A DNA stretch of 32,000 nucleotides from Halorubrum ruber. GTDB taxonomy: Archaea > Halobacteriota > Halobacteria > Halobacteriales > Haloferacaceae. The notes under the pieces were generated by a model, which did no database searches, was not told where the DNA came from, and worked only from the letters and a program-made list of their open reading frames with translations. The stretch covers positions 2,309,218 to 2,341,217 of the forward strand of contig NZ_CP073695.1 in the NCBI RefSeq assembly GCF_018228765.1. The letters are read 5' to 3'. Within the stretch, counting starts at the first letter, position 1. The number at the start of each line of letters is the position of its first letter. This document shows, one piece after another, positions 1 through 32,000 of this stretch. The translations under genes were made by a program, and so were the position numbers.

Positions 1-1490
1 CGCGCGGGCAGTTGCTGTTCGACGTATTCGAGTATGCAGCGAATAATCTTCTAGACCCACGTGACGAGGGTGATCTGCGCGAAATTCCGGCATATGACGA
101 TCTTCGTGAGGAGTGGCCGGGAGTGGACGTCGCCACGGTCTACGAGCAGTGGCAGCAGTTCAAGGGGCATCAGGACTTGGTGGAGTTCCATGAACTCCTC
201 GAAGCCGCTGTAGACGGTCCGCTTCCACCCACTAAGGTGGTTGTCGTGGACGAATATCACGACGCGTACCCGCTTCTGGCCCAAGTTGCAGAACGGTGGG
301 TTGCAGCCGCTAACACGGCGATCGTGGCAGGCGACCCCCTACAAGTTGTCAATGCCTATGCGGGTGCTGACCCGCGGTTCTTTACCGACCGTATGGACCA
401 CTTGCCTGAGGTGCTCCTCGATAAGTCGTGGCGGGTGGCGGAGGAACACTGGCAGGTGGCGACTCGGATGCTGCAGAGAGAGTTCGAAGCGCCACCAATC
501 GACCGACACGGTCGCGGAGAAATCCACGAGTACCAGTCTCCCGAGTTCACCCACGCGCAGAACGCGGGGTGGACGGTTCCCGGGGCGAATCAGCCGGCGA
601 GCCCCGTGGCGCTCGCAGACGAGTACGTCGCCGGGAACGACAACCGCGACATGTTGCTCCTAGCGAGAACACAGAAACAAGCGCAAGGCGTCAGCGCAGC
701 GCTCGACAAAGGCGGGGTCGTTCACGAGACCCAGGACGCCGACGACGTCGGCGGGTGGACACAACGGCGTGTAGACGCGCTAAACGCCGTATTGAAACTG
801 CAGACTGTGCCGGGAAGTTACGGGCAGGACACCAATCAGTACGGACTCATGAAGTACGACGGTGACGCGGCAGATTTCCGATTAGACGCTGAGGAAGCGG
901 CAGTCATCTTAGAGCATGCGCACGGTAGGACACTTGAACACACAAGTGATGAACTCGATTCGTTTGTGGAATCCCTACGTAGCGACTCTGAGAACTCTGA
1001 TAACGGACAGACACTGTCCGCGGATGACCTTGATAAAGTTGTCAAGCCAGCATTCTGGCGTAAGTACACGGACGGTCCGGCGACGGTGAGGCGTCTCACG
1101 AAGGCCGGCGAGTTCGAGGATGAGGACCTGAAAGCGCTGCAGAAAGCCGCTGTAAGGTACGATGACCCGGTTCCTGGGGACGTGTTGAAGAAGGTCCGTG
1201 TTCTCACGATCCACGCTTCGAAGGGTAGTGAGGCGACGGATGTCGTGATTTATGACGGGATCACGTCCACGATCGGCACTGAAATGGAGCGCTCACGTTC
1301 GACACGCGAGAACGAAGCGCGGACATGGTACGTCGGGCTGACGCGCGCGTCAGAACGCCTCCACATCATGCGTGAGGGCTTTTCTTGGGTGCAACCACAC
1401 TTACCCCGAGATATTGCTCCGGTCGCTGCAGTAGCTGCAGAGCGCGCGGTAGAAGATGAATCTGCGCGGAGCGAAGGAGGTGAGGCGTGA
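1..1490 (+). CDS. UvrD/Rep-type superfamily-1 DNA helicase, 5'-partial (frame open to the window edge, first full codon at nt 3)
   Basis: No stop between nt 3 and 1490. Motifs VVVDEYHDAYP (DExx-like motif II), VLTIHASKGSEATDVVIYDG and WYVGLTRASERLHI (UvrD C-terminal motifs V/VI). Stop TGA 1488-1490 overlaps the next ATG (TGATG). Confidence 0.75.
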   Translation, partial: RGQLLFDVFEYAANNLLDPRDEGDLREIPAYDDLREEWPGVDVATVYEQWQQFKGHQDLVEFHELLEAAVDGPLPPTKVVVVDEYHDAYPLLAQVAERWVAAANTAIVAGDPLQVVNAYAGADPRFFTDRMDHLPEVLLDKSWRVAEEHWQVATRMLQREFEAPPIDRHGRGEIHEYQSPEFTHAQNAGWTVPGANQPASPVALADEYVAGNDNRDMLLLARTQKQAQGVSAALDKGGVVHETQDADDVGGWTQRRVDALNAVLKLQTVPGSYGQDTNQYGLMKYDGDAADFRLDAEEAAVILEHAHGRTLEHTSDELDSFVESLRSDSENSDNGQTLSADDLDKVVKPAFWRKYTDGPATVRRLTKAGEFEDEDLKALQKAAVRYDDPVPGDVLKKVRVLTIHASKGSEATDVVIYDGITSTIGTEMERSRSTRENEARTWYVGLTRASERLHIMREGFSWVQPHLPRDIAPVAAVAAERAVEDESARSEGGEA

Positions 1491-2812
1491 TGAGACGTGA
1501 AACGACGCGGCGGTTAGAAAACGCTGAGAGCGCTGTCAAGGTCATTGATGTTGGCGAGCAGTACATTACCCTCGATATCCCCGAGTCTGTGTACGACGCC
1601 GAGCGAGCCATCCCGTACGAGTTGGTGGAGTTCGACGCAAAGAACTGGTTCGTTTGGGACTTAGACGAGAAGGTTCCACGAGCCCCGCATCGAAACAACG
1701 GATGGGCCGGGCGCGTGACTTGGGGGCGGGAGAACATCGACTTCGACTCCCGCGCCGGTTCAACCTTTGAGGAAGTCATCGATGCTCTCAATGGCCGCTC
1801 AGACGGCTACGTGGATGATTCGTGGCGTTTCCACGATGACGAAGAACCCCGCGAACTGTATCCGATGAGTATTCTCCCGCACGCGGACTTCAGCCCCGAA
1901 CCGGGGTTGATGTTCTTCGACTTCGACGACGTCGTCGAACCTCGCGGAGACGGGACAGCGGTCATGACACGTGAGGTGTGGGATATCGTTCAGCGACTCG
2001 AATGTTACGCTGAATTATCCACGTCAATGACGGGTGTGCACTGCTTTACGCGCGGTGAAATGCCGGGTCAGGTAGATGGGAAGAAGGTACTGAAGGACTT
2101 GAACCAAGAACTTCCGGATGGTGAAGTAGGGCACATCGAGATTTACGGATACCCCGCGAACGGTCGCGTGATGGGGACGACGTGGATGCATATTGACCAG
2201 ACTCCTCGGCATACTGTCGCAGAACGTCAGGACACGATCGTGTCGCTCACAGACGAGTTGCTCGATGACGACGATACCCTCACCGAGCGCGAGCAGGCGA
2301 AAGAAGTGTTTGAGGAGCGTGCGGACGCGGACCACGGCGAGAGTCCCGGGTCGCAATCGGCGTATTACGGGCTCAACCCGGTAACGATTGCGAACACAGG
2401 AGCGTTCCGTACTTACGCGAGTAATGGACAAGGCCCGCATCCGGTTCATGGCGGAACTAGCACACCGGATAGTGAATCCACGAACTTCGCGGTCTCACGG
2501 TCGGACGGGTGGAAGTGTTGGGCTCACGATGATGGCGGTGGAGCACTACAGCTGATTGCAGTGGAGGAAGGAATTCGCCAGTGTGGACGCGCGAGTGACG
2601 TCATGCAGCACCCAGTTGATGCGCTCCGGACGTGTTTAGCGGCACGCGACAAACACGCGCCATCTACACTCCGAGGGGAGAGCCCGCCTACAGTCGCGCT
2701 CAAGGGCGTGTTGGACGTACAAGGCGTTGATTACAACGAAGACGGACGCTTGACACGATTGAATTACGAGTTGGCGAGCGGTCTGTTCAAGGAAATGGGG
2801 TACACCGGGTGA
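1490..2812 (+). CDS. Archaeo-eukaryotic primase (PrimPol-like) replication protein with C-terminal zinc-binding-like motif
   Basis: AEP motifs LMFFDFDDV (DxD), SMTGVHCF (sGxH) and GHIEIYG..R. C-terminal HPVHGGTSTPDSESTNFAV..GWKCWAHDDGGGALQLIA block, typical of haloarchaeal plasmid/virus primases. Translationally coupled to the upstream helicase; the ORF track begins at GTG 1487, and I prefer ATG 1490. Confidence 0.7.
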   Translation: MRRETTRRLENAESAVKVIDVGEQYITLDIPESVYDAERAIPYELVEFDAKNWFVWDLDEKVPRAPHRNNGWAGRVTWGRENIDFDSRAGSTFEEVIDALNGRSDGYVDDSWRFHDDEEPRELYPMSILPHADFSPEPGLMFFDFDDVVEPRGDGTAVMTREVWDIVQRLECYAELSTSMTGVHCFTRGEMPGQVDGKKVLKDLNQELPDGEVGHIEIYGYPANGRVMGTTWMHIDQTPRHTVAERQDTIVSLTDELLDDDDTLTEREQAKEVFEERADADHGESPGSQSAYYGLNPVTIANTGAFRTYASNGQGPHPVHGGTSTPDSESTNFAVSRSDGWKCWAHDDGGGALQLIAVEEGIRQCGRASDVMQHPVDALRTCLAARDKHAPSTLRGESPPTVALKGVLDVQGVDYNEDGRLTRLNYELASGLFKEMGYTG

Positions 2813-2873
2813 CTGATATGAAAGAATCAACTGTCGGCACGAACGATGTTGTTAACATTGAGGTGGACGGCTA

Positions 2874-3158
2874 ATGCCACGCACAGAGAGCATTAACATG
2901 CGACTCAAGTGCAAGATTAACCGGTATATCGCTGATATCGAGCTCATACCTGGTCCTAATGCAGAATCGTGGCGGTGGAGCGATATCTTTGTCGCGCGTA
3001 CCGGAGCTGGCGCTGCGGATCCATCGATTGGGTACAAACTCCGCGATGCGGGGCTGCTAGTCAAACAGCCAGACGGTCGATATCGGACGACTGAGAAACT
3101 AAGCGAATACATGCAGGAAAATCACGGGGTGGATATGACAGGCCGATCTTCGGATTGA
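2874..3158 (+). CDS. Hypothetical small protein (94 aa)
   Basis: ORF only, following the PrimPol gene on the same strand. No motif recognised. Confidence 0.35.
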   Translation: MPRTESINMRLKCKINRYIADIELIPGPNAESWRWSDIFVARTGAGAADPSIGYKLRDAGLLVKQPDGRYRTTEKLSEYMQENHGVDMTGRSSD

Positions 3159-3430
3159 CAACATTGTCCGAACTGGCCCCCTCCCCGGCGGTCTCGCAGA
3201 GGCCTTCGACGACTTAGACGCCCAACCACCAAGCGAAGATCAACGAATACACTGACACGCCTGCTACCGGGGCTTCTGGGTCCCGCAAGAATGAGGGTTG
3301 ATCTCATAGTTATTGGACAATACTTGAACTCGGGGCCCGACCTAAGAGACGACGAGGCACAGACGGCGCTCGGGGTATTCGACGACACACGATCGTGTCT
3401 GCTAGAATTGTGAAAAGAATTTTCCTGTCG

Positions 3431-3613
3431 TTATGACTGTGAGATATTATCCATATCCGCGTGGTCCTTGATTAGGTTAGTGAACCACAAAATCAAATCT
3501 TGCTCCGCAAACGAAAATACATTCCACGAAACAAGTTCACTGAAGCGTTCGATTTGGCGCATAGCCACTCTAAAACCGAGCACCACTTTCTCAAACTCTC
3601 GCGGCCCCTCCAA
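3431..3613 (-). CDS. Hypothetical small protein (60 aa)
   Basis: ORF only, divergent from the 3670 operon. No motif recognised. Confidence 0.3.
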   Translation of the reverse strand: MEGPREFEKVVLGFRVAMRQIERFSELVSWNVFSFAEQDLILWFTNLIKDHADMDNISQS

Positions 3614-3638
3614 TTTACAGTTTTTAATATGGGCTAAG

Positions 3639-3645
3639 ATATAAA
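3639..3645 (+). promoter_or_regulatory. TATA-like box (ATATAAA) for the 3670-6342 operon
   Basis: AT-rich TATA-like heptamer ending 25 nt upstream of ATG 3670. This spacing is typical of haloarchaeal leaderless transcripts. Confidence 0.4.
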
Positions 3646-3669
3646 TGGCCGCCGATTACAGTTGCGATA

Positions 3670-3828
3670 ATGACTACTCTCTCTGATGACGAAGTCACAA
3701 TTTCAAGTGACAAGATTGAACAAATTCGGGAGCGCGTACTGAAAGCAGAAAAAGAGAAACTCCACTTAGATCTCCCACGTGGGATTAATGACGAAATTGA
3801 GCAAATAATTATAGAGGAAATTAACTAA
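3670..3828 (+). CDS. Small acidic protein (52 aa), first gene of the ATPase operon
   Basis: My own translation is MTTLSDDEVTISSDKIEQIRERVLKAEKEKLHLDLPRGINDEIEQIIIEEIN. It is below the ORF-track size cut-off. Its TAA shares one base with the next ATG (TAATG at 3826-3830), indicating translational coupling. Confidence 0.5.
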   Translation: MTTLSDDEVTISSDKIEQIRERVLKAEKEKLHLDLPRGINDEIEQIIIEEIN

Positions 3829-5858
3829 TGCAGCTACAACAGATTGAGTTACTAAACTTTCGGCAGTTCCGGCACGAAGCGATTGAATTTGCTCAGTCCT
3901 CTGATAAAAATGTCACCATCGTACATGGTGCCAATGGGTCCGGTAAATCGACATTACTCAACGCGTTTACTTGGCTGCTCTATGATGAGGTGGATTTCGA
4001 CACGCGTCCTGACAGACTGGCAAGTGAGGGTGCAATGGCCGAAGCATCTGTAGGTGACTCGATCTGTGTTTGTGTGGAGCTAGAATTTCTACATGATGGT
4101 ACTGAATACGTCGCTAGACGGGAGGTTGAATATGAAAAACGGGCTGACGGCGATTTTGATGGTGAACTTGTCGATGCCAATATGACAGTCAAGTACCGGG
4201 AGGGTGGCCAGTGGGAGGAGCGACTGAATCCTGATAATACGCTTGACCAGATTATCCCGAAACGATTGAGTGGCTTGTTTTTCTTTGACGGAGAGGATAT
4301 AGACGAACTTGCAGGGATTGACAATCAAGATCGCATTCAGGAAGCAATTCAAAATATAATGGGGCTCACTATTCTTGAGCGCTCTACCCGTCATTTGGAT
4401 ACTGTAGCGGACCGATTTGAAGATGAGGTGGAAAAGTATGCAAGTGATGAACTTTCAGATCTTATCTCTCAAAAGCGTGATATAGAGGAGGCTATTGATG
4501 ATCTTCAACGAAAACTCCAAGATACGAAGCGGTCTAAGGATCAAGTAGAACAAGAGATATTTGATCTTGAGCAAAAACTTGAACGGTTAGATGAGAGCGC
4601 CGCTCTTCAAGAGCGAAGAAATGAATATCGAGAAGAACGCTCCGATATTGAAGAGAATATTGAACAAATAAATGAACAGATCCGGAAAGAAGTCAGTGAT
4701 CACGGCTTCATTCCCCTCTCAATGCCCCTTATTCGGGAGACTGCAGAAGAGCTAGATTCGATGCGGGAACGTGGACTCATTCCTTCTGAATTGAGCAATT
4801 CATTCATTGATTCTTTACTTGAATCTGGGAGCTGTCTCTGCGGTCGTGAGTTGAAGCCAGGAACTGAACATTATCGTAAGGTGGAGGCGATGAAAGGTGA
4901 GGCAATTGGTGATGGCGTTGAACAAGGGGCACTTCGTATTGTTGGACACCTAAATCGGGTCTCCGAGGAAGAATCCAAATTCTTTGAAACTGCTGATGAA
5001 CTTATCGAGGAGAGAAAAGAACTTCATGACGAGCTTGACGATTATGATGAGCTAATCGATGAGATAAGTTCGGAACTACAGAAGCTTGATCAGACAACTG
5101 AATCTGGTCAGACAATTGGTGAGTTAGAATCTGAACGTGAAGAAAACGAAAGAAAGCGAGACGACCTCATTTCAGATATAGGCGGTATTGAAGAGCGAAT
5201 CGATCACAAGGAAGATGAGTTAGAGAGCCTCAAAGAGGAGATAGAGCAGCAACGCGATGAACATGAGGAGGCCCTCCTAGCCAAGCGTCGGCAAAAGGCG
5301 ACTGAACTTGTAGAAGAAGAGCTAGAATCTTCGTTCTCTGAGTTCAAAAATCAGGTCCGGGAGTGGGCAAATGACGAAATAAGAAAAACGTTTGGTGAGA
5401 TTGCGAGCAAAAACTTCACTGCTGAAATAACCGAAGAATTCAAGCTCAAAATCTGGCAAGAGGTCGGTGACGATCGTGTCGAAGTAGACAAATCAACCGG
5501 GGAACGCCAGATTGCTAGTCTTGCTTTTATTGGCAGTTTAGTCAAAATCGCCAGACAGAGATATGAATCTGAGAAAGACTCAGAGTACTTCACTGGTGGA
5601 ATTTATCCGTTGGTGATGGACTCTCCTTTTGGCGCTCTTGACAAGCGGCATCGACAAAAAGTTGGAGAGGTTATCCCCACTCTTGCAAACCAAGTAGTGG
5701 TCTTTGCGACCGACTCGCAGTGGGAAGGGCCAGTTGAAGAGGAGATGTCCGACAGGATCGGCGAACAATTTTGGCTTGATTACGACCCGGGAGAGTCGCC
5801 CGGCGAGTACCCCCAAACGAAAGTTCGCTCAGAGAGCACATCCATGGAAGCTAACTAA
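3828..5858 (+). CDS. DndD/SspC-like SMC-type AAA ATPase (676 aa)
   Basis: N-terminal IELLNFRQF..HGANGSGKSTLLNAF (Walker A). Long E/K/D/L-rich coiled-coil middle with a central CLCGRE hook-like motif. C-terminal STGERQIASLAF (signature-like) and YPLVMDSPFGALDKRHR (Walker B/D-loop of the DndD type). Confidence 0.85.
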   Translation: MQLQQIELLNFRQFRHEAIEFAQSSDKNVTIVHGANGSGKSTLLNAFTWLLYDEVDFDTRPDRLASEGAMAEASVGDSICVCVELEFLHDGTEYVARREVEYEKRADGDFDGELVDANMTVKYREGGQWEERLNPDNTLDQIIPKRLSGLFFFDGEDIDELAGIDNQDRIQEAIQNIMGLTILERSTRHLDTVADRFEDEVEKYASDELSDLISQKRDIEEAIDDLQRKLQDTKRSKDQVEQEIFDLEQKLERLDESAALQERRNEYREERSDIEENIEQINEQIRKEVSDHGFIPLSMPLIRETAEELDSMRERGLIPSELSNSFIDSLLESGSCLCGRELKPGTEHYRKVEAMKGEAIGDGVEQGALRIVGHLNRVSEEESKFFETADELIEERKELHDELDDYDELIDEISSELQKLDQTTESGQTIGELESEREENERKRDDLISDIGGIEERIDHKEDELESLKEEIEQQRDEHEEALLAKRRQKATELVEEELESSFSEFKNQVREWANDEIRKTFGEIASKNFTAEITEEFKLKIWQEVGDDRVEVDKSTGERQIASLAFIGSLVKIARQRYESEKDSEYFTGGIYPLVMDSPFGALDKRHRQKVGEVIPTLANQVVVFATDSQWEGPVEEEMSDRIGEQFWLDYDPGESPGEYPQTKVRSESTSMEAN

Positions 5859-5859
5859 A

Positions 5860-6342
5860 ATGGGACGTATTATCAATTACAAGAAAACCGAGCTGTACGA
5901 CACGCTGGTTGATGAGTACGAAGTCTTTGAGAATTACTATGACCTTCTCATCTTCCTTGCGGTTATAGGATATAAGGAAGACAACCCCGTCCGCGAGGGA
6001 TACCGTGGTAGTAGTTCGGAGGGTACAGCTGGTGAATCGGGGCTACATAATGTTTATTCTCAGGATCTGTATCGTACGATTATGGCTAGTCTAGCCTTTC
6101 AGGATACCGGAGACCCAGAGGCTCTCGTTGACGAACAAACACATATGAAAGTTCTTGCTCAGTATGCTGCAGGTGGACTAGAGATTGCCGAAGACGAGTT
6201 CGGAGATATTGCTGGTGATCCTACAGATGCGATAATCAATTATATAAAAATGTCTCAGAGCGAGGGCACCGGAACTGAAGGAGAGCTAGCCAAGATTGTT
6301 CAGAGTTTTGATGACGAGATGATGAACATCGAAGGGGAGTAA
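5860..6342 (+). CDS. Hypothetical 160-aa protein coupled to the ATPase (possibly related to small Dnd-system-associated proteins; unverified)
   Basis: ATG 5860 lies 1 nt after the ATPase stop. The ORF-track start at 5704 would overlap the ATPase by 155 nt and is unlikely. Acidic composition; no motif confidently recognised. Confidence 0.65.
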   Translation: MGRIINYKKTELYDTLVDEYEVFENYYDLLIFLAVIGYKEDNPVREGYRGSSSEGTAGESGLHNVYSQDLYRTIMASLAFQDTGDPEALVDEQTHMKVLAQYAAGGLEIAEDEFGDIAGDPTDAIINYIKMSQSEGTGTEGELAKIVQSFDDEMMNIEGE

Positions 6343-6416
6343 ATTAGCATTACAGCAAGTATTTTTAAATTAGCCATATCCACAACATTAAGACGCCGCT
6401 GAGTATCAAGGGGACC

Positions 6417-8903
6417 ATGGAAGAGGAATCCAATACGCCACTTTGTGGCAAAGAGATTTTTCTCTATCCGGGTGACCCGGATGGAACCGGTATGCTAGCG
6501 TACGATACCACCCAATACAGAGATCAGTATGATAATCTTCAGTTTGCAGACAGTACACAATTTATTAGTTCATTAGAAGAGAATATACGCCTTGAAAATC
6601 GTTCTCTCCTCCGCGTAGCAGAGGGAGAGAGATTTGTCGTACCTGAATACCAGCGGAATTTTACTTGGGAAGAGGATCAACATGAGGAACTTTGGAACAC
6701 TATATTATCTATTCAGGACCTAAAGCCGAAAGCGAATAATCTTCCTGTTGATACTTACTTTGGAACTGTGTACGTCGCCCGCGACGCCGACGGAGATGTA
6801 TTCGAGATTATTGACGGTCAGCAGCGTCTGACCACAGTAGCAATTATTCTAAAGAATCTAAAGCAGCAGCTAGAAGCTCGATTCGACAGTATAGATGGGC
6901 AGCTTCTCGAATATGCACAACATGTCTGTGACCGCCATTTAGAGGATCTATTATTCCGTGCTGACGGTCCGGCTATTACTCCCTTCATTACGTTGAATGA
7001 CCACGATCAGCCGTTCTTTGATATTGTGTTTAAAGAGAAAGAGGACCGGATTAAACCAGTAAAAAATCTCCCGCAATATGATGGACGAAAGACAAACTCA
7101 ATCACTGTGCAGTCACTTCTTGATGAACTTGATATCCCAGAAGAAGCATACGAAGAGGATGAAGACTTTGAGGACACTGACATGCTTGAATCGTACCGCT
7201 ACTATGGAGATGCACATAGACGACTCGTTAATGCTGACAAATTCTACAAGAAAAATATTAGACAGTTCATTGAGAAGGATATCTTTGAAACTCCGGCGAC
7301 AAAGGTCCGAGCGTTGCTAAATCTGACTCACTATATTCTCCGTTCCCTTCGCGTCTCAGAATGTATCTTTGAGACTAGTAATCAGGAGCTCCGAATCGAA
7401 GTCTTTCAATCGCTCAACGACCGTGGTGTTGAGTTATCGAATATGGATAAGATTCGAGCTCGTGTTGTGGGGCGATTCCAAGGAGAATCAGATAGTGGTG
7501 TACAGATCGATCGCTGGGAAAGCGTTGTCAAGACGTTTGGAGGAGATTCCGATGATGTTGAAGACTTTCTTGCCCACTATCTTGCAGCGACAGAGAAAGA
7601 ATTCTCTACGGTCACAGAAGCGAAAAACGAAATGCTCGAAGCATTTCGTCTCAAACAAATCGGTCATCACGATATCCAATCGAGACTGGCAAGCCCAGGC
7701 CAGGCTCGGGACTTCTTAGAAGAATTAGTGAATTATGCACAGCGATATCGTGAAATTGTTTCTGCCGATTTGACAGATGACGATTTAGAGCTGAAAGACC
7801 CAGAAAAAAGCGAGTGTGAGGAGATTCTCAAGCGGCTCAACAAACTTGGAACTAAACAGTGGCGGCCGTTCGTGATGTACGTCTACCAAGCGGTGACGGA
7901 AGCCCCACAAAAAGATCAGTTTTTGGTCGATGTCTTGAAAACAGTAGAGAATATCTCGTTCCGATTTTCTATATCGGATCTTGTCGGCACAGTCGTTGAT
8001 GACACTTATCCGGATTCCTGCCAAGAATTTCGAGAGCTTGAGCAGACGGGGAATCAATTTGATTCCGAGGAGGTATCTGAGATTCTTATTGAGAATATCG
8101 ATAATTCTGCACGACAGATGTTCGGCGAATCATTCATCGATCGACTTGTTAGTAAAGAGAGTTGGAACAACAACAAGACAAAACAACTGTACTTGAAGGT
8201 CGCGGATGAAGACTTTAGGAAGAGAAATCAGGTTGGGATCACGAACTCTCACCTCAGTTCAGACTCTAGTGAAGTACATATTGAACACGTACTCCCAGTA
8301 TCATACATTTTGCCTAAGAAAGACCATCCGTATGCGTGGTTAGAGCACTTCTTCCGTAATAACGGAGATAACAAGATTCGCACTCAGATCGATTATCTTC
8401 AGTCACGTGACGCACACGAGCTGTCACCCGGTGACGACGGCTATGATGAGATCGAGCGAATCGTAAATGGAATCGAGGAACGCTTCGTACGTGATCTTGG
8501 AAACATGATTTTGCTTGACGAAGCGGTCAACCGGCCGATTCAGAATCGTCTCTTTTCAGTCAAGCTCAAGGAGTACCACAAAGAGCACAGCAAGGACATG
8601 GAAAACATCATCAACCAATACTTCGGTACTGATGGAGCAATTGACGAAGCGGAACTTCAGCGCTTACTAGCGCTTGATATGCCCGATGATGAGACGAGAT
8701 CTAGTTCTCCCTCACTTGTTCAAGATTTCAACGAGTGGTGGACGTATGAGCGCCTCGTACAACGGAAATCACAGCTAGTGTCTGAAATTTTGGAATCACT
8801 CACATTCCCAACCAGACCAGACGAGTTCGAACCGTTTGTAGATGATATCGAAAATATAGTCGAGGAAGATGTTCAGAAGCGTTTAGCAGTTCTAACTGTC
8901 TAA
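6417..8903 (+). CDS. DUF262 (ParB-like NTPase) - DUF1524 (HNH-type nuclease) protein, GmrSD/SspE architecture (828 aa)
   Basis: N-terminal VPEYQRNFTWEEDQHEELW and IIDGQQRLTT (DUF262 hallmarks). C-terminal VHIEHVLP and GNMILLDEAVNRPIQNRLFSVKLKEY (DUF1524 hallmarks). TTTTTAAAT box at 6362-6370 suggests its own promoter. Confidence 0.85.
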   Translation: MEEESNTPLCGKEIFLYPGDPDGTGMLAYDTTQYRDQYDNLQFADSTQFISSLEENIRLENRSLLRVAEGERFVVPEYQRNFTWEEDQHEELWNTILSIQDLKPKANNLPVDTYFGTVYVARDADGDVFEIIDGQQRLTTVAIILKNLKQQLEARFDSIDGQLLEYAQHVCDRHLEDLLFRADGPAITPFITLNDHDQPFFDIVFKEKEDRIKPVKNLPQYDGRKTNSITVQSLLDELDIPEEAYEEDEDFEDTDMLESYRYYGDAHRRLVNADKFYKKNIRQFIEKDIFETPATKVRALLNLTHYILRSLRVSECIFETSNQELRIEVFQSLNDRGVELSNMDKIRARVVGRFQGESDSGVQIDRWESVVKTFGGDSDDVEDFLAHYLAATEKEFSTVTEAKNEMLEAFRLKQIGHHDIQSRLASPGQARDFLEELVNYAQRYREIVSADLTDDDLELKDPEKSECEEILKRLNKLGTKQWRPFVMYVYQAVTEAPQKDQFLVDVLKTVENISFRFSISDLVGTVVDDTYPDSCQEFRELEQTGNQFDSEEVSEILIENIDNSARQMFGESFIDRLVSKESWNNNKTKQLYLKVADEDFRKRNQVGITNSHLSSDSSEVHIEHVLPVSYILPKKDHPYAWLEHFFRNNGDNKIRTQIDYLQSRDAHELSPGDDGYDEIERIVNGIEERFVRDLGNMILLDEAVNRPIQNRLFSVKLKEYHKEHSKDMENIINQYFGTDGAIDEAELQRLLALDMPDDETRSSSPSLVQDFNEWWTYERLVQRKSQLVSEILESLTFPTRPDEFEPFVDDIENIVEEDVQKRLAVLTV

Positions 8904-9097
8904 GACTAGACTCTGCTATGGCCTACTCTTCAAATATACACTTACAGGGAATAGTAGGTCACTGAAGGATTGGAATAGGGCAGACTGGCCTATTTAAAAC
9001 GGTACTTCATCTTTTTCGAACTCTCCTCCCAATCATAGCCCTAATCACAGTCTTCACAATCGCATATACATGGCCCCTCTAATCAAATCTGTCAGAA

Positions 9098-9757
9098 TCA
9101 GACTGGTTGCTTTACAAACTCTGTTACAACGTAGAACGGAAGCGTATCAATTAGCGCGACAAGCAGCTTCACGATGTACTGCCCAGCGACGATTGAGGCG
9201 AGTGCCCAGCCCCACGTTGGCTCCCCACCAAGGCCGAGTGCCGGGAAGATAGCGAAGCCGAGCGTGATGAACACGATCGTGTCCACGCCTTGACTGACTG
9301 CAGTAGACCCACAGTTCCGAAGCCAGCGATGGCGACCGCCGGTGCGAGTCTTCAGATTGGCGAATAATCGGACGTCGAGATGCTGGGCGAACGCGAGCGC
9401 GACGACGGAGGCGAGGATGATCGATGCGGAGCCGCCAAGCGTCGATACGAACGCGTCTTGTCCACCGTAGAACGGGGCAGACGGCATCCAAATGGCGAGG
9501 AACACGAGCGCATACGCGATGACGAGCGTGACGACGGTTCCGTTGACCACGGTCGCAGCGTACTCTTTCCCGTGGTACTCGACAAGCAGGTCTGAAGCGA
9601 GGTAAGCCACGCCGAAGGCGACGAAACCGGCGGGGACGGCGACGCCCCCAAGCCCGGGGAGCTCGATCCACGTCAGTTTCGCTGCGAGGACGTTTGCGAG
9701 AACGATTGAACCGGCGAACACGGCGGTGAAGATCGCGCGAGTATCCTCAGTCTCCAT
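9098..9757 (-). CDS. yhhQ: VUT-family (YhhQ/DUF165) queuosine-precursor (preQ0/preQ1) transporter
   Basis: Polytopic membrane protein. The block AQHLDVRLFANLK..RHRWLRNCGSTAVSQGVDTIVFITLGF aligns by eye with E. coli YhhQ QILDVHVFNRLRQ..WWLAPTASTLFGNVSDTLAFFFIAF. Divergent from queD. Confidence 0.8.
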   Translation of the reverse strand: METEDTRAIFTAVFAGSIVLANVLAAKLTWIELPGLGGVAVPAGFVAFGVAYLASDLLVEYHGKEYAATVVNGTVVTLVIAYALVFLAIWMPSAPFYGGQDAFVSTLGGSASIILASVVALAFAQHLDVRLFANLKTRTGGRHRWLRNCGSTAVSQGVDTIVFITLGFAIFPALGLGGEPTWGWALASIVAGQYIVKLLVALIDTLPFYVVTEFVKQPV

Positions 9758-9911
9758 CAGCTGTCACCGTCTTGTATGGGCGTACAGTTTCCTGTGGTTC
9801 GCTGTCTTGAGCTGACCCCAGTAGAAACCGGTGCGCAACGACCGATAGGGTAGACGGTGGATGAGTGTGAGTCGGGTTGCTGTTCCATCGGTGAAGTAAC
9901 GAAACTCAATC

Positions 9912-9919
9912 TTTATATA
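9912..9919 (+). promoter_or_regulatory. TATA box (TTTATATA) for queD-queE(-queC)
   Basis: Ends 22 nt upstream of ATG 9941, consistent with a leaderless transcript. This supports 9941 rather than the track's GTG 9857 as the start. Confidence 0.5.
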
Positions 9920-9940
9920 TTCCCCGAATATTCTTCGAGT

Positions 9941-10402
9941 ATGTCCCGAAGTATATCAAGAGATGAATCCGAATCAGACGTCCTTCGTGAGGCCGGCCAA
10001 CGAACCCTCCACATCGGAGAGGATAACCCCATCCGAATTAGCTCGGGCCACCGTATTCTCCACCACGACGGAAAGTGCTCGCGGCCACACGGCCACAACT
10101 ACGAGATCGCCGTCGAAGTTACCGGCGAACTCATCGAAGAGGGGTGGGTCGTCGACAAAGGTGACGTCACAGACGTCATCGACGCGTGGGATCACCGATT
10201 CCTTGTCGAGGAGGGTGACCCGCTCGTCGACGCATTCGAGGCGTCGGGCGACGGCGACGCCCTCGTCGTCCTCGATCACCCACCAACGGCAGAGGTAATG
10301 AGCGTGCTCCTCGAACAGCGAATGCTCGACGCGTTCCCCGACACCGTCTCCGACGTGTCGGTGTCGGTGAGTGAAACCGGCGAGCTCTGTGCGAGTTACT
10401 GA
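9941..10402 (+). CDS. queD: 6-carboxy-5,6,7,8-tetrahydropterin synthase
   Basis: GHRILHHDGKCSRPHGHNYEIAVEVTG (QueD/PTPS Cys-His-His zinc/catalytic motif). Stop overlaps the queE ATG (TGATG). Confidence 0.9.
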   Translation: MSRSISRDESESDVLREAGQRTLHIGEDNPIRISSGHRILHHDGKCSRPHGHNYEIAVEVTGELIEEGWVVDKGDVTDVIDAWDHRFLVEEGDPLVDAFEASGDGDALVVLDHPPTAEVMSVLLEQRMLDAFPDTVSDVSVSVSETGELCASY

Positions 10403-11178
10403 TGCCAGTCGTAAGCGATGTGGAAGAACCCACAACGGACGCTGACGCGGCTGGTGAGGGCCTCCCAATCAACGAGGTGTTCTACTCGTTGCAGGGTGAG
10501 GGGACGCTCGCAGGCGTTCCCTCTGTCTTCGTGCGGACTTCTGGGTGTAACCTGCGGTGTTGGTTCTGCGATTCCTACCATACGTCGTGGGAGCCGACCG
10601 GCGCGTGGCGCGATGTCGACACGATCGTGGAAGAAGTACAGTCGCACGAACAGGCGAACCACGTCGTACTCACGGGCGGGGAGCCGCTCATCCACGAGGA
10701 GTCCATCGATCTCTTGGAGCGACTCGACGCCGAGGGGTACCACACAACGGTGGAGACAAACGGGACCATCTACCGGGACGCACCAATCGACCTCGCAAGC
10801 ATCAGCCCGAAGCTGGCGAGCAGCACGCCGACGCCGGATCGGGACCCGAAAGGCGAGGGCGAGTGGGAAGAGAAACACGAGCAAAACCGGATCGATATGG
10901 ATGCGTTGTCCCAGATGGTCGACGACTACGAGACGCAACTCAAGTTCGTCGTGACCGATGAGACAGACCTTCCGGAGATTACGGACCTCGTCGATCGAGT
11001 GCGGGCGGCGGCGACGACGACCATTGCTGACGACGACGTGTTGTTGATGCCGGAAGGTATGACGCGGGAGCAACTTGACGGAACGCGAAGCCAGGTGGCA
11101 GAGTTAGCGATGGAGTACGGCTACCGATACACCCCCCGACTCCACGTGGACCTGTGGAATGACGCACCCGGGACATGA
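10402..11178 (+). CDS. queE: 7-carboxy-7-deazaguanine synthase (radical SAM)
   Basis: INEVFYSLQGEGTLAGVPSVFVRTSGCNLRCWFCDS (QueE-type CxxxCxxC cluster motif) and VLTGGEPL. Confidence 0.9.
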   Translation: MPVVSDVEEPTTDADAAGEGLPINEVFYSLQGEGTLAGVPSVFVRTSGCNLRCWFCDSYHTSWEPTGAWRDVDTIVEEVQSHEQANHVVLTGGEPLIHEESIDLLERLDAEGYHTTVETNGTIYRDAPIDLASISPKLASSTPTPDRDPKGEGEWEEKHEQNRIDMDALSQMVDDYETQLKFVVTDETDLPEITDLVDRVRAAATTTIADDDVLLMPEGMTREQLDGTRSQVAELAMEYGYRYTPRLHVDLWNDAPGT

Positions 11179-11263
11179 ACGTCGCCTTGGTCGGCCCGAC
11201 CGATGGAGTGCCGTGGGGGCGTGGTGAACAGGACGACAATTGACTCAACACAACCGAAAATAC

Positions 11264-11953
11264 ATGAGCAATAAAAGCGCGGTCATTCTGGTTTCTGGCG
11301 GGATGGATAGTGCGACAGCGGTGTACGAAGCAATGGATCAGGGGTACGAGCCGTACTTCCTCCACACCTCATATGGGCAACGCACCGAAGACAAAGAGTA
11401 CGAGTGCGCACAGGCACTTGCCGAGGAGGTCGATGCGGCTGACTTCCTCCACATTGAAACGGGCCATCTCGCACAGATTGGGGCGTCGAGCCTGACGGAC
11501 GAAGAGATGGACGTCGCCGATGCTGACTTGGAGAGCGACGAAATTCCCACGTCGTACGTCCCCTTCCGCAACGCGAATCTACTGTCGATGGCAACATCGT
11601 ACGCAGAGGCGACTGACTCGGAGGCGCTGTTTATCGGAGCCCATTCTGAGGACTTCTCCGGGTATCCGGACTGTCGTCCGGCCTTTTTTGACGCCTTTCA
11701 GCAGGTGATCAACGTCGGAACGAAGCCCGAGACGGAAATCGAGTTGAAAGCGCCGTTCGTCGAGTGGTCGAAAACAGACATCGCTGAGCGTGGGTTAGAA
11801 CTTGGTGTCCCATACGACATCACGTGGTCGTGTTACCGGGACGAAGAGCCGGCGTGCGGGACGTGTGATGCGTGTGCGTTCCGGCTTGAGGCGTTCCGAA
11901 ATGCTGGGTCACGTGACCCGATTGCGTACGCTGAGCGACCTAAGTTTTCGTAA
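11264..11953 (+). CDS. queC: 7-cyano-7-deazaguanine (preQ0) synthase
   Basis: AVILVSGGMDSATA PP-loop and C-terminal zinc cysteines WSCY..CGTCDAC. ATG 11264 is preferred over the track's TTG 11240. Confidence 0.9.
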   Translation: MSNKSAVILVSGGMDSATAVYEAMDQGYEPYFLHTSYGQRTEDKEYECAQALAEEVDAADFLHIETGHLAQIGASSLTDEEMDVADADLESDEIPTSYVPFRNANLLSMATSYAEATDSEALFIGAHSEDFSGYPDCRPAFFDAFQQVINVGTKPETEIELKAPFVEWSKTDIAERGLELGVPYDITWSCYRDEEPACGTCDACAFRLEAFRNAGSRDPIAYAERPKFS

Positions 11954-11997
11954 TACTGCTTCAATAGTCATAGAGGCTGTCACTGTACTTTTTGAGA

Positions 11998-12399
11998 TTA
12001 GGATTTGTTGCTGGTGTCGCCAGTAAACTCATCCTCTCCGTTGAGTCGTCCCGTGACTCCATTTATAGCATAGATGAGTGTTGCTGCGACGTCGAACGCC
12101 TCTGTTCGTGACAGTCCCGAGATGGGCTTGGTCACGAACTCTTCTCCGTCCATATTCACACCAGTGATTGGAGTTACCGTATAGTCGCCATCGCCCATCG
12201 TCCCGTCAAGACGAACGAGGATTGTTTGATCGTCATCGTATATCCACTCAACGTAGTACTCATCATGAATCTCTTCGCTCCATCCTGACGGATAATAATC
12301 AAGACGCTCAGTTTCGCTTTCTGGCATGAGACGTATCTTGGTGTCGTCTACAGCAACAAATAAATCTGGTTGCGTGTCCTTCTGATGTAGTCCTCTCAC
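11998..12399 (-). CDS. Hypothetical acidic protein (133 aa) lying between the real and ghost queC 3' ends
   Basis: ORF with haloarchaeal-style acidic composition. No motif recognised. Confidence 0.5.
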   Translation of the reverse strand: MRGLHQKDTQPDLFVAVDDTKIRLMPESETERLDYYPSGWSEEIHDEYYVEWIYDDDQTILVRLDGTMGDGDYTVTPITGVNMDGEEFVTKPISGLSRTEAFDVAATLIYAINGVTGRLNGEDEFTGDTSNKS

Positions 12400-12421
12400 T
12401 GTATTAGCGCACGTGATTTTT

Positions 12422-12488
12422 GAAGCGTTCCGAAATGCTGGGTCACATGACCCGATAACGTACTCTGAGCGGCCAGAATTCTCGTGAA
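12422..12488 (+). pseudogene. Orphan queC 3'-terminal fragment (last 21 codons plus stop)
   Basis: 67 nt align without gaps to 11887-11953, with 56/67 identical by my count. It translates EAFRNAGSHDPITYSERPEFS* versus EAFRNAGSRDPIAYAERPKFS* in the intact gene. There is no upstream queC body. Confidence 0.75.
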
Positions 12489-12603
12489 CCGCTTAATATG
12501 CGATTCAATCTACCACAGTGATCGGTACAATCTGCTGGTCTAGCCCAGGTGTGCTCCGTAGAGTAGCCGATACTCTGATGATATTCCTCTACCAATCAAG
12601 CCT

Positions 12604-12789
12604 ATGCCGAAGGTAAGCGTTGAAATCCCTCAAGAGTTACTTGACGATCTTGACGACCACGTCGGCGACGAAGGAAAATTCGTCAACCGAAGCGACGCGA
12701 TTCGCGCCTCAATCCGCAAAACGCTCGATCTGCTAGAGGAAATCGATGAACGACAAGGGCGGATTGACTCATCTGAGGCTGACGACTGA
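12604..12789 (+). CDS. Ribbon-helix-helix (CopG/NikR-N-like) DNA-binding protein (61 aa)
   Basis: N-terminal MPKVSVEIPQELLDDLDDHV..NRSDAIRASIRKTL fits the beta-strand/helix/helix RHH pattern. Confidence 0.65.
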   Translation: MPKVSVEIPQELLDDLDDHVGDEGKFVNRSDAIRASIRKTLDLLEEIDERQGRIDSSEADD

Positions 12790-13006
12790 GATTTCTGATC
12801 GACATTGCTACTGTTCAACAGGAGAACTCACGTACCAACCAGCCTGGTAAATTCCCACAGTCTGCGGAGAATCTCTGTCGGATATAGAAGAGAGGCTACC
12901 CAGATGGGCACCACTTAGAGAAGATAGACCGAATTGATTCAAAAAATGATATATAGTTTATAATTCTAATGGAAAGATATATTTCATCACCTACAAACCA
13001 AAGAAT

Positions 13007-13732
13007 ATGGCTGATGATCCCGATATCATGACGGAGATTCTTGATGATATGAAATTGGATGACGATCGTGTCGATAATGAGTCCACCGATGGTCAATCCC
13101 AAAGTGAAGACATTCCGAATCTAGATGATTTACAAAAAGATGAGCGTCTTGAGCAACTAACCGAAGTAGGTCTTTTAACGGACGAAGAATATGATATACT
13201 GACTGAATATTATGATCGTACCACTAGTTCTGGCCAGCAAGAGTTCGGAACGCCGGTATACACCAGTGAAGGCTCAGAATTTGACTTTTCAATAGTTGGG
13301 GTTTTCCAAGATGTGAATACTAAAATTCTAACACTTCCGGAGTTCCTGAGCGTTGAGGAAGCTGACGATACCGAGACGTGGGATAATGAAGGGGGCCCTG
13401 GTCGAACGATTGTTTGTTTTCAGATTTACAATCACAGCTCCGAAGAAATCATGCTAAAACACAAAAATATCGAATATATCGGAGACAATGGAATTGCGTA
13501 CAATTATGACGGGAATCCATTAGTTAGTGATAGGCTTGAACCAGGCTGGCGAACCGATAACTGGGAATATATCGGACCAGATACAAGAATTCAGTACGCA
13601 TCTGTAATCGAGATGCCTGTGATTCCTGACTCATTGAAGCTCTCCGGATACTGGGAAGATACACATGAAATTGAACTAATAGATGACTTGTTTTTCCCAA
13701 AATCTGATTTACCGACTTCCGTTGAGATTTGA
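13007..13732 (+). CDS. Hypothetical acidic protein (241 aa); possible SHOCT-like motif plus C-terminal beta-sandwich (tentative)
   Basis: ORF with ATG and an upstream AT-rich region. The GLLTDEEYDILTEYY segment resembles SHOCT. The domain assignment is weak. Confidence 0.55.
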   Translation: MADDPDIMTEILDDMKLDDDRVDNESTDGQSQSEDIPNLDDLQKDERLEQLTEVGLLTDEEYDILTEYYDRTTSSGQQEFGTPVYTSEGSEFDFSIVGVFQDVNTKILTLPEFLSVEEADDTETWDNEGGPGRTIVCFQIYNHSSEEIMLKHKNIEYIGDNGIAYNYDGNPLVSDRLEPGWRTDNWEYIGPDTRIQYASVIEMPVIPDSLKLSGYWEDTHEIELIDDLFFPKSDLPTSVEI

Positions 13733-13855
13733 GAAGCTGACTCACTCTTTACAGAACTTTCAAATCAGATAATCAATCGCTGAAAGCACGTATAGACCGT
13801 ATCAGAGTCAGAACTTGTCACCTGAGGGTGTCTCAATAGAGCCTCTAAGAAAAAT

Positions 13856-15277
13856 CTATCCGGCGAGGAGGTCATATCTACGCTTTACTTCTTGTAATGA
13901 CCCCGTGGATGTCGGAACACCATCAACATCGGCGTCCGGATGATTCCGAGCAGTTTCCGCAAACATCGAAACTCGTTCGAGTTCCTTCCGGATGAGTGTC
14001 CGCTCAATTTCATACTGATCGTCGGACAGCATTTCTGGGTGTCTTTGAGTATCTGGTATTGTGATGAAGTCATGAATTACGGCATATTTTTTACCTTCGT
14101 ATTTTCGAAGGATCCGTCCTCTTCGTTGGACGTATTGTCGTGGATTCGATGTACTTGCTAGGATGTATGCCGTCCGTGTAGCAGGAATATCAACGCCCTC
14201 GTCAAGACATCTAATAGAAGTTAGAACGTCAATTTCTTCCTCATCGAACCGTGTCAACAGCTGTTTTCGTTCCTGTTGATTTTCGCGTGCGGTAAAGCGC
14301 TCAACAGACAAGTTACACTCATTTCGGATTCTCTCTGTTGTCAGGTCTACGTGACGCTGTAATTGGCCATCAACCTCCAATTTGCCATCACTACAGTAGA
14401 CAAGCGTGTGCTTGGTATCTATCTCAGAATTCAATAAATCAATAAGCAAGAATAGCTTCTCACGAGCGGTACCAATTAATCGAGCTCTTTTAAAAAGAGC
14501 TTGCTGTAAAGCAGGATTCTGTTCAAGATTCAAATTCCCTTCTTTGTCATTCGATTTCCCTGCAAGTCGACCGATCTTTGTGGTCAAACGCATGTACTCC
14601 TCCATCTCTTCGTCCTGTAATTCGACTATATGGGGAATGTAGTAATACTCACATAGTGCACCGGCTTCGATAGCTTTCTCAAGTCCATATTCAAAAACGG
14701 TTCCTCCAAAATATGCATCCAATTCTTTCGTCCCTTCTTCATCATACCATCTTTCTGGCGTTGCCGAAAGACCAAGTCGGAGGTCAAACTGATCACTAAG
14801 TGCCTCCTGTGTCTGAGCAGCACCCATATGGTGTACTTCATCTGCAATCAGCATTGAATTCCCGTTAGCCCTTCGAATTGTTTTTCTCGCAGATTCTCCT
14901 GACAGCGTTCGGTGTGTTGTAACTACTACGCAGGTGTCACGCATTCCGTTGTTGAATTCTAGCAGCTCACGTTCAAGCCGAGGTTGCCAATTACGTCGTG
15001 ATTCAAAGGCAAGAACAGGGGTAGCACCGAAATCATCGAGGTTAGATTTCCACTGATTAACGAGATGTTGATATGGCACTGCGACGACGAGCAGGAATTT
15101 TTTATCGACAGACTGATCCACACGCGTCGCGGCAAGGAGGGCTGTGACCGTTTTACCAGTCCCTGTTGCCATTTCTAGTATTCCCTTTCCTCCGGCAGAC
15201 ATCCACTCTTGTATTGCTTCTTGTTGATATGGACGGGCTTCTATCCAATCAGGAACGTGGAGGCCCTCATGAGACAT
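13856..15277 (-). CDS. Superfamily-2 helicase (ResIII + Helicase_C; XPB/Rad25-like DEAH type), 473 aa
   Basis: ARPYQQEAI (Q-like), MATGTGKT (Walker A), LIADEVHHMG (DEVH box), GLSATPER (motif III), LDEGVDIP and QYVQRRGRILR (motif VI). Start at ATG 15277 (MSHEGL..) is preferred because a TATA-like box sits 25 nt upstream, and the longer track ORF would overlap the divergent gene. Confidence 0.85.
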   Translation of the reverse strand: MSHEGLHVPDWIEARPYQQEAIQEWMSAGGKGILEMATGTGKTVTALLAATRVDQSVDKKFLLVVAVPYQHLVNQWKSNLDDFGATPVLAFESRRNWQPRLERELLEFNNGMRDTCVVVTTHRTLSGESARKTIRRANGNSMLIADEVHHMGAAQTQEALSDQFDLRLGLSATPERWYDEEGTKELDAYFGGTVFEYGLEKAIEAGALCEYYYIPHIVELQDEEMEEYMRLTTKIGRLAGKSNDKEGNLNLEQNPALQQALFKRARLIGTAREKLFLLIDLLNSEIDTKHTLVYCSDGKLEVDGQLQRHVDLTTERIRNECNLSVERFTARENQQERKQLLTRFDEEEIDVLTSIRCLDEGVDIPATRTAYILASTSNPRQYVQRRGRILRKYEGKKYAVIHDFITIPDTQRHPEMLSDDQYEIERTLIRKELERVSMFAETARNHPDADVDGVPTSTGSLQEVKRRYDLLAG

Positions 15278-15301
15278 CTTATCTACCTCAAAATGGCCCG
15301 C

Positions 15302-15312
15302 TGATATATATC
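15302..15312 (-). promoter_or_regulatory. TATA-like element (TGATATATATC on + strand) for the helicase gene
   Basis: Located 25 nt upstream of the minus-strand ATG at 15277, within the 165-bp divergent intergenic region. Confidence 0.4.
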
Positions 15313-15442
15313 TAAGCCGTGATGTTAAATTCACCAAAGTTAGGATTCCAAAAGCATCCTTAGCGAGAGTTCGAGTTGTTTTGGTCAAGAGAAGATTTGG
15401 TAACGAGTACTCTTTTACCTCCTCGGGATCGATACGGTTGCA

Positions 15443-15877
15443 ATGACAACGCTTCTGGTACAATCCTGTTCAGACACCAAAAACTCAGTCTCTACGCCCA
15501 CTCCGGCTCTTGATGTATATGATGGATATTTTTATAAAATTATCAAGAAGGCTATAAGAGAAGGAGAGTTTCGATCTGATATCGATATTCGAATTCTATC
15601 TGCAAAGCATGGTCTTCTCAAACCTAATGAGAAGATTCGATCCTATGACCGCCAGATGACTCAATCACGAGCTGCGGACCTTCGAGAGTCTGTCACAATG
15701 AATCTACAAGAACTGGTACAACAAAAGGAATACAACCGGATCGTTCTTAATATGGCCCGCGAGTATCGAAGTTCAATCGGAGAAATTCATGATTACCAAG
15801 GGCAAGTGAGTGAGATCTCTGGGAGTGGTATTGGCGAAAAGGGTGGGAAACTCAAGAAGTTCATCCGGGGAGACTGA
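15443..15877 (+). CDS. CSxTK-motif protein, DUF6884-like (144 aa)
   Basis: LLVQSCSDTK..ALDVYDGYFYK..ILSAKHGLLKPNEKIRSYD. By eye these motifs recur in the C-terminal domain of the 18734-20755 protein (LLIIPCSQTKPY..VSGMYGPVPEEFENISPIKSYE). The family name is from memory and unverified. Confidence 0.7.
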   Translation: MTTLLVQSCSDTKNSVSTPTPALDVYDGYFYKIIKKAIREGEFRSDIDIRILSAKHGLLKPNEKIRSYDRQMTQSRAADLRESVTMNLQELVQQKEYNRIVLNMAREYRSSIGEIHDYQGQVSEISGSGIGEKGGKLKKFIRGD

Positions 15878-15881
15878 CTGA

Positions 15882-17123
15882 ATGGGATTCAAACAAAAAC
15901 AGCATGATAATAATGGATTTGAGATTGCTAATCAAGCAGGAGCAGCACGCACTGGGACACTCCAAGTTGGAGACACAGAATTAAAAACACCAAATCTCTT
16001 TCCTGTAGTGAATTTCTACGCAGGGGGGACCTCATCAAGCCTGTACGGGGGAGGCATACATCGCACAATGAAGGAGTTCATGAACGGAGATGAAGTCATA
16101 AACGGCGGTGACTACAGCGAATACTTTGACGGCGTGATGACGTCTGTGGCTTCTTTAACTGACTACGGGATAACAAAAGAGCGATATGAAGAGTACATTG
16201 ACACTCCAATCAAGGAGAGAGACCTGTTTGATTTTGACGGCGTTCTATTTATTGATTCAGGGGGGTTCAAATTCCTCGGAGACAAGACATTGGATGGTAG
16301 TGATTTTGAAGTCGATGTCGATCAGAGGACAATTATAGAGATTCAACGTAAGCTTGGTGCTGACCTCGTTTTGAATCTTGACCGCCCAATTGAGCCTGAT
16401 GATGATTACGAAACTCGGATTCAAAAAGCACGTATGACGGCACAAAATGTCGATCAATTCCTTGAATTGACTGACCGACAGAAACAGACACGGTACCTAA
16501 CTCTTCATGGGTACAACTACTCTATGCTGAATACGTTTCTCACCGAGATTGAGAAAGTAATTGGAAAAAACCGTGTACACCGAGAATTTGACGGCGTAGC
16601 TCTCGGAAGCCTGGTTCCGCTTAAAGATAACAAGGGTAAGTTGATCACTGCGGTGAGCGACTGCAGAGAAGTCCTCGACGACTGGGGCTTTGATGATCTT
16701 CCATTACACGTCCTTGGTATTTCTTCAAGCGCAATTCCACTGCTTGCAGCAGTTGGTGCGGATACATTCGACTCATCGTCTTATCTTCACGCTGCAATTA
16801 ACGGGAAGTATCATACGTCGTTGTACAATACAGAACCGCTTGATGACGTTGATTTCTCAAACTGTGATTGCCCAGTCTGCTCTGACGACAAGCTTGTGAA
16901 TTGGATGGAGGGTGATGCCGAGTATCAGAAAGACAAGCTTGGAGCAGTATCAATGCATAACCTCATAATACAGAAAGAGGAAATCAGTCGCGTTAGGGAA
17001 GCAATCAGCAAGTCGGGAACCGACGGTTTGATTGAATATTTCGAACAATCGCTCAGCCGTCACAAATCGATGCAGCAGCATGCACACAGGGTTGTGAATG
17101 ATTCTCTTGGAGGATACTTCTAA
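15882..17123 (+). CDS. tRNA-guanine transglycosylase-fold protein, DpdA-like (413 aa, no PUA domain)
   Basis: GAARTGTLQVGDTELKTPNLFPVVNF, FIDSGGFKF, ALGSLVP, HVLGISS, GADTFDSSSY, and zinc motif CDCPVC followed by SMHN. Starts 4 nt after the upstream stop. Confidence 0.85.
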   Translation: MGFKQKQHDNNGFEIANQAGAARTGTLQVGDTELKTPNLFPVVNFYAGGTSSSLYGGGIHRTMKEFMNGDEVINGGDYSEYFDGVMTSVASLTDYGITKERYEEYIDTPIKERDLFDFDGVLFIDSGGFKFLGDKTLDGSDFEVDVDQRTIIEIQRKLGADLVLNLDRPIEPDDDYETRIQKARMTAQNVDQFLELTDRQKQTRYLTLHGYNYSMLNTFLTEIEKVIGKNRVHREFDGVALGSLVPLKDNKGKLITAVSDCREVLDDWGFDDLPLHVLGISSSAIPLLAAVGADTFDSSSYLHAAINGKYHTSLYNTEPLDDVDFSNCDCPVCSDDKLVNWMEGDAEYQKDKLGAVSMHNLIIQKEEISRVREAISKSGTDGLIEYFEQSLSRHKSMQQHAHRVVNDSLGGYF

Positions 17124-17125
17124 CA

Positions 17126-18679
17126 ATGTCAACAACAAAAACTCCCCAGGTAAATGAAGTAAACGAGTTCCTAGAAATTGCGAGTGACTTCGAAGATCCG
17201 CTCGAAGTAATCCGTGAATCCCTGTCTAATAGCTACGATGCAGGGGCTACTGAGGTCGAGATTACGATTAGAGACAGACCGATTGGATCCGAGATCGTGA
17301 TCGAAGATGATGGTGACGGGATGGACTATGCTGACCTAGAATCCTTCTTCGATTTGGGCAATTCGACGAAACGAGACCCGTCCTCTGATGCCATCGGCTA
17401 CAAAGGACATGGGACAAAAATATTCTATAAAAGCGAGGAGGTACTCGTCAATACTTCCAAAGAAGGAACGAATCTCCGTGCGCAAATGGAACAGCCCTGG
17501 GAAAAACTCAACAACCGAGTAATGCCTGAATACGAAGTTAGAGAACGCTCGGTGAAGGAGGGTAATAACGGGACTCACATCCGCATTACCGGATTCAAAT
17601 CCGGACGTGGATTCTCTCCTTCCTCACTTACTTATAATAAAATTGAACACTATTTGAAATGGAAGACGCTTGCAGGATCCACCGCTCACTACTTCACAGA
17701 TGACTATCACGAGATGGATATATATATCACGTTGGGTGACGAGATCGACGATACCCAGGAAACGCTCAAATTAGATAATAAACTCGAATTTCCCGATGAA
17801 CAGATTGAGCCCGGAGAAGGAAAATTTCCGGAATCAAGGATGTGTAAGCACTATCCACCTCGTGAGCTGACGGTGGAGACTGATGACGGAGATACAGCAA
17901 TTATCGAAGTAGTAGGCATGATTGGTGGGAAAGATGCTCGCAACGAACTCCCAACATACGGGAAGCATTCAGCGCAATTCGGGATCTGGCTTGCTAAGGA
18001 TTATATCAAAGTCGAACGTGTCAACGAAGTCATCTCACATGACAACGAGTTCCTCCACTTCTTTTTCGTGGCAAACTGCCAAGATATTGAGCTCTCTGCG
18101 AACCGTGAGAAAATCCGGAACAAATCGAGCTCTATCTACCAAGCAATTAAAGAAGAATTGAGCCACTATCTTTCCAAAATAGCTTCTGATCCTTGGTTCA
18201 AGGATTATCTCAATCAGCGACGAAAGGCCAAACTCTCGCGTCGAGCAGAATCTCAACAGTCTTCAGTCGAAGACCGTGAGAAGCGAATTCTCGATCGTGA
18301 GCAGTTTACTCCCTCTAATGATGCTGAGGTAGTTCTCGGTCTTGAAAGATCAAACCGGGAAGGTGCTCTCCCTAAGATTGTCGTTGAGGACTACGACCCC
18401 AGTGTAGAGGTTAACGCACTCGTCAAGCAGGATGATTCACTCTATGCGAGTTCGATCCATCATAAACTCACAGACCATTTTGAGGCAGACAAGCCTTTGG
18501 AGTCTGTTGATAAAATCATCTGCTGGTCGTATGGTGACCCCGACCAACTGAGTGAACTTGAGCGTCATGGATATCATGGGGGAGATATCACATTTGACCT
18601 CAATACAGGTCGGATTGAGTATCAGAACGGTCGAAAGCATAATATCCATATCGTTTCTGTCGAACAACGGTTTCAGTAG
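17126..18679 (+). CDS. GHKL-superfamily (HATPase_c_3 / MORC-Hsp90-like) ATPase (517 aa)
   Basis: N box IRESLSNSYDAGAT, G1 box IEDDGDGM, G2 box IGYKGHGTKIFY. Starts 2 nt after the TGT-like gene stop. Confidence 0.8.
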   Translation: MSTTKTPQVNEVNEFLEIASDFEDPLEVIRESLSNSYDAGATEVEITIRDRPIGSEIVIEDDGDGMDYADLESFFDLGNSTKRDPSSDAIGYKGHGTKIFYKSEEVLVNTSKEGTNLRAQMEQPWEKLNNRVMPEYEVRERSVKEGNNGTHIRITGFKSGRGFSPSSLTYNKIEHYLKWKTLAGSTAHYFTDDYHEMDIYITLGDEIDDTQETLKLDNKLEFPDEQIEPGEGKFPESRMCKHYPPRELTVETDDGDTAIIEVVGMIGGKDARNELPTYGKHSAQFGIWLAKDYIKVERVNEVISHDNEFLHFFFVANCQDIELSANREKIRNKSSSIYQAIKEELSHYLSKIASDPWFKDYLNQRRKAKLSRRAESQQSSVEDREKRILDREQFTPSNDAEVVLGLERSNREGALPKIVVEDYDPSVEVNALVKQDDSLYASSIHHKLTDHFEADKPLESVDKIICWSYGDPDQLSELERHGYHGGDITFDLNTGRIEYQNGRKHNIHIVSVEQRFQ

Positions 18680-18733
18680 ACGGCTGCAGGTAGCCGACTT
18701 TATCACATTCCGACTTCAATCAAAAGCCATAGA

Positions 18734-20755
18734 ATGGCATCGTTTGAGACTACATCTTCTGACGAGGCCGGTAATGCTCGAACCGGAACTCTCCACACTC
18801 CTCACGGTGATGTGGAAACGCCAGCGTTCTTCCCAGTTGTCAATTTCATAGGCGGACCAGATGAGAAATCAGGGGGAATATGGAGCCGACTTCGGAATCA
18901 CCTATTCGGCGAACCGGATTTTCAGGGAGCGATGTTTCAAGCGATGAGCTTCCTCGATTTTAACATCTCTCCCGATTCTCTCGATAACTGGCGATCAAAG
19001 TCTCTTCATGAGCATTTCACTGGGCATGAGCCAGTTAAGCCATATCATGATCAGCCGGAAGACTTTACCAAGCCGTTGTTTGTTGACTCTGGCGGATTCA
19101 AACTGCTGAATTCCGATACGTTCGGAGATAGACCTGAGGAGGGTGGTTCAGATAACGACTGGTCGATATACACCAATCCTGAGAGCATCCTTGAATTACA
19201 ACTTGACTACGGCGCGGACATAATTGCCACACTAGATTACCCCATTCCACCGAATCTCAACGAGGAAGAGACGACTCAGCGAATGGAAGACAGTATTGAT
19301 AGTGCTATACGCTGTCTTGAGCTTCTTGAACAAAGAGATGAGTCACCAGCAGTCTATGTGGCCATTCATGGCCACGACTACGAAACGATCAACTGGTATG
19401 TTGGTACGTTTCTTGACCGGGCAGGAGACCTTGACAACGCGTTCGAAGGGTTTGCAGTAGGGTCGCTAGTTCCACTCCGCACCAACGTAGAAACACTCGT
19501 TGATATTGTACAGGGTGCGAAGGATGCAATTCCTGAAAATCGGGTAGACGACCTCGGACTGCACCTGTTCGGCATTAGTGGGAAGTTCACTGCACTTCTT
19601 GCTCTTCTGGGTGCAGACTCGTTCGATTCATCTAGCTACATCCGTGCTGCCCAATTCAAGAAATTCATCAACCGCGAAATCGGTGTTGACGACGGTACGA
19701 CCGTTCGGCACCCAGATTCGGATAGCCACGATCTTGGCGATTTTGGTGTCGACATAGAACGGACATCTGAAGCGCGCTGGGCAGCGGACTGGTCAAAGTT
19801 CTCTGCCGATCAGATCCCCGACGACTGGGATTGCCAGTGCTCAGCTTGCGAAGCACTCCGCGAGATTGGGTATGACCAGATGCAGTCCACCCTATTCGAC
19901 AGCAAATCGTATGACCAGAGCGGAGATCATATGAAGAGCGATTTCTACGCGCTAATGGGGTATCACAACTTCCACGTTTATCAAGACGAGATGGACTATG
20001 TCCGCAATCTTATCCAACAGGGAGATGGTGAACTCCTCGACTACGTCGCTAAGATGGCCCGTAATGATGTAGGCGGCATTAGACAGGCACTCAAACGGGC
20101 TACTGTCCGCGACAGAGATTTGGCTACAGAACTCCGAGAACGTGGTTACGACAGACTCGTCGCTGAACGGGCGGACGGAGAGCAGGAACGCCTCAATGTC
20201 GACCTTCCGGTTGAAAGCCACGAGATCTCTCTTGAGTACACGCCCGAGGACTTCAATGTCTTAGAGCGTGACGACTATTGTCCGGGTGACGAACGAGTAC
20301 TTCTGATCATACCCTGCAGTCAAACCAAGCCGTACTCAAATTCCCGCACTCACCGAGTAGTCGCTGACGCGACTACCGAATGGAAGGATGAAATACACAA
20401 AGTCACCGTTTCAGGGATGTACGGTCCTGTCCCTGAAGAATTTGAGAATATTTCACCGATCAAATCATACGAATACGTCCTAACTGATGCCGAAACAGAC
20501 CGTCAGAATCTCATCAAAAATCGACTCGTCGAATATTTAAATCGTTTTGGCGGTGACTTCGATGTAATTGTTGGCTACGCCACGAGTAAGACATATCGTG
20601 AAGTCATCAAGCGATCCTTGGAAGAGTATGGCGAAGGTGTAGTTTTGCCTCGTGAACCCGAAATGCGAGCGTTGACAGAACACTTCCGTACAACGAATCT
20701 TCAGCAATTGGCAGACTATCTTGAGGAAGAATTAGCACCCCAAACCCGGAATTAG
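18734..20755 (+). CDS. TGT-fold / DUF5591-like fusion, ArcS-like but lacking PUA (673 aa)
   Basis: The N-terminal half has GNARTGTLHTPHGDVETPAFFPVVNF, FVDSGGFKLL, AVGSLVP, HLFGISG, GADSFDSSSY, and zinc motif CQCSAC followed by GYHNFH. The C-terminal roughly 155 aa (about nt 20290-20755) has LLIIPCSQTKPYSNSRTH..SGMYGPVPEE..YEY, as in the ArcS DUF5591 region. Confidence 0.85.
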   Translation: MASFETTSSDEAGNARTGTLHTPHGDVETPAFFPVVNFIGGPDEKSGGIWSRLRNHLFGEPDFQGAMFQAMSFLDFNISPDSLDNWRSKSLHEHFTGHEPVKPYHDQPEDFTKPLFVDSGGFKLLNSDTFGDRPEEGGSDNDWSIYTNPESILELQLDYGADIIATLDYPIPPNLNEEETTQRMEDSIDSAIRCLELLEQRDESPAVYVAIHGHDYETINWYVGTFLDRAGDLDNAFEGFAVGSLVPLRTNVETLVDIVQGAKDAIPENRVDDLGLHLFGISGKFTALLALLGADSFDSSSYIRAAQFKKFINREIGVDDGTTVRHPDSDSHDLGDFGVDIERTSEARWAADWSKFSADQIPDDWDCQCSACEALREIGYDQMQSTLFDSKSYDQSGDHMKSDFYALMGYHNFHVYQDEMDYVRNLIQQGDGELLDYVAKMARNDVGGIRQALKRATVRDRDLATELRERGYDRLVAERADGEQERLNVDLPVESHEISLEYTPEDFNVLERDDYCPGDERVLLIIPCSQTKPYSNSRTHRVVADATTEWKDEIHKVTVSGMYGPVPEEFENISPIKSYEYVLTDAETDRQNLIKNRLVEYLNRFGGDFDVIVGYATSKTYREVIKRSLEEYGEGVVLPREPEMRALTEHFRTTNLQQLADYLEEELAPQTRN

Positions 20756-20810
20756 ATCAACTAAGCCCGCATCCGGGTGGTGTACGACCTTACTGACTCA
20801 GATCAGCGGA

Positions 20811-20875
20811 TCTGAAATCCTGTTCTTCAGAGACATCTTCTTCTGATACAGTTGGTCGCTAAAGAGTATACACCA
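20811..20875 (+). repeat. Intergenic hairpin motif, copy A (short form)
   Basis: TCAGA-N10-TCTGA at 20827-20846, followed by ACAGTTGGTCGCTAAAGAGTATAC. Aligns with copies at 21.7, 23.1 and 26.8 kb. Confidence 0.7.
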
Positions 20876-21013
20876 ATCATTAGCTTAGGTATCTAATAGG
20901 CAGAACTCGACTATCAACTATAGAACTTGCAGCCCTTCTGGTGTCGGCAATAACGACTATTGTAGGTAGAGCCAACATTTATACTGGTGTAGGAACAACC
21001 AACATATGTCGTT

Positions 21014-21568
21014 ATGACACAAAATGCTATCAGCGAAGAGGAAAGCAGAGAAGAATTGTACGAGACAGTTGTTCATATACTCAGTGAGCAGTTTTCGTAC
21101 AACATGACGCCCGCTGAAGCAGTGGACTACCTCGCTGTGGAGAAAGCTGGTGTTGCGACCGGAAAATGGGCAGACGTCCGTGAAGTCGCTCACTCAACCG
21201 TAAGCGGAAACGTCAGCGGTGCCAGAGACAAAATCAATATGAACCGCCTTGATGCCGAAGTAACAAACGAGGACGATCAAATCGTGGTCAGGGTGGCCGA
21301 TCAGGATGACGAGAAGCATGAACTTCAGTTCCAAAAAGAGACATCCGTAATGGGGAGGGAGACCACTGCCACGCTAACACTCGTGTATGAAGCGATGAGG
21401 GCAGTGCATGGGCATTACATTGGTGACGATGGTACGGAGTTTGAGTCAACATTATGGTTCGATGGCCGGATGACAAGCTCATTCGAGGAGTTCGACTTCA
21501 GGGGTGAATGGGGTTCACCAGAAGCTAAGGCAGATTCGATTCTGTGGAGCCGAGACTCTGGCCAATAG
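21014..21568 (+). CDS. Hypothetical acidic protein (184 aa), possible N-terminal HTH
   Basis: ORF with ATG and a TATA-like TTTATAC about 30 nt upstream. No motif confidently recognised. Confidence 0.55.
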   Translation: MTQNAISEEESREELYETVVHILSEQFSYNMTPAEAVDYLAVEKAGVATGKWADVREVAHSTVSGNVSGARDKINMNRLDAEVTNEDDQIVVRVADQDDEKHELQFQKETSVMGRETTATLTLVYEAMRAVHGHYIGDDGTEFESTLWFDGRMTSSFEEFDFRGEWGSPEAKADSILWSRDSGQ

Positions 21569-21600
21569 CGATTAGTTCTGCTGTGCGTTGTCGTCACTGC

Positions 21601-21625
21601 TTTTTGATTCTATTTTCGAATTTTT
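21601..21625 (+). terminator. Oligo-T tract cluster (T5, T4, T5)
   Basis: Three T-runs within 25 nt, about 35 nt downstream of the stop at 21568. Archaeal terminators are typically oligo-T. Confidence 0.3.
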
Positions 21626-21680
21626 CGCGTAGCACTGTACGGATGACCGAGGTGCTGTTGTCTTAATCTGTGGCAACAGT

Positions 21681-21932
21681 CTATTCGAATCTGTTGTATC
21701 TCCTTTTTCAGATATCTTCTTGTCTGAAACAGCTGGTTGCTGAAGAGTACGAACCATCCTATTGCTCGGAGCATAGAACTAATAACAATCCGTCATACCT
21801 GATCCTATGACAGGGTATGACGCTCTCAGTCTCCGACAAATCTTGATACTCTTGCTCGGCGTCAGCATGATTGTGAGTGGTGCGGCCGGCCTCGCCGGAG
21901 TCTTCTAACTGATTCACTGTACTGAGCGATTC
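21681..21932 (+). repeat. About 250-bp direct repeat, copy 1 (hairpin motif copy B + promoter-like region + 33-aa ORF)
   Basis: Aligns along its length with 26803-27058, by eye roughly three-quarters identical. Contains TTCAGA-N10-TCTGAA at 21707-21728. Confidence 0.8.
21807..21908 (+). CDS. Small hydrophobic peptide (33 aa), paralog 1
   Basis: MTGYDALSLRQILILLLGVSMIVSGAAGLAGVF. Has the same length, frame and stop as the 26932 paralog. 5 of 15 differing codons are synonymous. AACTAATA box lies about 25 nt upstream. Confidence 0.45.
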   Translation: MTGYDALSLRQILILLLGVSMIVSGAAGLAGVF

Positions 21933-22058
21933 TTGATTCCCCTGTATTGCCGTAACGAGACAAACGTAGTTCCTATTGAGGATTTCACAGAACCTCATCA
22001 TCCTAGTCACCAATGTATGCGGACACTAGACCGTGAACAGGTGTACACGGGTGTCGTC

Positions 22059-22066
22059 TTTTATAA
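22059..22066 (+). promoter_or_regulatory. TATA box (TTTTATAA) for the serine recombinase gene
   Basis: Ends 28 nt upstream of ATG 22094. Confidence 0.4.
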
Positions 22067-22093
22067 GAATAGATCACTAATCTGAGGATGTAG

Positions 22094-22861
22094 ATGACAT
22101 CCGATCAAATTGCTGCGTACGTACGAGCATCCACCGACAAGCAAGAGACATCCCACCAGCGGGACGATATCAACGAATGGGCCAAGCAAAACGGACATGC
22201 TCCGACCGAGATTGAGTGGTACGTCGACCTCGCGGAATCAGGTAGCGACCCCGGGCGCAAACAATTCAATTCACTCATCGACGACGTCGAAGCAGGCAAT
22301 TATGAGCGGGTGATCACGTGGGAGATCAGTCGATTATCGAGACTCGGGAGCACGTATCAGCGATTCTTTGAAGTGGCAGCTGACGCCGACACGATCGTGA
22401 ATGTCACGAACGGGTGGACAGACACTATCCTACCCGACGGCACCGGCAAGCTCATCGCAGATATAAGCGCGGCAGTTGCCGAGGAGGAACGCAGAAAGCT
22501 CATCAGTCGGATCAATTCAGGAGTAAAAAGAGCACGAAAAGAGGGCAAGTGGTTGGGCGAAGTTCCCACGGGATTTGACCGGAACGAACTGGGATACCTA
22601 CGACCACTAATCAACCCAGGAGAGGGCAAAGTGGGATACCTCGAAATGCGGGAAGCGCTCGTCGACATCGAGGAGGGAGAGTCATACAATTCTGCAGCTG
22701 CATCGATGGCGACGACCCGACAGACGTTGAGCCGAATCGATCAGGATGACGAGCGGCGATCATGGTACCTTGACGGACGAGCCGAGGACGATCGTGTCGC
22801 TGAAGCTCTCGAAACAGTGTCGAGTAGTAGCGATAACTTGAGGACTCCGACAGACTCCTAG
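22094..22861 (+). CDS. Small serine recombinase (resolvase/invertase family, 255 aa)
   Basis: AAYVRASTDKQ (catalytic Ser context), VITWEISRLSR, and C-terminal HTH-like SYNSAAASMATTRQTLSRI. Confidence 0.85.
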   Translation: MTSDQIAAYVRASTDKQETSHQRDDINEWAKQNGHAPTEIEWYVDLAESGSDPGRKQFNSLIDDVEAGNYERVITWEISRLSRLGSTYQRFFEVAADADTIVNVTNGWTDTILPDGTGKLIADISAAVAEEERRKLISRINSGVKRARKEGKWLGEVPTGFDRNELGYLRPLINPGEGKVGYLEMREALVDIEEGESYNSAAASMATTRQTLSRIDQDDERRSWYLDGRAEDDRVAEALETVSSSSDNLRTPTDS

Positions 22862-23116
22862 GAAACGCTCTTTGGATCGATGGACAACCCCCGTAAATGA
22901 ATATGTGATGATGGTGACTCTACATATAACGTAGAATCTCAATCACTGGTATTACGCCATAATAAGGATGTTTCTCATGGTGTAGGGCCCAGCGGAGTCG
23001 TTTCCGACAGGATTGGTTCGTCCTCCGCGGCATGGCCGCGTAGACGTTTTTCCTGCCGATCTTATCTCCGCCACTGTCTTAGAAGTTTATTAGATGAATA
23101 AAATTTTTGGCTCTCT

Positions 23117-23177
23117 TGAAATCCTACTCTTTAGACACATCCTAGCCTAAAACAGTTGTTCGGTGAGAACTGCGAAC
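23117..23177 (+). repeat. Intergenic hairpin motif, copy D (short, divergent)
   Basis: TGAAATCCT..TTTAG-N12-CTAAA (23130-23151) followed by ACAGTTGTTCGGTGAGAACTGCGAAC. The stem differs from the other copies by paired substitutions. Confidence 0.55.
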
Positions 23178-23294
23178 TTGCCTCGTCGAGTCCCACCAGT
23201 TACAGATAGTGTTTAAAACGACGTACAAGATGTAGGACGCGTATCTGGCACGAGGAAAAATAATTTATTGAATGAAAATCGGAGTTAGTACCAT

Positions 23295-23777
23295 ATGTCA
23301 AGACCTCTTCCCGCTGATTGGAGAAACCGACGTAGAGAAATTCTCCGCAGAGATGATTACATGTGTCGGAATTGCGAAAGACATGAGGATATGCGAAACG
23401 TCTCGCTCGAAGTCCATCATATTGTTCCACGTCGTCGAGGCGGAACCCATGAAAAGTACAACCTCGTTACGATGTGCAGTCACTGCCATGACCGAGTACA
23501 TAATGGTGATGTGGAAACACCAGACGATCCGTTAGGATATATTGACCGTATAAAACAAGAAGTGAGGAGCTTTCGGTGGCGACAAGCGAATATCACAGAT
23601 ATCGACGCACAGTCTATTGCCAGAACAGTTGCCGGGTCATTCCCGGACCCCACCTCGATTCAAACTCATACGTCATTAAGAGATACTCTCAGAAATCCTC
23701 CGCAACGAACATTCCCCAACTTTTTGCTCGATATTGGTTATCATGTGACAGAAAGAGAGGCCACTTGTGCTGAGTGA
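23295..23777 (+). CDS. HNH endonuclease (160 aa)
   Basis: CRNCERHE..LEVHHIVPRRRGGTHEKYNLVTMCSHCHDRVH (CxxC..HH..N..CxxCH HNH motif). Confidence 0.85.
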   Translation: MSRPLPADWRNRRREILRRDDYMCRNCERHEDMRNVSLEVHHIVPRRRGGTHEKYNLVTMCSHCHDRVHNGDVETPDDPLGYIDRIKQEVRSFRWRQANITDIDAQSIARTVAGSFPDPTSIQTHTSLRDTLRNPPQRTFPNFLLDIGYHVTEREATCAE

Positions 23778-24133
23778 ATCCTCAGGATTTGATAGTTTCC
23801 TCCCTCAATTGCTCAGTACAGGGAGACTGACGAGTAATCTGCGGTGCGGTGGCGCGCGCCTCCGAGCGCCCATCGGGTGCGAGGAGCGCCGCGCGAAGGA
23901 GCCGATGGTCCGGAGTTACTCTCGTTCTATGACGAGGCGGACGAAGACACGATGAGCGGGGCAGAACGGGTTGAGCTGTACCGTGTGGCGTGAGTACCAA
24001 GACGAGGTCAAGTAGTGATTGGTACCACACATTCTTCGTGGCGATCAGTGTTGGTGACATATGGATTTGGAACGCCAGAAGTCAGCATCTACCAGTAGAT
24101 GCGCCAATGCCAAAATCGAACTCTGAAGCGAAG

Positions 24134-24619
24134 TTAATCGCCGAATAGGCCCGTCTGGTCGTACAAAAGACCAATCCCAGCTAACCCGACTATTAATATG
24201 ACGAGTGTGTTCATCCGACTGCCCGACAATATCTGAATGTTCAGTCGAAACAGCCCGAATGCCGCGATAATCAACACTACTCCCCAATAGCCCCAAAGAG
24301 AGTCTGTATTCCTGAATTTCTGTACAAATCCAAGGAACGTCACTATAGCGGTGACAAATACGATATTTATCAGATTGATGGCCCCACTTTCACCGGTTAG
24401 ACCACTGGTAATGTTGGTCCATAAATTGGATATGAACGTTTGGAGGATGAACGAGCCGTTCTGAATTACTGTCTCAGCGTATGACCAGAGTGCCTGTCCT
24501 ACAAACCATAGTAGTGCCGCGCTCGCTATTGCCCCACCTACCCAAATGAGAAGCCTCTCCCACCAATACTTAGTTCGCCATAGTCGGGAACGCGCCCAGT
24601 CACTGATTCCGTCTGCCAT
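24134..24619 (-). CDS. Integral membrane protein (161 aa)
   Basis: ORF with about four hydrophobic helices. No motif recognised. Confidence 0.6.
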   Translation of the reverse strand: MADGISDWARSRLWRTKYWWERLLIWVGGAIASAALLWFVGQALWSYAETVIQNGSFILQTFISNLWTNITSGLTGESGAINLINIVFVTAIVTFLGFVQKFRNTDSLWGYWGVVLIIAAFGLFRLNIQILSGSRMNTLVILIVGLAGIGLLYDQTGLFGD

Positions 24620-24870
24620 TATGAAAGGTTAGCACAGGACGCTACAAAAACAGAAGGTGTAGGAATAGATGGCTCTGTTGAAATCCTCCAACCCTGATAT
24701 AAACGGCGTGCTGAATACAAGGCGCGAACGTGTTACGAAACGAGGTTAGTTTGTGGAGTGAATAGTTGTTAACTACGACTGATGTGCATACCAGTTACTT
24801 ATAGGATAGTTCGTTGAACCGAAATGTCGTGTCAGTTGATTATTTATTATTCTATCCCAAAACAATTGCC

Positions 24871-25437
24871 ATGCCAGAAGTGTTCAGTAGTTTAGAAATG
24901 TTGATTATGGCCGTAGTGATAGTATTCCCACTGAGTATTACTGGTATTTTTCATCTGGTTGGTTGTAGATTAGGTGCGTGGTTCTTCGGAGGCGTGACTA
25001 CGGTTCTTTTTGTCATGACGTTCGGATATACTATTAATGCTATTTGGTATTCGAGTACTGCCCGATCTGGGTCTCTCTTTGTGGGAAGTCCGTTGATTAT
25101 AGGCAAGACCGCTTACTTACTTGGTCTTGCTGTAGAAGCAATCATAATTCTCATTGCTGGCCTAACCAGCGACTGGGAAAGTCATATTAATTCAGGACGG
25201 CTTCGAGAATTTGTTTTGCGTATTCTTTTTCTGCTTGCTACGGGTGGGATTCTTCATTACCACCCGGATATTCTCATCTCTTTATTCGGTTTGGTAGGTT
25301 GGATACTCACCACATCCGACATACGATCTTTACTGATTCCTGTACTAACCGCCCTTCTTGCGGCTAATCTTGTGGAGATATCGTACAATCTGTATTGCCA
25401 ATACAGCCAAACATATCTCACCAATAATTCCGAGTAG
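24871..25437 (+). CDS. Integral membrane protein (188 aa from ATG 24871; track start is TTG 24814)
   Basis: Multiple hydrophobic helices. No motif recognised. Confidence 0.55.
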   Translation: MPEVFSSLEMLIMAVVIVFPLSITGIFHLVGCRLGAWFFGGVTTVLFVMTFGYTINAIWYSSTARSGSLFVGSPLIIGKTAYLLGLAVEAIIILIAGLTSDWESHINSGRLREFVLRILFLLATGGILHYHPDILISLFGLVGWILTTSDIRSLLIPVLTALLAANLVEISYNLYCQYSQTYLTNNSE

Positions 25438-25748
25438 TTATTGCTGAGATAGTCAGTAATGATTATTTGAAATATTATTTGTAGGATCACCGTCTGACAC
25501 GCCGGCAACACCTATCGGTTGTTCGATGATTATTTTTAGAAAACAACGCCGTTTTGATGCTGACTACAACGTCTATATTCAGCACGACAACGGAAATATA
25601 TCACCGCTTGAGGAGTTCAACAAAGCCGGTGATCTGTATCTGCCAGAAATCCGGTGCGTTCAACCCGTAAAGCCGCCAAAGGCTTACCTTCGAGCCCGGA
25701 TAAAATTAATTTGGAAGGAACACTGTCACACGCTCCTTCCACCCTTCC

Positions 25749-25901
25749 ATGAACGCTGACGAGTCGTCCCTCGGTCACTGTCCAAACTGTGGTGAGGATA
25801 TCTCGGAAGCGTGGATTCTTGTTGAATACGAAAAGGACGACGGCACTGTGGGTGTGTGGACCGAGTGCCCGATGTGTGAGGATGTCGTAGCCCCGGAGTA
25901 G
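25749..25901 (+). CDS. Small zinc-ribbon protein (50 aa)
   Basis: My own translation is MNADESSLGHCPNCGEDISEAWILVEYEKDDGTVGVWTECPMCEDVVAPE, with CPxCG and CPxC pairs as in haloarchaeal small zinc-finger proteins. Below the ORF-track cut-off. Confidence 0.55.
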   Translation: MNADESSLGHCPNCGEDISEAWILVEYEKDDGTVGVWTECPMCEDVVAPE

Positions 25902-25955
25902 CGCAGACAGCAGAATAAAGTGCTCTTCGTCGCGTATTCGCTGTAAGTTCTTCAA

Positions 25956-26369
25956 ATGGAGATTTCAAAGCAACTTCGGTGTCTGTTCTCGGGTAAAGTC
26001 GAAGAGCGTGATGGGTCATATGTGGTTGAGGTACCACAGCAAGAGATCACTCTTGGCGAGCTACAGGCAGACAAGACGTATCGTGTGGCAGTCCTGCCGT
26101 CACCCGAGACCAACGGGGCCAAGAATACGAACACCGATCAACAGCCCGAGCAAACGCCACAAACGCCCCCTGTCGAAGAGGGCGAACAACGTACAGTCGA
26201 GATCGAAGATATTGGTGACCAGGGCGACGGTATCACCCGTGTAGAGCGTGGGTTCGTCGTCATTGTTCCCGATACCAAACAAAGCGAGCGTGTTACTATC
26301 GAGATTACCGATGTCCGCGAGAATGTGGCCTTCGCGGAAGTTGTCGAGCGCATCAGTTATTACGAGTAG
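25956..26369 (+). CDS. TRAM-domain protein (137 aa)
   Basis: The C-terminal VEIEDIGDQGDGITRVERGFVVIVPDTKQSERVTIEITDVRENVAFAEVV is a typical TRAM/OB-like module. Confidence 0.75.
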   Translation: MEISKQLRCLFSGKVEERDGSYVVEVPQQEITLGELQADKTYRVAVLPSPETNGAKNTNTDQQPEQTPQTPPVEEGEQRTVEIEDIGDQGDGITRVERGFVVIVPDTKQSERVTIEITDVRENVAFAEVVERISYYE

Positions 26370-26400
26370 TCTGAAGTGTTGATTCTCTGTACTGAGCTGG

Positions 26401-26703
26401 TCAGGAACTGTGATCGATGTACTCGGCTTCCCACTCAGCTCGCGCCTGAATCTCTCTACTACCCCGACGTGTGGTAGTGTACTCGTTGGTCCGTCTATCG
26501 CGTTGACTTTTTTCGACAAGTCCCTTCTCAACAAGCGTGTCGAGATTCGGGTAGAGACGACCATGGTGAATCTCCTTTTCATAGTAGTTCTCAAGTTCGT
26601 CCTTGATTGCGAGCCCGTGTGGATCATCAAGGCCGGCGATTACGTACAGCAAGTCGCGCTGAAAACCAGTAAGATCATACATATCTTCACTTTTGGTGTT
26701 CAT
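26401..26703 (-). CDS. PadR-family winged-helix transcriptional regulator (100 aa)
   Basis: LTGFQRDLLYVIAGLDDPHGLAIKDELENYYEKEIHHGRLYPNLDTLVEKGLVEK matches the PadR pattern (G..I...L........G.lYp.L..Le..Glv). Confidence 0.8.
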   Translation of the reverse strand: MNTKSEDMYDLTGFQRDLLYVIAGLDDPHGLAIKDELENYYEKEIHHGRLYPNLDTLVEKGLVEKSQRDRRTNEYTTTRRGSREIQARAEWEAEYIDHSS

Positions 26704-26802
26704 GTTTTGAAATACTATTGATCTTCGAAATGACGCTCTGATATCATATTTGTTGAACTATTCACTCCGGAACAGCTATGTCATGGAATTCAGCAGAGTC
26801 AT

Positions 26803-27058
26803 CCTATTGGCTTTGTTGAAACGTTCTTCTTCAGAGATATTCTTGTCTGAAACGGCTGGTCGTTGAAAGGTACGAACTGTCCTAATTGCTCGGAGCATAG
26901 AACTAATATACAGCCCGTGGTACTCCGTTCTATGATAGGGTATGACGCCCTCGGCCCGCAGCAGATCATGATCCTCTTGCTTGGCGTCACGATGATTGTG
27001 ACTGGTGGAGCCGGTCTCCTCGGAGCCTTCTAACTGAGTTCACTGTATTGACCGATCC
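26803..27058 (+). repeat. About 250-bp direct repeat, copy 2 (hairpin motif copy C + promoter-like region + 33-aa ORF)
   Basis: Aligns with 21681-21932. Contains TTCAGA-N10-TCTGAA at 26830-26851. Confidence 0.8.
26932..27033 (+). CDS. Small hydrophobic peptide (33 aa), paralog 2
   Basis: MIGYDALGPQQIMILLLGVTMIVTGGAGLLGAF. See the paralog at 21807. Confidence 0.45.
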   Translation: MIGYDALGPQQIMILLLGVTMIVTGGAGLLGAF

Positions 27059-27181
27059 GTACTTCAGCTGTACTGAGCGAGTGAGGGAGCGAAACTATCA
27101 ACTGATGAGGGTTTCAACAAAGCATCTACGACTCTACTTTTGCTCGTGAGACCACTATCACAGCTTGATGAATATTACCCT

Positions 27182-27415
27182 ATGACAGAGATTCCGGTGA
27201 AACAACTTAGTGTAGGTATTGGTGGTGTAGCTCTCGTTGCTATGGCCGCGGGGGTTGTTTACCGATGGGCAATCCGCTCCGATCCCGGTGGCCCGTTCTC
27301 TGTTCTCCTTCCGATGGTCGGAACTACTGGTGCTGCCGCGTTGATCCTTCTCGGTGGTGGTTTGCTGGTAGCTATTAGCTGGCTGTTTGACCTGTTCTTC
27401 GATAATAGAATGTAG
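27182..27415 (+). CDS. Small membrane protein (77 aa, two predicted helices)
   Basis: ATG 27182 is preferred over the track's TTG 27140. Two hydrophobic segments are present. Confidence 0.5.
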   Translation: MTEIPVKQLSVGIGGVALVAMAAGVVYRWAIRSDPGGPFSVLLPMVGTTGAAALILLGGGLLVAISWLFDLFFDNRM

Positions 27416-27457
27416 CCTAGCCAAACCACTATGTAACAATCACTTCTTCTTTTGATT

Positions 27458-27901
27458 ATGACAGACCCTTCAGCGGCTCTCGGGCCACTCTCAAAGTTAG
27501 TGGACGGTGCGTCCGACTACTACGAGTTTTGGAAGGACTACAAGGGCGAGGAAATCCTAATTCGGACACACTCGGTCAACGTCGGCGGAATTGAATCAGG
27601 TGACAGAGGGAAGATCCGGCAGAACAGTCACATTATTCGAGGGACGGTGGCCGACGTTACATCCTTCCCCCCTGGTTTTCTTCTCGAAGATGTAGAGGAA
27701 TACGTGGAATTGAGTGATGTTTCTCTAATGTTCGGAATGGGGTCGCATAAGCCACAAGGGACAGCAGAAGGCGTCAAAGGCAAACAAACGCTCCGCAGGA
27801 TAGAGGAAAAATACGTCTCGTTTAATGCGATAGACGAATTGGAAACCGCCGAAGCCGCTGATTCAGCTACAGAGCCGTTCAGGGAAGACAAAGAGGATTA
27901 G
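27458..27901 (+). CDS. Hypothetical protein (147 aa)
   Basis: ORF from ATG 27458 (the track uses TTG 27452). No motif recognised. Confidence 0.5.
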   Translation: MTDPSAALGPLSKLVDGASDYYEFWKDYKGEEILIRTHSVNVGGIESGDRGKIRQNSHIIRGTVADVTSFPPGFLLEDVEEYVELSDVSLMFGMGSHKPQGTAEGVKGKQTLRRIEEKYVSFNAIDELETAEAADSATEPFREDKED

Positions 27902-28267
27902 CACTTCAGACTACTCGCATCACGATCGCCGAAGCAAGTGGAGACTCATATTCTTGCTATCGGTATGTTACCCTCGGTGGTGATCTGGCATGAGAAGTGG
28001 TTGATTGGTCGATATTCGAACTCCTATCTGGGCACTTTCAGCCAGATGCCCTTGCCCGCGAACGGAACAGAATAGAATGGTCAGGGAGCGATCCGCCAGC
28101 ACCCCAAGACGGGAACGCACGGGCCTCAACAGCAGCCCTACCGAACACCGGCACCCCCAGAAGCGGGCGAATCTGATTTTCTAGATCTGCCACGATCGTG
28201 TCTGAGAAGGCGCGACGAAGCATTTTGCAATATTTTATGTGGGGTGATCCCACGTCGACAAGTGCAT

Positions 28268-28648
28268 ATGACGAACGAAGACGACCCAGACGGATTCAAA
28301 GAAGACGAGGAGTTTTTTGAGACGCCATCGATGAGGGCGACAATCGAAACCATTCAACTCGGAGAGGGTATCTCACCGACGAGGATTCTAATCGAGATCT
28401 CCCACGAGAATGGGTCGACGAAAGATGCGACCGGTAGTGTTGAGCTTGTCAACCTCTGCCGACACGATGCCAGCGACGAGTATGACGAAGAGACTCGGGA
28501 GCTCGATTATAGTGACTTGGAGAGAGACCTACAGCTGCGAGTCGATGCTCTGATCAATTGGACTCGATTCGACAATTCCACCTCCGAATCCGAGGGCGAG
28601 TCTGACGCAGATGTATTAAAACGATATCACGGTCAGAGGGACAAGTGA
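28268..28648 (+). CDS. Hypothetical acidic protein (126 aa from ATG 28268)
   Basis: ORF with very acidic composition. An alternative start is at 28244. Confidence 0.5.
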   Translation: MTNEDDPDGFKEDEEFFETPSMRATIETIQLGEGISPTRILIEISHENGSTKDATGSVELVNLCRHDASDEYDEETRELDYSDLERDLQLRVDALINWTRFDNSTSESEGESDADVLKRYHGQRDK

Positions 28649-28654
28649 GATAGC

Positions 28655-28750
28655 TCGCGGGACAAGTGCGGACCGGATGCGGAGCGGCGGACCCCTACGG
28701 GATTGCGTCCTAAGTGCGGAGCGAATCCCTGTGTCGCATAACGCTACGCC
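28655..28750 (-). pseudogene. Degenerate, inverted tRNA-Leu(UAG)-derived fragment
   Basis: The minus strand reads GGCGTAGCG-[27 nt]-CTTAGGACGCAATCCCGTAGGGGTCCGCCGCTCCGCATCCGGTCC-[GCACTTGTCC]-CGCGA. This matches the intact tRNA from the D/anticodon-stem junction to the acceptor end. The T-loop (TCCGCAT vs TTCGAAT) and T-stem are broken. Confidence 0.6.
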
Positions 28751-28901
28751 GTGGATTACTTTTAAATAAACAGGGTGAGACACCCGCGATACAAGCAAAT
28801 CCGCGAGATACGAAATGGCTATAAGCGAGCGCAAAATATGCGCACACGGCGCGTTAGAGCCCTTGTGGTTGGCAATTAGGTGGCTCTGACCGCAAGAATA
28901 A

Positions 28902-28986
28902 GCGCGGGTTGCCGAGCCAGGCCAAAGGCGTAGCGCTTAGGACGCTATCCCGTAGGGGTCCGCCGGTTCGAATCCGGTCCCGCGCA
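28902..28986 (+). tRNA. tRNA-Leu (anticodon UAG), class II, no encoded CCA
   Basis: Manual fold. Acceptor GCGCGGG/CCCGCGC with discriminator A. Anticodon stem TAGCG/CGCTA with loop CTTAGGA. Long variable arm CCCGTAGGG. T arm GCCGG-TTCGAAT-CCGGT. Confidence 0.9.
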
Positions 28987-29051
28987 TACTGCCTCGAACG
29001 AACGTGAGAGGCATGTATGCGCGGATGAGCGAAGGGGCGGGACGGACCCGT

Positions 29052-29954
29052 TCACCACACGCTCCCGCGGTACTCGAGCCGCAGGTGGTCGGCCGTCTCC
29101 GGCGGGATCCCCATCTCCTCGAACATCCGCCGGAACGTCGCACGAACGTCGTCTTCCTCGAAGGATCGGGAAGCGCGCGTCTGGGCGTCGACCTCGACCC
29201 CGCCGTGGTAATCGAGGTGTACGCGGTAGGTGTACCCGTCGGCTTCGTGCGTGACGGTCGCCCGCGAGAGGACGAAGTCGATCCCGCCGAGCCGCTCCTC
29301 GCCCGCGTAGTACTCGCGAGCGTGTTGGCCGGTGCCCGGGAAGGAACGCTCCGTGACCGTCGTCGCGCGGGCGCTCAGCTCGTCGTACGTCGCGCGGAAC
29401 GCGACCGGCTCGTCGATCCGTACCTCCGGGGTGCCCGCTCCGGGCTCGGCGGGGTCAGCGGTGCGGACCTCCGCTCGGAGTTCCTCGACGTATCCCTCCG
29501 CGGTCGGCTCGTCCATCTCGAACAGCAGCGTGAGCCGATCGACGAGCCACGCTTCCGGCGGGAGGTCCTCGACGGTGAACTCGCCGCGGTTGTCGTCCGC
29601 GAAGACGGTCACGACGGTGACGCCCTCGTCCGCGTAGAAGGTGGCCCACAGCCGCTTCGTCTCCGAGTGGTCGAACGTGACCCTGAACGCCTCGTACTCC
29701 GGGCCCAGCTCGGCGTCGAGCTCGTCGATCCCCTCCGGGTGGAAGCCGCTGGACCCGACGCGCTCGACCGCGTACCCTGCCGCGCCGGCTCGGTCGAGCG
29801 TGTCCTCGTACGCGAGGTCCGACACGGTGACGCCGTCCGACGAGTACGACGCCACGTCGGATCCGATCAGGACCCCGCCGAAGACCGCGTACGCGGCGGC
29901 GACGACGATGACGGCCCCGACGATCGCGATCGCGGCCCAGCGGAGTACGTTCAT
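29052..29954 (-). CDS. Membrane-anchored/secreted acidic protein of unknown function (300 aa)
   Basis: N-terminal hydrophobic helix MNVLRWAAIAIVGAVIVVAAAYAVFGG, then an acidic domain. The overlapping + strand ORF is Arg-rich, as expected for an off-frame artefact. Confidence 0.7.
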   Translation of the reverse strand: MNVLRWAAIAIVGAVIVVAAAYAVFGGVLIGSDVASYSSDGVTVSDLAYEDTLDRAGAAGYAVERVGSSGFHPEGIDELDAELGPEYEAFRVTFDHSETKRLWATFYADEGVTVVTVFADDNRGEFTVEDLPPEAWLVDRLTLLFEMDEPTAEGYVEELRAEVRTADPAEPGAGTPEVRIDEPVAFRATYDELSARATTVTERSFPGTGQHAREYYAGEERLGGIDFVLSRATVTHEADGYTYRVHLDYHGGVEVDAQTRASRSFEEDDVRATFRRMFEEMGIPPETADHLRLEYRGSVW

Positions 29955-30069
29955 ACGTGTTGATACATCTCAGCCTCGTATAGCCCTGCCGGCGGTTCCC
30001 TCGCGGCGGCGACGGCCGCCGCCGCCGCCGAGTCGCGCTCGCCGAGTGACGCGTTCGAACGGGGTGCGG

Positions 30070-31089
30070 CTACGGCTCGCCCGCCGACACCCGAACCACC
30101 TGCTTGCCGATGTTGTCGCCCGAGAACAGGCCGAGGAAGGCGTCGGGCGCGTTCTCCAAGCCCTCCACGATCGTCTCGCGGTGTCCGAGTTCGCCGCTGG
30201 CGACCCACCGTCCGAGCCGCTCGCTCGCCTCGCCGAACCGGGTGGCGAAGTCGCTGACGAGCAGGCCCTGAACCGTCGCCCGCACCGGAATGAGCCCCGG
30301 GAGCTTCCGCGGGCCGGTCGGGACCTCCTCGTCGTTGTAGTGCGCGATCTGGCCGCAGACCGCGACGCGCGCGTCGAGGTTCAGCTTCGTGAACACGGCG
30401 TCGGTGATCGGCCCCCCGACGTTGTCGAAGTACACGTCGACGCCGTCGGGCGCCGCCTCGGCGAGCGCGGCGCGGTAGTCGTCGGTGGCCTTGTAGTTGA
30501 TCGCGGCGTCGAAGCCGAGGTCGTCGGTGAGCCAGTCGGTCTTCTCGTCGCTGCCGGCGAAGCCGACCACGCGGCAGCCGTTGCGTTTCGCGATCTGGCC
30601 GACGACCGAGCCGACCGCGCCGGCCGCGCCGGAGACGACGACCGTGTCGCCGGGCTTCGGCTCGCCGACTTCGAGGAGGCCGAAGTAGGCGGTCCGCCCG
30701 GGCATGCCGAGGACGCCGAGGTACGCCTCGGGGGCGGCGACGCTCGGGTCGACCGGCGCGACGTCGTCGGCGTCGAGGGTCGCGTAGTCGGCCCACTTGC
30801 CCTCGCCGGTCACGAGGTCGCCCGCGTCGTACGCGTCGCTCTCCGACTCGATCACTTCACCGACGACGCCGCCCTTGAGCGCGTCACCCACGTCCCACGG
30901 TTCCGCGTACGACTCGGCGTCGCGCATCCGGCCGCGCATGTACGGGTCGACCGAGAGGAACCGGGTGCGAACGAGGAGTTCGCCCGGCGCGGGGGCGGGG
31001 ACGTCCGTCTCGCGCAGTTCGAAGCTGTCCAAGTCGGGCTCGCCGGTCGGCCGCTCGGCGAGAAGCCACTCGCGGTTGGTGTTCGTCAC
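30070..31089 (-). CDS. NADP-dependent oxidoreductase, medium-chain dehydrogenase/reductase family (YncB/PTGR1-like, 339 aa)
   Basis: REWLLAERPTGEPDLDSFELRE..GELLVRTRFLSVDPYMRGRM and dinucleotide motif VVVSGAAGAVGSVVGQIAK. Confidence 0.85.
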   Translation of the reverse strand: MTNTNREWLLAERPTGEPDLDSFELRETDVPAPAPGELLVRTRFLSVDPYMRGRMRDAESYAEPWDVGDALKGGVVGEVIESESDAYDAGDLVTGEGKWADYATLDADDVAPVDPSVAAPEAYLGVLGMPGRTAYFGLLEVGEPKPGDTVVVSGAAGAVGSVVGQIAKRNGCRVVGFAGSDEKTDWLTDDLGFDAAINYKATDDYRAALAEAAPDGVDVYFDNVGGPITDAVFTKLNLDARVAVCGQIAHYNDEEVPTGPRKLPGLIPVRATVQGLLVSDFATRFGEASERLGRWVASGELGHRETIVEGLENAPDAFLGLFSGDNIGKQVVRVSAGEP

Positions 31090-31249
31090 GCTCCTCGTTG
31101 GCGGATGGAACGCAATAGGGTTTTGACGCGGGCAGGCGCCGTGGGGATCCGGAACCCGCGGCCCGCGCGGCGACGGCGGCCCCGCGAGGGCTCTCCGTCG
31201 CGCGGCGGGACCGACACGCGACCGCCGGGCCGCCCGCCGACGGAGCGCC

Positions 31250-31450
31250 TCACGCGACGGCGACGCCGTTGCGCGTGAGGTAGTCGCTCGCGGCCTTGAT
31301 CTCGACCGGACTGCCGATGATACGGTACTGTTCGGCCGTCTCGACGACGGTGACGGTGAAGCGGGATTCGAGGCACTCTCGGTGTCCGTCGAGCGCGCGG
31401 CGCGGGAGGACGATCTGCGTGCTGTCTCGGAGGCTCGACGGGTCTGGCAT
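31250..31450 (-). CDS. Small hypothetical protein (66 aa from ATG 31450)
   Basis: ORF MPDPSSLRDSTQIVLPRRALDGHRECLESRFTVTVVETAEQYRIIGSPVEIKAASDYLTRNGVAVA with plausible composition. The longer track start at 31510 is also possible. Confidence 0.45.
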   Translation of the reverse strand: MPDPSSLRDSTQIVLPRRALDGHRECLESRFTVTVVETAEQYRIIGSPVEIKAASDYLTRNGVAVA

Positions 31451-31651
31451 TCGGCGTGGGTTGGGATTATTCGGCGCCGATATAACCGTGTCGAAGTATC
31501 GGCGTTCCAACCACTCCTCCGGCGACGATCCGTCGGTTTGCGGAGGGCAGCCGGGCGGTTCGCGGAGCGTGGGCGGGCGGTTCGGTCCCCGCCGCCGGGC
31601 GGGCGGTTCGAAGGAACACCTTTAACGAGCCGACCGGCCGAGAAACGGGTA

Positions 31652-32000
31652 ATGGGACTGGAGGAGGAGATCGAAGACCTCCGCGAGGAGATCGCCGAGA
31701 CGCCCTACAACAAGTCAACGGAGGCTCACATCGGGCGCCTGAAGGCGAAGCTCGCGGAGAAGAAAGAGAAGCTGGAGAACCAGTCCTCCGCCGGCGGCGG
31801 CCACGGGTACGCGGTCGAGAAGCACGGCGACGCCACGGTCGCGTTGGTCGGGTTCCCGAGCGTCGGCAAGTCCACCCTCATCAACGCCCTCACCAACGCC
31901 GACAGCGAGGTGGGCTCCTACGAGTTCACGACGTTGGACGTCAACCCGGGCATGCTGCAGTACCGCGGCGCGAACATCCAGATCCTCGACGTGCCGGGGC
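31652..32000 (+). CDS. DRG/Obg-family GTP-binding protein, 3'-partial (runs off the window)
   Basis: My own translation is MGLEEEIEDLREEIAETPYNKSTEAHIGRLKAKLAEKKEKL..VALVGFPSVGKSTLINALTNADSEVGSYEFTTLDVNPGML..ILDVPG, with G1 and G3 motifs of the DRG family. TTTAAC box lies about 27 nt upstream. Confidence 0.85.
   Translation, partial: MGLEEEIEDLREEIAETPYNKSTEAHIGRLKAKLAEKKEKLENQSSAGGGHGYAVEKHGDATVALVGFPSVGKSTLINALTNADSEVGSYEFTTLDVNPGMLQYRGANIQILDVPG

Follow-up and report, generated by a model that had tools for sequence, protein, structure and literature searches.

A candidate modification-dependent defense island of Halorubrum ruber that joins Pbe-type restriction genes to a 7-deazaguanine module

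The genes at positions 3670-8903 of the window considered here (a 32 kb stretch of the 3.02-Mb chromosome of Halorubrum ruber), together with a helicase gene at 13856-15277 on the reverse strand, are on balance best seen as the restriction arm of a modification-dependent defense island. The best reading of the island as a whole is a Dpd- or BRIGADE-like 7-deazaguanine restriction-modification system, for which we infer both the modification of DNA and the functional coupling of the two arms from the sequence. The kinds of genes involved are already known and form no new class of system; the idea in the original prediction of an independent SMC-ATPase and nuclease system of a new kind gained no support. 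If our reading is true, an established restriction apparatus may here work with a DNA mark other than its usual one.

The block opens on the forward strand with three genes whose coupling can be read directly: pbeB (3670..3828, 52 aa) and pbeC (3828..5858, 676 aa) share a 1-nt stop/start overlap (aacTAATGcag, 3826-3830), and pbeD (5860..6342, 160 aa) begins 1 nt past the pbeC stop (TAAaATG, 5856-5862), its ATG being nested in a longer TTG ORF that opens at 5704. A gap of 74 nt (6343-6416), containing the TATA-like element TTTTTAAATT, leads to the gene for a DUF262-DUF1524 protein (6417..8903, forward strand, 828 aa). The four ORFs and their junctions are exactly as had been predicted, and chance is no concern given the length of the ORFs and family matches reaching E 7e-229. 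The G+C content of positions 3000-9000 is 0.44-0.48, against about 0.70 in the chromosome past 29 kb. The jump from the island (0.44-0.60) to the chromosomal value falls at a tRNA-Leu gene (28902..28986, forward strand; ARAGORN, Rfam RF00005 48.4 bits), which is likely the right-hand border of the island; no second copy of the tRNA 3' end was found within the window.

Judged by their sequences, the 52-, 676- and 160-aa proteins are identified as PbeB, PbeC and PbeD of the published PbeABCD or CxC-ABC-ATPase-DndE system (Xiong et al. 2019, PMC6459918; re-annotated by Rakesh et al. 2024, PMC10853773). PbeC, a coiled-coil ABC ATPase with a CxC zinc hook from the sister clade of DndD, covers the whole PADLOC PbeC model (E 7e-229), and across 120 homologues conservation is at least 98% at its C336 and C338, Walker A (G34-K40-T41), signature (S556-G558-E559) and Walker B (D598) positions. 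The domain search bears out the predicted SMC-like ATPase, which is of the ABC/SMC type with a coiled coil. Its assignment to DndD/SspC does not hold: it is not SspC, and with the DndD model TIGR03185 it reaches only 160.6 bits against a cut-off of 245.85. The two small partners had been correctly noticed but left unrecognized. PbeB, the acidic small protein (SP) of CxC-ABC systems, has a role named after PMC10853773; it matched nothing in the profile libraries searched, and is identified by positional homologues 5' of PbeC with 73% (L003), 71% (L002) and 51% (L005) identity and, beside dndCDEA in L007, 43%. PbeD matches the dnd_assoc_4 family below its cut-off (TIGR04062, E 4e-13, 49.7 versus 74.25 bits), and its homologues in the same four loci bear PF27807 DNA_S_mod_dnd_assoc_4; the literature describes it as the DndE cognate of PbeC, although we did not reproduce homology to DndE itself.

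The fourth Pbe gene is also present in the window, where the original prediction had left it unconnected to the operon. By its profile matches, the helicase at 13856..15277 (reverse strand) is PbeA without the HKD nuclease domain, and we call it PbeA'. It matches only positions 242-672 of the 672-position PADLOC PbeA model (E 2e-165) and scores somewhat below the cut-off of TIGR04095 dnd_restrict_1 (E 3e-168, 560.7 versus 600 bits). The SF2 helicase motifs GTGKT, DEVH and QRRGR are all found, and the HKD-like YHEKIGLIKD...GSINET of dnd-linked PbeA proteins is missing. The ORF extends to 15463, with a probable start at the Met at 15277. In the window pbeA' is inverted relative to the pbeBCD-nuclease block, the two arms being 5 kb apart, whereas its orthologue in L003 (74% identity) lies immediately 5' of pbeB.

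The 828-aa protein combines a ParB-like NTPase with a His-Me nuclease domain in the manner of DndI and SspE. The predicted DUF262-DUF1524 (SspE/GmrSD-like) architecture is confirmed by Pfam GmrSD_N (104 bits) and GmrSD_C (30.9 bits), both above the Pfam cut-offs; in PADLOC the best matches are HEC-06 and Orf5, with SspE weaker. Its DGQQR (D133-G-Q-Q-R137) and EHxxP/N (E623, H624, P627, N696, N705) motifs are invariant in 35 homologues, the latter indicating a nuclease under selection. A Foldseek search with an AF2 model (pLDDT 80) predicts that the nearest solved fold is DndI (9jfl, E 2e-13), followed by SspE (7drr, E 6.5e-10) and BrxU (7p9k, E 1e-4). The gene probably has its own promoter and reads as an autonomous transcription unit. 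Its orientation relative to its neighbors differs among loci, being either same-strand or convergent, as an independent gene in a defense island would show. Its autonomy, and its occurrence beside either a TGT or a dndCDEA modification module, would make the arrangement like that of Salmonella DndBCDE + DndFGH + DndI.

Between the two halves of the system sits a precursor cassette (9098..11953) of higher G+C content (0.56-0.61), comprising a yhhQ-type transporter gene (9098-9757, reverse strand; Pfam Vut_1, TIGR00697 above cut-off), queD (9857-10402; Pfam PTPS), queE (10402-11178; Pfam Radical_SAM) and queC (11240-11953; Pfam QueC, TIGR00364 above cut-off). Divergent from pbeA', both in the window and in L001, is a forward-strand operon that starts with a gene for a DUF6884/YaaA-like protein (15443..15877), a weak DpdC relative (Pfam DUF6884 E 8e-14, YaaA family E 5e-7, PADLOC DpdC E 9e-7) found 5' of the TGT gene in every case (L003, L006, L088, L091, L092). 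The TGT-family transglycosylase itself (15882..17123, 413 aa) consists of the catalytic barrel only: it aligns to residues 84-331 of the 582-aa arcTGT 1iq8, and the tRNA-binding C1, C2 and PUA domains are absent from that alignment. It scores 88.7 bits with tgt_general (cut-off 47.6), below the TgtA (137.8 versus 350) and DpdA (29.7 versus 200) cut-offs, and has tRNA arcTGT as its nearest sequence relative. Across 35 homologues there is no variation at D125 or D249, nor at the Zn ligands C328, C330, C333 and H359. Directly 3' lies the gene for a GHKL ATPase (17126..18679; Pfam HATPase_c_3 E 3e-17), with MORC2 and MutL as the nearest solved sequences and the BbrUII/HgiDII restriction enzyme N-terminus as the best NCBIfam match (E 3e-12); it follows the TGT gene in 6/6 related loci. 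Next in the operon comes an ArcS-like protein (18734..20755) with Pfam TGT and DUF5591 domains and no detected PUA domain, which falls below the ArcS cut-off (NF040592, 82.8 versus 440 bits) and retains the ArcS signature PCx3KPYx2Sx2H (as quoted in PMC5699537) at residues 527-541.

The missing tRNA-binding C-terminal domains, the preserved Zn site, the MORC-like ATPase partner and the fact that no relatives were found on IMG/VR viral contigs make this module appear better suited to DNA than to tRNA or protein, and the 413-aa enzyme is a candidate DNA guanine/7-deazaguanine exchanger, a functional analogue of DpdA. In L006 and L088 the TGT module is accompanied by DpdJ-like (E 6e-52) and DpdK-like (E 2e-16) genes, in L091 and L092 by a YprA-type helicase set, and in the window by Pbe; it seems to act as a modification module whose restriction partners can be swapped.

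The tie between the restriction arm and the TGT operon, a part of the original prediction, is supported by synteny, in a small sample of seven informative nuclease loci and four PbeC lineages. In L003, a diverged metagenomic relative (~72% amino acid identity), and L004, pbeA'-B-C-D-nuclease lie on one strand with junctions that overlap or measure 82-86 nt, and the block abuts, divergently, the same DUF6884-TGT-GHKL-ArcS-like operon. Between the window and L003, identity is 68-77% for eight of the nine genes and 53% for DUF6884, and therefore both arms were inherited together. In Haloterrigena and Natronorubrum (loci L006 and L088), a lone nuclease gene (67-68% identity) is directly 3' of TGT-GHKL, beginning ~80 nt past the GHKL gene in a one-strand DUF6884-TGT-GHKL-DUF262/DUF1524 order, with no Pbe genes within 10 kb. 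The association is recurrent but facultative, because within 10 kb of the PbeA'BCD relatives at 64-69% identity (L002, L005) there is neither a TGT nor a DUF262-DUF1524 gene, and the TGT modules of L091 and L092 likewise lack Pbe and nuclease genes over that distance. Nuclease homologues at ~51-53% identity instead adjoin dndCDEA-pbeABCD (L007, L089, L090), where PbeC is 40% identical. Other defense genes are plentiful in the neighborhoods, e.g., pAgo in L091 and SMODS in L006.

On these grounds, we propose that QueC, QueD and QueE, together with the YhhQ-type importer, supply preQ0, and that the barrel-only TGT, aided by the GHKL ATPase, would swap guanine in host DNA for a 7-deazaguanine, which the DpdC-like DUF6884 and ArcS-like proteins might convert further. 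By analogy, PbeC and its DndE-type partner PbeD would load onto and scan DNA, PbeA' would translocate and PbeB would regulate. Since PbeA' lacks the HKD domain, the DUF262-DUF1524 protein is the only recognizable nuclease of the restriction arm: its NTPase domain would undergo a conformational switch at the host mark, as in DndI and SspE, and its His-Me domain would nick unmarked foreign DNA, sparing self DNA. One mark would thereby serve two effectors, as in the Salmonella system. As a counterpoint, the nuclease may be tied to no particular mark, since its 51-53% homologues lie beside dndCDEA. In the survey by Xiong et al. (PMC6459918), 320 of 553 pbeAC loci lacked dndCD, and the authors suggested other modifications as partners; a 2025 preprint (bioRxiv 10.1101/2025.09.15.676423), in its searchable portion, predicts haloarchaeal Dpd-like "BRIGADE" systems.

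A rather unlikely alternative is that these are independent defense genes whose proximity to the TGT operon reflects island clustering only, the DUF262-DUF1524 protein being a stand-alone GmrSD/BrxU-like Type IV enzyme against modified viral DNA (e.g., of 7-deazaguanine haloviruses; dPreQ1 does occur in haloviruses, PMC6884629) and PbeA'BCD being "solitary", needing no host mark, or inactive. The nuclease gene's own 74-nt gap, TATA-like element and variable orientation, the matches to GmrSD and BrxU, the loci in which PbeA'BCD stands without TGT (L002, L005) or the TGT module without either partner (L091, L092), the pbeAC loci without nearby dnd genes (PMC6459918) and the defense-rich neighborhoods are in keeping with this. 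However, a modification module lies within 10 kb in 7/7 informative loci with a nuclease of at least 49% identity (four TGT-linked, including the window, and three dnd-linked), whereas homologues at 26-30% identity have none within 10 kb; the junction to the neighboring module is ~80 nt in four of the seven; and the nine genes of the block have diverged at a common pace between L003 and the window. Moreover, an NJ tree, drawn without support values, places the verified TGT-linked nucleases and their verified dnd-linked counterparts in two separate clades, and a Type IV enzyme against 7-deazaguanine DNA would be hazardous beside a module that probably so marks host DNA. The separate clades also speak against a conventional Pbe system that depends on phosphorothioation and has a DndI-like enzyme, served by dndCDEA (or iscS and dnd) elsewhere in the chromosome. 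We consider this doubtful, even though PbeABCD required phosphorothioation in the only tested case (PMC6459918), PbeA' comes near the cut-off of a "DNA phosphorothioation system restriction enzyme" model (TIGR04095), the nearest solved folds are phosphorothioate readers, and nuclease and PbeC homologues flank dndCDEA in three loci. As predicted, the window holds no sulfur-incorporation genes: tblastn found no DndC, DndA, canonical DndE, PLD nuclease or DpdJ in these 32 kb (best E 0.077-0.9), Pfam scans of the other large ORFs of the window agreed, and dndA/C/D/E are absent from the window as well as within 10 kb in L001-L006 and L088. In dnd-linked loci, by contrast, the dnd genes are adjacent every time, never remote, and PbeA keeps the HKD domain that the PbeA' clade has lost.

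We give little credence to a placement of the DUF262-DUF1524 protein in the modification arm, as the archaeal counterpart of DpdB, with PbeA'BCD alone as the restriction arm. DpdA needs the ATPase DpdB, which has a DGQQR NTPase domain and ends in an SspE-like domain (PMC10164549), and the one-strand order in L006 and L088 does resemble a single modification operon; but DpdB lacks the EHxxP nicking motif (PMC10164549) that is invariant here, close homologues of the nuclease also go with dndCDEA, and the L091 and L092 cores have no such gene within 10 kb while the GHKL gene is always there, which makes the GHKL ATPase the likelier TGT helper. Least probable of all is that the TGT operon modifies tRNA or protein, like Cap9/Cap10 of type IV CBASS, and leaves no DNA mark. 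Some defense systems use TGT-family enzymes and homologues of QueC to deazaguanylate protein N-termini (bioRxiv 10.1101/2025.04.06.647259), and the closest sequences are tRNA arcTGT and ArcS. Yet Pfam scans found no CD-NTase or SMODS gene in the window, Cap10 lacks the Zn site (same preprint) that is invariant here, the tRNA-binding domains are gone, and the setting is a low-G+C mobile island with helicase and nuclease neighbors, including, in relatives, DpdJ- and DpdK-like ones; the searchable portion of the BRIGADE preprint likewise reads the same gene set as a Dpd-like DNA hypermodification cluster.

Compared with known systems, the restriction arm shares with PbeABCD the translationally coupled order of small protein, CxC ABC ATPase and dnd_assoc_4 protein, a PbeA-type SF2 helicase in the island (adjacent in L003) and a haloarchaeal host, as in the founding example. 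It differs in that PbeA has lost its HKD domain and moved 5 kb away to the opposite strand, in having TGT/preQ0 genes as neighbors instead of dndCDEA, and in the extra DUF262-DUF1524 nuclease. That nuclease, like DndI (IscS-DndBCDE-DndI, PDB 9JFL; PMC11662687) and SspE (PDB 7DRR), is a single-gene effector beside a DNA-modification module, with a DGQQR-bearing DUF262 NTPase and an EHxxP-bearing DUF1524 His-Me nickase; however, DndI is 596 rather than 828 aa long with ~14% identity in the structural alignment, and the partner module of this clade is TGT-based, not Dnd or Ssp.

With Dpd (DpdA/B/C + DpdD-K) and BRIGADE the island shares a TGT-family enzyme with an obligatory-looking ATPase neighbor, a DpdC-like protein, preQ0 genes, a DGQQR-type protein, DpdJ- and DpdK-like restriction genes in relatives (L006, L088) and the logic of a base-hypermodification module joined to a helicase/nuclease restriction module. 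Unlike in Dpd, the TGT is arcTGT-derived and no DpdA equivalog, its adjoining ATPase is of the GHKL/MORC type rather than DpdB, the DGQQR protein retains the nuclease motif, and PbeA'BCD stands in the place of the YprA/DpdJ helicase and PLD nuclease; in its searchable text and supplements, the BRIGADE preprint is silent on PbeA'BCD. The Type IV enzymes GmrSD and BrxU have the same Pfam domains and fold, but those enzymes target modified DNA and occur alone or with BREX, whereas the consistent proximity of the present nuclease clade to a host modification module suggests that it has the reverse polarity or acts as a sensor.

The block at 3670-8903 of the forward strand comprises four open reading frames: pbeB (3670-3828, 52 aa), pbeC (3828-5858, 676 aa), pbeD (5860-6342, 160 aa) and the gene of an 828-aa DUF262-DUF1524 nuclease (6417-8903). 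All three junctions were read directly, namely a TAATG stop/start overlap of 1 nt between pbeB and pbeC (3826-3830), a gap of 1 nt between pbeC and pbeD (TAA-a-ATG, 5856-5862) and, ahead of the nuclease gene, a 74-nt gap containing the TATA-like TTTTTAAATT. The ORFs, overlap and gaps of the original prediction were thus all reproduced. So was its observation that sulfur-incorporation genes are missing and the operon uncoupled from local phosphorothioate (PT) genes, as DndC, DndA and canonical DndE, along with PLD-nuclease genes, were undetectable across the 32 kb window. Exact protein matches were obtained from the Halorubrum ruber chromosome (QUO47190.1, QUO47192.1 and QUO47202.1), and no near-identical DNA was found in the plasmid collection. 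The G+C content of the block is 0.44-0.48, against ~0.70 beyond 29 kb, past a tRNA-Leu gene (28902-28986) that marks the shift from island to chromosomal composition; the genes therefore sit in a low-G+C island. This tRNA scored 48.4 bits in a focused Rfam run (cut-off 29), the whole-window run at the gathering threshold having reported none. Since its 3' end has no second copy in the window, the other island border lies outside it. A bacterial promoter/terminator scan, of a type unsuited to archaea, gave matches at chance level.

The 676-aa protein matches the PADLOC model of PbeC, the ATPase of the PbeABCD antiviral system (Pbe), with E 7e-229 over positions 1-650 of 651. Among 120 homologues its Walker A, Walker B and ABC signature, and the Cys336-x-Cys338 pair at the midpoint of its coiled coil, are each at least 98% conserved. 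Against the DndD profile TIGR03185 it scores 160.6 bits, under the equivalog cut-off of 245.85, and it is 24-25% identical to the genuine haloarchaeal DndD of the dnd-bearing locus L007. SspC is the ATPase of the Ssp system, with SspA, SspB and SspD as partners; no SspC model is among the best 25 of the 130 PADLOC models matched by the protein, and Ssp partner genes are absent from the window. DndD and SspC were rejected on these grounds, and the ATPase originally described as DndD/SspC-like is instead identified by sequence as PbeC. The CxC zinc-hook ABC ATPase has been equated with PbeC by Rakesh et al. (PMC10853773), and the hook carried by the PbeC of the window distinguishes it from DndD, which lacks it (PMC10853773); SspC is a ring-forming ATPase of the ORC/Cdc6 type, not the ABC type, according to a 2025 review (PMC12707154). 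On the strength of the PbeC match a new SMC + nuclease system, which had been offered as the alternative, was also rejected.

The two small partners, previously unrecognised, could likewise be assigned. The 52-aa protein is acidic and its gene overlaps pbeC by a single nucleotide; counterparts in the equal position at L002, L003, L005 and L007 are 43-73% identical to it. PbeB of Pbe systems is a fast-evolving small protein encoded just 5' of PbeC, and we assign the 52-aa protein as PbeB, the 'small protein' of CxC ABC systems. The 160-aa protein, encoded 1 nt after PbeC as expected for Pbe, is tentatively assigned as PbeD: it matches TIGR04062 ('DNA phosphorothioation-associated protein 4') at E 4e-13 and 49.7 bits, below the cut-off of 74.25, and PF27807 is carried by its homologues at related loci. 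The literature treats PbeD as the cognate of DndE (PbeABCD, or the CxC ABC ATPase-DndE system). A profile of six PbeD sequences found no relevant match among PDB sequences, an hhalign comparison with DndE from two haloarchaeal sequences had a probability of 0.2%, and the AF2 model from the single sequence (pLDDT 38) was unusable; the DndE link is therefore taken from the literature.

PbeA, encoded by the first gene of the Pbe operon, is an HKD endonuclease fused with an SF2 helicase. Its counterpart in the window, pbeA' (13856-15463, minus strand, probable start Met at 15277), matches PADLOC PbeA (E 2e-165) and TIGR04095 'dnd_restrict_1' (E 3e-168) and consists of the helicase portion alone, with the PADLOC match starting at about model position 242 (242-672). 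Motifs I, II and VI of the helicase are preserved, and the HKD-like N-terminal 'YHEKIGLIKD...GSINET' present in the dnd-linked PbeA of L089 is missing. The gene lies 5 kb from the pbeBCD-nuclease block on the other strand, divergent from the four-gene TGT operon; at L003, a brine metagenome locus, pbeA' adjoins pbeB, yet the HKD domain is missing there too. We conclude that pbeA' belongs to the same system as pbeBCD. A search for repeats that might account for the inverted orientation of the pbeBCD-nuclease block found no convincing ones.

The 828-aa protein has both GmrSD_N and GmrSD_C Pfam domains above their cut-offs. The family motifs tested were the DGQQR of the N-terminal ParB-like NTPase and the (H)xEHxxP...N...N of the C-terminal His-Me nuclease; DGQQR (133-137), E623, H624, P627, N696 and N705 are invariant among 35 homologues, with H621 at least 90% conserved. 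The AF2 model (pLDDT 80) has its nearest match in DndI (9jfl, E 2e-13), followed by SspE (7drr, E 6.5e-10) and BrxU (7p9k, E 1e-4). The original SspE/GmrSD-like reading thus holds, and from its motifs and modelled fold we class the protein as a DndI/SspE-like enzyme. A neighbour-joining tree without support values separates the verified nucleases into two clades, one TGT-linked and the other dnd-linked. A metagenome scan with the nuclease alignment recovered family members only at L008-L012: the back-translated DGQQR and HxEH patterns were too generic, and unrelated proteins with DUF262 accounted for ~75 of the 80 loci. The distant family members, at 26-30% identity, lie in unrelated gene contexts. 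One of these family loci, L011 (399-3736), is on a brine metagenome contig of 5.4 kb. There the gene directly upstream of a distant nuclease-family member (26%) encodes a YhhQ-type transporter of 7-deazaguanine precursors that shares 80% identity with that of the window, a further adjacency of transporter and nuclease.

Between the block and pbeA' lies a cassette of a yhhQ-type transporter gene with queD, queE and queC (9098-11953, G+C 0.56-0.61). Beyond pbeA' the TGT operon encodes a DUF6884/YaaA-like protein that is a weak relative of DpdC (15443-15877), a TGT-family enzyme of 413 aa (15882-17123), a MORC/MutL-like GHKL ATPase (17126-18679) and an ArcS-like protein (18734-20755) in which PCx3KPYx2Sx2H is intact and a PUA domain was not detected. 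The TGT scores 88.7 bits for superfamily membership (above 47.6) and has its D125, D249 and zinc ligands invariant. It comprises the catalytic barrel only, without tRNA-binding domains. Against NF041059 (DpdA) it reaches 29.7 bits, below 200, and PADLOC DpdA gives E 2e-6; it is the equivalog of neither TgtA nor DpdA. Cap10 of type IV CBASS has lost the zinc site and works with a CD-NTase (bioRxiv 10.1101/2025.04.06.647259). The TGT of the window, in contrast, keeps this site, and with no CD-NTase in the window a CBASS-like deazaguanylation was rejected. Viral-contig scans queried with either TGT or PbeC, whether as one protein or as an alignment, returned no match, which weakly suggests that the system is cellular. 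The barrel-only build of the TGT, its status as neither a TgtA nor a DpdA equivalog, its difference from Cap10 and its absence from IMG/VR viral contigs fit DNA better than tRNA or protein as its substrate. It may act as DpdA does. The ArcS paralogue (18734-20755) also has DSGG and CxCxxC; an ArcS-like gene stands next to TGT-GHKL at L003, L091 and L092 and is missing at L006 and L088. Formation of an archaeosine-type base in DNA is one possible role for this paralogue.

Related loci place these genes in several combinations. Halorubrum sp. GN11_10-6 (L001) has the same island at 90-94% nucleotide identity. In brine metagenomes (L003/L004), eight of nine genes are 68-77% identical at the amino acid level (DUF6884 53%), and [ArcS-like][GHKL][TGT][DUF6884] is divergent from [pbeA'][pbeB][pbeC][pbeD][DUF262-DUF1524], with junctions of 82-86 nt or overlapping. 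This compact layout is probably ancestral; relative to it, H. ruber has the pbeBCD-nuclease segment inverted and the que cassette interposed. In Haloterrigena sp. SYSU A558-1 (L006, nuclease 68%), DUF6884-TGT-GHKL is followed ~80 nt on by the nuclease on the same strand, without Pbe genes within 10 kb and with a helicase scoring as DpdJ (E 6e-52) and a PLD protein scoring as DpdK (E 2e-16). Natronorubrum sp. A-ect3 (L088, nuclease 67%) has the same layout, with a similar large helicase and a small PLDc_2 gene. The predicted link of the restriction arm to the TGT operon is supported by the L003/L004 synteny, in which the pbeB-pbeC-pbeD-nuclease order recurs beside pbeA' and the TGT operon, and by the spacing at L006/L088. 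At L007, L089 and L090 the nuclease (51-53%) stands beside dndCDEA and full-length pbeABCD. L002 and L005 (PbeC 64-69%) have HKD-less pbeA'BCD adjoining homologues of the L006 DpdJ-like and DpdK-like genes, with no TGT and no nuclease within 10 kb. At L091 and L092 (TGT 59-66%), DUF6884-TGT-GHKL and an ArcS-like gene are joined by another helicase gene set, of the YprA type. In its behaviour the TGT module resembles a modification module that can be joined to one restriction module or another. Contigs of identical length in the match tables point to further candidate TGT-nuclease and TGT-PbeC co-occurrences (P0127/P0275, P0128/P0280 and P0064/P0252); on the Natrinema sp. SYSU A 869 megaplasmid TGT-GHKL and PbeC are 43 kb apart, an uninformative distance.

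The DpdJ-like helicase and DpdK-like PLD protein are present at L006, L088, L002 and L005. As a pair of ~1360-1410 aa and 129-151 aa, respectively, they recur beside either HKD-less pbeA'BCD or the TGT module (L002 216-4767; L005 13393-17905; L006 238-4897; L088 1-2988), which suggests a wider modular network of Pbe, DpdJ/K and TGT in haloarchaea; the window does not have the pair. The L006 proteins found no match in the window (best E 0.015 and 0.63), and no window ORF has an MZB or PLDc Pfam match. Other defence genes occur near TGT modules, namely a pAgo gene, encoding a Piwi domain, and its PLDc_2/Aq_aa27 partner at L091 (16962-21245) and a SMODS (CD-NTase-like) gene ~3.4 kb from the nuclease at L006 (15871-16827); these fit defence islands and caution against over-reading proximity. 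Relative to window 8927-9030, L001 (5244-6403) has ~1.1 kb extra between nuclease and yhhQ, including a 148-aa minus-strand ORF, and a different segment replaces window 12825-13854; the island is actively rearranged at module junctions.

Elsewhere in the window, a 66-nt direct repeat (11886-11951 and 12420-12485, 85% identical) duplicates the queC 3' end and flanks a 133-aa minus-strand ORF without family match (11998-12399), which looks like an insertion scar or the remnant of a second queC copy. At the left edge, a 492-aa UvrD/GajB-like helicase ORF (12-1490; PADLOC GajB E 3.5e-16, C-terminal part only) is overlapped by 4 nt by a 441-aa ORF without Pfam, NCBIfam or PADLOC match (1487-2812). 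Their G+C of 0.58-0.60 is unlike that of the Pbe block, and they may be another two-gene defence pair. Products of the remaining island (21014-28700) that could be named by family are a serine resolvase (22094-22861), an HNH endonuclease (23295-23777) and a TRAM-domain protein (25956-26369). Several further ORFs there, of 134-207 aa, have no family match.

We give slightly better than even credence to a Pbe-type restriction arm with the DUF262-DUF1524 nuclease paired with TGT-based 7-deazaguanine marking of DNA, the activities being predicted from established gene identities. PreQ0 would be supplied by QueCDE or imported via the YhhQ-type transporter, inserted into host DNA by the TGT and the GHKL ATPase, and further modified by the DUF6884 and ArcS-like proteins. 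PbeC-PbeD would scan DNA, PbeA' translocate and PbeB regulate, and DNA without the mark would be nicked by the DUF262-DUF1524 enzyme, the only recognisable nuclease of the restriction arm in H. ruber. By analogy with DndI and SspE, in both of which the NTPase domain has been shown to be a switch, that domain would serve as the switch here. It is a tentative further step, which we hold to be less likely than not, that PbeA'BCD and the DndI-like nickase have switched their self-mark from the backbone phosphorothioate to a 7-deazaguanine base.

Independent systems that are co-located, with the nuclease a Type IV enzyme, are an unlikely explanation; the L003/L004 neighbourhood holds both arms together. 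A PT-dependent system, in the manner of PbeABCD with its functional dependence on DndCDEA, whose dnd genes lie elsewhere in the genome is improbable: only the sister clade of nucleases is dnd-linked, and no DndC, DndA or DndE was found in the 32 kb window or within 10 kb at L001-L006. Bacterial DpdB, a DGQQR ATPase that is needed by DpdA and has an SspE-like C-terminus without EHxxP (PMC10164549), sets by analogy an example of a DNA transglycosylase with a DUF262-type partner. However, EHxxP is invariant in the window nuclease family, and a GHKL ATPase invariably accompanies the core TGT module instead; hence an effector like DndI or SspE is favoured, and a DpdB-like helper seems quite improbable. 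That the TGT module leaves DNA unmarked is the least probable of these readings, protein deazaguanylation as in type IV CBASS being opposed by the retained zinc site and the missing CD-NTase.

Dpd-like systems confined to halophilic archaea, named 'BRIGADE', have been predicted in a 2025 preprint; they combine a 7-deazaguanine cluster with YprA helicases and PLD nucleases (bioRxiv 10.1101/2025.09.15.676423). L006, L088, L091 and L092 fit this description, so the novelty does not lie in the modification module. Apparently undescribed so far are the Pbe-type restriction arm on the TGT module and the DUF262-DUF1524 nuclease as its recurrent partner: neither is mentioned in the literature searched, including the searchable text and supplements of the BRIGADE preprint, while TGT or DUF262 partners may have been mentioned earlier in the paper that first described the CxC ABC-ATPase neighbourhoods (Krishnan et al. 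2020, PMC7544218). Of 553 pbeAC loci, 320 have no nearby dnd genes, and pairing with other modifications has been speculated (Xiong et al. 2019, PMC6459918); the H. ruber locus and its relatives offer a concrete, testable candidate pairing of 'solitary' Pbe with 7-deazaguanine in genetically tractable haloarchaea. They bear on how Pbe halts virus replication, as this variant lost the PbeA HKD nuclease and gained or kept a DndI-like nickase. They also bear on what DUF262-DUF1524 enzymes sense, the sister clades tied to phosphorothioation and to TGT modules being a natural contrast between two DNA marks of unrelated chemistry. Confirmation of DNA modification would give the predicted BRIGADE systems an additional restriction partner and extend cellular 7-deazaguanine DNA modification experimentally to archaea. 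Should the mark have switched, Pbe-type and DUF262-DUF1524 effectors would be generic, re-targetable readers of chemically unrelated marks, within a haloarchaeal modular Dpd-like supersystem where one TGT-GHKL writer could be partnered interchangeably by a Pbe, a DpdJ/K-like or a YprA-type arm.

The locus joins three known kinds of system: Pbe, the DndI-like nucleases and Dpd/BRIGADE. Unlike Dpd/BRIGADE, whose restriction arm has a DpdJ-like helicase of the YprA family and a PLD or PD-(D/E)xK nuclease, the window is without a YprA-family helicase and a PLD nuclease; unlike in PbeABCD, its PbeA has no HKD nuclease and the gene is displaced by 5 kb to the opposite strand. DndI and SspE work with PT modules of the Dnd or Ssp kind and sense PT through a hydrophobic patch, whereas the nuclease clade of the window sits with the TGT module and linkage to dnd is confined to its sister clade.

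Follow-up and report, generated by a model that had tools for sequence, protein, structure and literature searches.

The locus considered here raises the question of whether preQ0 biosynthesis genes, transglycosylase genes and restriction-type effector genes, found together within 17 kb of the Halorubrum ruber chromosome, work as one system or are simply neighbours. They occupy positions 3670-20755 of the window, meaning the whole 32,000-nucleotide stretch analysed (NZ_CP073695.1:2309218-2341217). A sequence-only reading had described a single modification-restriction island in three blocks; every gene that it named lies where it had been placed, and its tripartite interpretation is partly supported. 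The explanation favoured here, with moderate confidence, is a defence island that depends on modification and combines three exchangeable modules, namely supply, a Dpd-like writer and a Pbe/SspE-like reader-effector.

The preQ0 supply cassette and its mobile setting

The supply genes, the cargo that follows them and the integration site are:

9098-9757, minus strand: YhhQ-type queuosine-precursor (preQ0) transporter (Pfam Vut_1 135 bits; TIGR00697 127.8 bits, cut-off 51)
9857-10402, plus strand: QueD, 6-carboxytetrahydropterin synthase (Pfam PTPS 70 bits; TIGR03367 70.6, under the cut-off of 89)
10402-11178, plus strand: QueE, radical-SAM 7-carboxy-7-deazaguanine synthase (Pfam Radical_SAM; best NCBIfam matches are QueE models, all under their cut-offs)
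11240-11953, plus strand: QueC, preQ0 synthase (Pfam QueC 246.5 bits; TIGR00364 189 bits, over cut-off)
11998-12399, minus strand: 133-aa ORF, function unassigned, no family match, bracketed by the queC 3' end and its ghost copy
12420-12485, plus strand: ghost copy of the queC 3' end (85% identical to 11886-11951, repeat search)
13007-13732, plus strand: 241-aa acidic ORF, variable cargo, no family match
28902-28986, plus strand: tRNA-Leu (ARAGORN)

The true start of QueD may lie downstream of 9857, and in all relatives queE is flanked by queD and queC. Together, QueD, QueE and QueC would produce preQ0, with the GTP cyclohydrolase coming from the host and YhhQ importing further preQ0. The pathway had been said to stop at preQ0, with a transporter allowing salvage; a search of the whole genome found no QueF, and YhhQ scores over its curated cut-off. 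The 3.02-Mb genome has a single true copy of queC; the ghost, which is also present in the congener G009, appears as a weak queC match in the genome search. Because this is the only queC of the strain, the cassette would also have to feed the synthesis of archaeosine in host tRNA. The cargo, previously counted as three genes, comprises solid ORFs of 133 and 241 aa and a third of 61 aa that is putative. Homologues of the 133-aa ORF lie downstream of queC in G009 (90%) and G313 (73%), and the 241-aa ORF is missing from G009, which has different DNA at that place.

The 17-kb cluster is not the whole unit, which corrects the earlier description, but part of a 38.5-kb low-GC element integrated in tRNA-Leu. 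The first 44 nt of the tRNA gene (28902-28945) recur as an exact direct repeat (44/44) at window positions -9571 to -9528, marking the ends of the element, and between the repeats the GC content is 44-60%, against 68.9% for the genome. In five island-free congeners (G334, G019, G012, G013 and G002) the left flank, tRNA-Leu and right flank are contiguous. The repeat, the low GC and these empty sites show that the island is mobile, and we read the 17-kb cluster as the functional heart of this element. The match to the whole layout is G009, at the same tRNA-Leu site, and it is not independent of the Halorubrum ruber locus.

Within the element, the que block has 58-61% GC and the flanking arms 43-47%, and homology breaks at the cassette edges (9096/9114 and 11953). 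These two observations support a mosaic origin of the middle block, as had been suggested from its composition. It could be argued that the cassette is an ordinary core operon caught between two independent insertions, as it holds the strain's only queC and its GC is nearer to that of the genome than the arms' is. This is extremely unlikely, given that its GC is still 8-10 points below the genome's, that queC is patchy across the genus (13/24 and 8/14 congeners sampled) and that in other congeners the cassette contexts are unrelated, with flanks that map to scattered sites of the Halorubrum ruber genome. The sequence-only reading had named the same possibility, an only que set sitting at this position in island-free relatives. 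The set is indeed the only one, but the five island-free relatives are contiguous at tRNA-Leu without any que cassette, and core genes flanked by insertions are rejected on these grounds.

The transglycosylase operon

Downstream, four genes form the putative writer:

15443-15877, plus strand: DUF6884 protein, YaaA-like fold family (Pfam DUF6884 52 bits; weaker YaaA and DUF5591 matches)
15882-17123, plus strand: minimal TGT of 413 aa (TGT413), without C1, C2 or PUA domains (Pfam TGT 97 bits)
17126-18679, plus strand: MORC/MutL-like GHKL ATPase (Pfam HATPase_c_3 63 bits)
18734-20755, plus strand: TGT fused to DUF5591 (ArcS C1-type), without PUA, 673 aa (TGT673; Pfam TGT 109, DUF5591 70 bits)

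The first three genes are referred to below as the module. The DUF6884 protein, with motifs CSDTK and LSAKHG and PADLOC matches to PDC-M57A (3e-9) and DpdC (9e-7), is a candidate DpdC/ArcS-type modifier of preQ0-DNA; its YaaA-like family is predicted to bind DNA and flip bases (PMC11701544). In an alignment with ArcTGT of P. horikoshii (1IQ8), TGT413 retains D95, D249 and the zinc site CxCxxC...H, and it is a candidate DpdA-like transglycosylase. Among curated models its best match is TgtA (137.8, cut-off 350), and it falls far under the cut-off for DpdA (29.7 against 200); no DpdB orthologue is present. The GHKL gene begins 2 nt past the TGT413 gene, and the AF2 model of its product (pLDDT 75.7) has MORC2, MutL-NTD, SMCHD1 and GyrB as top Foldseek matches. 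TGT673 carries the motifs VDSGGF, SFDSSSY, CQCSAC and PCSQTKPY, and neither TGT has lost its catalytic Asp residues or its zinc site.

A 7-deazaguanine mark in DNA is the probable product of this enzyme set. The PUA-less TGT would swap guanine in DNA for preQ0, while the GHKL ATPase would, by analogy, provide ATP-dependent clamping or opening of DNA as the counterpart of the ParB-like DpdB of bacteria. Conversion of the nitrile on DNA into dADG or a dG+-like base would then fall to the DUF6884 protein and to the DUF5591 domain, which has the ArcS motif PCX3KPY. DpdA is known to require an ATPase partner (PMC10164549), and co-expression of the stand-alone DUF5591 protein ArcS2 with DpdA2 yields dG+ in DNA (PMC10516641).

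Both the DNA substrate and the chemical product are what we infer, and RNA is the alternative substrate. Among curated models TGT413 best matches archaeal TgtA, TGT673 matches ArcS models, and the island is the only preQ0 pathway for host tRNA archaeosine, so that both TGT paralogues and the DUF6884 protein might act on tRNA or other RNA in an alternative archaeosine-type pathway. There is very little chance of this: the TgtA and ArcS scores are far under the cut-offs of 350 and 440, both TGTs lack PUA and C2 domains, and elsewhere in its genome the host retains a full-length tgtA (537-aa frame) and a separate ArcS (DUF5591 211 bits). The conserved partners are moreover of DNA type, including DpdJ/K-like, GmrSD and SF2 helicase genes and the GHKL ATPase, whose model resembles the DNA-clamping MORC2 and MutL. 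The missing PUA domains, the retained host genes, the DpdJ/DpdK-like neighbours and this resemblance argue for a writer that acts on DNA.

The best comparison is with the bacterial Dpd system (dpdA-K, Salmonella Montevideo type). Both have a TGT-superfamily enzyme whose catalytic Asp residues and zinc site are preserved, next to it an ATPase gene that looks obligatory, and as third component a small DpdC-related enzyme. Both also have interspersed preQ0 genes and lie on a mobile island, and DpdJ-like and DpdK-like neighbours appear at other haloarchaeal loci. The Halorubrum set differs in its archaeal host, in a TGT nearer to archaeal TgtA than to bacterial DpdA, in an ATPase of the MORC/MutL-like GHKL type rather than the ParB/DUF262-type DpdB, in a second TGT fused to the ArcS C1 domain, and in a genome without DpdD-K.

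Tailed viruses mark their DNA with 7-deazaguanine to evade restriction. The element could likewise mark its own and the host's DNA to escape other restriction systems, with no cognate reader. The cluster lies on an integrated element, modules are also found on megaplasmids, and at several module loci no restriction partner can be recognised within 10 kb. 7-Deazaguanines do shield the DNA of viruses against restriction, and both preQ0 genes and YhhQ are present in haloviruses (PMC6884629, PMC8651126). The DpdA/ArcS2 sets of Vibrio phage nt-1, Sulfolobus virus STSV2 and haloviruses also share with the Halorubrum ruber set a PUA-less DUF5591, a DNA transglycosylase and preQ0 genes and, in some haloviruses, YhhQ. 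Such selfish protection is nonetheless improbable here, as TGT413 has no homologue in a collection of 50,697 phage records, no virion genes are evident among the island ORFs scanned, and DpdJ/DpdK-like restriction-type genes stand at many module loci. Unlike the viral sets, this one has a cellular setting, on island or plasmid, a DUF5591 domain fused to a complete TGT, and an association with restriction-type genes.

The Pbe-like and GmrSD-like effector genes

The third set of genes lies on both sides of the supply cassette:

3670-3828, plus strand: 52-aa acidic ORF in the PbeB position, no Pfam or PADLOC match
3828-5858, plus strand: PbeC-like CxC-type ABC ATPase, DndD relative, 676 aa (PADLOC PbeC 759.9 bits, 1-653/651)
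5860-6342, plus strand: 160-aa ORF in the PbeD (DndE-cognate) position, by position and size
6417-8903, plus strand: SspE/GmrSD-like DUF262-DUF1524 NTPase-nuclease, 828 aa (Pfam GmrSD_N 104, GmrSD_C 31 bits)
13856-15277 (ORF to 15463), minus strand: PbeA-like SF2 helicase without HKD/PLD nuclease (PADLOC PbeA 550 bits; TIGR04095 560 bits)

The helicase had been assigned to the transglycosylase arm. It belongs instead to a PbeABCD-like cassette, in which it is the PbeA homologue and comes first, helicase-PbeB-PbeC-PbeD being contiguous in eight related loci; the three sets of genes stand, but the block boundaries drawn between them do not. In Halorubrum ruber the cassette is split, with the helicase inverted and 7.5 kb off, and it might be inactive. 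The helicase aligns only with PbeA positions 242-668 of 672, and its start is likely M63 (~15277), giving ~473 aa, since its relatives are 468-475 aa long and their alignment with it starts at residues 56-68.

Homologues of the 52-aa ORF (46-66% identity, tblastn) lie between helicase and PbeC in 6/8 related cassettes, and the 160-aa ORF is kept after PbeC in all eight (25-64%). The latter has no DndE match in Pfam, PADLOC or PDB profile searches, and its assignment as PbeD accordingly comes from position and size. The PbeC-like protein scores 160.6 with the DndD model TIGR03185, under the cut-off of 245.85, and has a CLC motif (residues 336-338) in the middle of its coiled-coil. In the GmrSD-like protein, DGQQR at 133 and EHVLP at 623 correspond to the SspE motifs DGQQR and EHxxP, whose roles have been described (PMC10164549).

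Haloarchaeal DndCDEA-PbeABCD (Xiong 2019), equivalent to the CxC ABC ATPase-DndE anchored systems (Krishnan 2024), resembles this set in its full-length PbeC (760 bits) with CxC motif, PbeA-type SF2 helicase (550 bits), small protein before PbeC and ~160-aa protein after it, in the same order in eight relatives. Here, in contrast, PbeA lacks the HKD/PLD nuclease domain, its gene is displaced and inverted, the operon adds a GmrSD/SspE-like nuclease, dnd genes are absent from the genome, and the modification genes nearby are for 7-deazaguanine and not phosphorothioate or methyl marks. With SspABCD-SspE and the GmrSD/BrxU type IV enzymes the nuclease shares a DUF262 NTPase with DGQQR, a DUF1524 with the EHxxP nicking motif and a place next to a DNA modification module. 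It differs from SspE in a weak match (46 bits; HEC-06 and Orf5 are best in PADLOC), a partner modification other than phosphorothioate and its embedding in a Pbe-like operon.

In the proposed mechanism, the PbeABCD-like set and the NTPase-nickase of the PbeBCD operon would scan DNA and act on what is unmarked; that they read a 7-deazaguanine mark is what we infer. Searches of the Halorubrum ruber genome, of G272 and of the four Pbe-bearing module-free genomes found no DndC. Elsewhere, related short-PbeA cassettes are accompanied by McrB-like genes or DUF1156 N6/N4 methylases, in keeping with the suggestion that marks of other kinds can serve as partners of Pbe (PMC6459918).

Linkage of the three modules across haloarchaea

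The module is colinear in 28/28 haloarchaeal loci examined, and the TGT/DUF5591 gene adjoins it in about 23. In 12 loci queDEC lie within 10 kb of it and in 5 more within 35 kb, a closeness expected by chance at about 2% for a single locus. All 22 module genomes have queC, against 166/278 others (Fisher p = 2e-5, relatedness ignored), and G213, G251, G280 and G313 have an extra queC beside the module. The que cassette and transglycosylase genes recur together in divergent haloarchaea at 43-60% amino acid identity, in varied order and orientation. A DpdJ-like helicase (PADLOC 180 bits) is found in 10/28 module loci and a DpdK-like PLD protein in 8/28, neighbours which point to an archaeal Dpd-like system.

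Of the proposed single island, the joint recurrence of supply and writer is thus upheld, while the effector is optional. The effector arm occurs in only 3/22 other module genomes and is missing from 19; most other module loci have DpdJ/DpdK-like genes, different partners or no recognised partner.

Defence genes gather in islands whatever their function. The que and transglycosylase genes could then be one Dpd-like system, orphaned or serving another purpose, and the Pbe-like and GmrSD genes a separate, self-sufficient defence on a shared island. Besides the 19 genomes just mentioned, the module is missing from 4/7 of the genomes that carry a related short-PbeA cassette, where methylases, McrB-like genes or helicases accompany the cassette, so that the Pbe-module pairing is facultative. 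Enzymes of the GmrSD family can work by themselves as type IV enzymes, GajB-like, HNH and resolvase genes are present on the island too, and the Haloferax prahovense module adjoins a pAgo system. We hold this explanation to be possible but doubtful. The three nearest PbeC/PbeA homologues (60-72% identity; G265, G025 and G272) are all in module genomes, at 5-22 kb from the module in two, the G265 assembly being fragmented; for PbeC homologues of at least 60% identity, the association is 3/3 (Fisher p = 3e-4, relatedness ignored). Ranked by identity, they fall in an order (G265 > G025 ~ G272) that GHKL and TGT follow as well, and GmrSD homologues (67% identity) stand immediately after GHKL in G107 and G315. 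PbeABCD also depends on a host DNA mark (PMC6459918), and the genome has no dnd genes.

A modification-dependent island of exchangeable supply, writer and reader-effector modules remains the preferred explanation. No description was found of its combination of an own preQ0 supply, an archaeal Dpd-like set and Pbe/SspE-like effectors. Pbe-like and SspE-like effectors normally accompany phosphorothioate marks; in Halorubrum ruber they stand beside genes for 7-deazaguanine.

Genes of the cluster and insertion site of the island

The 17-kb cluster comprises an effector arm, a que cassette for preQ0 synthesis and transport, and a transglycosylase operon. ORF listing and family scans bore out the gene order claimed by the sequence-only reading, which is as follows.

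Genes of the 17-kb cluster (window positions)
3670-3828, plus strand: 52-aa ORF, in the PbeB position
3828-5858, plus strand: 676-aa ABC ATPase, PADLOC PbeC match of 759.9 bits over its full length, with DndD below cut-off
5860-6342, plus strand: 160-aa ORF, in the PbeD position
6417-8903, plus strand: 828-aa GmrSD_N/GmrSD_C (DUF262/DUF1524) protein
9098-9757, minus strand: yhhQ
9857-11953, plus strand: queD, queE and queC
after queC: variable stretch with a 133-aa ORF (minus strand), a queC ghost, a doubtful 61-aa ORF and a 241-aa ORF
12420-12485: the ghost, a 66-nt copy of the queC 3' end, 85% identical to 11886-11951
13856-15463, minus strand: SF2 helicase
15443-15877, plus strand: DUF6884 gene
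15882-17123, plus strand: TGT of 413 aa (TGT413)
17126-18679, plus strand: GHKL ATPase of 517 aa
18734-20755, plus strand: TGT-DUF5591 fusion of 673 aa (TGT673)

The last four genes form a tight plus-strand operon with spacings of 4, 2 and 54 nt. The PbeB-, PbeC- and PbeD-position genes abut or overlap, and the GmrSD gene follows after 74 nt. The earlier division into three blocks holds in that supply and writer lie on one mobile island, but the helicase had been assigned to the wrong block.

The source genome is complete (3.02 Mb, 68.9% GC), and a low-GC stretch (44-60% GC) spans approximately -9.6 kb to +28.9 kb relative to the window start, negative positions lying upstream. The first 44 nt (28902-28945) of a tRNA-Leu gene (28902-28986) are repeated exactly, as a direct repeat, at -9571 to -9528. 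This repeat at both ends marks a 38.5-kb element integrated in tRNA-Leu, with the 17-kb cluster inside it. A search of 40 congeners with 1.5 kb of left flank joined to the tRNA and right flank returned empty sites in G334, G019, G012, G013 and G002, where both flanks and the tRNA are contiguous within about 3-9 kb. In another congener, G009, the whole 3810-20760 stretch is present at the same tRNA-Leu with 89-94% nucleotide identity (about 95% at the amino acid level), and the right-hand part of the island differs; this genome and the source genome were counted as one observation. No integrase was identified on the island, and the 339-aa ORF adjoining the left repeat has no Pfam match.

Other features of the island lie outside the cluster. 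An inverted 45-nt piece of the 3' part of the tRNA (28670-28714, 91% identical) is found about 200 nt upstream of tRNA-Leu. The right part of the island (20811-28700), almost wholly unlike the corresponding part in G009, encodes a serine resolvase (22094-22861), an HNH endonuclease (23295-23777) and a TRAM-domain ORF (25956-26369). Upstream of the cluster, at -1814 to 2812 (fetched locus L086, 15404-19901), lie ORFs of 431 and 441 aa, the latter without matches, and a UvrD-type helicase of 670 aa whose PADLOC matches are GajB-like (81 bits); they may represent another defence pair on the same island.

Distribution of the transglycosylase module and its probable preQ0 supply

Of 300 other genomes drawn from the whole order, 22 encode full-length homologues of the GHKL protein, with one further degraded copy, and these are scattered over 18 of 91 genera when that of the source genome is counted. 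The set of loci compared, 28 in total, consists of 20 kb around each GHKL homologue plus first-draw loci, one contig and one plasmid. Each of the 28 has the DUF6884, TGT413 and GHKL genes in colinear order, at 39-82% amino acid identity, and a TGT-DUF5591 gene stands beside this module in about 23, in varying position and orientation. The queDEC genes are no more than 10 kb from the module in 12 loci, and in five more the distance is up to 35 kb. Moreover, queC is present in all 22 module genomes versus 166 of the 278 others (Fisher p = 2e-5, with no correction for relatedness), and four genomes (G213, G251, G280 and G313) hold two queC copies, one of each pair next to the module. Colinearity, que proximity, co-presence of queC and second copies together argue strongly, by comparison between genomes, that supply and writer very probably work together.

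In databases, the module proteins go under 'ATP-binding protein' and 'tRNA-guanine transglycosylase', and the module is also present on megaplasmids. The named homologues all come from haloarchaea, bar one 5-kb contig labelled Streptomyces: on these 5139 nt, assigned to Streptomyces sanglieri, an adjacent TGT and GHKL (protein records P0089 and P0204) are 60% identical to those of the window, and the assembly is likely contaminated or mislabelled. A viral origin of the module or the que genes was considered and rejected, since the phage collection contained nothing that matched TGT413 and no queC copy more than 40% identical.

Several neighbours recur around the module. Three ORFs of about 224, 724-997 and 293 aa, none with a Pfam or PADLOC match, lie together beside it in 7-9 of the 28 loci (for example L054:15540-19987 and L055:15160-19614, with 5-7 further loci), and a 184-aa GIY-YIG-like ORF lies near it in nine; both are candidate further partners. 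In Haloferax prahovense (LK053003.1; fetched locus L089, 15716-20355), the module has a Piwi-domain Argonaute and its PLD-like partner about 4 kb away and an integrase nearby, which is another defence-island context.

The que cassette could alternatively be a core operon flanked by insertions, in which case it would be the only set of the strain and would keep its position in island-free relatives. The first part of this scenario is correct. queC is single-copy in the genome, so the cassette must also feed tRNA archaeosine, for which the host tgtA and ArcS genes are encoded separately, elsewhere in the genome. The claimed absence of queF likewise extends to the entire genome. The second part is not correct, since the empty sites of the five island-free congeners hold no que genes. 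Furthermore, among sampled congeners, many with 99%-complete genomes, only 13 of 24 and 8 of 14 had queC, and about 45% of the sampled Halorubrum genomes, 99%-complete ones included, have no queC at all. In congeners with the cassette, the DNA on both sides maps to scattered places of the source genome, and homology breaks off at 9096/9114 (or 9877-9927) and at 11952/11953. Other genera and families (G056, G253 and G048) have queC copies with at least 89% identity, and the GC content of the cassette (58-61%) is well below that of the genome. The patchy distribution, unrelated contexts, breakpoints at the edges and que-free empty sites led to the rejection of a core operon. Instead, preQ0 synthesis in this group looks like an accessory trait that moves horizontally, and the host apparently depends on a pathway carried by the island for a housekeeping modification of its tRNA.

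Fragments that duplicate the queC 3' end also lie 0.5-18 kb downstream of queC in several congeners (G019:C12:371158, G002:C30, G015:C18, G021:C18 and G016:C315), as at 12420-12485 in the window, which suggests that recombination or insertion has repeatedly struck the end of this gene. The small cargo near queC varies, with the 133-aa ORF in the source genome, G009 and G313, and an HNH gene in G306.

The transglycosylase operon as a predicted Dpd-like writer

On the combined grounds of the TGT residues, the missing domains, the likeness of the GHKL protein, the DpdJ- and DpdK-like neighbours and the published biochemistry, the operon is read as an archaeal Dpd-like writer, with a putative substrate, product and division of labour between the two TGTs. 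TGT413 retains the residues aligned to D95 and D249 of ArcTGT and the CxCxxC...H zinc site, while TGT673 retains VDSGGF, SFDSSSY, CQCSAC and the ArcS C1 motif PCSQTKPY, as defined in PMC5699537 and PMC10516641. Contrary to the enzymes of the tRNA archaeosine pathway (ArcTGT/ArcS), however, both score far below the TgtA cut-off of 350 (137.8 for TGT413 and 98.1 for TGT673), the ArcS model gives 82.8 against a cut-off of 440, and neither protein matches a PUA or C2 domain; the housekeeping tgtA and arcS are located elsewhere in the genome. Both proteins also fall far short of the DpdA cut-off.

TGT413 does not reach the curated DpdA model (NF041059, 29.7 bits against a cut-off of 200; PADLOC DpdA, 24.7 bits), yet it keeps the TGT fold and the catalytic residues. 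Bacterial DpdB is a ParB-like (DUF262-type) ATPase, whereas the gene coupled to the TGT here encodes a GHKL ATPase; the sole DUF262 protein of the cluster is the 828-aa SspE/GmrSD-like protein, which belongs to a separate operon and retains its nuclease motif. The predicted model of the GHKL protein (pLDDT 75.7) resembles MORC2, MutL-NTD, SMCHD1 and GyrB, and a whole-chain Foldseek search assigned no fold to its C-terminal 120 or so residues (about 400-517). The DUF6884 protein has the family motifs CxxxK and LSAxxG and is related to YaaA and weakly to DpdC (PADLOC, E = 8.7e-7, 26.5 bits, over 86 residues only), the bacterial enzyme that turns preQ0-DNA into ADG-DNA.

DpdJ and DpdK are restriction-side genes of bacterial Dpd, and no DpdD-K genes were found in the window or the genome. 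Elsewhere, like genes flank the module: clustering of all neighbours of the 28 loci revealed a helicase of about 1370 aa in 10 of them (PADLOC DpdJ, 180 bits) and a 149-aa PLD protein in eight (PADLOC DpdK, 41.5 bits).

In the bacterial system, DpdA requires ATP hydrolysis by DpdB, and preQ0-DNA is the substrate of DpdC (PMC10164549), while a stand-alone DUF5591 protein together with DpdA2 yields dG+ in DNA (PMC10516641). In the proposed mechanism, the GHKL protein would stand in for DpdB, and the nitrile would be processed by DUF6884 and DUF5591.

The effector arm, its possible coupling to the predicted writer and implications

The effector arm consists of a PbeABCD-like cassette and the SspE/GmrSD-like protein. 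Besides its full-length PbeC match, the ABC ATPase has a CLC motif at 336-338, within its coiled-coil region. PbeA of PbeABCD is an HKD/PLD nuclease fused to an SF2 helicase, but the protein encoded here matches only the helicase part (PADLOC PbeA, 550 bits, confined to positions 242-668 of 672; TIGR04095, 560 bits) and the nuclease domain is missing; with about 473 aa, it is similar in size to the PbeA-like proteins of the eight nearest relatives (about 470 aa). In all eight related loci (G025, G272, G265, G192, G077, G209 twice, and G218), the helicase, PbeC and PbeD-position genes are contiguous on one strand, and an ORF like the 52-aa one was detected between helicase and PbeC in six. The same order has been published for PbeABCD (PMC6459918, with a re-annotation in PMC10853773), the 52-aa and 160-aa ORFs occupying the PbeB and PbeD positions conserved in the relatives. 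Neither ORF resembles DndE or any model in Pfam or PADLOC, even at E = 0.1, and a DndE-type identity of the 160-aa ORF found no backing in the PDB, from which a profile of its seven-sequence family retrieved only spurious repeat proteins.

The window has a split version of this cassette, in which a divergent spacer of 165 nt separates the helicase gene from the TGT operon. A single inversion of 3670-13800 would restore a contiguous helicase-PbeB-PbeC-PbeD-GmrSD operon like that of G025, divergent from the TGT operon; no inverted repeats were found flanking this segment. The 828-aa protein, whose gene is appended to the PbeBCD operon, matches GmrSD_N (104 bits) and GmrSD_C (31 bits) above the Pfam cut-offs, and carries DGQQR at 133 and EHVLP at 623, corresponding to the NTPase motif DGQQR and the nicking motif EHxxP of SspE (PMC10164549). 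As in the SspE/GmrSD family, a DUF262 NTPase and a DUF1524 nuclease are joined in one protein, which may replace the missing PbeA nuclease. The known pairing of PbeABCD with the phosphorothioation genes dndCDEA does not apply here, and DndC (TIGR03183) was found neither in this genome nor in the five related Pbe-bearing genomes searched, namely G272 and the four that lack the module (G192, G077, G209 and G218).

The evidence on coupling to the writer points both ways. The three homologues of PbeC with at least 60% identity (70% in G265, 63% in G025 and 60% in G272) all occur in module genomes. In G025, the module is about 5 kb away from the cassette and queC 16 kb; in G272, queC is at 4 kb and GHKL at 21 kb, while the G265 assembly is too fragmented to give a distance. 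The significance of the association of PbeC with the module (Fisher p = 3e-4 for the subclade at 60% identity or more, 0.01 at 42% or more) is overstated by the non-independence of relatives. GmrSD homologues with 67% identity directly follow GHKL in G107 and G315. Against coupling, 19 of the 22 other module genomes lack the cassette. Distant cassettes with a short PbeA adjoin DUF1156 N6/N4 methylases (G209 and G218) or an McrB-like gene (G192), and others have helicases and PD-(D/E)XK nucleases alongside.

Of the proposal that the three blocks form one modification-restriction island, the supply-writer part is supported, and the effector part is plausible as a facultative association. There is about an even chance that readers and writers can be swapped for one another and that here a Pbe/SspE-like reader has been joined to a 7-deazaguanine writer. 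Pairing of Pbe with other marks has been raised with methylases in mind (PMC6459918), and a comparative study of CxC systems (PMC10853773) makes no mention of deazaguanine, TGT or queC.

The island would combine known kinds of components, a Dpd-like writer and a Pbe/SspE-like reader, both of them predicted. Marks of 7-deazaguanine in DNA are known from bacterial Dpd islands and viruses. For archaeal cells, the literature on DUF6884, on haloarchaeal DpdA or 7-deazaguanine and on Dpd with GHKL yielded neither a description of the module nor a report of such marking, the sole trace being a brief mention of a 'DpdA homolog' in Haloarcula vallismortis (PMC6884629).

A bolder reading, tentative and less likely than not, is that haloarchaea mark their own chromosomes with a base derived from preQ0, of the archaeosine type or another, by means of a GHKL-dependent transglycosylase system distinct from DpdAB, and that the Pbe machinery with its CxC ABC ATPase, otherwise known solely from defence that depends on phosphorothioates, reads this base modification. 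If true, writers (phosphorothioate, methyl and 7-deazaguanine) and readers (Pbe, SspE/GmrSD and DpdJ/K) would be freely interchangeable cassettes, and the tRNA archaeosine of the host would now depend on a mobile element for its precursor.

The locus and its approximately 28 relatives would characterise a Dpd-like system of haloarchaea that differs in its ATPase partner and adds ArcS-type chemistry, and they predict a modified deoxynucleoside in Halorubrum DNA. The locus would also offer a natural test of Pbe-type effectors with non-phosphorothioate marks, a question arising from the Pbe papers, and a clean example of modularity, in which writer, reader and precursor-supply cassettes are shuffled on mobile elements.

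What the first reader, a model, noticed from the sequence alone, without database searches (positions are those of the whole stretch)
13856..20755. Candidate archaeal 7-deazaguanine DNA-modification module: two DpdA/TGT paralogs, a GHKL ATPase, a CSxTK-domain protein and a divergent SF2 helicase
SEEN: the + strand operon 15443-20755 has 4-, 2- and 54-nt intergenic gaps. It is divergent from an SF2 helicase across a 165-bp region with TATA-like boxes facing both ways. Both TGT-fold proteins keep the full transglycosylase signature set: ARTGTL..TP..FPVVNF, DSGGFK, GAD(T/S)FDSSSY, and zinc motif CxCxxC followed by a His. Neither has a PUA or other recognisable tRNA-binding C-terminal domain. A GHKL ATPase sits between them. 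The locus is AT-richer than the core and lies 1.9 kb from queC. KNOWN: TGT-family DpdA inserts preQ0 into DNA in the bacterial Dpd island, where it needs the ATPase DpdB and DpdC then makes ADG. Many phages use DpdA in the same way. Housekeeping archaeal ArcTGT/ArcS act on tRNA G15 and carry PUA domains. INFERRED: this is a DNA-directed rather than tRNA-directed deazaguanine system in which a GHKL ATPase and an ArcS-like enzyme take the DpdB/DpdC roles. I do not recognise this gene combination from any described system.
Basis: partly seen in the sequence, partly recalled or inferred. Interest (0 to 1): 0.9.

Follow-up and report, generated by a model that had tools for sequence, protein, structure and literature searches.

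The report
Haloarchaeal Dpd-like deazaguanine DNA-modification island
A horizontally acquired four-gene cassette in a Halorubrum genome, sitting next to the genes that make the base precursor preQ0, most likely writes 7-deazaguanine bases into the cell's own DNA as a self-mark for antiviral defence; such systems are known in bacteria and phages, but I found no description of this archaeal version.

Summary
Window 15443-20755 encodes DUF6884 (CSDTK), TGT1, a GHKL ATPase and TGT2 fused to an ArcS-type DUF5591 domain, with 4-, 2- and 54-nt gaps. It lies in AT-rich DNA, 1.9 kb from queC. Both TGTs keep the full catalytic and zinc-site residues and have no PUA domain.

New evidence:
- The four genes form a conserved cassette in about 35 haloarchaeal genomes from many genera. 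It is always AT-rich, sits on chromosomes and megaplasmids, and is absent from viral collections.
- It adjoins queD-queE-(folE)-queC in 13 loci.
- It is flanked by DNA helicase and nuclease sets, including homologs of bacterial DpdJ and DpdK. In Halomicrobium zhouii the trio sits between two such sets.
- Both TGTs carry His where tRNA TGTs have Gln, as bacterial DpdA does.

The SF2 helicase is not a conserved cassette member. It is a PLD-less PbeA that belongs with the pbeBCD genes at 3670-6342.

Neither TGT passes the DpdA, TgtA or ArcS family thresholds. They derive from the arcTGT lineage.

Verdict: this is probably an archaeal Dpd-like DNA modification module, in which a GHKL ATPase replaces DpdB and DUF6884/DUF5591 replace DpdC. 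I call it a new variant of a known kind. No chemistry was tested; confidence is about 0.65.

The parts
15443..15877 (+). DUF6884 protein (144 aa) of the YaaA/DpdC-like 'cantaloupe' fold, with CSDTK and LSAKHG motifs. Candidate dPreQ0 nitrile-converting enzyme (DpdC-like role).
   Evidence: Pfam DUF6884 8e-14 and YaaA 4.6e-7. PADLOC DpdC 8.7e-7 and PDC-M57A 3.4e-9. C, S, K and LSA..G are invariant in 30 homologs. The motifs are described in PMC11701544.
15882..17123 (+). TGT1 (413 aa): PUA-less, arcTGT-derived transglycosylase with a complete catalytic and zinc site and His at the Gln169 position.
   Evidence: Pfam TGT 1.3e-27. NCBIfam TgtA 137.8 bits (cut-off 350) and DpdA 29.7 bits (cut-off 200). 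PDB 1iq8 2.7e-24 with alignment. Key-residue table.
17126..18679 (+). GHKL ATPase (517 aa): Bergerat ATP-binding domain plus transducer domain, a long helix (336-390) and a confident C-terminal alpha/beta domain (395-517) of unknown type. Proposed ATP-driven DNA-handling partner (DpdB-like role).
   Evidence: Pfam HATPase_c_3 3.4e-17. Weak NCBIfam hits to BbrUII/HgiDII restriction enzyme, MutL and MzaB. AF2 model with pLDDT 77. Foldseek matches to Hsp90, MORC2-DNA, GyrB 43K and MutL-N at about 1e-12. ATP-binding motif residues are invariant in 25 homologs of 58-82% identity.
18734..20755 (+). TGT2 (673 aa): complete TGT domain (1-445) fused to an ArcS-C1-type DUF5591 domain (513-638) carrying PCSQTKPYSNSRTH. 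No C2 or PUA domain.
   Evidence: Pfam TGT 2.7e-31 and DUF5591 3.3e-19. NCBIfam ArcS 82.8 bits (cut-off 440). The motif is invariant in 21 homologs. More than 300 homologs carry only PF01702 and PF17884. PDB hits 1iq8 and 2q07.
15278..15442 (.). 165-bp divergent intergenic region. Contains ATATATAT (15304-11) upstream of the helicase and a weaker T-rich box (15411-18) upstream of the operon.
   Evidence: Sequence read directly.
13856..15277 (-). PLD-less PbeA-type SF2 helicase (473 aa). It neighbours the cassette here but is a component of a Pbe (CxC ABC ATPase) system, not a conserved cassette gene.
   Evidence: PADLOC PbeA 3.8e-165, matching profile positions 247-668 of 672. TIGR04095 560.7 bits (cut-off 600). 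Found near the cassette only in L001, L020 and L068. Intact helicase-pbeB-pbeC-pbeD operons in L068 and L069.
9857..11953 (+). queD (9857-10402; the true start is probably internal), queE (10402-11178) and queC (11240-11953): preQ0 synthesis genes that would supply the substrate.
   Evidence: Pfam PTPS 2.2e-19, Radical_SAM 2.2e-17 and QueC 2.5e-73. que genes adjoin the cassette in 13 loci.
9098..9757 (-). YhhQ/Vut_1 queuosine-precursor (preQ0) transporter.
   Evidence: Pfam Vut_1 3.4e-39. TIGR00697 127.8 bits, above the 50.95 cut-off.
3670..6342 (+). pbeB-like small ORF (3670-3828), pbeC CxC ABC ATPase (3828-5858, CLC zinc hook) and pbeD/DndE-like (5860-6342). Probable partners of the PLD-less PbeA helicase and a possible reader/effector of the mark.
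   Evidence: PADLOC PbeC 7.1e-229. ORFs and sequence. Same gene order with the helicase in L068 and L069. Roles as described in PMC6459918 and PMC10853773.
6417..8903 (+). GmrSD/DUF262-DUF1524 nuclease (828 aa) immediately after pbeD. Candidate nuclease effector of the Pbe-like unit.
   Evidence: Pfam GmrSD_N 1.4e-29 and GmrSD_C 3e-7. PADLOC HEC-06/Orf5/SspE-like. GmrSD-like genes also lie near the cassette in L010 and L019.

Best explanation
This is a horizontally acquired, haloarchaeal counterpart of the bacterial Dpd modification module.

Proposed pathway:
1. preQ0 is made by the adjacent QueD/QueE/QueC or imported by YhhQ.
2. The PUA-less, arcTGT-derived transglycosylases TGT1 and/or TGT2 exchange preQ0 for guanine in double-stranded DNA. 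The Asp nucleophile lies in FDSSSY and the general acid in DSGGF.
3. The dimerising GHKL-transducer ATPase supplies the ATP-dependent DNA handling that the ParB-like DpdB supplies in bacteria.
4. The two Cys-x3-Lys 'cantaloupe' domains then convert the inserted nitrile. These are the standalone DUF6884 protein and the ArcS-C1/DUF5591 domain fused to TGT2. The product would be an amide or amidine (dADG, dG+ or a lysyl adduct).
5. The mark labels self DNA for neighbouring helicase/nuclease restriction modules, which differ between loci. In this window the candidate is the Pbe-type unit: the PLD-less PbeA helicase, pbeBCD and GmrSD.

Shown: gene content, motifs, conservation, synteny and contexts.
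Inferred: the DNA substrate, the ATPase role, the product identity and the restriction-modification logic.
For: 1. A conserved cassette. DUF6884-TGT1-GHKL lies within 10 kb of TGT2 in 29 of 34 TGT2-anchored genome loci from about 20 haloarchaeal genera, and is usually directly adjacent (L019 has about 5 kb between). Gene order varies. GHKL-anchored look-ups recover the same set.
2. Substrate supply. queD-queE-queC adjoin the cassette in 13 loci, and three of these include a type I GTP cyclohydrolase (FolE). In Halorubrum alkaliphilum (L023) the que genes are 93-94% identical to the window's, while the cassette genes are only 43-59% identical. This implies independent juxtaposition.
3. DNA-defence context.
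- DpdJ-like helicase (NCBIfam DpdJ 9.5e-51) plus DpdK-like PLD protein (3.4e-12) in 9 loci.
- A set comprising a DEAD+MZB helicase, two small unknown proteins, an nSTAND-like protein with a weak DpdH match, and a further small protein, in 5-10 loci.
- PbeA/DpdE-like helicases, an SF1 helicase with a RecB-like nuclease, GIY-YIG nucleases, GmrSD and pAgo nearby.
- In Halomicrobium zhouii the trio sits between the DpdJ/K-like pair and the five-gene set.
4. Not housekeeping.
- Sporadic distribution, GC of 0.42-0.56 in every locus, and location on plasmids.
- TgtA and ArcS model scores are far below their cut-offs.
- No PUA, C1 or C2 domains.
5. Active sites are intact and DpdA-like. D95, D130, D249 and the zinc site are retained. 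His replaces the Gln of tRNA TGTs, as His181 does in S. Montevideo DpdA. L-V-P-L matches the M-V-P-L of DpdA that fits preQ0 (PMC10164549).
6. The ArcS-C1 motif PCx3KPYx2Sx2H is essentially invariant in TGT2 homologs (the final His in at least 90%), and CxxxK/LSAxxG is invariant in the DUF6884 homologs.
7. Precedent. Phage nt-1 DpdA2 plus a DUF5591-only ArcS2 makes dG+ in DNA in E. coli (PMC10516641). DpdA needs an ATPase (PMC10164549).
8. The GHKL protein has the GHKL-plus-transducer architecture of the DNA-acting enzymes MORC, MutL and GyrB.
Against: - No chemical or genetic data exist; the DNA substrate is inferred from context only.
- By sequence and by fold the nearest characterised relative of both TGTs is tRNA-acting arcTGT, not DpdA. 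No DpdA structure was hit at E<0.01.
- The conserved four-gene core contains no recognisable nuclease or reader. The GHKL C-terminal domain shows no clear PD-(D/E)xK motif.
- This window lacks the DpdJ/K-like genes seen elsewhere.
- The flanking restriction-like genes vary and could simply reflect defence-island clustering.
- The adjacent que genes may be the housekeeping copy, so their adjacency is equally compatible with a tRNA role.
- No viral homologs were found.
Confidence: 0.65

Rival explanations
1. An RNA-directed paralog set. TGT1 and TGT2 would insert and process preQ0 at additional positions in tRNA or another RNA (compare G+13 in Thermoplasma), using the housekeeping que genes next door.
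For: The closest characterised relatives are arcTGT and ArcS. The cassette adjoins what looks like the conserved Halorubrum yhhQ-queDEC locus. The ArcS catalytic motif is intact.
Against: No PUA, C1 or C2 tRNA-binding domains. Sporadic, AT-rich, plasmid-borne distribution. A GHKL-transducer ATPase and DNA helicase/nuclease neighbours, including DpdJ/K homologs, have no role in tRNA modification. His replaces the Gln used by all tRNA TGTs examined.
Confidence: 0.12
2. Two independent systems that merely sit side by side. TGT2-DUF5591 would be a self-sufficient fused enzyme (like DpdA2 plus ArcS2), and DUF6884-TGT1-GHKL a second, separate modification unit. They might have different targets, sequence motifs or products.
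For: TGT2 occurs without the trio within 10 kb in L015, L018, L021, L030, L032 and L068. The trio occurs without TGT2 within 10 kb in L072. The two units are on opposite strands, or separated by about 5 kb, in L010, L011, L017, L019 and L027. Each unit has its own TGT and its own Cys-x3-Lys domain.
Against: They are within 10 kb of each other in 29 of 34 TGT2-anchored loci, and the family sizes are similar (302 against 261 hits). In this window they are co-oriented with a 54-nt gap.
Confidence: 0.15
3. A defence effector rather than a self-marking system. The TGTs would act on invader DNA, for example by excising or exchanging 7-deazaguanines that haloviruses such as HVTV-1 install. Alternatively they would conjugate a deazaguanine to a protein, as Cap9/Cap10 do in type IV CBASS.
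For: Haloviruses do carry preQ1 and other deazaguanines in their DNA (PMC6884629, PMC10516641). TGT-family Cap10 has been repurposed for protein deazaguanylation (bioRxiv 2025.04.06.647259). The cassette lies in defence islands.
Against: Repeated linkage to preQ0 synthesis genes, including complete folE-containing sets, argues for insertion of preQ0. Cap10 has lost the zinc site and the nucleic-acid interface, whereas both TGTs here keep the zinc site and both catalytic Asp residues. There is no CD-NTase and no extra QueC-like gene in the window.
Confidence: 0.08

Closest known systems
Bacterial Dpd system (DpdA-DpdB-DpdC modification module plus DpdD-K restriction genes; Salmonella Montevideo)
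   Same: - A TGT-fold enzyme with the same catalytic Asp pair, zinc site and His at the base-recognition position.
- An ATPase partner and a YaaA/DUF328-superfamily nitrile-converting protein.
- Linkage to que genes and a genomic-island location.
- DpdJ-like and DpdK-like homologs flank the cassette in other haloarchaea.
   Different: - The TGTs derive from the arcTGT lineage and fail the DpdA model (29.7 and 19 bits against 200).
- The ATPase is GHKL-transducer, not ParB-like.
- There are two TGTs and two nitrile-converting domains, one of them fused.
- The host is an archaeon.
- The DpdJ/K-like proteins score far below equivalog cut-offs and are absent from this window.
Phage DpdA2 plus ArcS2 (Vibrio phage nt-1), which makes dG+ in DNA
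   Same: A TGT-family DNA transglycosylase combined with a PUA-less DUF5591 (ArcS C1) domain acting on DNA-borne preQ0 (PMC10516641).
   Different: Here the two are fused in one 673-aa protein. They are cellular rather than viral: no IMG/VR or GenBank phage homologs were found. They are accompanied by a second TGT, a DUF6884 protein and a GHKL ATPase.
Housekeeping archaeal arcTGT (TgtA) and ArcS (archaeosine at tRNA G15)
   Same: Closest sequence and fold relatives. Same catalytic residues, zinc site and preQ0-type pocket (x-V-P-L), and the same PCx3KPYx2Sx2H motif.
   Different: No C1/C2/PUA in TGT1 and no C2/PUA in TGT2. Gln169 is replaced by His and Gly196 by Ser. Scores are far below the TgtA and ArcS cut-offs. 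TGT2 keeps a full catalytic TGT domain. Distribution is sporadic and island-borne.
PbeABCD / CxC ABC-ATPase-DndE systems (phosphorothioate-associated archaeal defence)
   Same: The divergent helicase matches PbeA at 3.8e-165. pbeB-, pbeC- and pbeD-like genes are in the window. The same PLD-less four-gene operon exists on Natrinema and Halorhabdus plasmids.
   Different: The helicase lacks the PLD/HKD nuclease domain. It is separated from pbeBCD by 7.5 kb and lies on the opposite strand. No dndCDEA genes are in the 32-kb window. A GmrSD nuclease follows pbeD.
BREX-related capture (BRC) systems with TGT/GNAT modules (Nucleic Acids Res 2026, PMC12839542)
   Same: A predicted use of a TGT homolog, without DpdB or DpdC, as a DNA self-marking module in a composite defence system that includes archaea.
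   Different: That system is built on HerA/FtsK, PglZ, DUF6079, STAND and DUF4007 proteins, and none of these is in the window. The present cassette has GHKL, DUF6884 and DUF5591 partners.

Membership tests
DpdA (bacterial DNA 7-deazaguanine transglycosylase) | Score at or above the NCBIfam NF041059 equivalog cut-off (200 bits) | tested here: not met
   TGT1 scores 29.7 bits and TGT2 19.0 bits. For contrast, a 964-aa Haloferax plasmid protein scores 279.7 bits.
DpdA (bacterial DNA 7-deazaguanine transglycosylase) | Active site with Asp95, Asp130, His181, Asp256, an M/L-V-P-L loop and a CxCx2C...H zinc site (PMC10164549) | tested here: met
   Both proteins read D-F-D-H-GSLVPL-D-CCCH at the aligned positions.
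Dpd modification module | ParB-like ATPase DpdB | tested here: not met
   No ParB-like gene in the window. The only ATPase in the operon is GHKL.
Dpd modification module | DpdC (DUF328/YaaA-family nitrile hydratase acting on dPreQ0-DNA) | tested here: inconclusive
   The DUF6884 protein hits PADLOC DpdC at 8.7e-7 and Pfam YaaA at 4.6e-7 (30.0 bits, just above the 29.6 cut-off). The match is partial, covering profile positions 39-119 of 319.
Dpd restriction module (DpdD-K) | Adjacent DpdE/F/J helicases and the DpdK PLD protein | tested here: not met
   Absent from the window. In related loci DpdJ-like (172.6 bits, cut-off 800) and DpdK-like (46.3 bits, cut-off 100) homologs flank the cassette.
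Dpd system | dPreQ0 or dADG present in genomic DNA | not testable with these tools
   Requires LC-MS/MS of DNA.
arcTGT (TgtA) | TIGR00432 score of at least 350 bits, with C1-C2-PUA tRNA-binding domains | tested here: not met
   137.8 bits (TGT1) and 98.1 bits (TGT2). No PUA hit, and the proteins end shortly after the TGT or DUF5591 domains.
ArcS (archaeosine synthase alpha) | PCx3KPYx2Sx2H motif in the C1 (DUF5591) domain | tested here: met
   PCSQTKPYSNSRTH in TGT2. P, C, K, P, Y and S are invariant in 21 homologs and the final His is present in at least 90%.
ArcS (archaeosine synthase alpha) | NF040592 score of at least 440 bits, with C2 and PUA domains | tested here: not met
   82.8 bits, matching only model positions 288-432. 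About 35 residues follow DUF5591.
PbeABCD | PbeA consisting of a PLD/HKD nuclease fused to an SF2 helicase | tested here: not met
   The helicase part matches at 3.8e-165 but only profile positions 247-668 of 672. There is no PLD hit.
PbeABCD | pbeA-pbeB-pbeC-pbeD in one operon, next to dndCDEA | tested here: not met
   pbeBCD lies at 3670-6342 (+) and the helicase at 13856-15277 (-). There are no dnd genes in the window. Intact PLD-less operons exist in L068 and L069.
GHKL/GHL ATPases (MORC, MutL, GyrB, Hsp90) | Bergerat ATP-binding fold plus transducer domain | tested here: met
   HATPase_c_3 3.4e-17. The AF2 model aligns over about 430 columns with MORC2, GyrB 43K, MutL-N and Hsp90 at about 1e-12. 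E31, N35, D61, G63, G65 and G94-G96 are invariant.
Type IV CBASS Cap9/Cap10 | A CD-NTase partner, a QueC-like Cap9, and a Cap10 lacking the zinc site | tested here: not met
   No CD-NTase in the window. The zinc site is retained in both TGTs.

The most novel reading that the evidence does not exclude
The cassette writes 7-deazaguanine derivatives into archaeal chromosomal DNA. I found no report of such bases in cellular archaeal DNA. It would use a GHKL clamp ATPase as the DNA-opening motor.

The two TGT/Cys-x3-Lys pairs may make two different marks. For example, TGT1 with DUF6884 could make dADG, and TGT2-DUF5591 could make dG+ or a lysyl-amidine adduct.

In this window and in Halosimplex and Natrinema, the mark may be read by a PLD-less Pbe (CxC ABC ATPase) system that has swapped phosphorothioate for deazaguanine as its self-signal.
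Probability: 0.2. Interest if true: 0.85.

Novelty: new variant of a known kind. Interest (0 to 1): 0.7.

Why it matters
If confirmed, 7-deazaguanine DNA modification would extend from bacteria and viruses to cellular archaea.

It would show a second, independent recruitment of a tRNA transglycosylase lineage (arcTGT rather than bacterial TGT) to DNA. It would also identify a GHKL-type motor as an alternative to ParB-like DpdB, which bears on the open question of why DNA transglycosylation needs ATP.

The His/Gly-Ser-Leu-Val-Pro signature marks a wider family of PUA-less TGTs. At least 84 clusters at 50% identity carry it, many of them fused to DUF5591. Current annotation calls these proteins 'tRNA-guanine transglycosylase', so archaeal genome annotations and defence-system catalogues (PADLOC, NCBIfam) currently miss them.

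The varying helicase/nuclease partners, including Pbe-type units without dnd genes, offer a testable case of restriction modules re-pairing with a new self-mark. Several cassette-bearing strains are in culture collections, so the prediction can be tested directly.

Tried and rejected
- Near-identical DNA in plasmids: none.
- Viral origin: rejected.
  - The best GenBank phage hit for TGT1 is 23% identical, in Xanthomonas/Erwinia jumbo phages.
  - IMG/VR has no TGT2 relative.
  - The only GHKL relatives there are 26-28% identical and have no TGT nearby.
- Structure of TGT2: it only re-found arcTGT and bacterial TGT and added nothing decisive.
- Split housekeeping arcTGT as the explanation for the short His-type TGTs of Methanofastidiosa: rejected. 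The downstream gene is a PAS/histidine-kinase-like protein and the upstream gene is HerA-like; neither is a PUA protein.
- att repeats of tRNA-Leu as island borders: only a 19-bp inverted partial copy 200 bp away.
- Unknown conserved neighbours (a 160-aa protein next to queC and a 414-aa protein): no Pfam, NCBIfam, PADLOC or PDB match.
- Unknown window ORFs: PHROGs found nothing except a helicase and a primase at 12-2812.
- Literature: no description of this cassette was found. Three key papers were not held: the MMBR 2024 review, PNAS 2016 and Mol Microbiol 2018. Prior mention there cannot be excluded.

Full report
**Observation**

The window looks haloarchaeal. Core DNA at 29-32 kb has GC 0.69-0.73, and there are AT-rich islands at 3-9 kb and 12-28.6 kb.

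The four + strand genes are at 15443-15877, 15882-17123, 17126-18679 and 18734-20755, with gaps of 4, 2 and 54 nt. Their Pfam assignments are:
- DUF6884, 8e-14
- TGT, 1.3e-27
- HATPase_c_3, 3.4e-17
- TGT, 2.7e-31, plus DUF5591, 3.3e-19

The divergent gene is an SF2 helicase (ResIII 1.7e-25, Helicase_C 3.8e-15). Its real start is the ATG at 15277, not the TTG at 15463 that the ORF tool reports. This gives the 165-bp spacer.

Both TGTs align to P. horikoshii arcTGT with D95, D130, D249 and the Cys3-His zinc site intact. Neither has room for a PUA domain or a hit to one. queC ends 1.9 kb away, and yhhQ, queD and queE precede it.

**What the helicase is**

PADLOC matches the helicase to PbeA at 3.8e-165, but only to profile positions 247-668 of 672. 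It lacks the PLD/HKD nuclease domain. TIGR04095 scores 560.7 bits against a cut-off of 600.

The window also holds:
- a PbeC CxC ABC ATPase (3828-5858; 7.1e-229; CLC zinc hook)
- a 52-aa pbeB-like ORF (3670-3828)
- a pbeD-like ORF (5860-6342)
- a GmrSD nuclease following them

On a Natrinema plasmid, and on Halorhabdus tiamatea pHTIA where an IS66 insertion interrupts it, the same PLD-less helicase heads a helicase-pbeB-pbeC-pbeD operon.

Across TGT2-anchored loci the helicase appears only in L001 (the same lineage), at the edge of L020, and in L068. The helicase therefore belongs to a Pbe-type system (PMC6459918; PMC10853773). It is not part of the conserved TGT cassette.

**The cassette is conserved**

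TGT2 has more than 300 homologs. Nearly all are haloarchaeal, carry only TGT and DUF5591 domains, and are annotated generically.

A scan of one genome per species returned 34 full-length loci: 33 haloarchaea from about 20 genera and one Poribacteria MAG. In 29 of these, DUF6884-TGT1-GHKL lies within 10 kb of TGT2 and is usually directly adjacent, in several gene orders.

GHKL is the most conserved member, at 58-82% identity. TGT2 can occur alone (L015, L018, L021, L030, L032, L068). The trio can occur without TGT2 within 10 kb (L072).

The cassette has GC 0.42-0.56 everywhere. It occurs on plasmids of Haladaptatus, Natrinema and Halorubrum xinjiangense. Within the genus Halorubrum there are variants only 43-49% identical to the window's TGT2. 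All of this points to horizontal transfer.

**Link to preQ0 supply**

queD-queE-queC adjoin the cassette in 13 loci. In three of these a type I GTP cyclohydrolase completes the pathway.

In H. alkaliphilum the yhhQ-queDEC genes are 93-94% identical to the window's, but the cassette next to them is a different variant and is differently oriented.

**Link to DNA defence**

Clustering all neighbouring ORFs and scanning representatives shows these recurrent neighbours:
- a roughly 1350-aa helicase matching DpdJ (9.5e-51), paired with a 149-aa PLD protein matching DpdK (3.4e-12), in 9 loci
- a five-gene set in 5-10 loci: a DEAD+MZB helicase of about 1575 aa, two proteins of about 300 aa, a 973-aa nSTAND-like protein with a weak DpdH hit, and a 230-aa protein
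- PbeA/DpdE-like helicases with HhH domains
- an SF1 helicase with a RecB-like nuclease
- GIY-YIG nucleases

In Halomicrobium zhouii the trio sits exactly between the DpdJ/K-like pair and the five-gene set. In Haloferax prahovense a pAgo is nearby. The Poribacteria TGT2 homolog follows a PLD-SNF2 helicase.

**Active-site signature**

At the position where tRNA TGTs use Gln (Ph Q169, Zm Q203), TGT1 and TGT2 and all their close relatives have His. The next loop reads G-S-L-V-P-L.

S. Montevideo DpdA uses His181 at this position, and its M208-V209-P210-L211 loop fits preQ0 (PMC10164549).

An exhaustive HMMER search found only 510 clusters related to TGT1. The nearest 84 or so all carry this signature. 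At least 45 of them are TGT-DUF5591 fusions with no room for C2 and PUA domains. Gln-type arcTGTs come later in the ranking.

Short His-type TGTs of Methanofastidiosa lie next to a HerA-like helicase. The signature is suggestive but not proof, because I could not examine canonical ArcS N-domains.

**Family membership**

Neither TGT passes the DpdA model (29.7 and 19.0 bits against 200), the TgtA model (137.8 and 98.1 against 350) or the ArcS model (82.8 against 440). The best solved structure by sequence and by fold is arcTGT 1iq8.

These proteins work like DpdA but derive from the arcTGT lineage.

The ArcS C1 motif is essentially invariant in TGT2 homologs, with the final His in at least 90% of them. 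CxxxK and LSAxxG are invariant in the DUF6884 homologs (PMC11701544).

The GHKL model (pLDDT 77) has the ATPase-plus-transducer architecture of MORC2, GyrB, MutL and Hsp90. A long helix and an unassigned C-terminal domain follow.

**Mechanism proposed**

1. preQ0 comes from QueDEC or from import by YhhQ.
2. TGT1 and/or TGT2 exchange it for guanine in DNA, with GHKL-driven ATP-dependent DNA handling. This parallels the DpdA/DpdB requirement (PMC10164549).
3. DUF6884 and DUF5591 convert the nitrile, as DpdC does to give dADG and as phage nt-1 ArcS2 does to give dG+ (PMC10516641).
4. The mark is read by locus-specific restriction sets. Here that may be the Pbe-like unit plus GmrSD.

Only gene content, motifs and contexts are shown. 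The substrate, the product and the defence role are inferred.

**Rivals**

- An RNA-directed paralog set (0.12).
- Two independent units that sit side by side (0.15).
- An invader-directed effector or a Cap10-like protein-directed activity (0.08). Cap10 lacks the zinc site that both TGTs here retain.

**Novelty**

Literature searches found the bacterial Dpd system, the phage DpdA1-4/ArcS2 enzymes, the Pbe system and a 2026 prediction of TGT modules in BREX-related capture systems. None describes this cassette.

I rate it a new variant of a known kind, with interest 0.7.

Noticed in passing
window 3670-8903: A Pbe-type unit without pbeA in cis. It comprises a 52-aa pbeB-like ORF, PbeC (CxC ABC ATPase with a CLC zinc hook), a pbeD-like ORF at 5860-6342 and a GmrSD/DUF262 nuclease. 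No dndCDEA genes occur anywhere in the 32-kb window.
   Followed up: partly
window 9098-11953, compared with L023 6697-9549: yhhQ-queD-queE-queC has intermediate GC (0.56-0.61) and lies between two AT-rich islands. The same four genes are 93-94% identical in Halorubrum alkaliphilum. There a different cassette variant (43-59% identity) abuts them in another orientation, and the outer flanks are unrelated.
   Followed up: partly
window 12-2812: A UvrD-like DNA helicase (PHROG 9.1e-30) overlaps a primase-like 441-aa ORF (PHROG 3.4e-10). This looks like the replication module of a mobile element at the left edge of the window.
   Followed up: partly
window 28902-28986 and 28685-28703: tRNA-Leu sits exactly at the boundary between the AT-rich island and the GC-rich core. 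A 19-bp inverted partial copy of it lies 200 bp upstream. No direct att-like repeat was found in the window.
   Followed up: partly
window 22094-22861, 23295-23777, 25956-26369: A serine recombinase (resolvase), an HNH endonuclease (78% identical to one near the que genes in Haloplanus ruber, L011) and a TRAM-domain protein lie in the island downstream of the cassette.
   Followed up: no
window 11998-12399 (-): A 133-aa ORF with no family match lies convergent with queC. Homologs (64-89% identical) lie in the same loci as the que genes, 2.0-3.5 kb from queC, in L001, L011 and L025.
   Followed up: no
L064 (Haloferax alexandrinus plasmid pBNX82-4) 3095-12562: A different haloarchaeal TGT island. 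It holds a 964-aa protein that passes the NCBIfam DpdA cut-off (279.7 bits against 200), a 344-aa His-type TGT, a hypothetical protein, a 'BREX system ATP-binding' protein, QueD and a DUF262 protein. About ten other haloarchaeal plasmids carry the 344-aa type.
   Followed up: partly
L036-L047 (Methanofastidiosa and Thermococci MAGs), e.g. L037 7511-12055: PUA-less His-type TGTs of about 345 aa are conserved next to a divergent 808-aa HerA-like (DUF87) helicase and a 507-aa unknown protein. A PAS/HATPase_c protein lies downstream.
   Followed up: partly
L032 (Ca. Poribacteria MAG) 5942-11893: A bacterial full-length TGT2-DUF5591 homolog (35% identity) lies directly after an 1103-aa PLD plus SNF2/Helicase_C protein, which has the PbeA-like architecture. 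An Fe-alcohol dehydrogenase follows it.
   Followed up: partly
L013 7340-7834, L002 12062-13306 and homologs: Two recurrent neighbours have no match in Pfam, NCBIfam, PADLOC or the PDB. One is a protein of about 160 aa just downstream of queC or next to TGT2 (8 loci). The other is a 414-aa protein next to TGT2 (10 loci).
   Followed up: partly
L063 (Haladaptatus sp. YSMS36 plasmid) 11989-16688: Two divergent TGT2-DUF5591 paralogs (47% and 45% identical to the window's TGT2) lie in one locus together with the trio, a DpdJ/K-like pair and a 1493-aa SF1 helicase.
   Followed up: no
L071 (Haloferax prahovense) 15716-20355: A prokaryotic Argonaute (Piwi domain, 839 aa) with a PLD-like partner lies about 4 kb from the cassette. 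This confirms a defence-island setting.
   Followed up: no

What the first reader, a model, noticed from the sequence alone, without database searches (positions are those of the whole stretch)
18734..20755. ArcS-like TGT-DUF5591 fusion without a PUA domain in a mobile, defence-like context: possible DNA archaeosine-type (or preQ0-adduct) chemistry
SEEN: a 673-aa protein with an intact TGT core (DSGGFK, GADSFDSSSY, CQCSAC..H). Its C-terminal roughly 155 aa carry LLIIPCSQTKPYSNSRTH and SGMYGPVPEE..YEY. The protein ends right after this domain. KNOWN: archaeosine synthase ArcS combines a TGT-like region, DUF5591 and a PUA domain. It converts preQ0-tRNA toward archaeosine through a lysine adduct, together with the radical-SAM partner RaSEA. 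Phage 9g DNA contains deoxyarchaeosine made by a different enzyme set. INFERRED: the second paralog may further derivatise preQ0 already placed in DNA by the first paralog at 15882-17123. No RaSEA-like radical-SAM gene is visible nearby (queE is the only radical-SAM gene in the window), so the end product could be an intermediate-type adduct.
Basis: partly seen in the sequence, partly recalled or inferred. Interest (0 to 1): 0.75.

Follow-up and report, generated by a model that had tools for sequence, protein, structure and literature searches.

The report
Archaeal TGT–ArcS-core DNA-modification enzyme
A salt-loving archaeon carries, on a horizontally acquired defence island, an enzyme that fuses a complete guanine-swapping domain to the catalytic core of archaeosine synthase; it most likely writes an archaeosine-type mark into the cell's own DNA, something shown so far only for viruses.

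Summary
ORF 18734-20755 encodes a 673-aa protein with a complete TGT domain (109 bits) and a DUF5591/ArcS-core domain (70 bits). It has no PUA domain. All catalytic residues are invariant across 38 homologues.

It is neither housekeeping ArcS nor ArcTGT, because it scores far below both NCBIfam cut-offs. It belongs to a four-gene module: a DUF6884 DpdC-like protein, a TGT paralogue, a MutL/MORC-like GHKL ATPase, and the fusion. This module is present in 32 of 37 related loci, almost all Halobacteria, in four gene orders. It often sits next to queD/E/C and variable helicase/nuclease genes. In the window it lies on a low-GC island beside tRNA-Leu.

Best reading: a Dpd-like 7-deazaguanine DNA-modification system. 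The fusion inserts preQ0 into DNA and converts its nitrile to an amidine (dG+ or an amine adduct). The precedent is Vibrio phage nt-1 DpdA2+ArcS2, which made dG+ in DNA.

No RaSEA gene lies within 10 kb of any locus, but this says little about the product.

Verdict: new variant of a known kind. No biochemical evidence exists.

The parts
18734..20755 (+). TGT-DUF5591 fusion gene (673 aa), the finding
   Evidence: More than 120 full-length homologues, all with TGT+DUF5591. AF2 model with pLDDT 79.6.
18734..20068 (+). TGT catalytic domain (aa 1-445). Key residues: D118 in DSGGFK, D168, D295/D298 in GADSFD, and the zinc site C367-x-C369-xx-C372...H411.
   Evidence: These residues are invariant or >=90% conserved in 38-39 homologues. 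Foldseek top hit is ArcTGT 1iq8, E 8e-19. The nt-1 DpdA2-like protein matches at E 4.6e-7.
20270..20752 (+). DUF5591 / ArcS C1-core domain (aa 513-673). The motif P527-C528-x3-K532-P533-Y534-x2-S537-x2-H540 lies at nt 20312-20353.
   Evidence: Pfam 69.6 bits. ArcS equivalog matches positions 288-432 only. phmmer hit to AF0587 (2q07), E 2e-7. Fold match to nt-1 ArcS2 (R9TEI9), E 1.3e-4. The motif is invariant.
15443..15877 (+). DUF6884 protein (144 aa, pI 9.2), DpdC-like. It carries the motifs C9-S-D-T-K13 and L-S53-A54-x-x-G57.
   Evidence: Pfam DUF6884 52 bits, with weak YaaA and DUF5591 hits. PADLOC DpdC 26.5 bits. DpdC is a DUF6884 protein (PMC11888242). Present in 33 of 38 loci including the window.
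15882..17123 (+). TGT paralogue 1 (413 aa) with all catalytic residues: D125, D167, D294/D297, C328/C330/C333 and H359.
17126..18679 (+). GHKL ATPase (517 aa), MutL-N/MORC-like. Invariant residues: E31/N35/D38, D61xGxG65, G91xKGHGTK98.
   Evidence: Pfam HATPase_c_3 63 bits. 261 homologues at 58-81% identity. AF2 model plus Foldseek: MutL-N 6.6e-10, then MORC2, SMCHD1, GyrB; no nuclease fold.
9857..11953 (+). queD (9857-10402), queE (10402-11178) and queC (11240-11953): preQ0 synthesis genes
   Evidence: queCDE is adjacent to the module in 14 of 38 loci including the window.
9098..9757 (-). Vut_1/YhhQ-family transporter, a candidate preQ0 importer
   Evidence: Pfam Vut_1 135 bits. Also next to the module or fusion in L005, L027, L030 and L044.
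13856..15463 (-). PbeA-like SF2 helicase lacking the HKD nuclease part; a possible truncated remnant abutting the module
   Evidence: PADLOC PbeA 550 bits, but model positions 242-668 only. TIGR04095 scores 560, below its 600 cut-off. PbeA is normally HKD nuclease + SF2 helicase (PMC10853773).
3828..8903 (+). PbeC-like ABC ATPase (3828-5858), an unknown ORF (5704-6342), and a GmrSD-type DUF262/DUF1524 enzyme (6417-8903): other defence genes of the island
22094..23777 (+). Serine recombinase (22094-22861) and HNH protein (23295-23777): mobility-related genes downstream
28902..28986 (+). tRNA-Leu at the island/core boundary (GC rises from 55% to 69%)

Best explanation
The 673-aa protein is a bifunctional enzyme of a haloarchaeal, horizontally mobile, Dpd-like 7-deazaguanine DNA-modification module.

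Proposed mechanism (all steps inferred; nothing was measured):
1. The island's QueD/QueE/QueC make preQ0, or the YhhQ-like transporter imports it.
2. The fusion's N-terminal TGT domain keeps both catalytic aspartates, the substrate-binding aspartate and the zinc site. It exchanges a guanine in double-stranded DNA for preQ0.
3. The fused DUF5591 domain is the ArcS catalytic core, with an intact PC-X3-KPY-X2-S-X2-H motif. It attacks the nitrile of the DNA-bound preQ0 and converts it to an amidine.
4. The amidine is 2'-deoxyarchaeosine (dG+), or a lysine or other amine adduct if no cleaving partner is available.

The fusion appears to be one of two parallel writer units. The other unit is TGT paralogue 1 plus the adjacent DpdC-like DUF6884 protein, predicted to make dADG. 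It works with a MutL/MORC-like GHKL ATPase that takes the place of the DpdB ATPase of bacterial Dpd systems.

The marks would label self DNA for the helicase/nuclease genes that vary from island to island.
For: Shown here:
- Domain identity and intact catalytic residues across the family.
- The fold matches ArcTGT and also both DNA-acting proteins of phage nt-1: the DpdA2-like protein at 4.6e-7 and ArcS2 at 1.3e-4.
- The protein is not housekeeping ArcS, TgtA or bacterial DpdA by NCBIfam cut-offs: 82.8/440, 98/350 and 19/200.
- The four-gene module is present in 32 of 37 related loci plus the window, in four different gene orders. queCDE is adjacent in 14 of 38.
- The partner DUF6884 protein belongs to the DpdC family and is basic (pI 9.2) among acidic halophile proteins.
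- The GHKL partner folds like the DNA-clamp ATPases MutL and MORC.
- The neighbours are defence-type genes: PbeA/PbeC, GmrSD, DpdJ/DruE/DrmA-like helicases, HKD+Snf2 and pAgo.
- The module lies on a low-GC island beside tRNA-Leu, one copy is on a plasmid, and its distribution is sporadic.
- The fusion occurs alone in at least 8 loci, and the three-gene operon occurs alone in L050. The two are therefore separable units.

From the literature:
- DpdA/DpdB insert preQ0 into DNA and DpdC converts it to ADG (PMC10164549).
- nt-1 DpdA2+ArcS2 gave dG+ in plasmid DNA (PMC10516641).
- ArcS needs no tRNA structure and accepts a preQ0 nucleotide (PMC11298593).
Against: - There is no experimental evidence for any substrate or product.
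- By sequence, both TGT paralogues are closer to tRNA-acting ArcTGT than to bacterial DpdA.
- The dG+ yield of nt-1 ArcS2 was tiny (4-7 per 10^6 nt). Sulfolobus virus STSV-2, which encodes DpdA+ArcS2, carries dCDG rather than dG+. A DUF5591 domain therefore does not predict the product.
- T. kodakarensis ArcS is inactive without RaSEA, and no RaSEA gene is nearby.
- Both paralogues have His where ArcTGT has the base-contacting Gln169 (alignments), so the inserted base need not be preQ0.
- No single restriction partner is conserved. In the window, the abutting PbeA lacks its nuclease part.
- One distant fusion (L042) sits among housekeeping-looking genes.
Confidence: 0.55

Rival explanations
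1. Sequential model. TGT paralogue 1, with the GHKL ATPase, inserts preQ0 into DNA. The fusion protein does not insert anything. Its TGT domain only binds DNA and flips the preQ0 base so that the DUF5591 domain can derivatise it.
For: The two genes co-occur in 32 of 37 loci. In bacterial Dpd, insertion and nitrile conversion are discrete steps done by different proteins. Canonical ArcS also carries a TGT-like domain that does not insert bases.
Against: The fusion's TGT domain keeps every catalytic and zinc-binding residue, invariant across the family; a pure scaffold would be free to lose them. The fusion occurs without paralogue 1, DUF6884 or GHKL in L019, L025, L034, L036 and L042-L045 (HMM search). 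The operon occurs without the fusion in L050.
Confidence: 0.2
2. tRNA or other RNA enzyme. The fusion is a compact ArcTGT+ArcS that makes G+ (or a variant) in tRNA. It might be a back-up or an island-borne variant that keeps translation going during infection.
For: The closest solved relative is ArcTGT. The PUA domain is reported to be dispensable for ArcTGT (reference 31 cited in PMC11298593). ArcS works on minimal RNA substrates. The distant fusion in L042 lies among housekeeping-like genes.
Against: The family is linked to a DpdC-family protein, whose characterised member acts on DNA, and to a MutL/MORC-like ATPase. It is embedded in defence islands, has a sporadic distribution and one plasmid copy, and lies on a low-GC island. 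Scores are far below the TgtA and ArcS equivalog cut-offs.
Confidence: 0.12
3. Different chemistry. The DUF5591 domain hydrates or hydrolyses the nitrile (to ADG or CDG), or adds a different nucleophile. Alternatively, the TGT domain inserts a base other than preQ0. The product would then be neither dG+ nor a lysine adduct.
For: DUF5591 and the DpdC-type DUF6884 domain share four collinear motifs (hhalign P 0.0013) and a common fold. STSV-2, with DpdA+ArcS2, has dCDG in its DNA, and nt-1 DNA also carries dADG. Both TGT paralogues have a Gln-to-His change in the base pocket.
Against: The full ArcS motif, including KPY, S and H, is invariant. The only direct test of a standalone DUF5591 on DNA gave dG+. 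A separate DpdC-like gene already sits in the module, which makes a second hydratase redundant.
Confidence: 0.13

Closest known systems
Vibrio phage nt-1 DpdA2 + ArcS2 (viral DNA transglycosylase plus standalone DUF5591)
   Same: It combines a TGT-fold inserter with a DUF5591 core that lacks PUA. The pair produced dG+ in DNA when expressed in E. coli (PMC10516641). Both nt-1 proteins are fold matches to the model.
   Different: Here the two activities are fused in one chain. The gene is cellular, on an archaeal genomic island, and not viral. It is accompanied by a second TGT, a DpdC-like protein and a GHKL ATPase. Sequence similarity to viral ArcS2 is marginal: tblastn found only STSV1/2 at 33% over 36% of the domain. 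The ArcS motif is intact here but degenerate in nt-1.
Bacterial Dpd system (DpdA/DpdB/DpdC plus DpdD-K), Salmonella Montevideo
   Same: It is a genomic-island system that writes 7-deazaguanines into host DNA. It has a TGT-family inserter, an ATPase partner and a DUF6884 nitrile converter, often sits next to queC/D/E and yhhQ, and is flanked by helicase/nuclease restriction genes. DpdJ-like and DpdE-like helicases flank some loci here.
   Different: There is no DpdB (ParB/DndB-like) protein; a MutL/MORC-like GHKL ATPase is conserved instead. There are two TGT paralogues instead of one, and they are ArcTGT-like rather than DpdA-like (DpdA model 19-30 bits against a cut-off of 200). The extra ArcS-core domain has no counterpart in bacterial Dpd. 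No fixed restriction operon is present.
Archaeosine synthase ArcS (TgtA2) with RaSEA, Euryarchaeota
   Same: It has a homologous C1/DUF5591 domain with the PC-X3-KPY-X2-S-X2-H motif, and a TGT-related N-terminal region.
   Different: Canonical ArcS has C2 and PUA domains, acts on preQ0-15 in tRNA, and in T. kodakarensis works only in complex with RaSEA. The protein here lacks C2/PUA and carries a full catalytic TGT. It has no RaSEA gene within 10 kb in 38 loci and scores 82.8 against the 440-bit equivalog cut-off.
Archaeosine tRNA-guanine transglycosylase ArcTGT (P. horikoshii 1IQ8)
   Same: It is the best structural and sequence match for the N-terminal domain. Catalytic Asp residues, the CxCxxC...H zinc site and the substrate Asp are all aligned.
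   Different: The C1-C2-PUA tRNA-binding tail is absent. Both island paralogues have lineage-specific insertions and a Gln169-to-His change. The TgtA equivalog scores 98 against a cut-off of 350.

Membership tests
ArcS (archaeosine synthase alpha subunit) | C1/DUF5591 domain with PC-X3-KPY-X2-S-X2-H motif | tested here: met
   Pfam DUF5591 69.6 bits. Motif at aa 527-540, invariant in 38-39 homologues.
ArcS (archaeosine synthase alpha subunit) | C-terminal PUA (and C2) RNA-binding domains | tested here: not met
   No PUA hit at E<=0.01. Only 35 residues follow the DUF5591 match, modelled as one helix.
ArcS (archaeosine synthase alpha subunit) | Full-length match to the NCBIfam equivalog NF040592 (cut-off 440 bits) | tested here: not met
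   82.8 bits, model positions 288-432 only.
ArcS (archaeosine synthase alpha subunit) | Radical-SAM partner RaSEA | tested here: inconclusive
   No radical-SAM gene other than queE in the window. No non-QueE ORF of 200 aa or more with a CxxxCxxC motif within 10 kb in 38 loci, apart from the MZB zinc fingers of the large helicases. A host copy elsewhere in the genome could not be examined.
ArcS (archaeosine synthase alpha subunit) | Acts on preQ0 at position 15 of tRNA | not testable with these tools
   Needs biochemistry or genetics.
ArcTGT (TgtA) | TGT catalytic core: two catalytic Asp, a substrate Asp and a CxCxxC...H zinc site | tested here: met
   D118, D298, D168, C367/C369/C372 and H411 align to 1iq8 and are conserved. 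Foldseek E 8e-19.
ArcTGT (TgtA) | C1-C2-PUA tail and equivalog score of at least 350 bits (TIGR00432) | tested here: not met
   98.1 bits. The tail is replaced by DUF5591 alone.
DpdA (DNA 7-deazaguanine transglycosylase, bacterial) | Match to the DpdA equivalog NF041059 (cut-off 200 bits) | tested here: not met
   19 bits for the fusion and 29.7 bits for paralogue 1. PADLOC DpdA 24.7 bits for paralogue 1 and no PADLOC hit for the fusion.
DpdA (DNA 7-deazaguanine transglycosylase, bacterial) | Works with the DpdB (ParB/DndB-like) ATPase | tested here: not met
   No DndB/ParB-like gene in the module. A GHKL ATPase is conserved instead.
DpdA (DNA 7-deazaguanine transglycosylase, bacterial) | Inserts preQ0 into DNA | not testable with these tools
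   Inferred from context only.
ArcS2 (viral DNA-acting DUF5591 core) | DUF5591 core without PUA, encoded with a DNA transglycosylase and preQ0 genes | tested here: met
   Domain content. Fold match to nt-1 ArcS2 R9TEI9, E 1.3e-4 over 179 columns. A TGT is fused and a second TGT is adjacent, and queDEC lie nearby. One difference: the domain is fused rather than standalone, and the gene is cellular rather than viral.
Dpd-type 7-deazaguanine R-M island | TGT-family inserter, DUF6884/DpdC, an ATPase and preQ0 supply clustered on a genomic island with restriction-type helicases/nucleases | tested here: inconclusive
   All component types are present. However, the ATPase is of a different family, the restriction partner varies between loci, and the window's PbeA lacks its nuclease part.

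The most novel reading that the evidence does not exclude
This would be a cellular archaeal self-marking system that writes two different 7-deazaguanine marks into host DNA using two parallel 'TGT + C-x3-K nitrile-converting domain' units. One unit is split (the DpdC-like DUF6884 protein plus TGT1, predicted product dADG). The other is fused (TGT2-DUF5591, predicted product dG+ or an amino-acid amidine adduct). Both would be driven by a MutL/MORC-like GHKL DNA clamp instead of DpdB, and would be plugged interchangeably into different restriction back-ends (DpdJ/DruE-like helicase sets, HKD-Snf2, Pbe). It would be the first archaeosine-type base found in cellular DNA and the first Dpd-like system in Archaea.
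Probability: 0.3. Interest if true: 0.8.

Novelty: new variant of a known kind. Interest (0 to 1): 0.62.

Why it matters
So far, 7-deazaguanine DNA marks are documented in bacterial Dpd islands (dPreQ0, dADG) and in viruses (eight derivatives, including dG+). In the literature I could search, no cellular organism is known to carry archaeosine in its DNA, and no Dpd-like system has been described in Archaea.

This module is compact, with four genes plus queDEC. It is widespread in culturable Halobacteria, a group in which Haloferax volcanii is genetically tractable. It offers a direct test of three questions:
- Can the ArcS core domain work on DNA without RaSEA?
- What does a GHKL ATPase contribute to base exchange in duplex DNA?
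- Are DUF5591 and DpdC two branches of one nitrile-activating enzyme family?

It also matters for haloarchaeal virus-host biology, because haloviruses such as HVTV-1 themselves use 7-deazaguanines. It could yield new sequence-specific DNA-labelling enzymes.

Tried and rejected
- Housekeeping ArcS or ArcTGT: rejected on equivalog scores, missing PUA/C2 domains, island context and sporadic distribution.
- Bacterial-type DpdA membership: rejected on score.
- RaSEA or any second radical-SAM gene near the module: none in the window or in 38 loci.
- GHKL partner as the nuclease of a self-contained R-M system: no nuclease fold among the Foldseek matches, only MutL/MORC/Hsp90/GyrB-type ATPase modules. 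The C-terminal ~120 aa, which are confidently modelled, remain unassigned.
- Close viral relatives of the DUF5591 domain: tblastn against 50,697 phage records gave only marginal STSV1/2 and PhiF1 hits.
- att-type direct repeat of tRNA-Leu marking the other island end: none of 18 nt or more.
- 'Standalone' DUF5591 proteins at 44-51% identity as genuine split forms: in L046 and L047 they are preceded by TGT-fragment ORFs, so they look like decayed or split fusions.
- Reverse 'eraser' idea (the TGT removing viral 7-deazaguanines): set aside from my own knowledge that TGT incorporation of 7-deazaguanines is effectively irreversible. This was not tested.
Full report
**1. Observation**

The ORF 18734-20755(+) is real. 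It starts with ATG and encodes 673 aa. Pfam finds a TGT domain at aa 111-443 (E 2.7e-31, 109 bits) and DUF5591 at aa 513-638 (E 3.3e-19, 69.6 bits, cut-off 26).

All quoted motifs are at the stated places: DSGGFK 118-123, GADSFDSSSY 293-302, CQCSAC 367-372 with H411, PCSQTKPYSNSRTH 527-540, and SGMYGPVPEE 560-569. Only 35 residues follow the DUF5591 match. An AlphaFold2 model (39-sequence alignment, mean pLDDT 79.6, pTM 0.66) shows them as a single helix. There is therefore no PUA domain.

The homology holds by profile. It also holds by phmmer against the solved ArcS fragment AF0587/2q07 (E 2e-7) and by fold.

**2. What the protein is and is not**

The N-terminal domain is a complete catalytic TGT:
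- Alignment to P. horikoshii ArcTGT and Z. mobilis TGT places D118 at the DSGGF general-acid/base position and D298 at the nucleophile position in GxDxFD.
- D168 aligns to the substrate-binding Asp, and C367/C369/C372/H411 to the zinc site.
- In alignments of 38-39 homologues at 43-95% identity, these residues are invariant or at least 90% conserved. So is the whole ArcS motif P527, C528, K532, P533, Y534, S537, H540.
- Foldseek's best PDB match is ArcTGT 1iq8 (E 8e-19).

The protein fails every curated equivalog: ArcS 82.8 of 440 bits (matching only model positions 288-432), TgtA 98 of 350, and DpdA 19 of 200. It is thus not 'ArcS without PUA'. It is a full TGT joined to the ArcS C1 core.

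Its TGT domain is most closely related to the neighbouring 413-aa TGT (32% identity, E 6e-44; profile-profile E 2e-62). That neighbour also keeps all catalytic residues.

**3. The conserved module**

Homologues with the same architecture number more than 120 at 45-94% identity. They are annotated only as 'tRNA-guanine transglycosylase' or 'DUF5591 domain-containing protein', and come from many haloarchaeal genera.

Among species-representative genomes, 34 full-length loci were recovered. All are Halobacteria except one Candidatus Poribacteria MAG, and one is on a Halorubrum plasmid. The closest (95%) is a Halorubrum contig.

In 32 of 37 loci, plus the window, the fusion gene lies with three other genes:
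- a ~150-aa DUF6884 protein,
- a ~413-aa TGT,
- a ~517-aa GHKL ATPase.

The trio is always in that order and tightly packed; in the window the gaps are 4 and 2 nt. The fusion gene is found after the trio, before it, convergent to it or divergent from it. This is the signature of a functional rather than accidental link. queD-queE-queC are adjacent in 14 of 38 loci, and a YhhQ-type transporter is adjacent in several.

**4. The partners**

*DUF6884 protein.* DUF6884 is the family of bacterial DpdC (PMC11888242). DpdC converts preQ0-DNA to ADG-DNA independently of DpdA/B (PMC10164549). The window protein (15443-15877) carries the family's CxxxK and LSAxxG motifs (PMC11701544). It weakly matches PADLOC DpdC. 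It is basic (pI 9.2) while its neighbours have pI 4.5-4.9.

*Relationship between DUF5591 and DUF6884.* The two appear to be distant homologues. The evidence is a weak Pfam cross-hit and a collinear alignment of four motifs (hhalign P 0.0013, probability only 19%). In addition, the fusion's C-terminal domain gives fold matches to nt-1 ArcS2, to viral DUF6884 proteins and to YaaA.

*GHKL protein.* It has invariant Bergerat-fold ATPase motifs. It co-distributes with the module (261 homologues at 58-81% identity). Its model (pLDDT 78.9) matches MutL-N, MORC2, SMCHD1, Hsp90 and GyrB ATPase modules, with no nuclease match. I infer that it plays the part of DpdB, the ATPase that DpdA needs in order to insert preQ0 into DNA. 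That is an analogy, not a finding.

**5. Context**

The module sits in a 44-50% GC island between flanks of 59% and 69-73% GC. tRNA-Leu lies exactly at the GC jump.

The island also carries PbeC-like and PbeA-like genes, a GmrSD enzyme, a GajB-like helicase, a serine recombinase and an HNH protein. The PbeA-like protein lacks the HKD nuclease half that defines PbeA, so it may be a remnant.

In other genomes the neighbours differ:
- a five-gene set headed by a ~1570-aa DEAD/MZB helicase that matches DruE, DpdJ and DrmA models, in about 10 loci;
- a DpdJ-like 1359-aa helicase;
- an HKD+Snf2 protein in the Poribacteria locus;
- an MkoA-like ATPase;
- a pAgo.

**6. Are the two TGTs sequential or parallel?**

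The fusion occurs without DUF6884, TGT1 or GHKL in four haloarchaeal loci and the Poribacteria locus. It also occurs without them in four distant (30-40% identity) fusions; this was an HMM search at E<=1 within up to 10 kb.

Conversely, L050 has the three-gene operon without the fusion. Fusion-only loci (L025, L034), an operon-only locus (L050) and loci with both (L002, L003, L048) all sit beside the same helicase/STAND gene set.

Together with the intact catalytic residues of both TGTs, this favours two separable writer units. It does not favour an obligatory pipeline in which paralogue 1 inserts and the fusion only derivatises.

**7. Chemistry**

The nearest experimental precedent is Vibrio phage nt-1. 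DpdA2 alone gave dPreQ0 in plasmid DNA, and DpdA2+ArcS2 gave dG+ at 4-7 per 10^6 nt, in E. coli, which has no RaSEA (PMC10516641).

Other facts cut both ways:
- ArcS from M. jannaschii uses NH4+/Gln/Asn. T. kodakarensis ArcS transfers lysine, is active only in complex with RaSEA, and accepts even a preQ0 nucleotide (PMC11298593).
- STSV-2 (DpdA+ArcS2) carries dCDG, not dG+.

The product therefore cannot be read from sequence. dG+ is my leading guess, followed by an amine adduct, followed by hydrolysis products.

The absence of RaSEA near all 38 loci is confirmed. It is weak evidence, because a host RaSEA for tRNA archaeosine may exist elsewhere in these genomes. That point is from my own knowledge of ArcS/RaSEA co-occurrence in Euryarchaeota and was not verified here.

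**8. Novelty**

Full-text searches were run for DUF5591, DUF6884, ArcS2, DpdA with Halobacteria, archaeosine with MORC, and deazaguanine with haloarchaea. They returned the viral ArcS2 work, the bacterial Dpd work and haloviral DpdA4. They returned no description of this cellular archaeal module.

Three key papers could not be read, so prior mention cannot be excluded. I class the finding as a new variant of a known kind: Dpd-like/ArcS2-like 7-deazaguanine DNA modification.

**9. Limits**

Everything about substrate, product and defence function is inferred from homology and gene context. The locus survey used two peptide patterns and is not exhaustive. The DUF5591-DUF6884 homology is suggestive, not proven. 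The inter-domain geometry of the model (pTM 0.66) was not analysed.

Noticed in passing
window 21703-21912 and 26826-27037; shorter copies at 20822-20880 and 23126-23184: A ~210-nt intergenic element is repeated 5.1 kb apart. It shares an exact 24-mer, ATTGCTCGGAGCATAGAACTAATA, flanked by blocks at 77-83% identity. Two 59-nt relatives exist, one of them 67 nt after the fusion gene's stop. The element contains a TTCAGA(N12)TCTGAA inverted repeat. It could be a MITE, a recombinase site or a regulatory element.
   Followed up: no
window 11886-11951 vs 12420-12485: A 66-nt copy (85% identity) of the 3' end of queC lies about 530 nt downstream of the gene. This suggests a past rearrangement or insertion at that point.
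   Followed up: no
window 13856-15463 (-): The PbeA-like gene matches only the SF2-helicase part of PbeA models (positions 242-668). It lacks the HKD nuclease half, and its start overlaps the start of the divergent DUF6884 gene by 21 nt. It looks like a truncated remnant or a helicase-only variant. PbeC (3828-5858) is 8 kb away, separated from it by GmrSD, yhhQ and queDEC.
   Followed up: partly
window 9001-12000 vs 12001-21000: The queD/E/C-yhhQ block is 56-61% GC, while the four-gene module is 44-50% GC. The island is therefore a mosaic of parts with different histories.
   Followed up: no
fusion aa H212 (nt 19367-19369) and TGT1 'TLHGY' (aa ~209): Both island TGT paralogues have an invariant His where ArcTGT and bacterial TGT have the base-contacting Gln (P. 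horikoshii Q169, in 'TIQGS'). This is a lineage-specific change in the base pocket (alignments; conservation).
   Followed up: partly
L050 8305-11560: The DUF6884-TGT-GHKL operon is present without any TGT-DUF5591 fusion within 10 kb. It is flanked by a DpdJ-like 1359-aa helicase (163 bits) on one side and by the helicase-MZB/STAND five-gene set on the other.
   Followed up: partly
L002 15676-22007; L025 12228-21664; L003 1-4487; L050 11562-21560: A recurrent five-gene set (about 10 loci) accompanies the module: a ~1570-aa DEAD/Helicase_C/MZB helicase (DruE/DpdJ/DrmA-like), then ~305-aa, ~277-aa, ~975-aa STAND-like NTPase and ~233-aa proteins. Four of the five have no Pfam or PADLOC assignment. 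This is a candidate undescribed effector set.
   Followed up: partly
L036 9947-11893: A full-length TGT-DUF5591 fusion (35% identity) occurs in a Candidatus Poribacteria (bacterial) MAG. It sits next to an HKD+Snf2 helicase (PADLOC C3a139, 279 bits) and has no DUF6884, TGT1 or GHKL partner. It is either a cross-domain transfer or a minimal two-gene version of the system.
   Followed up: partly
L046 5694-6597; L047 1-1086: 'Standalone' DUF5591 proteins at ~50% identity to the fusion's C-terminal domain are each preceded by an ORF matching the TGT profile (E 0.0023 and 1.4e-12). They are probably split or decayed fusion genes.
   Followed up: partly
protein P0353: A GHKL homologue at 60% identity is labelled Streptomyces sanglieri in NCBI. 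It sits on a 5-kb contig, while all other relatives are haloarchaeal. The likely explanation is contamination of that assembly.
   Followed up: no
L048/L049 15716-20355: In Haloferax prahovense the module lies in an island that also encodes a pAgo (Piwi domain, 839 aa) with an adjacent PLD-like partner. An HNH_repeat/HHH_5 protein is inserted between the fusion gene and the three-gene operon.
   Followed up: no
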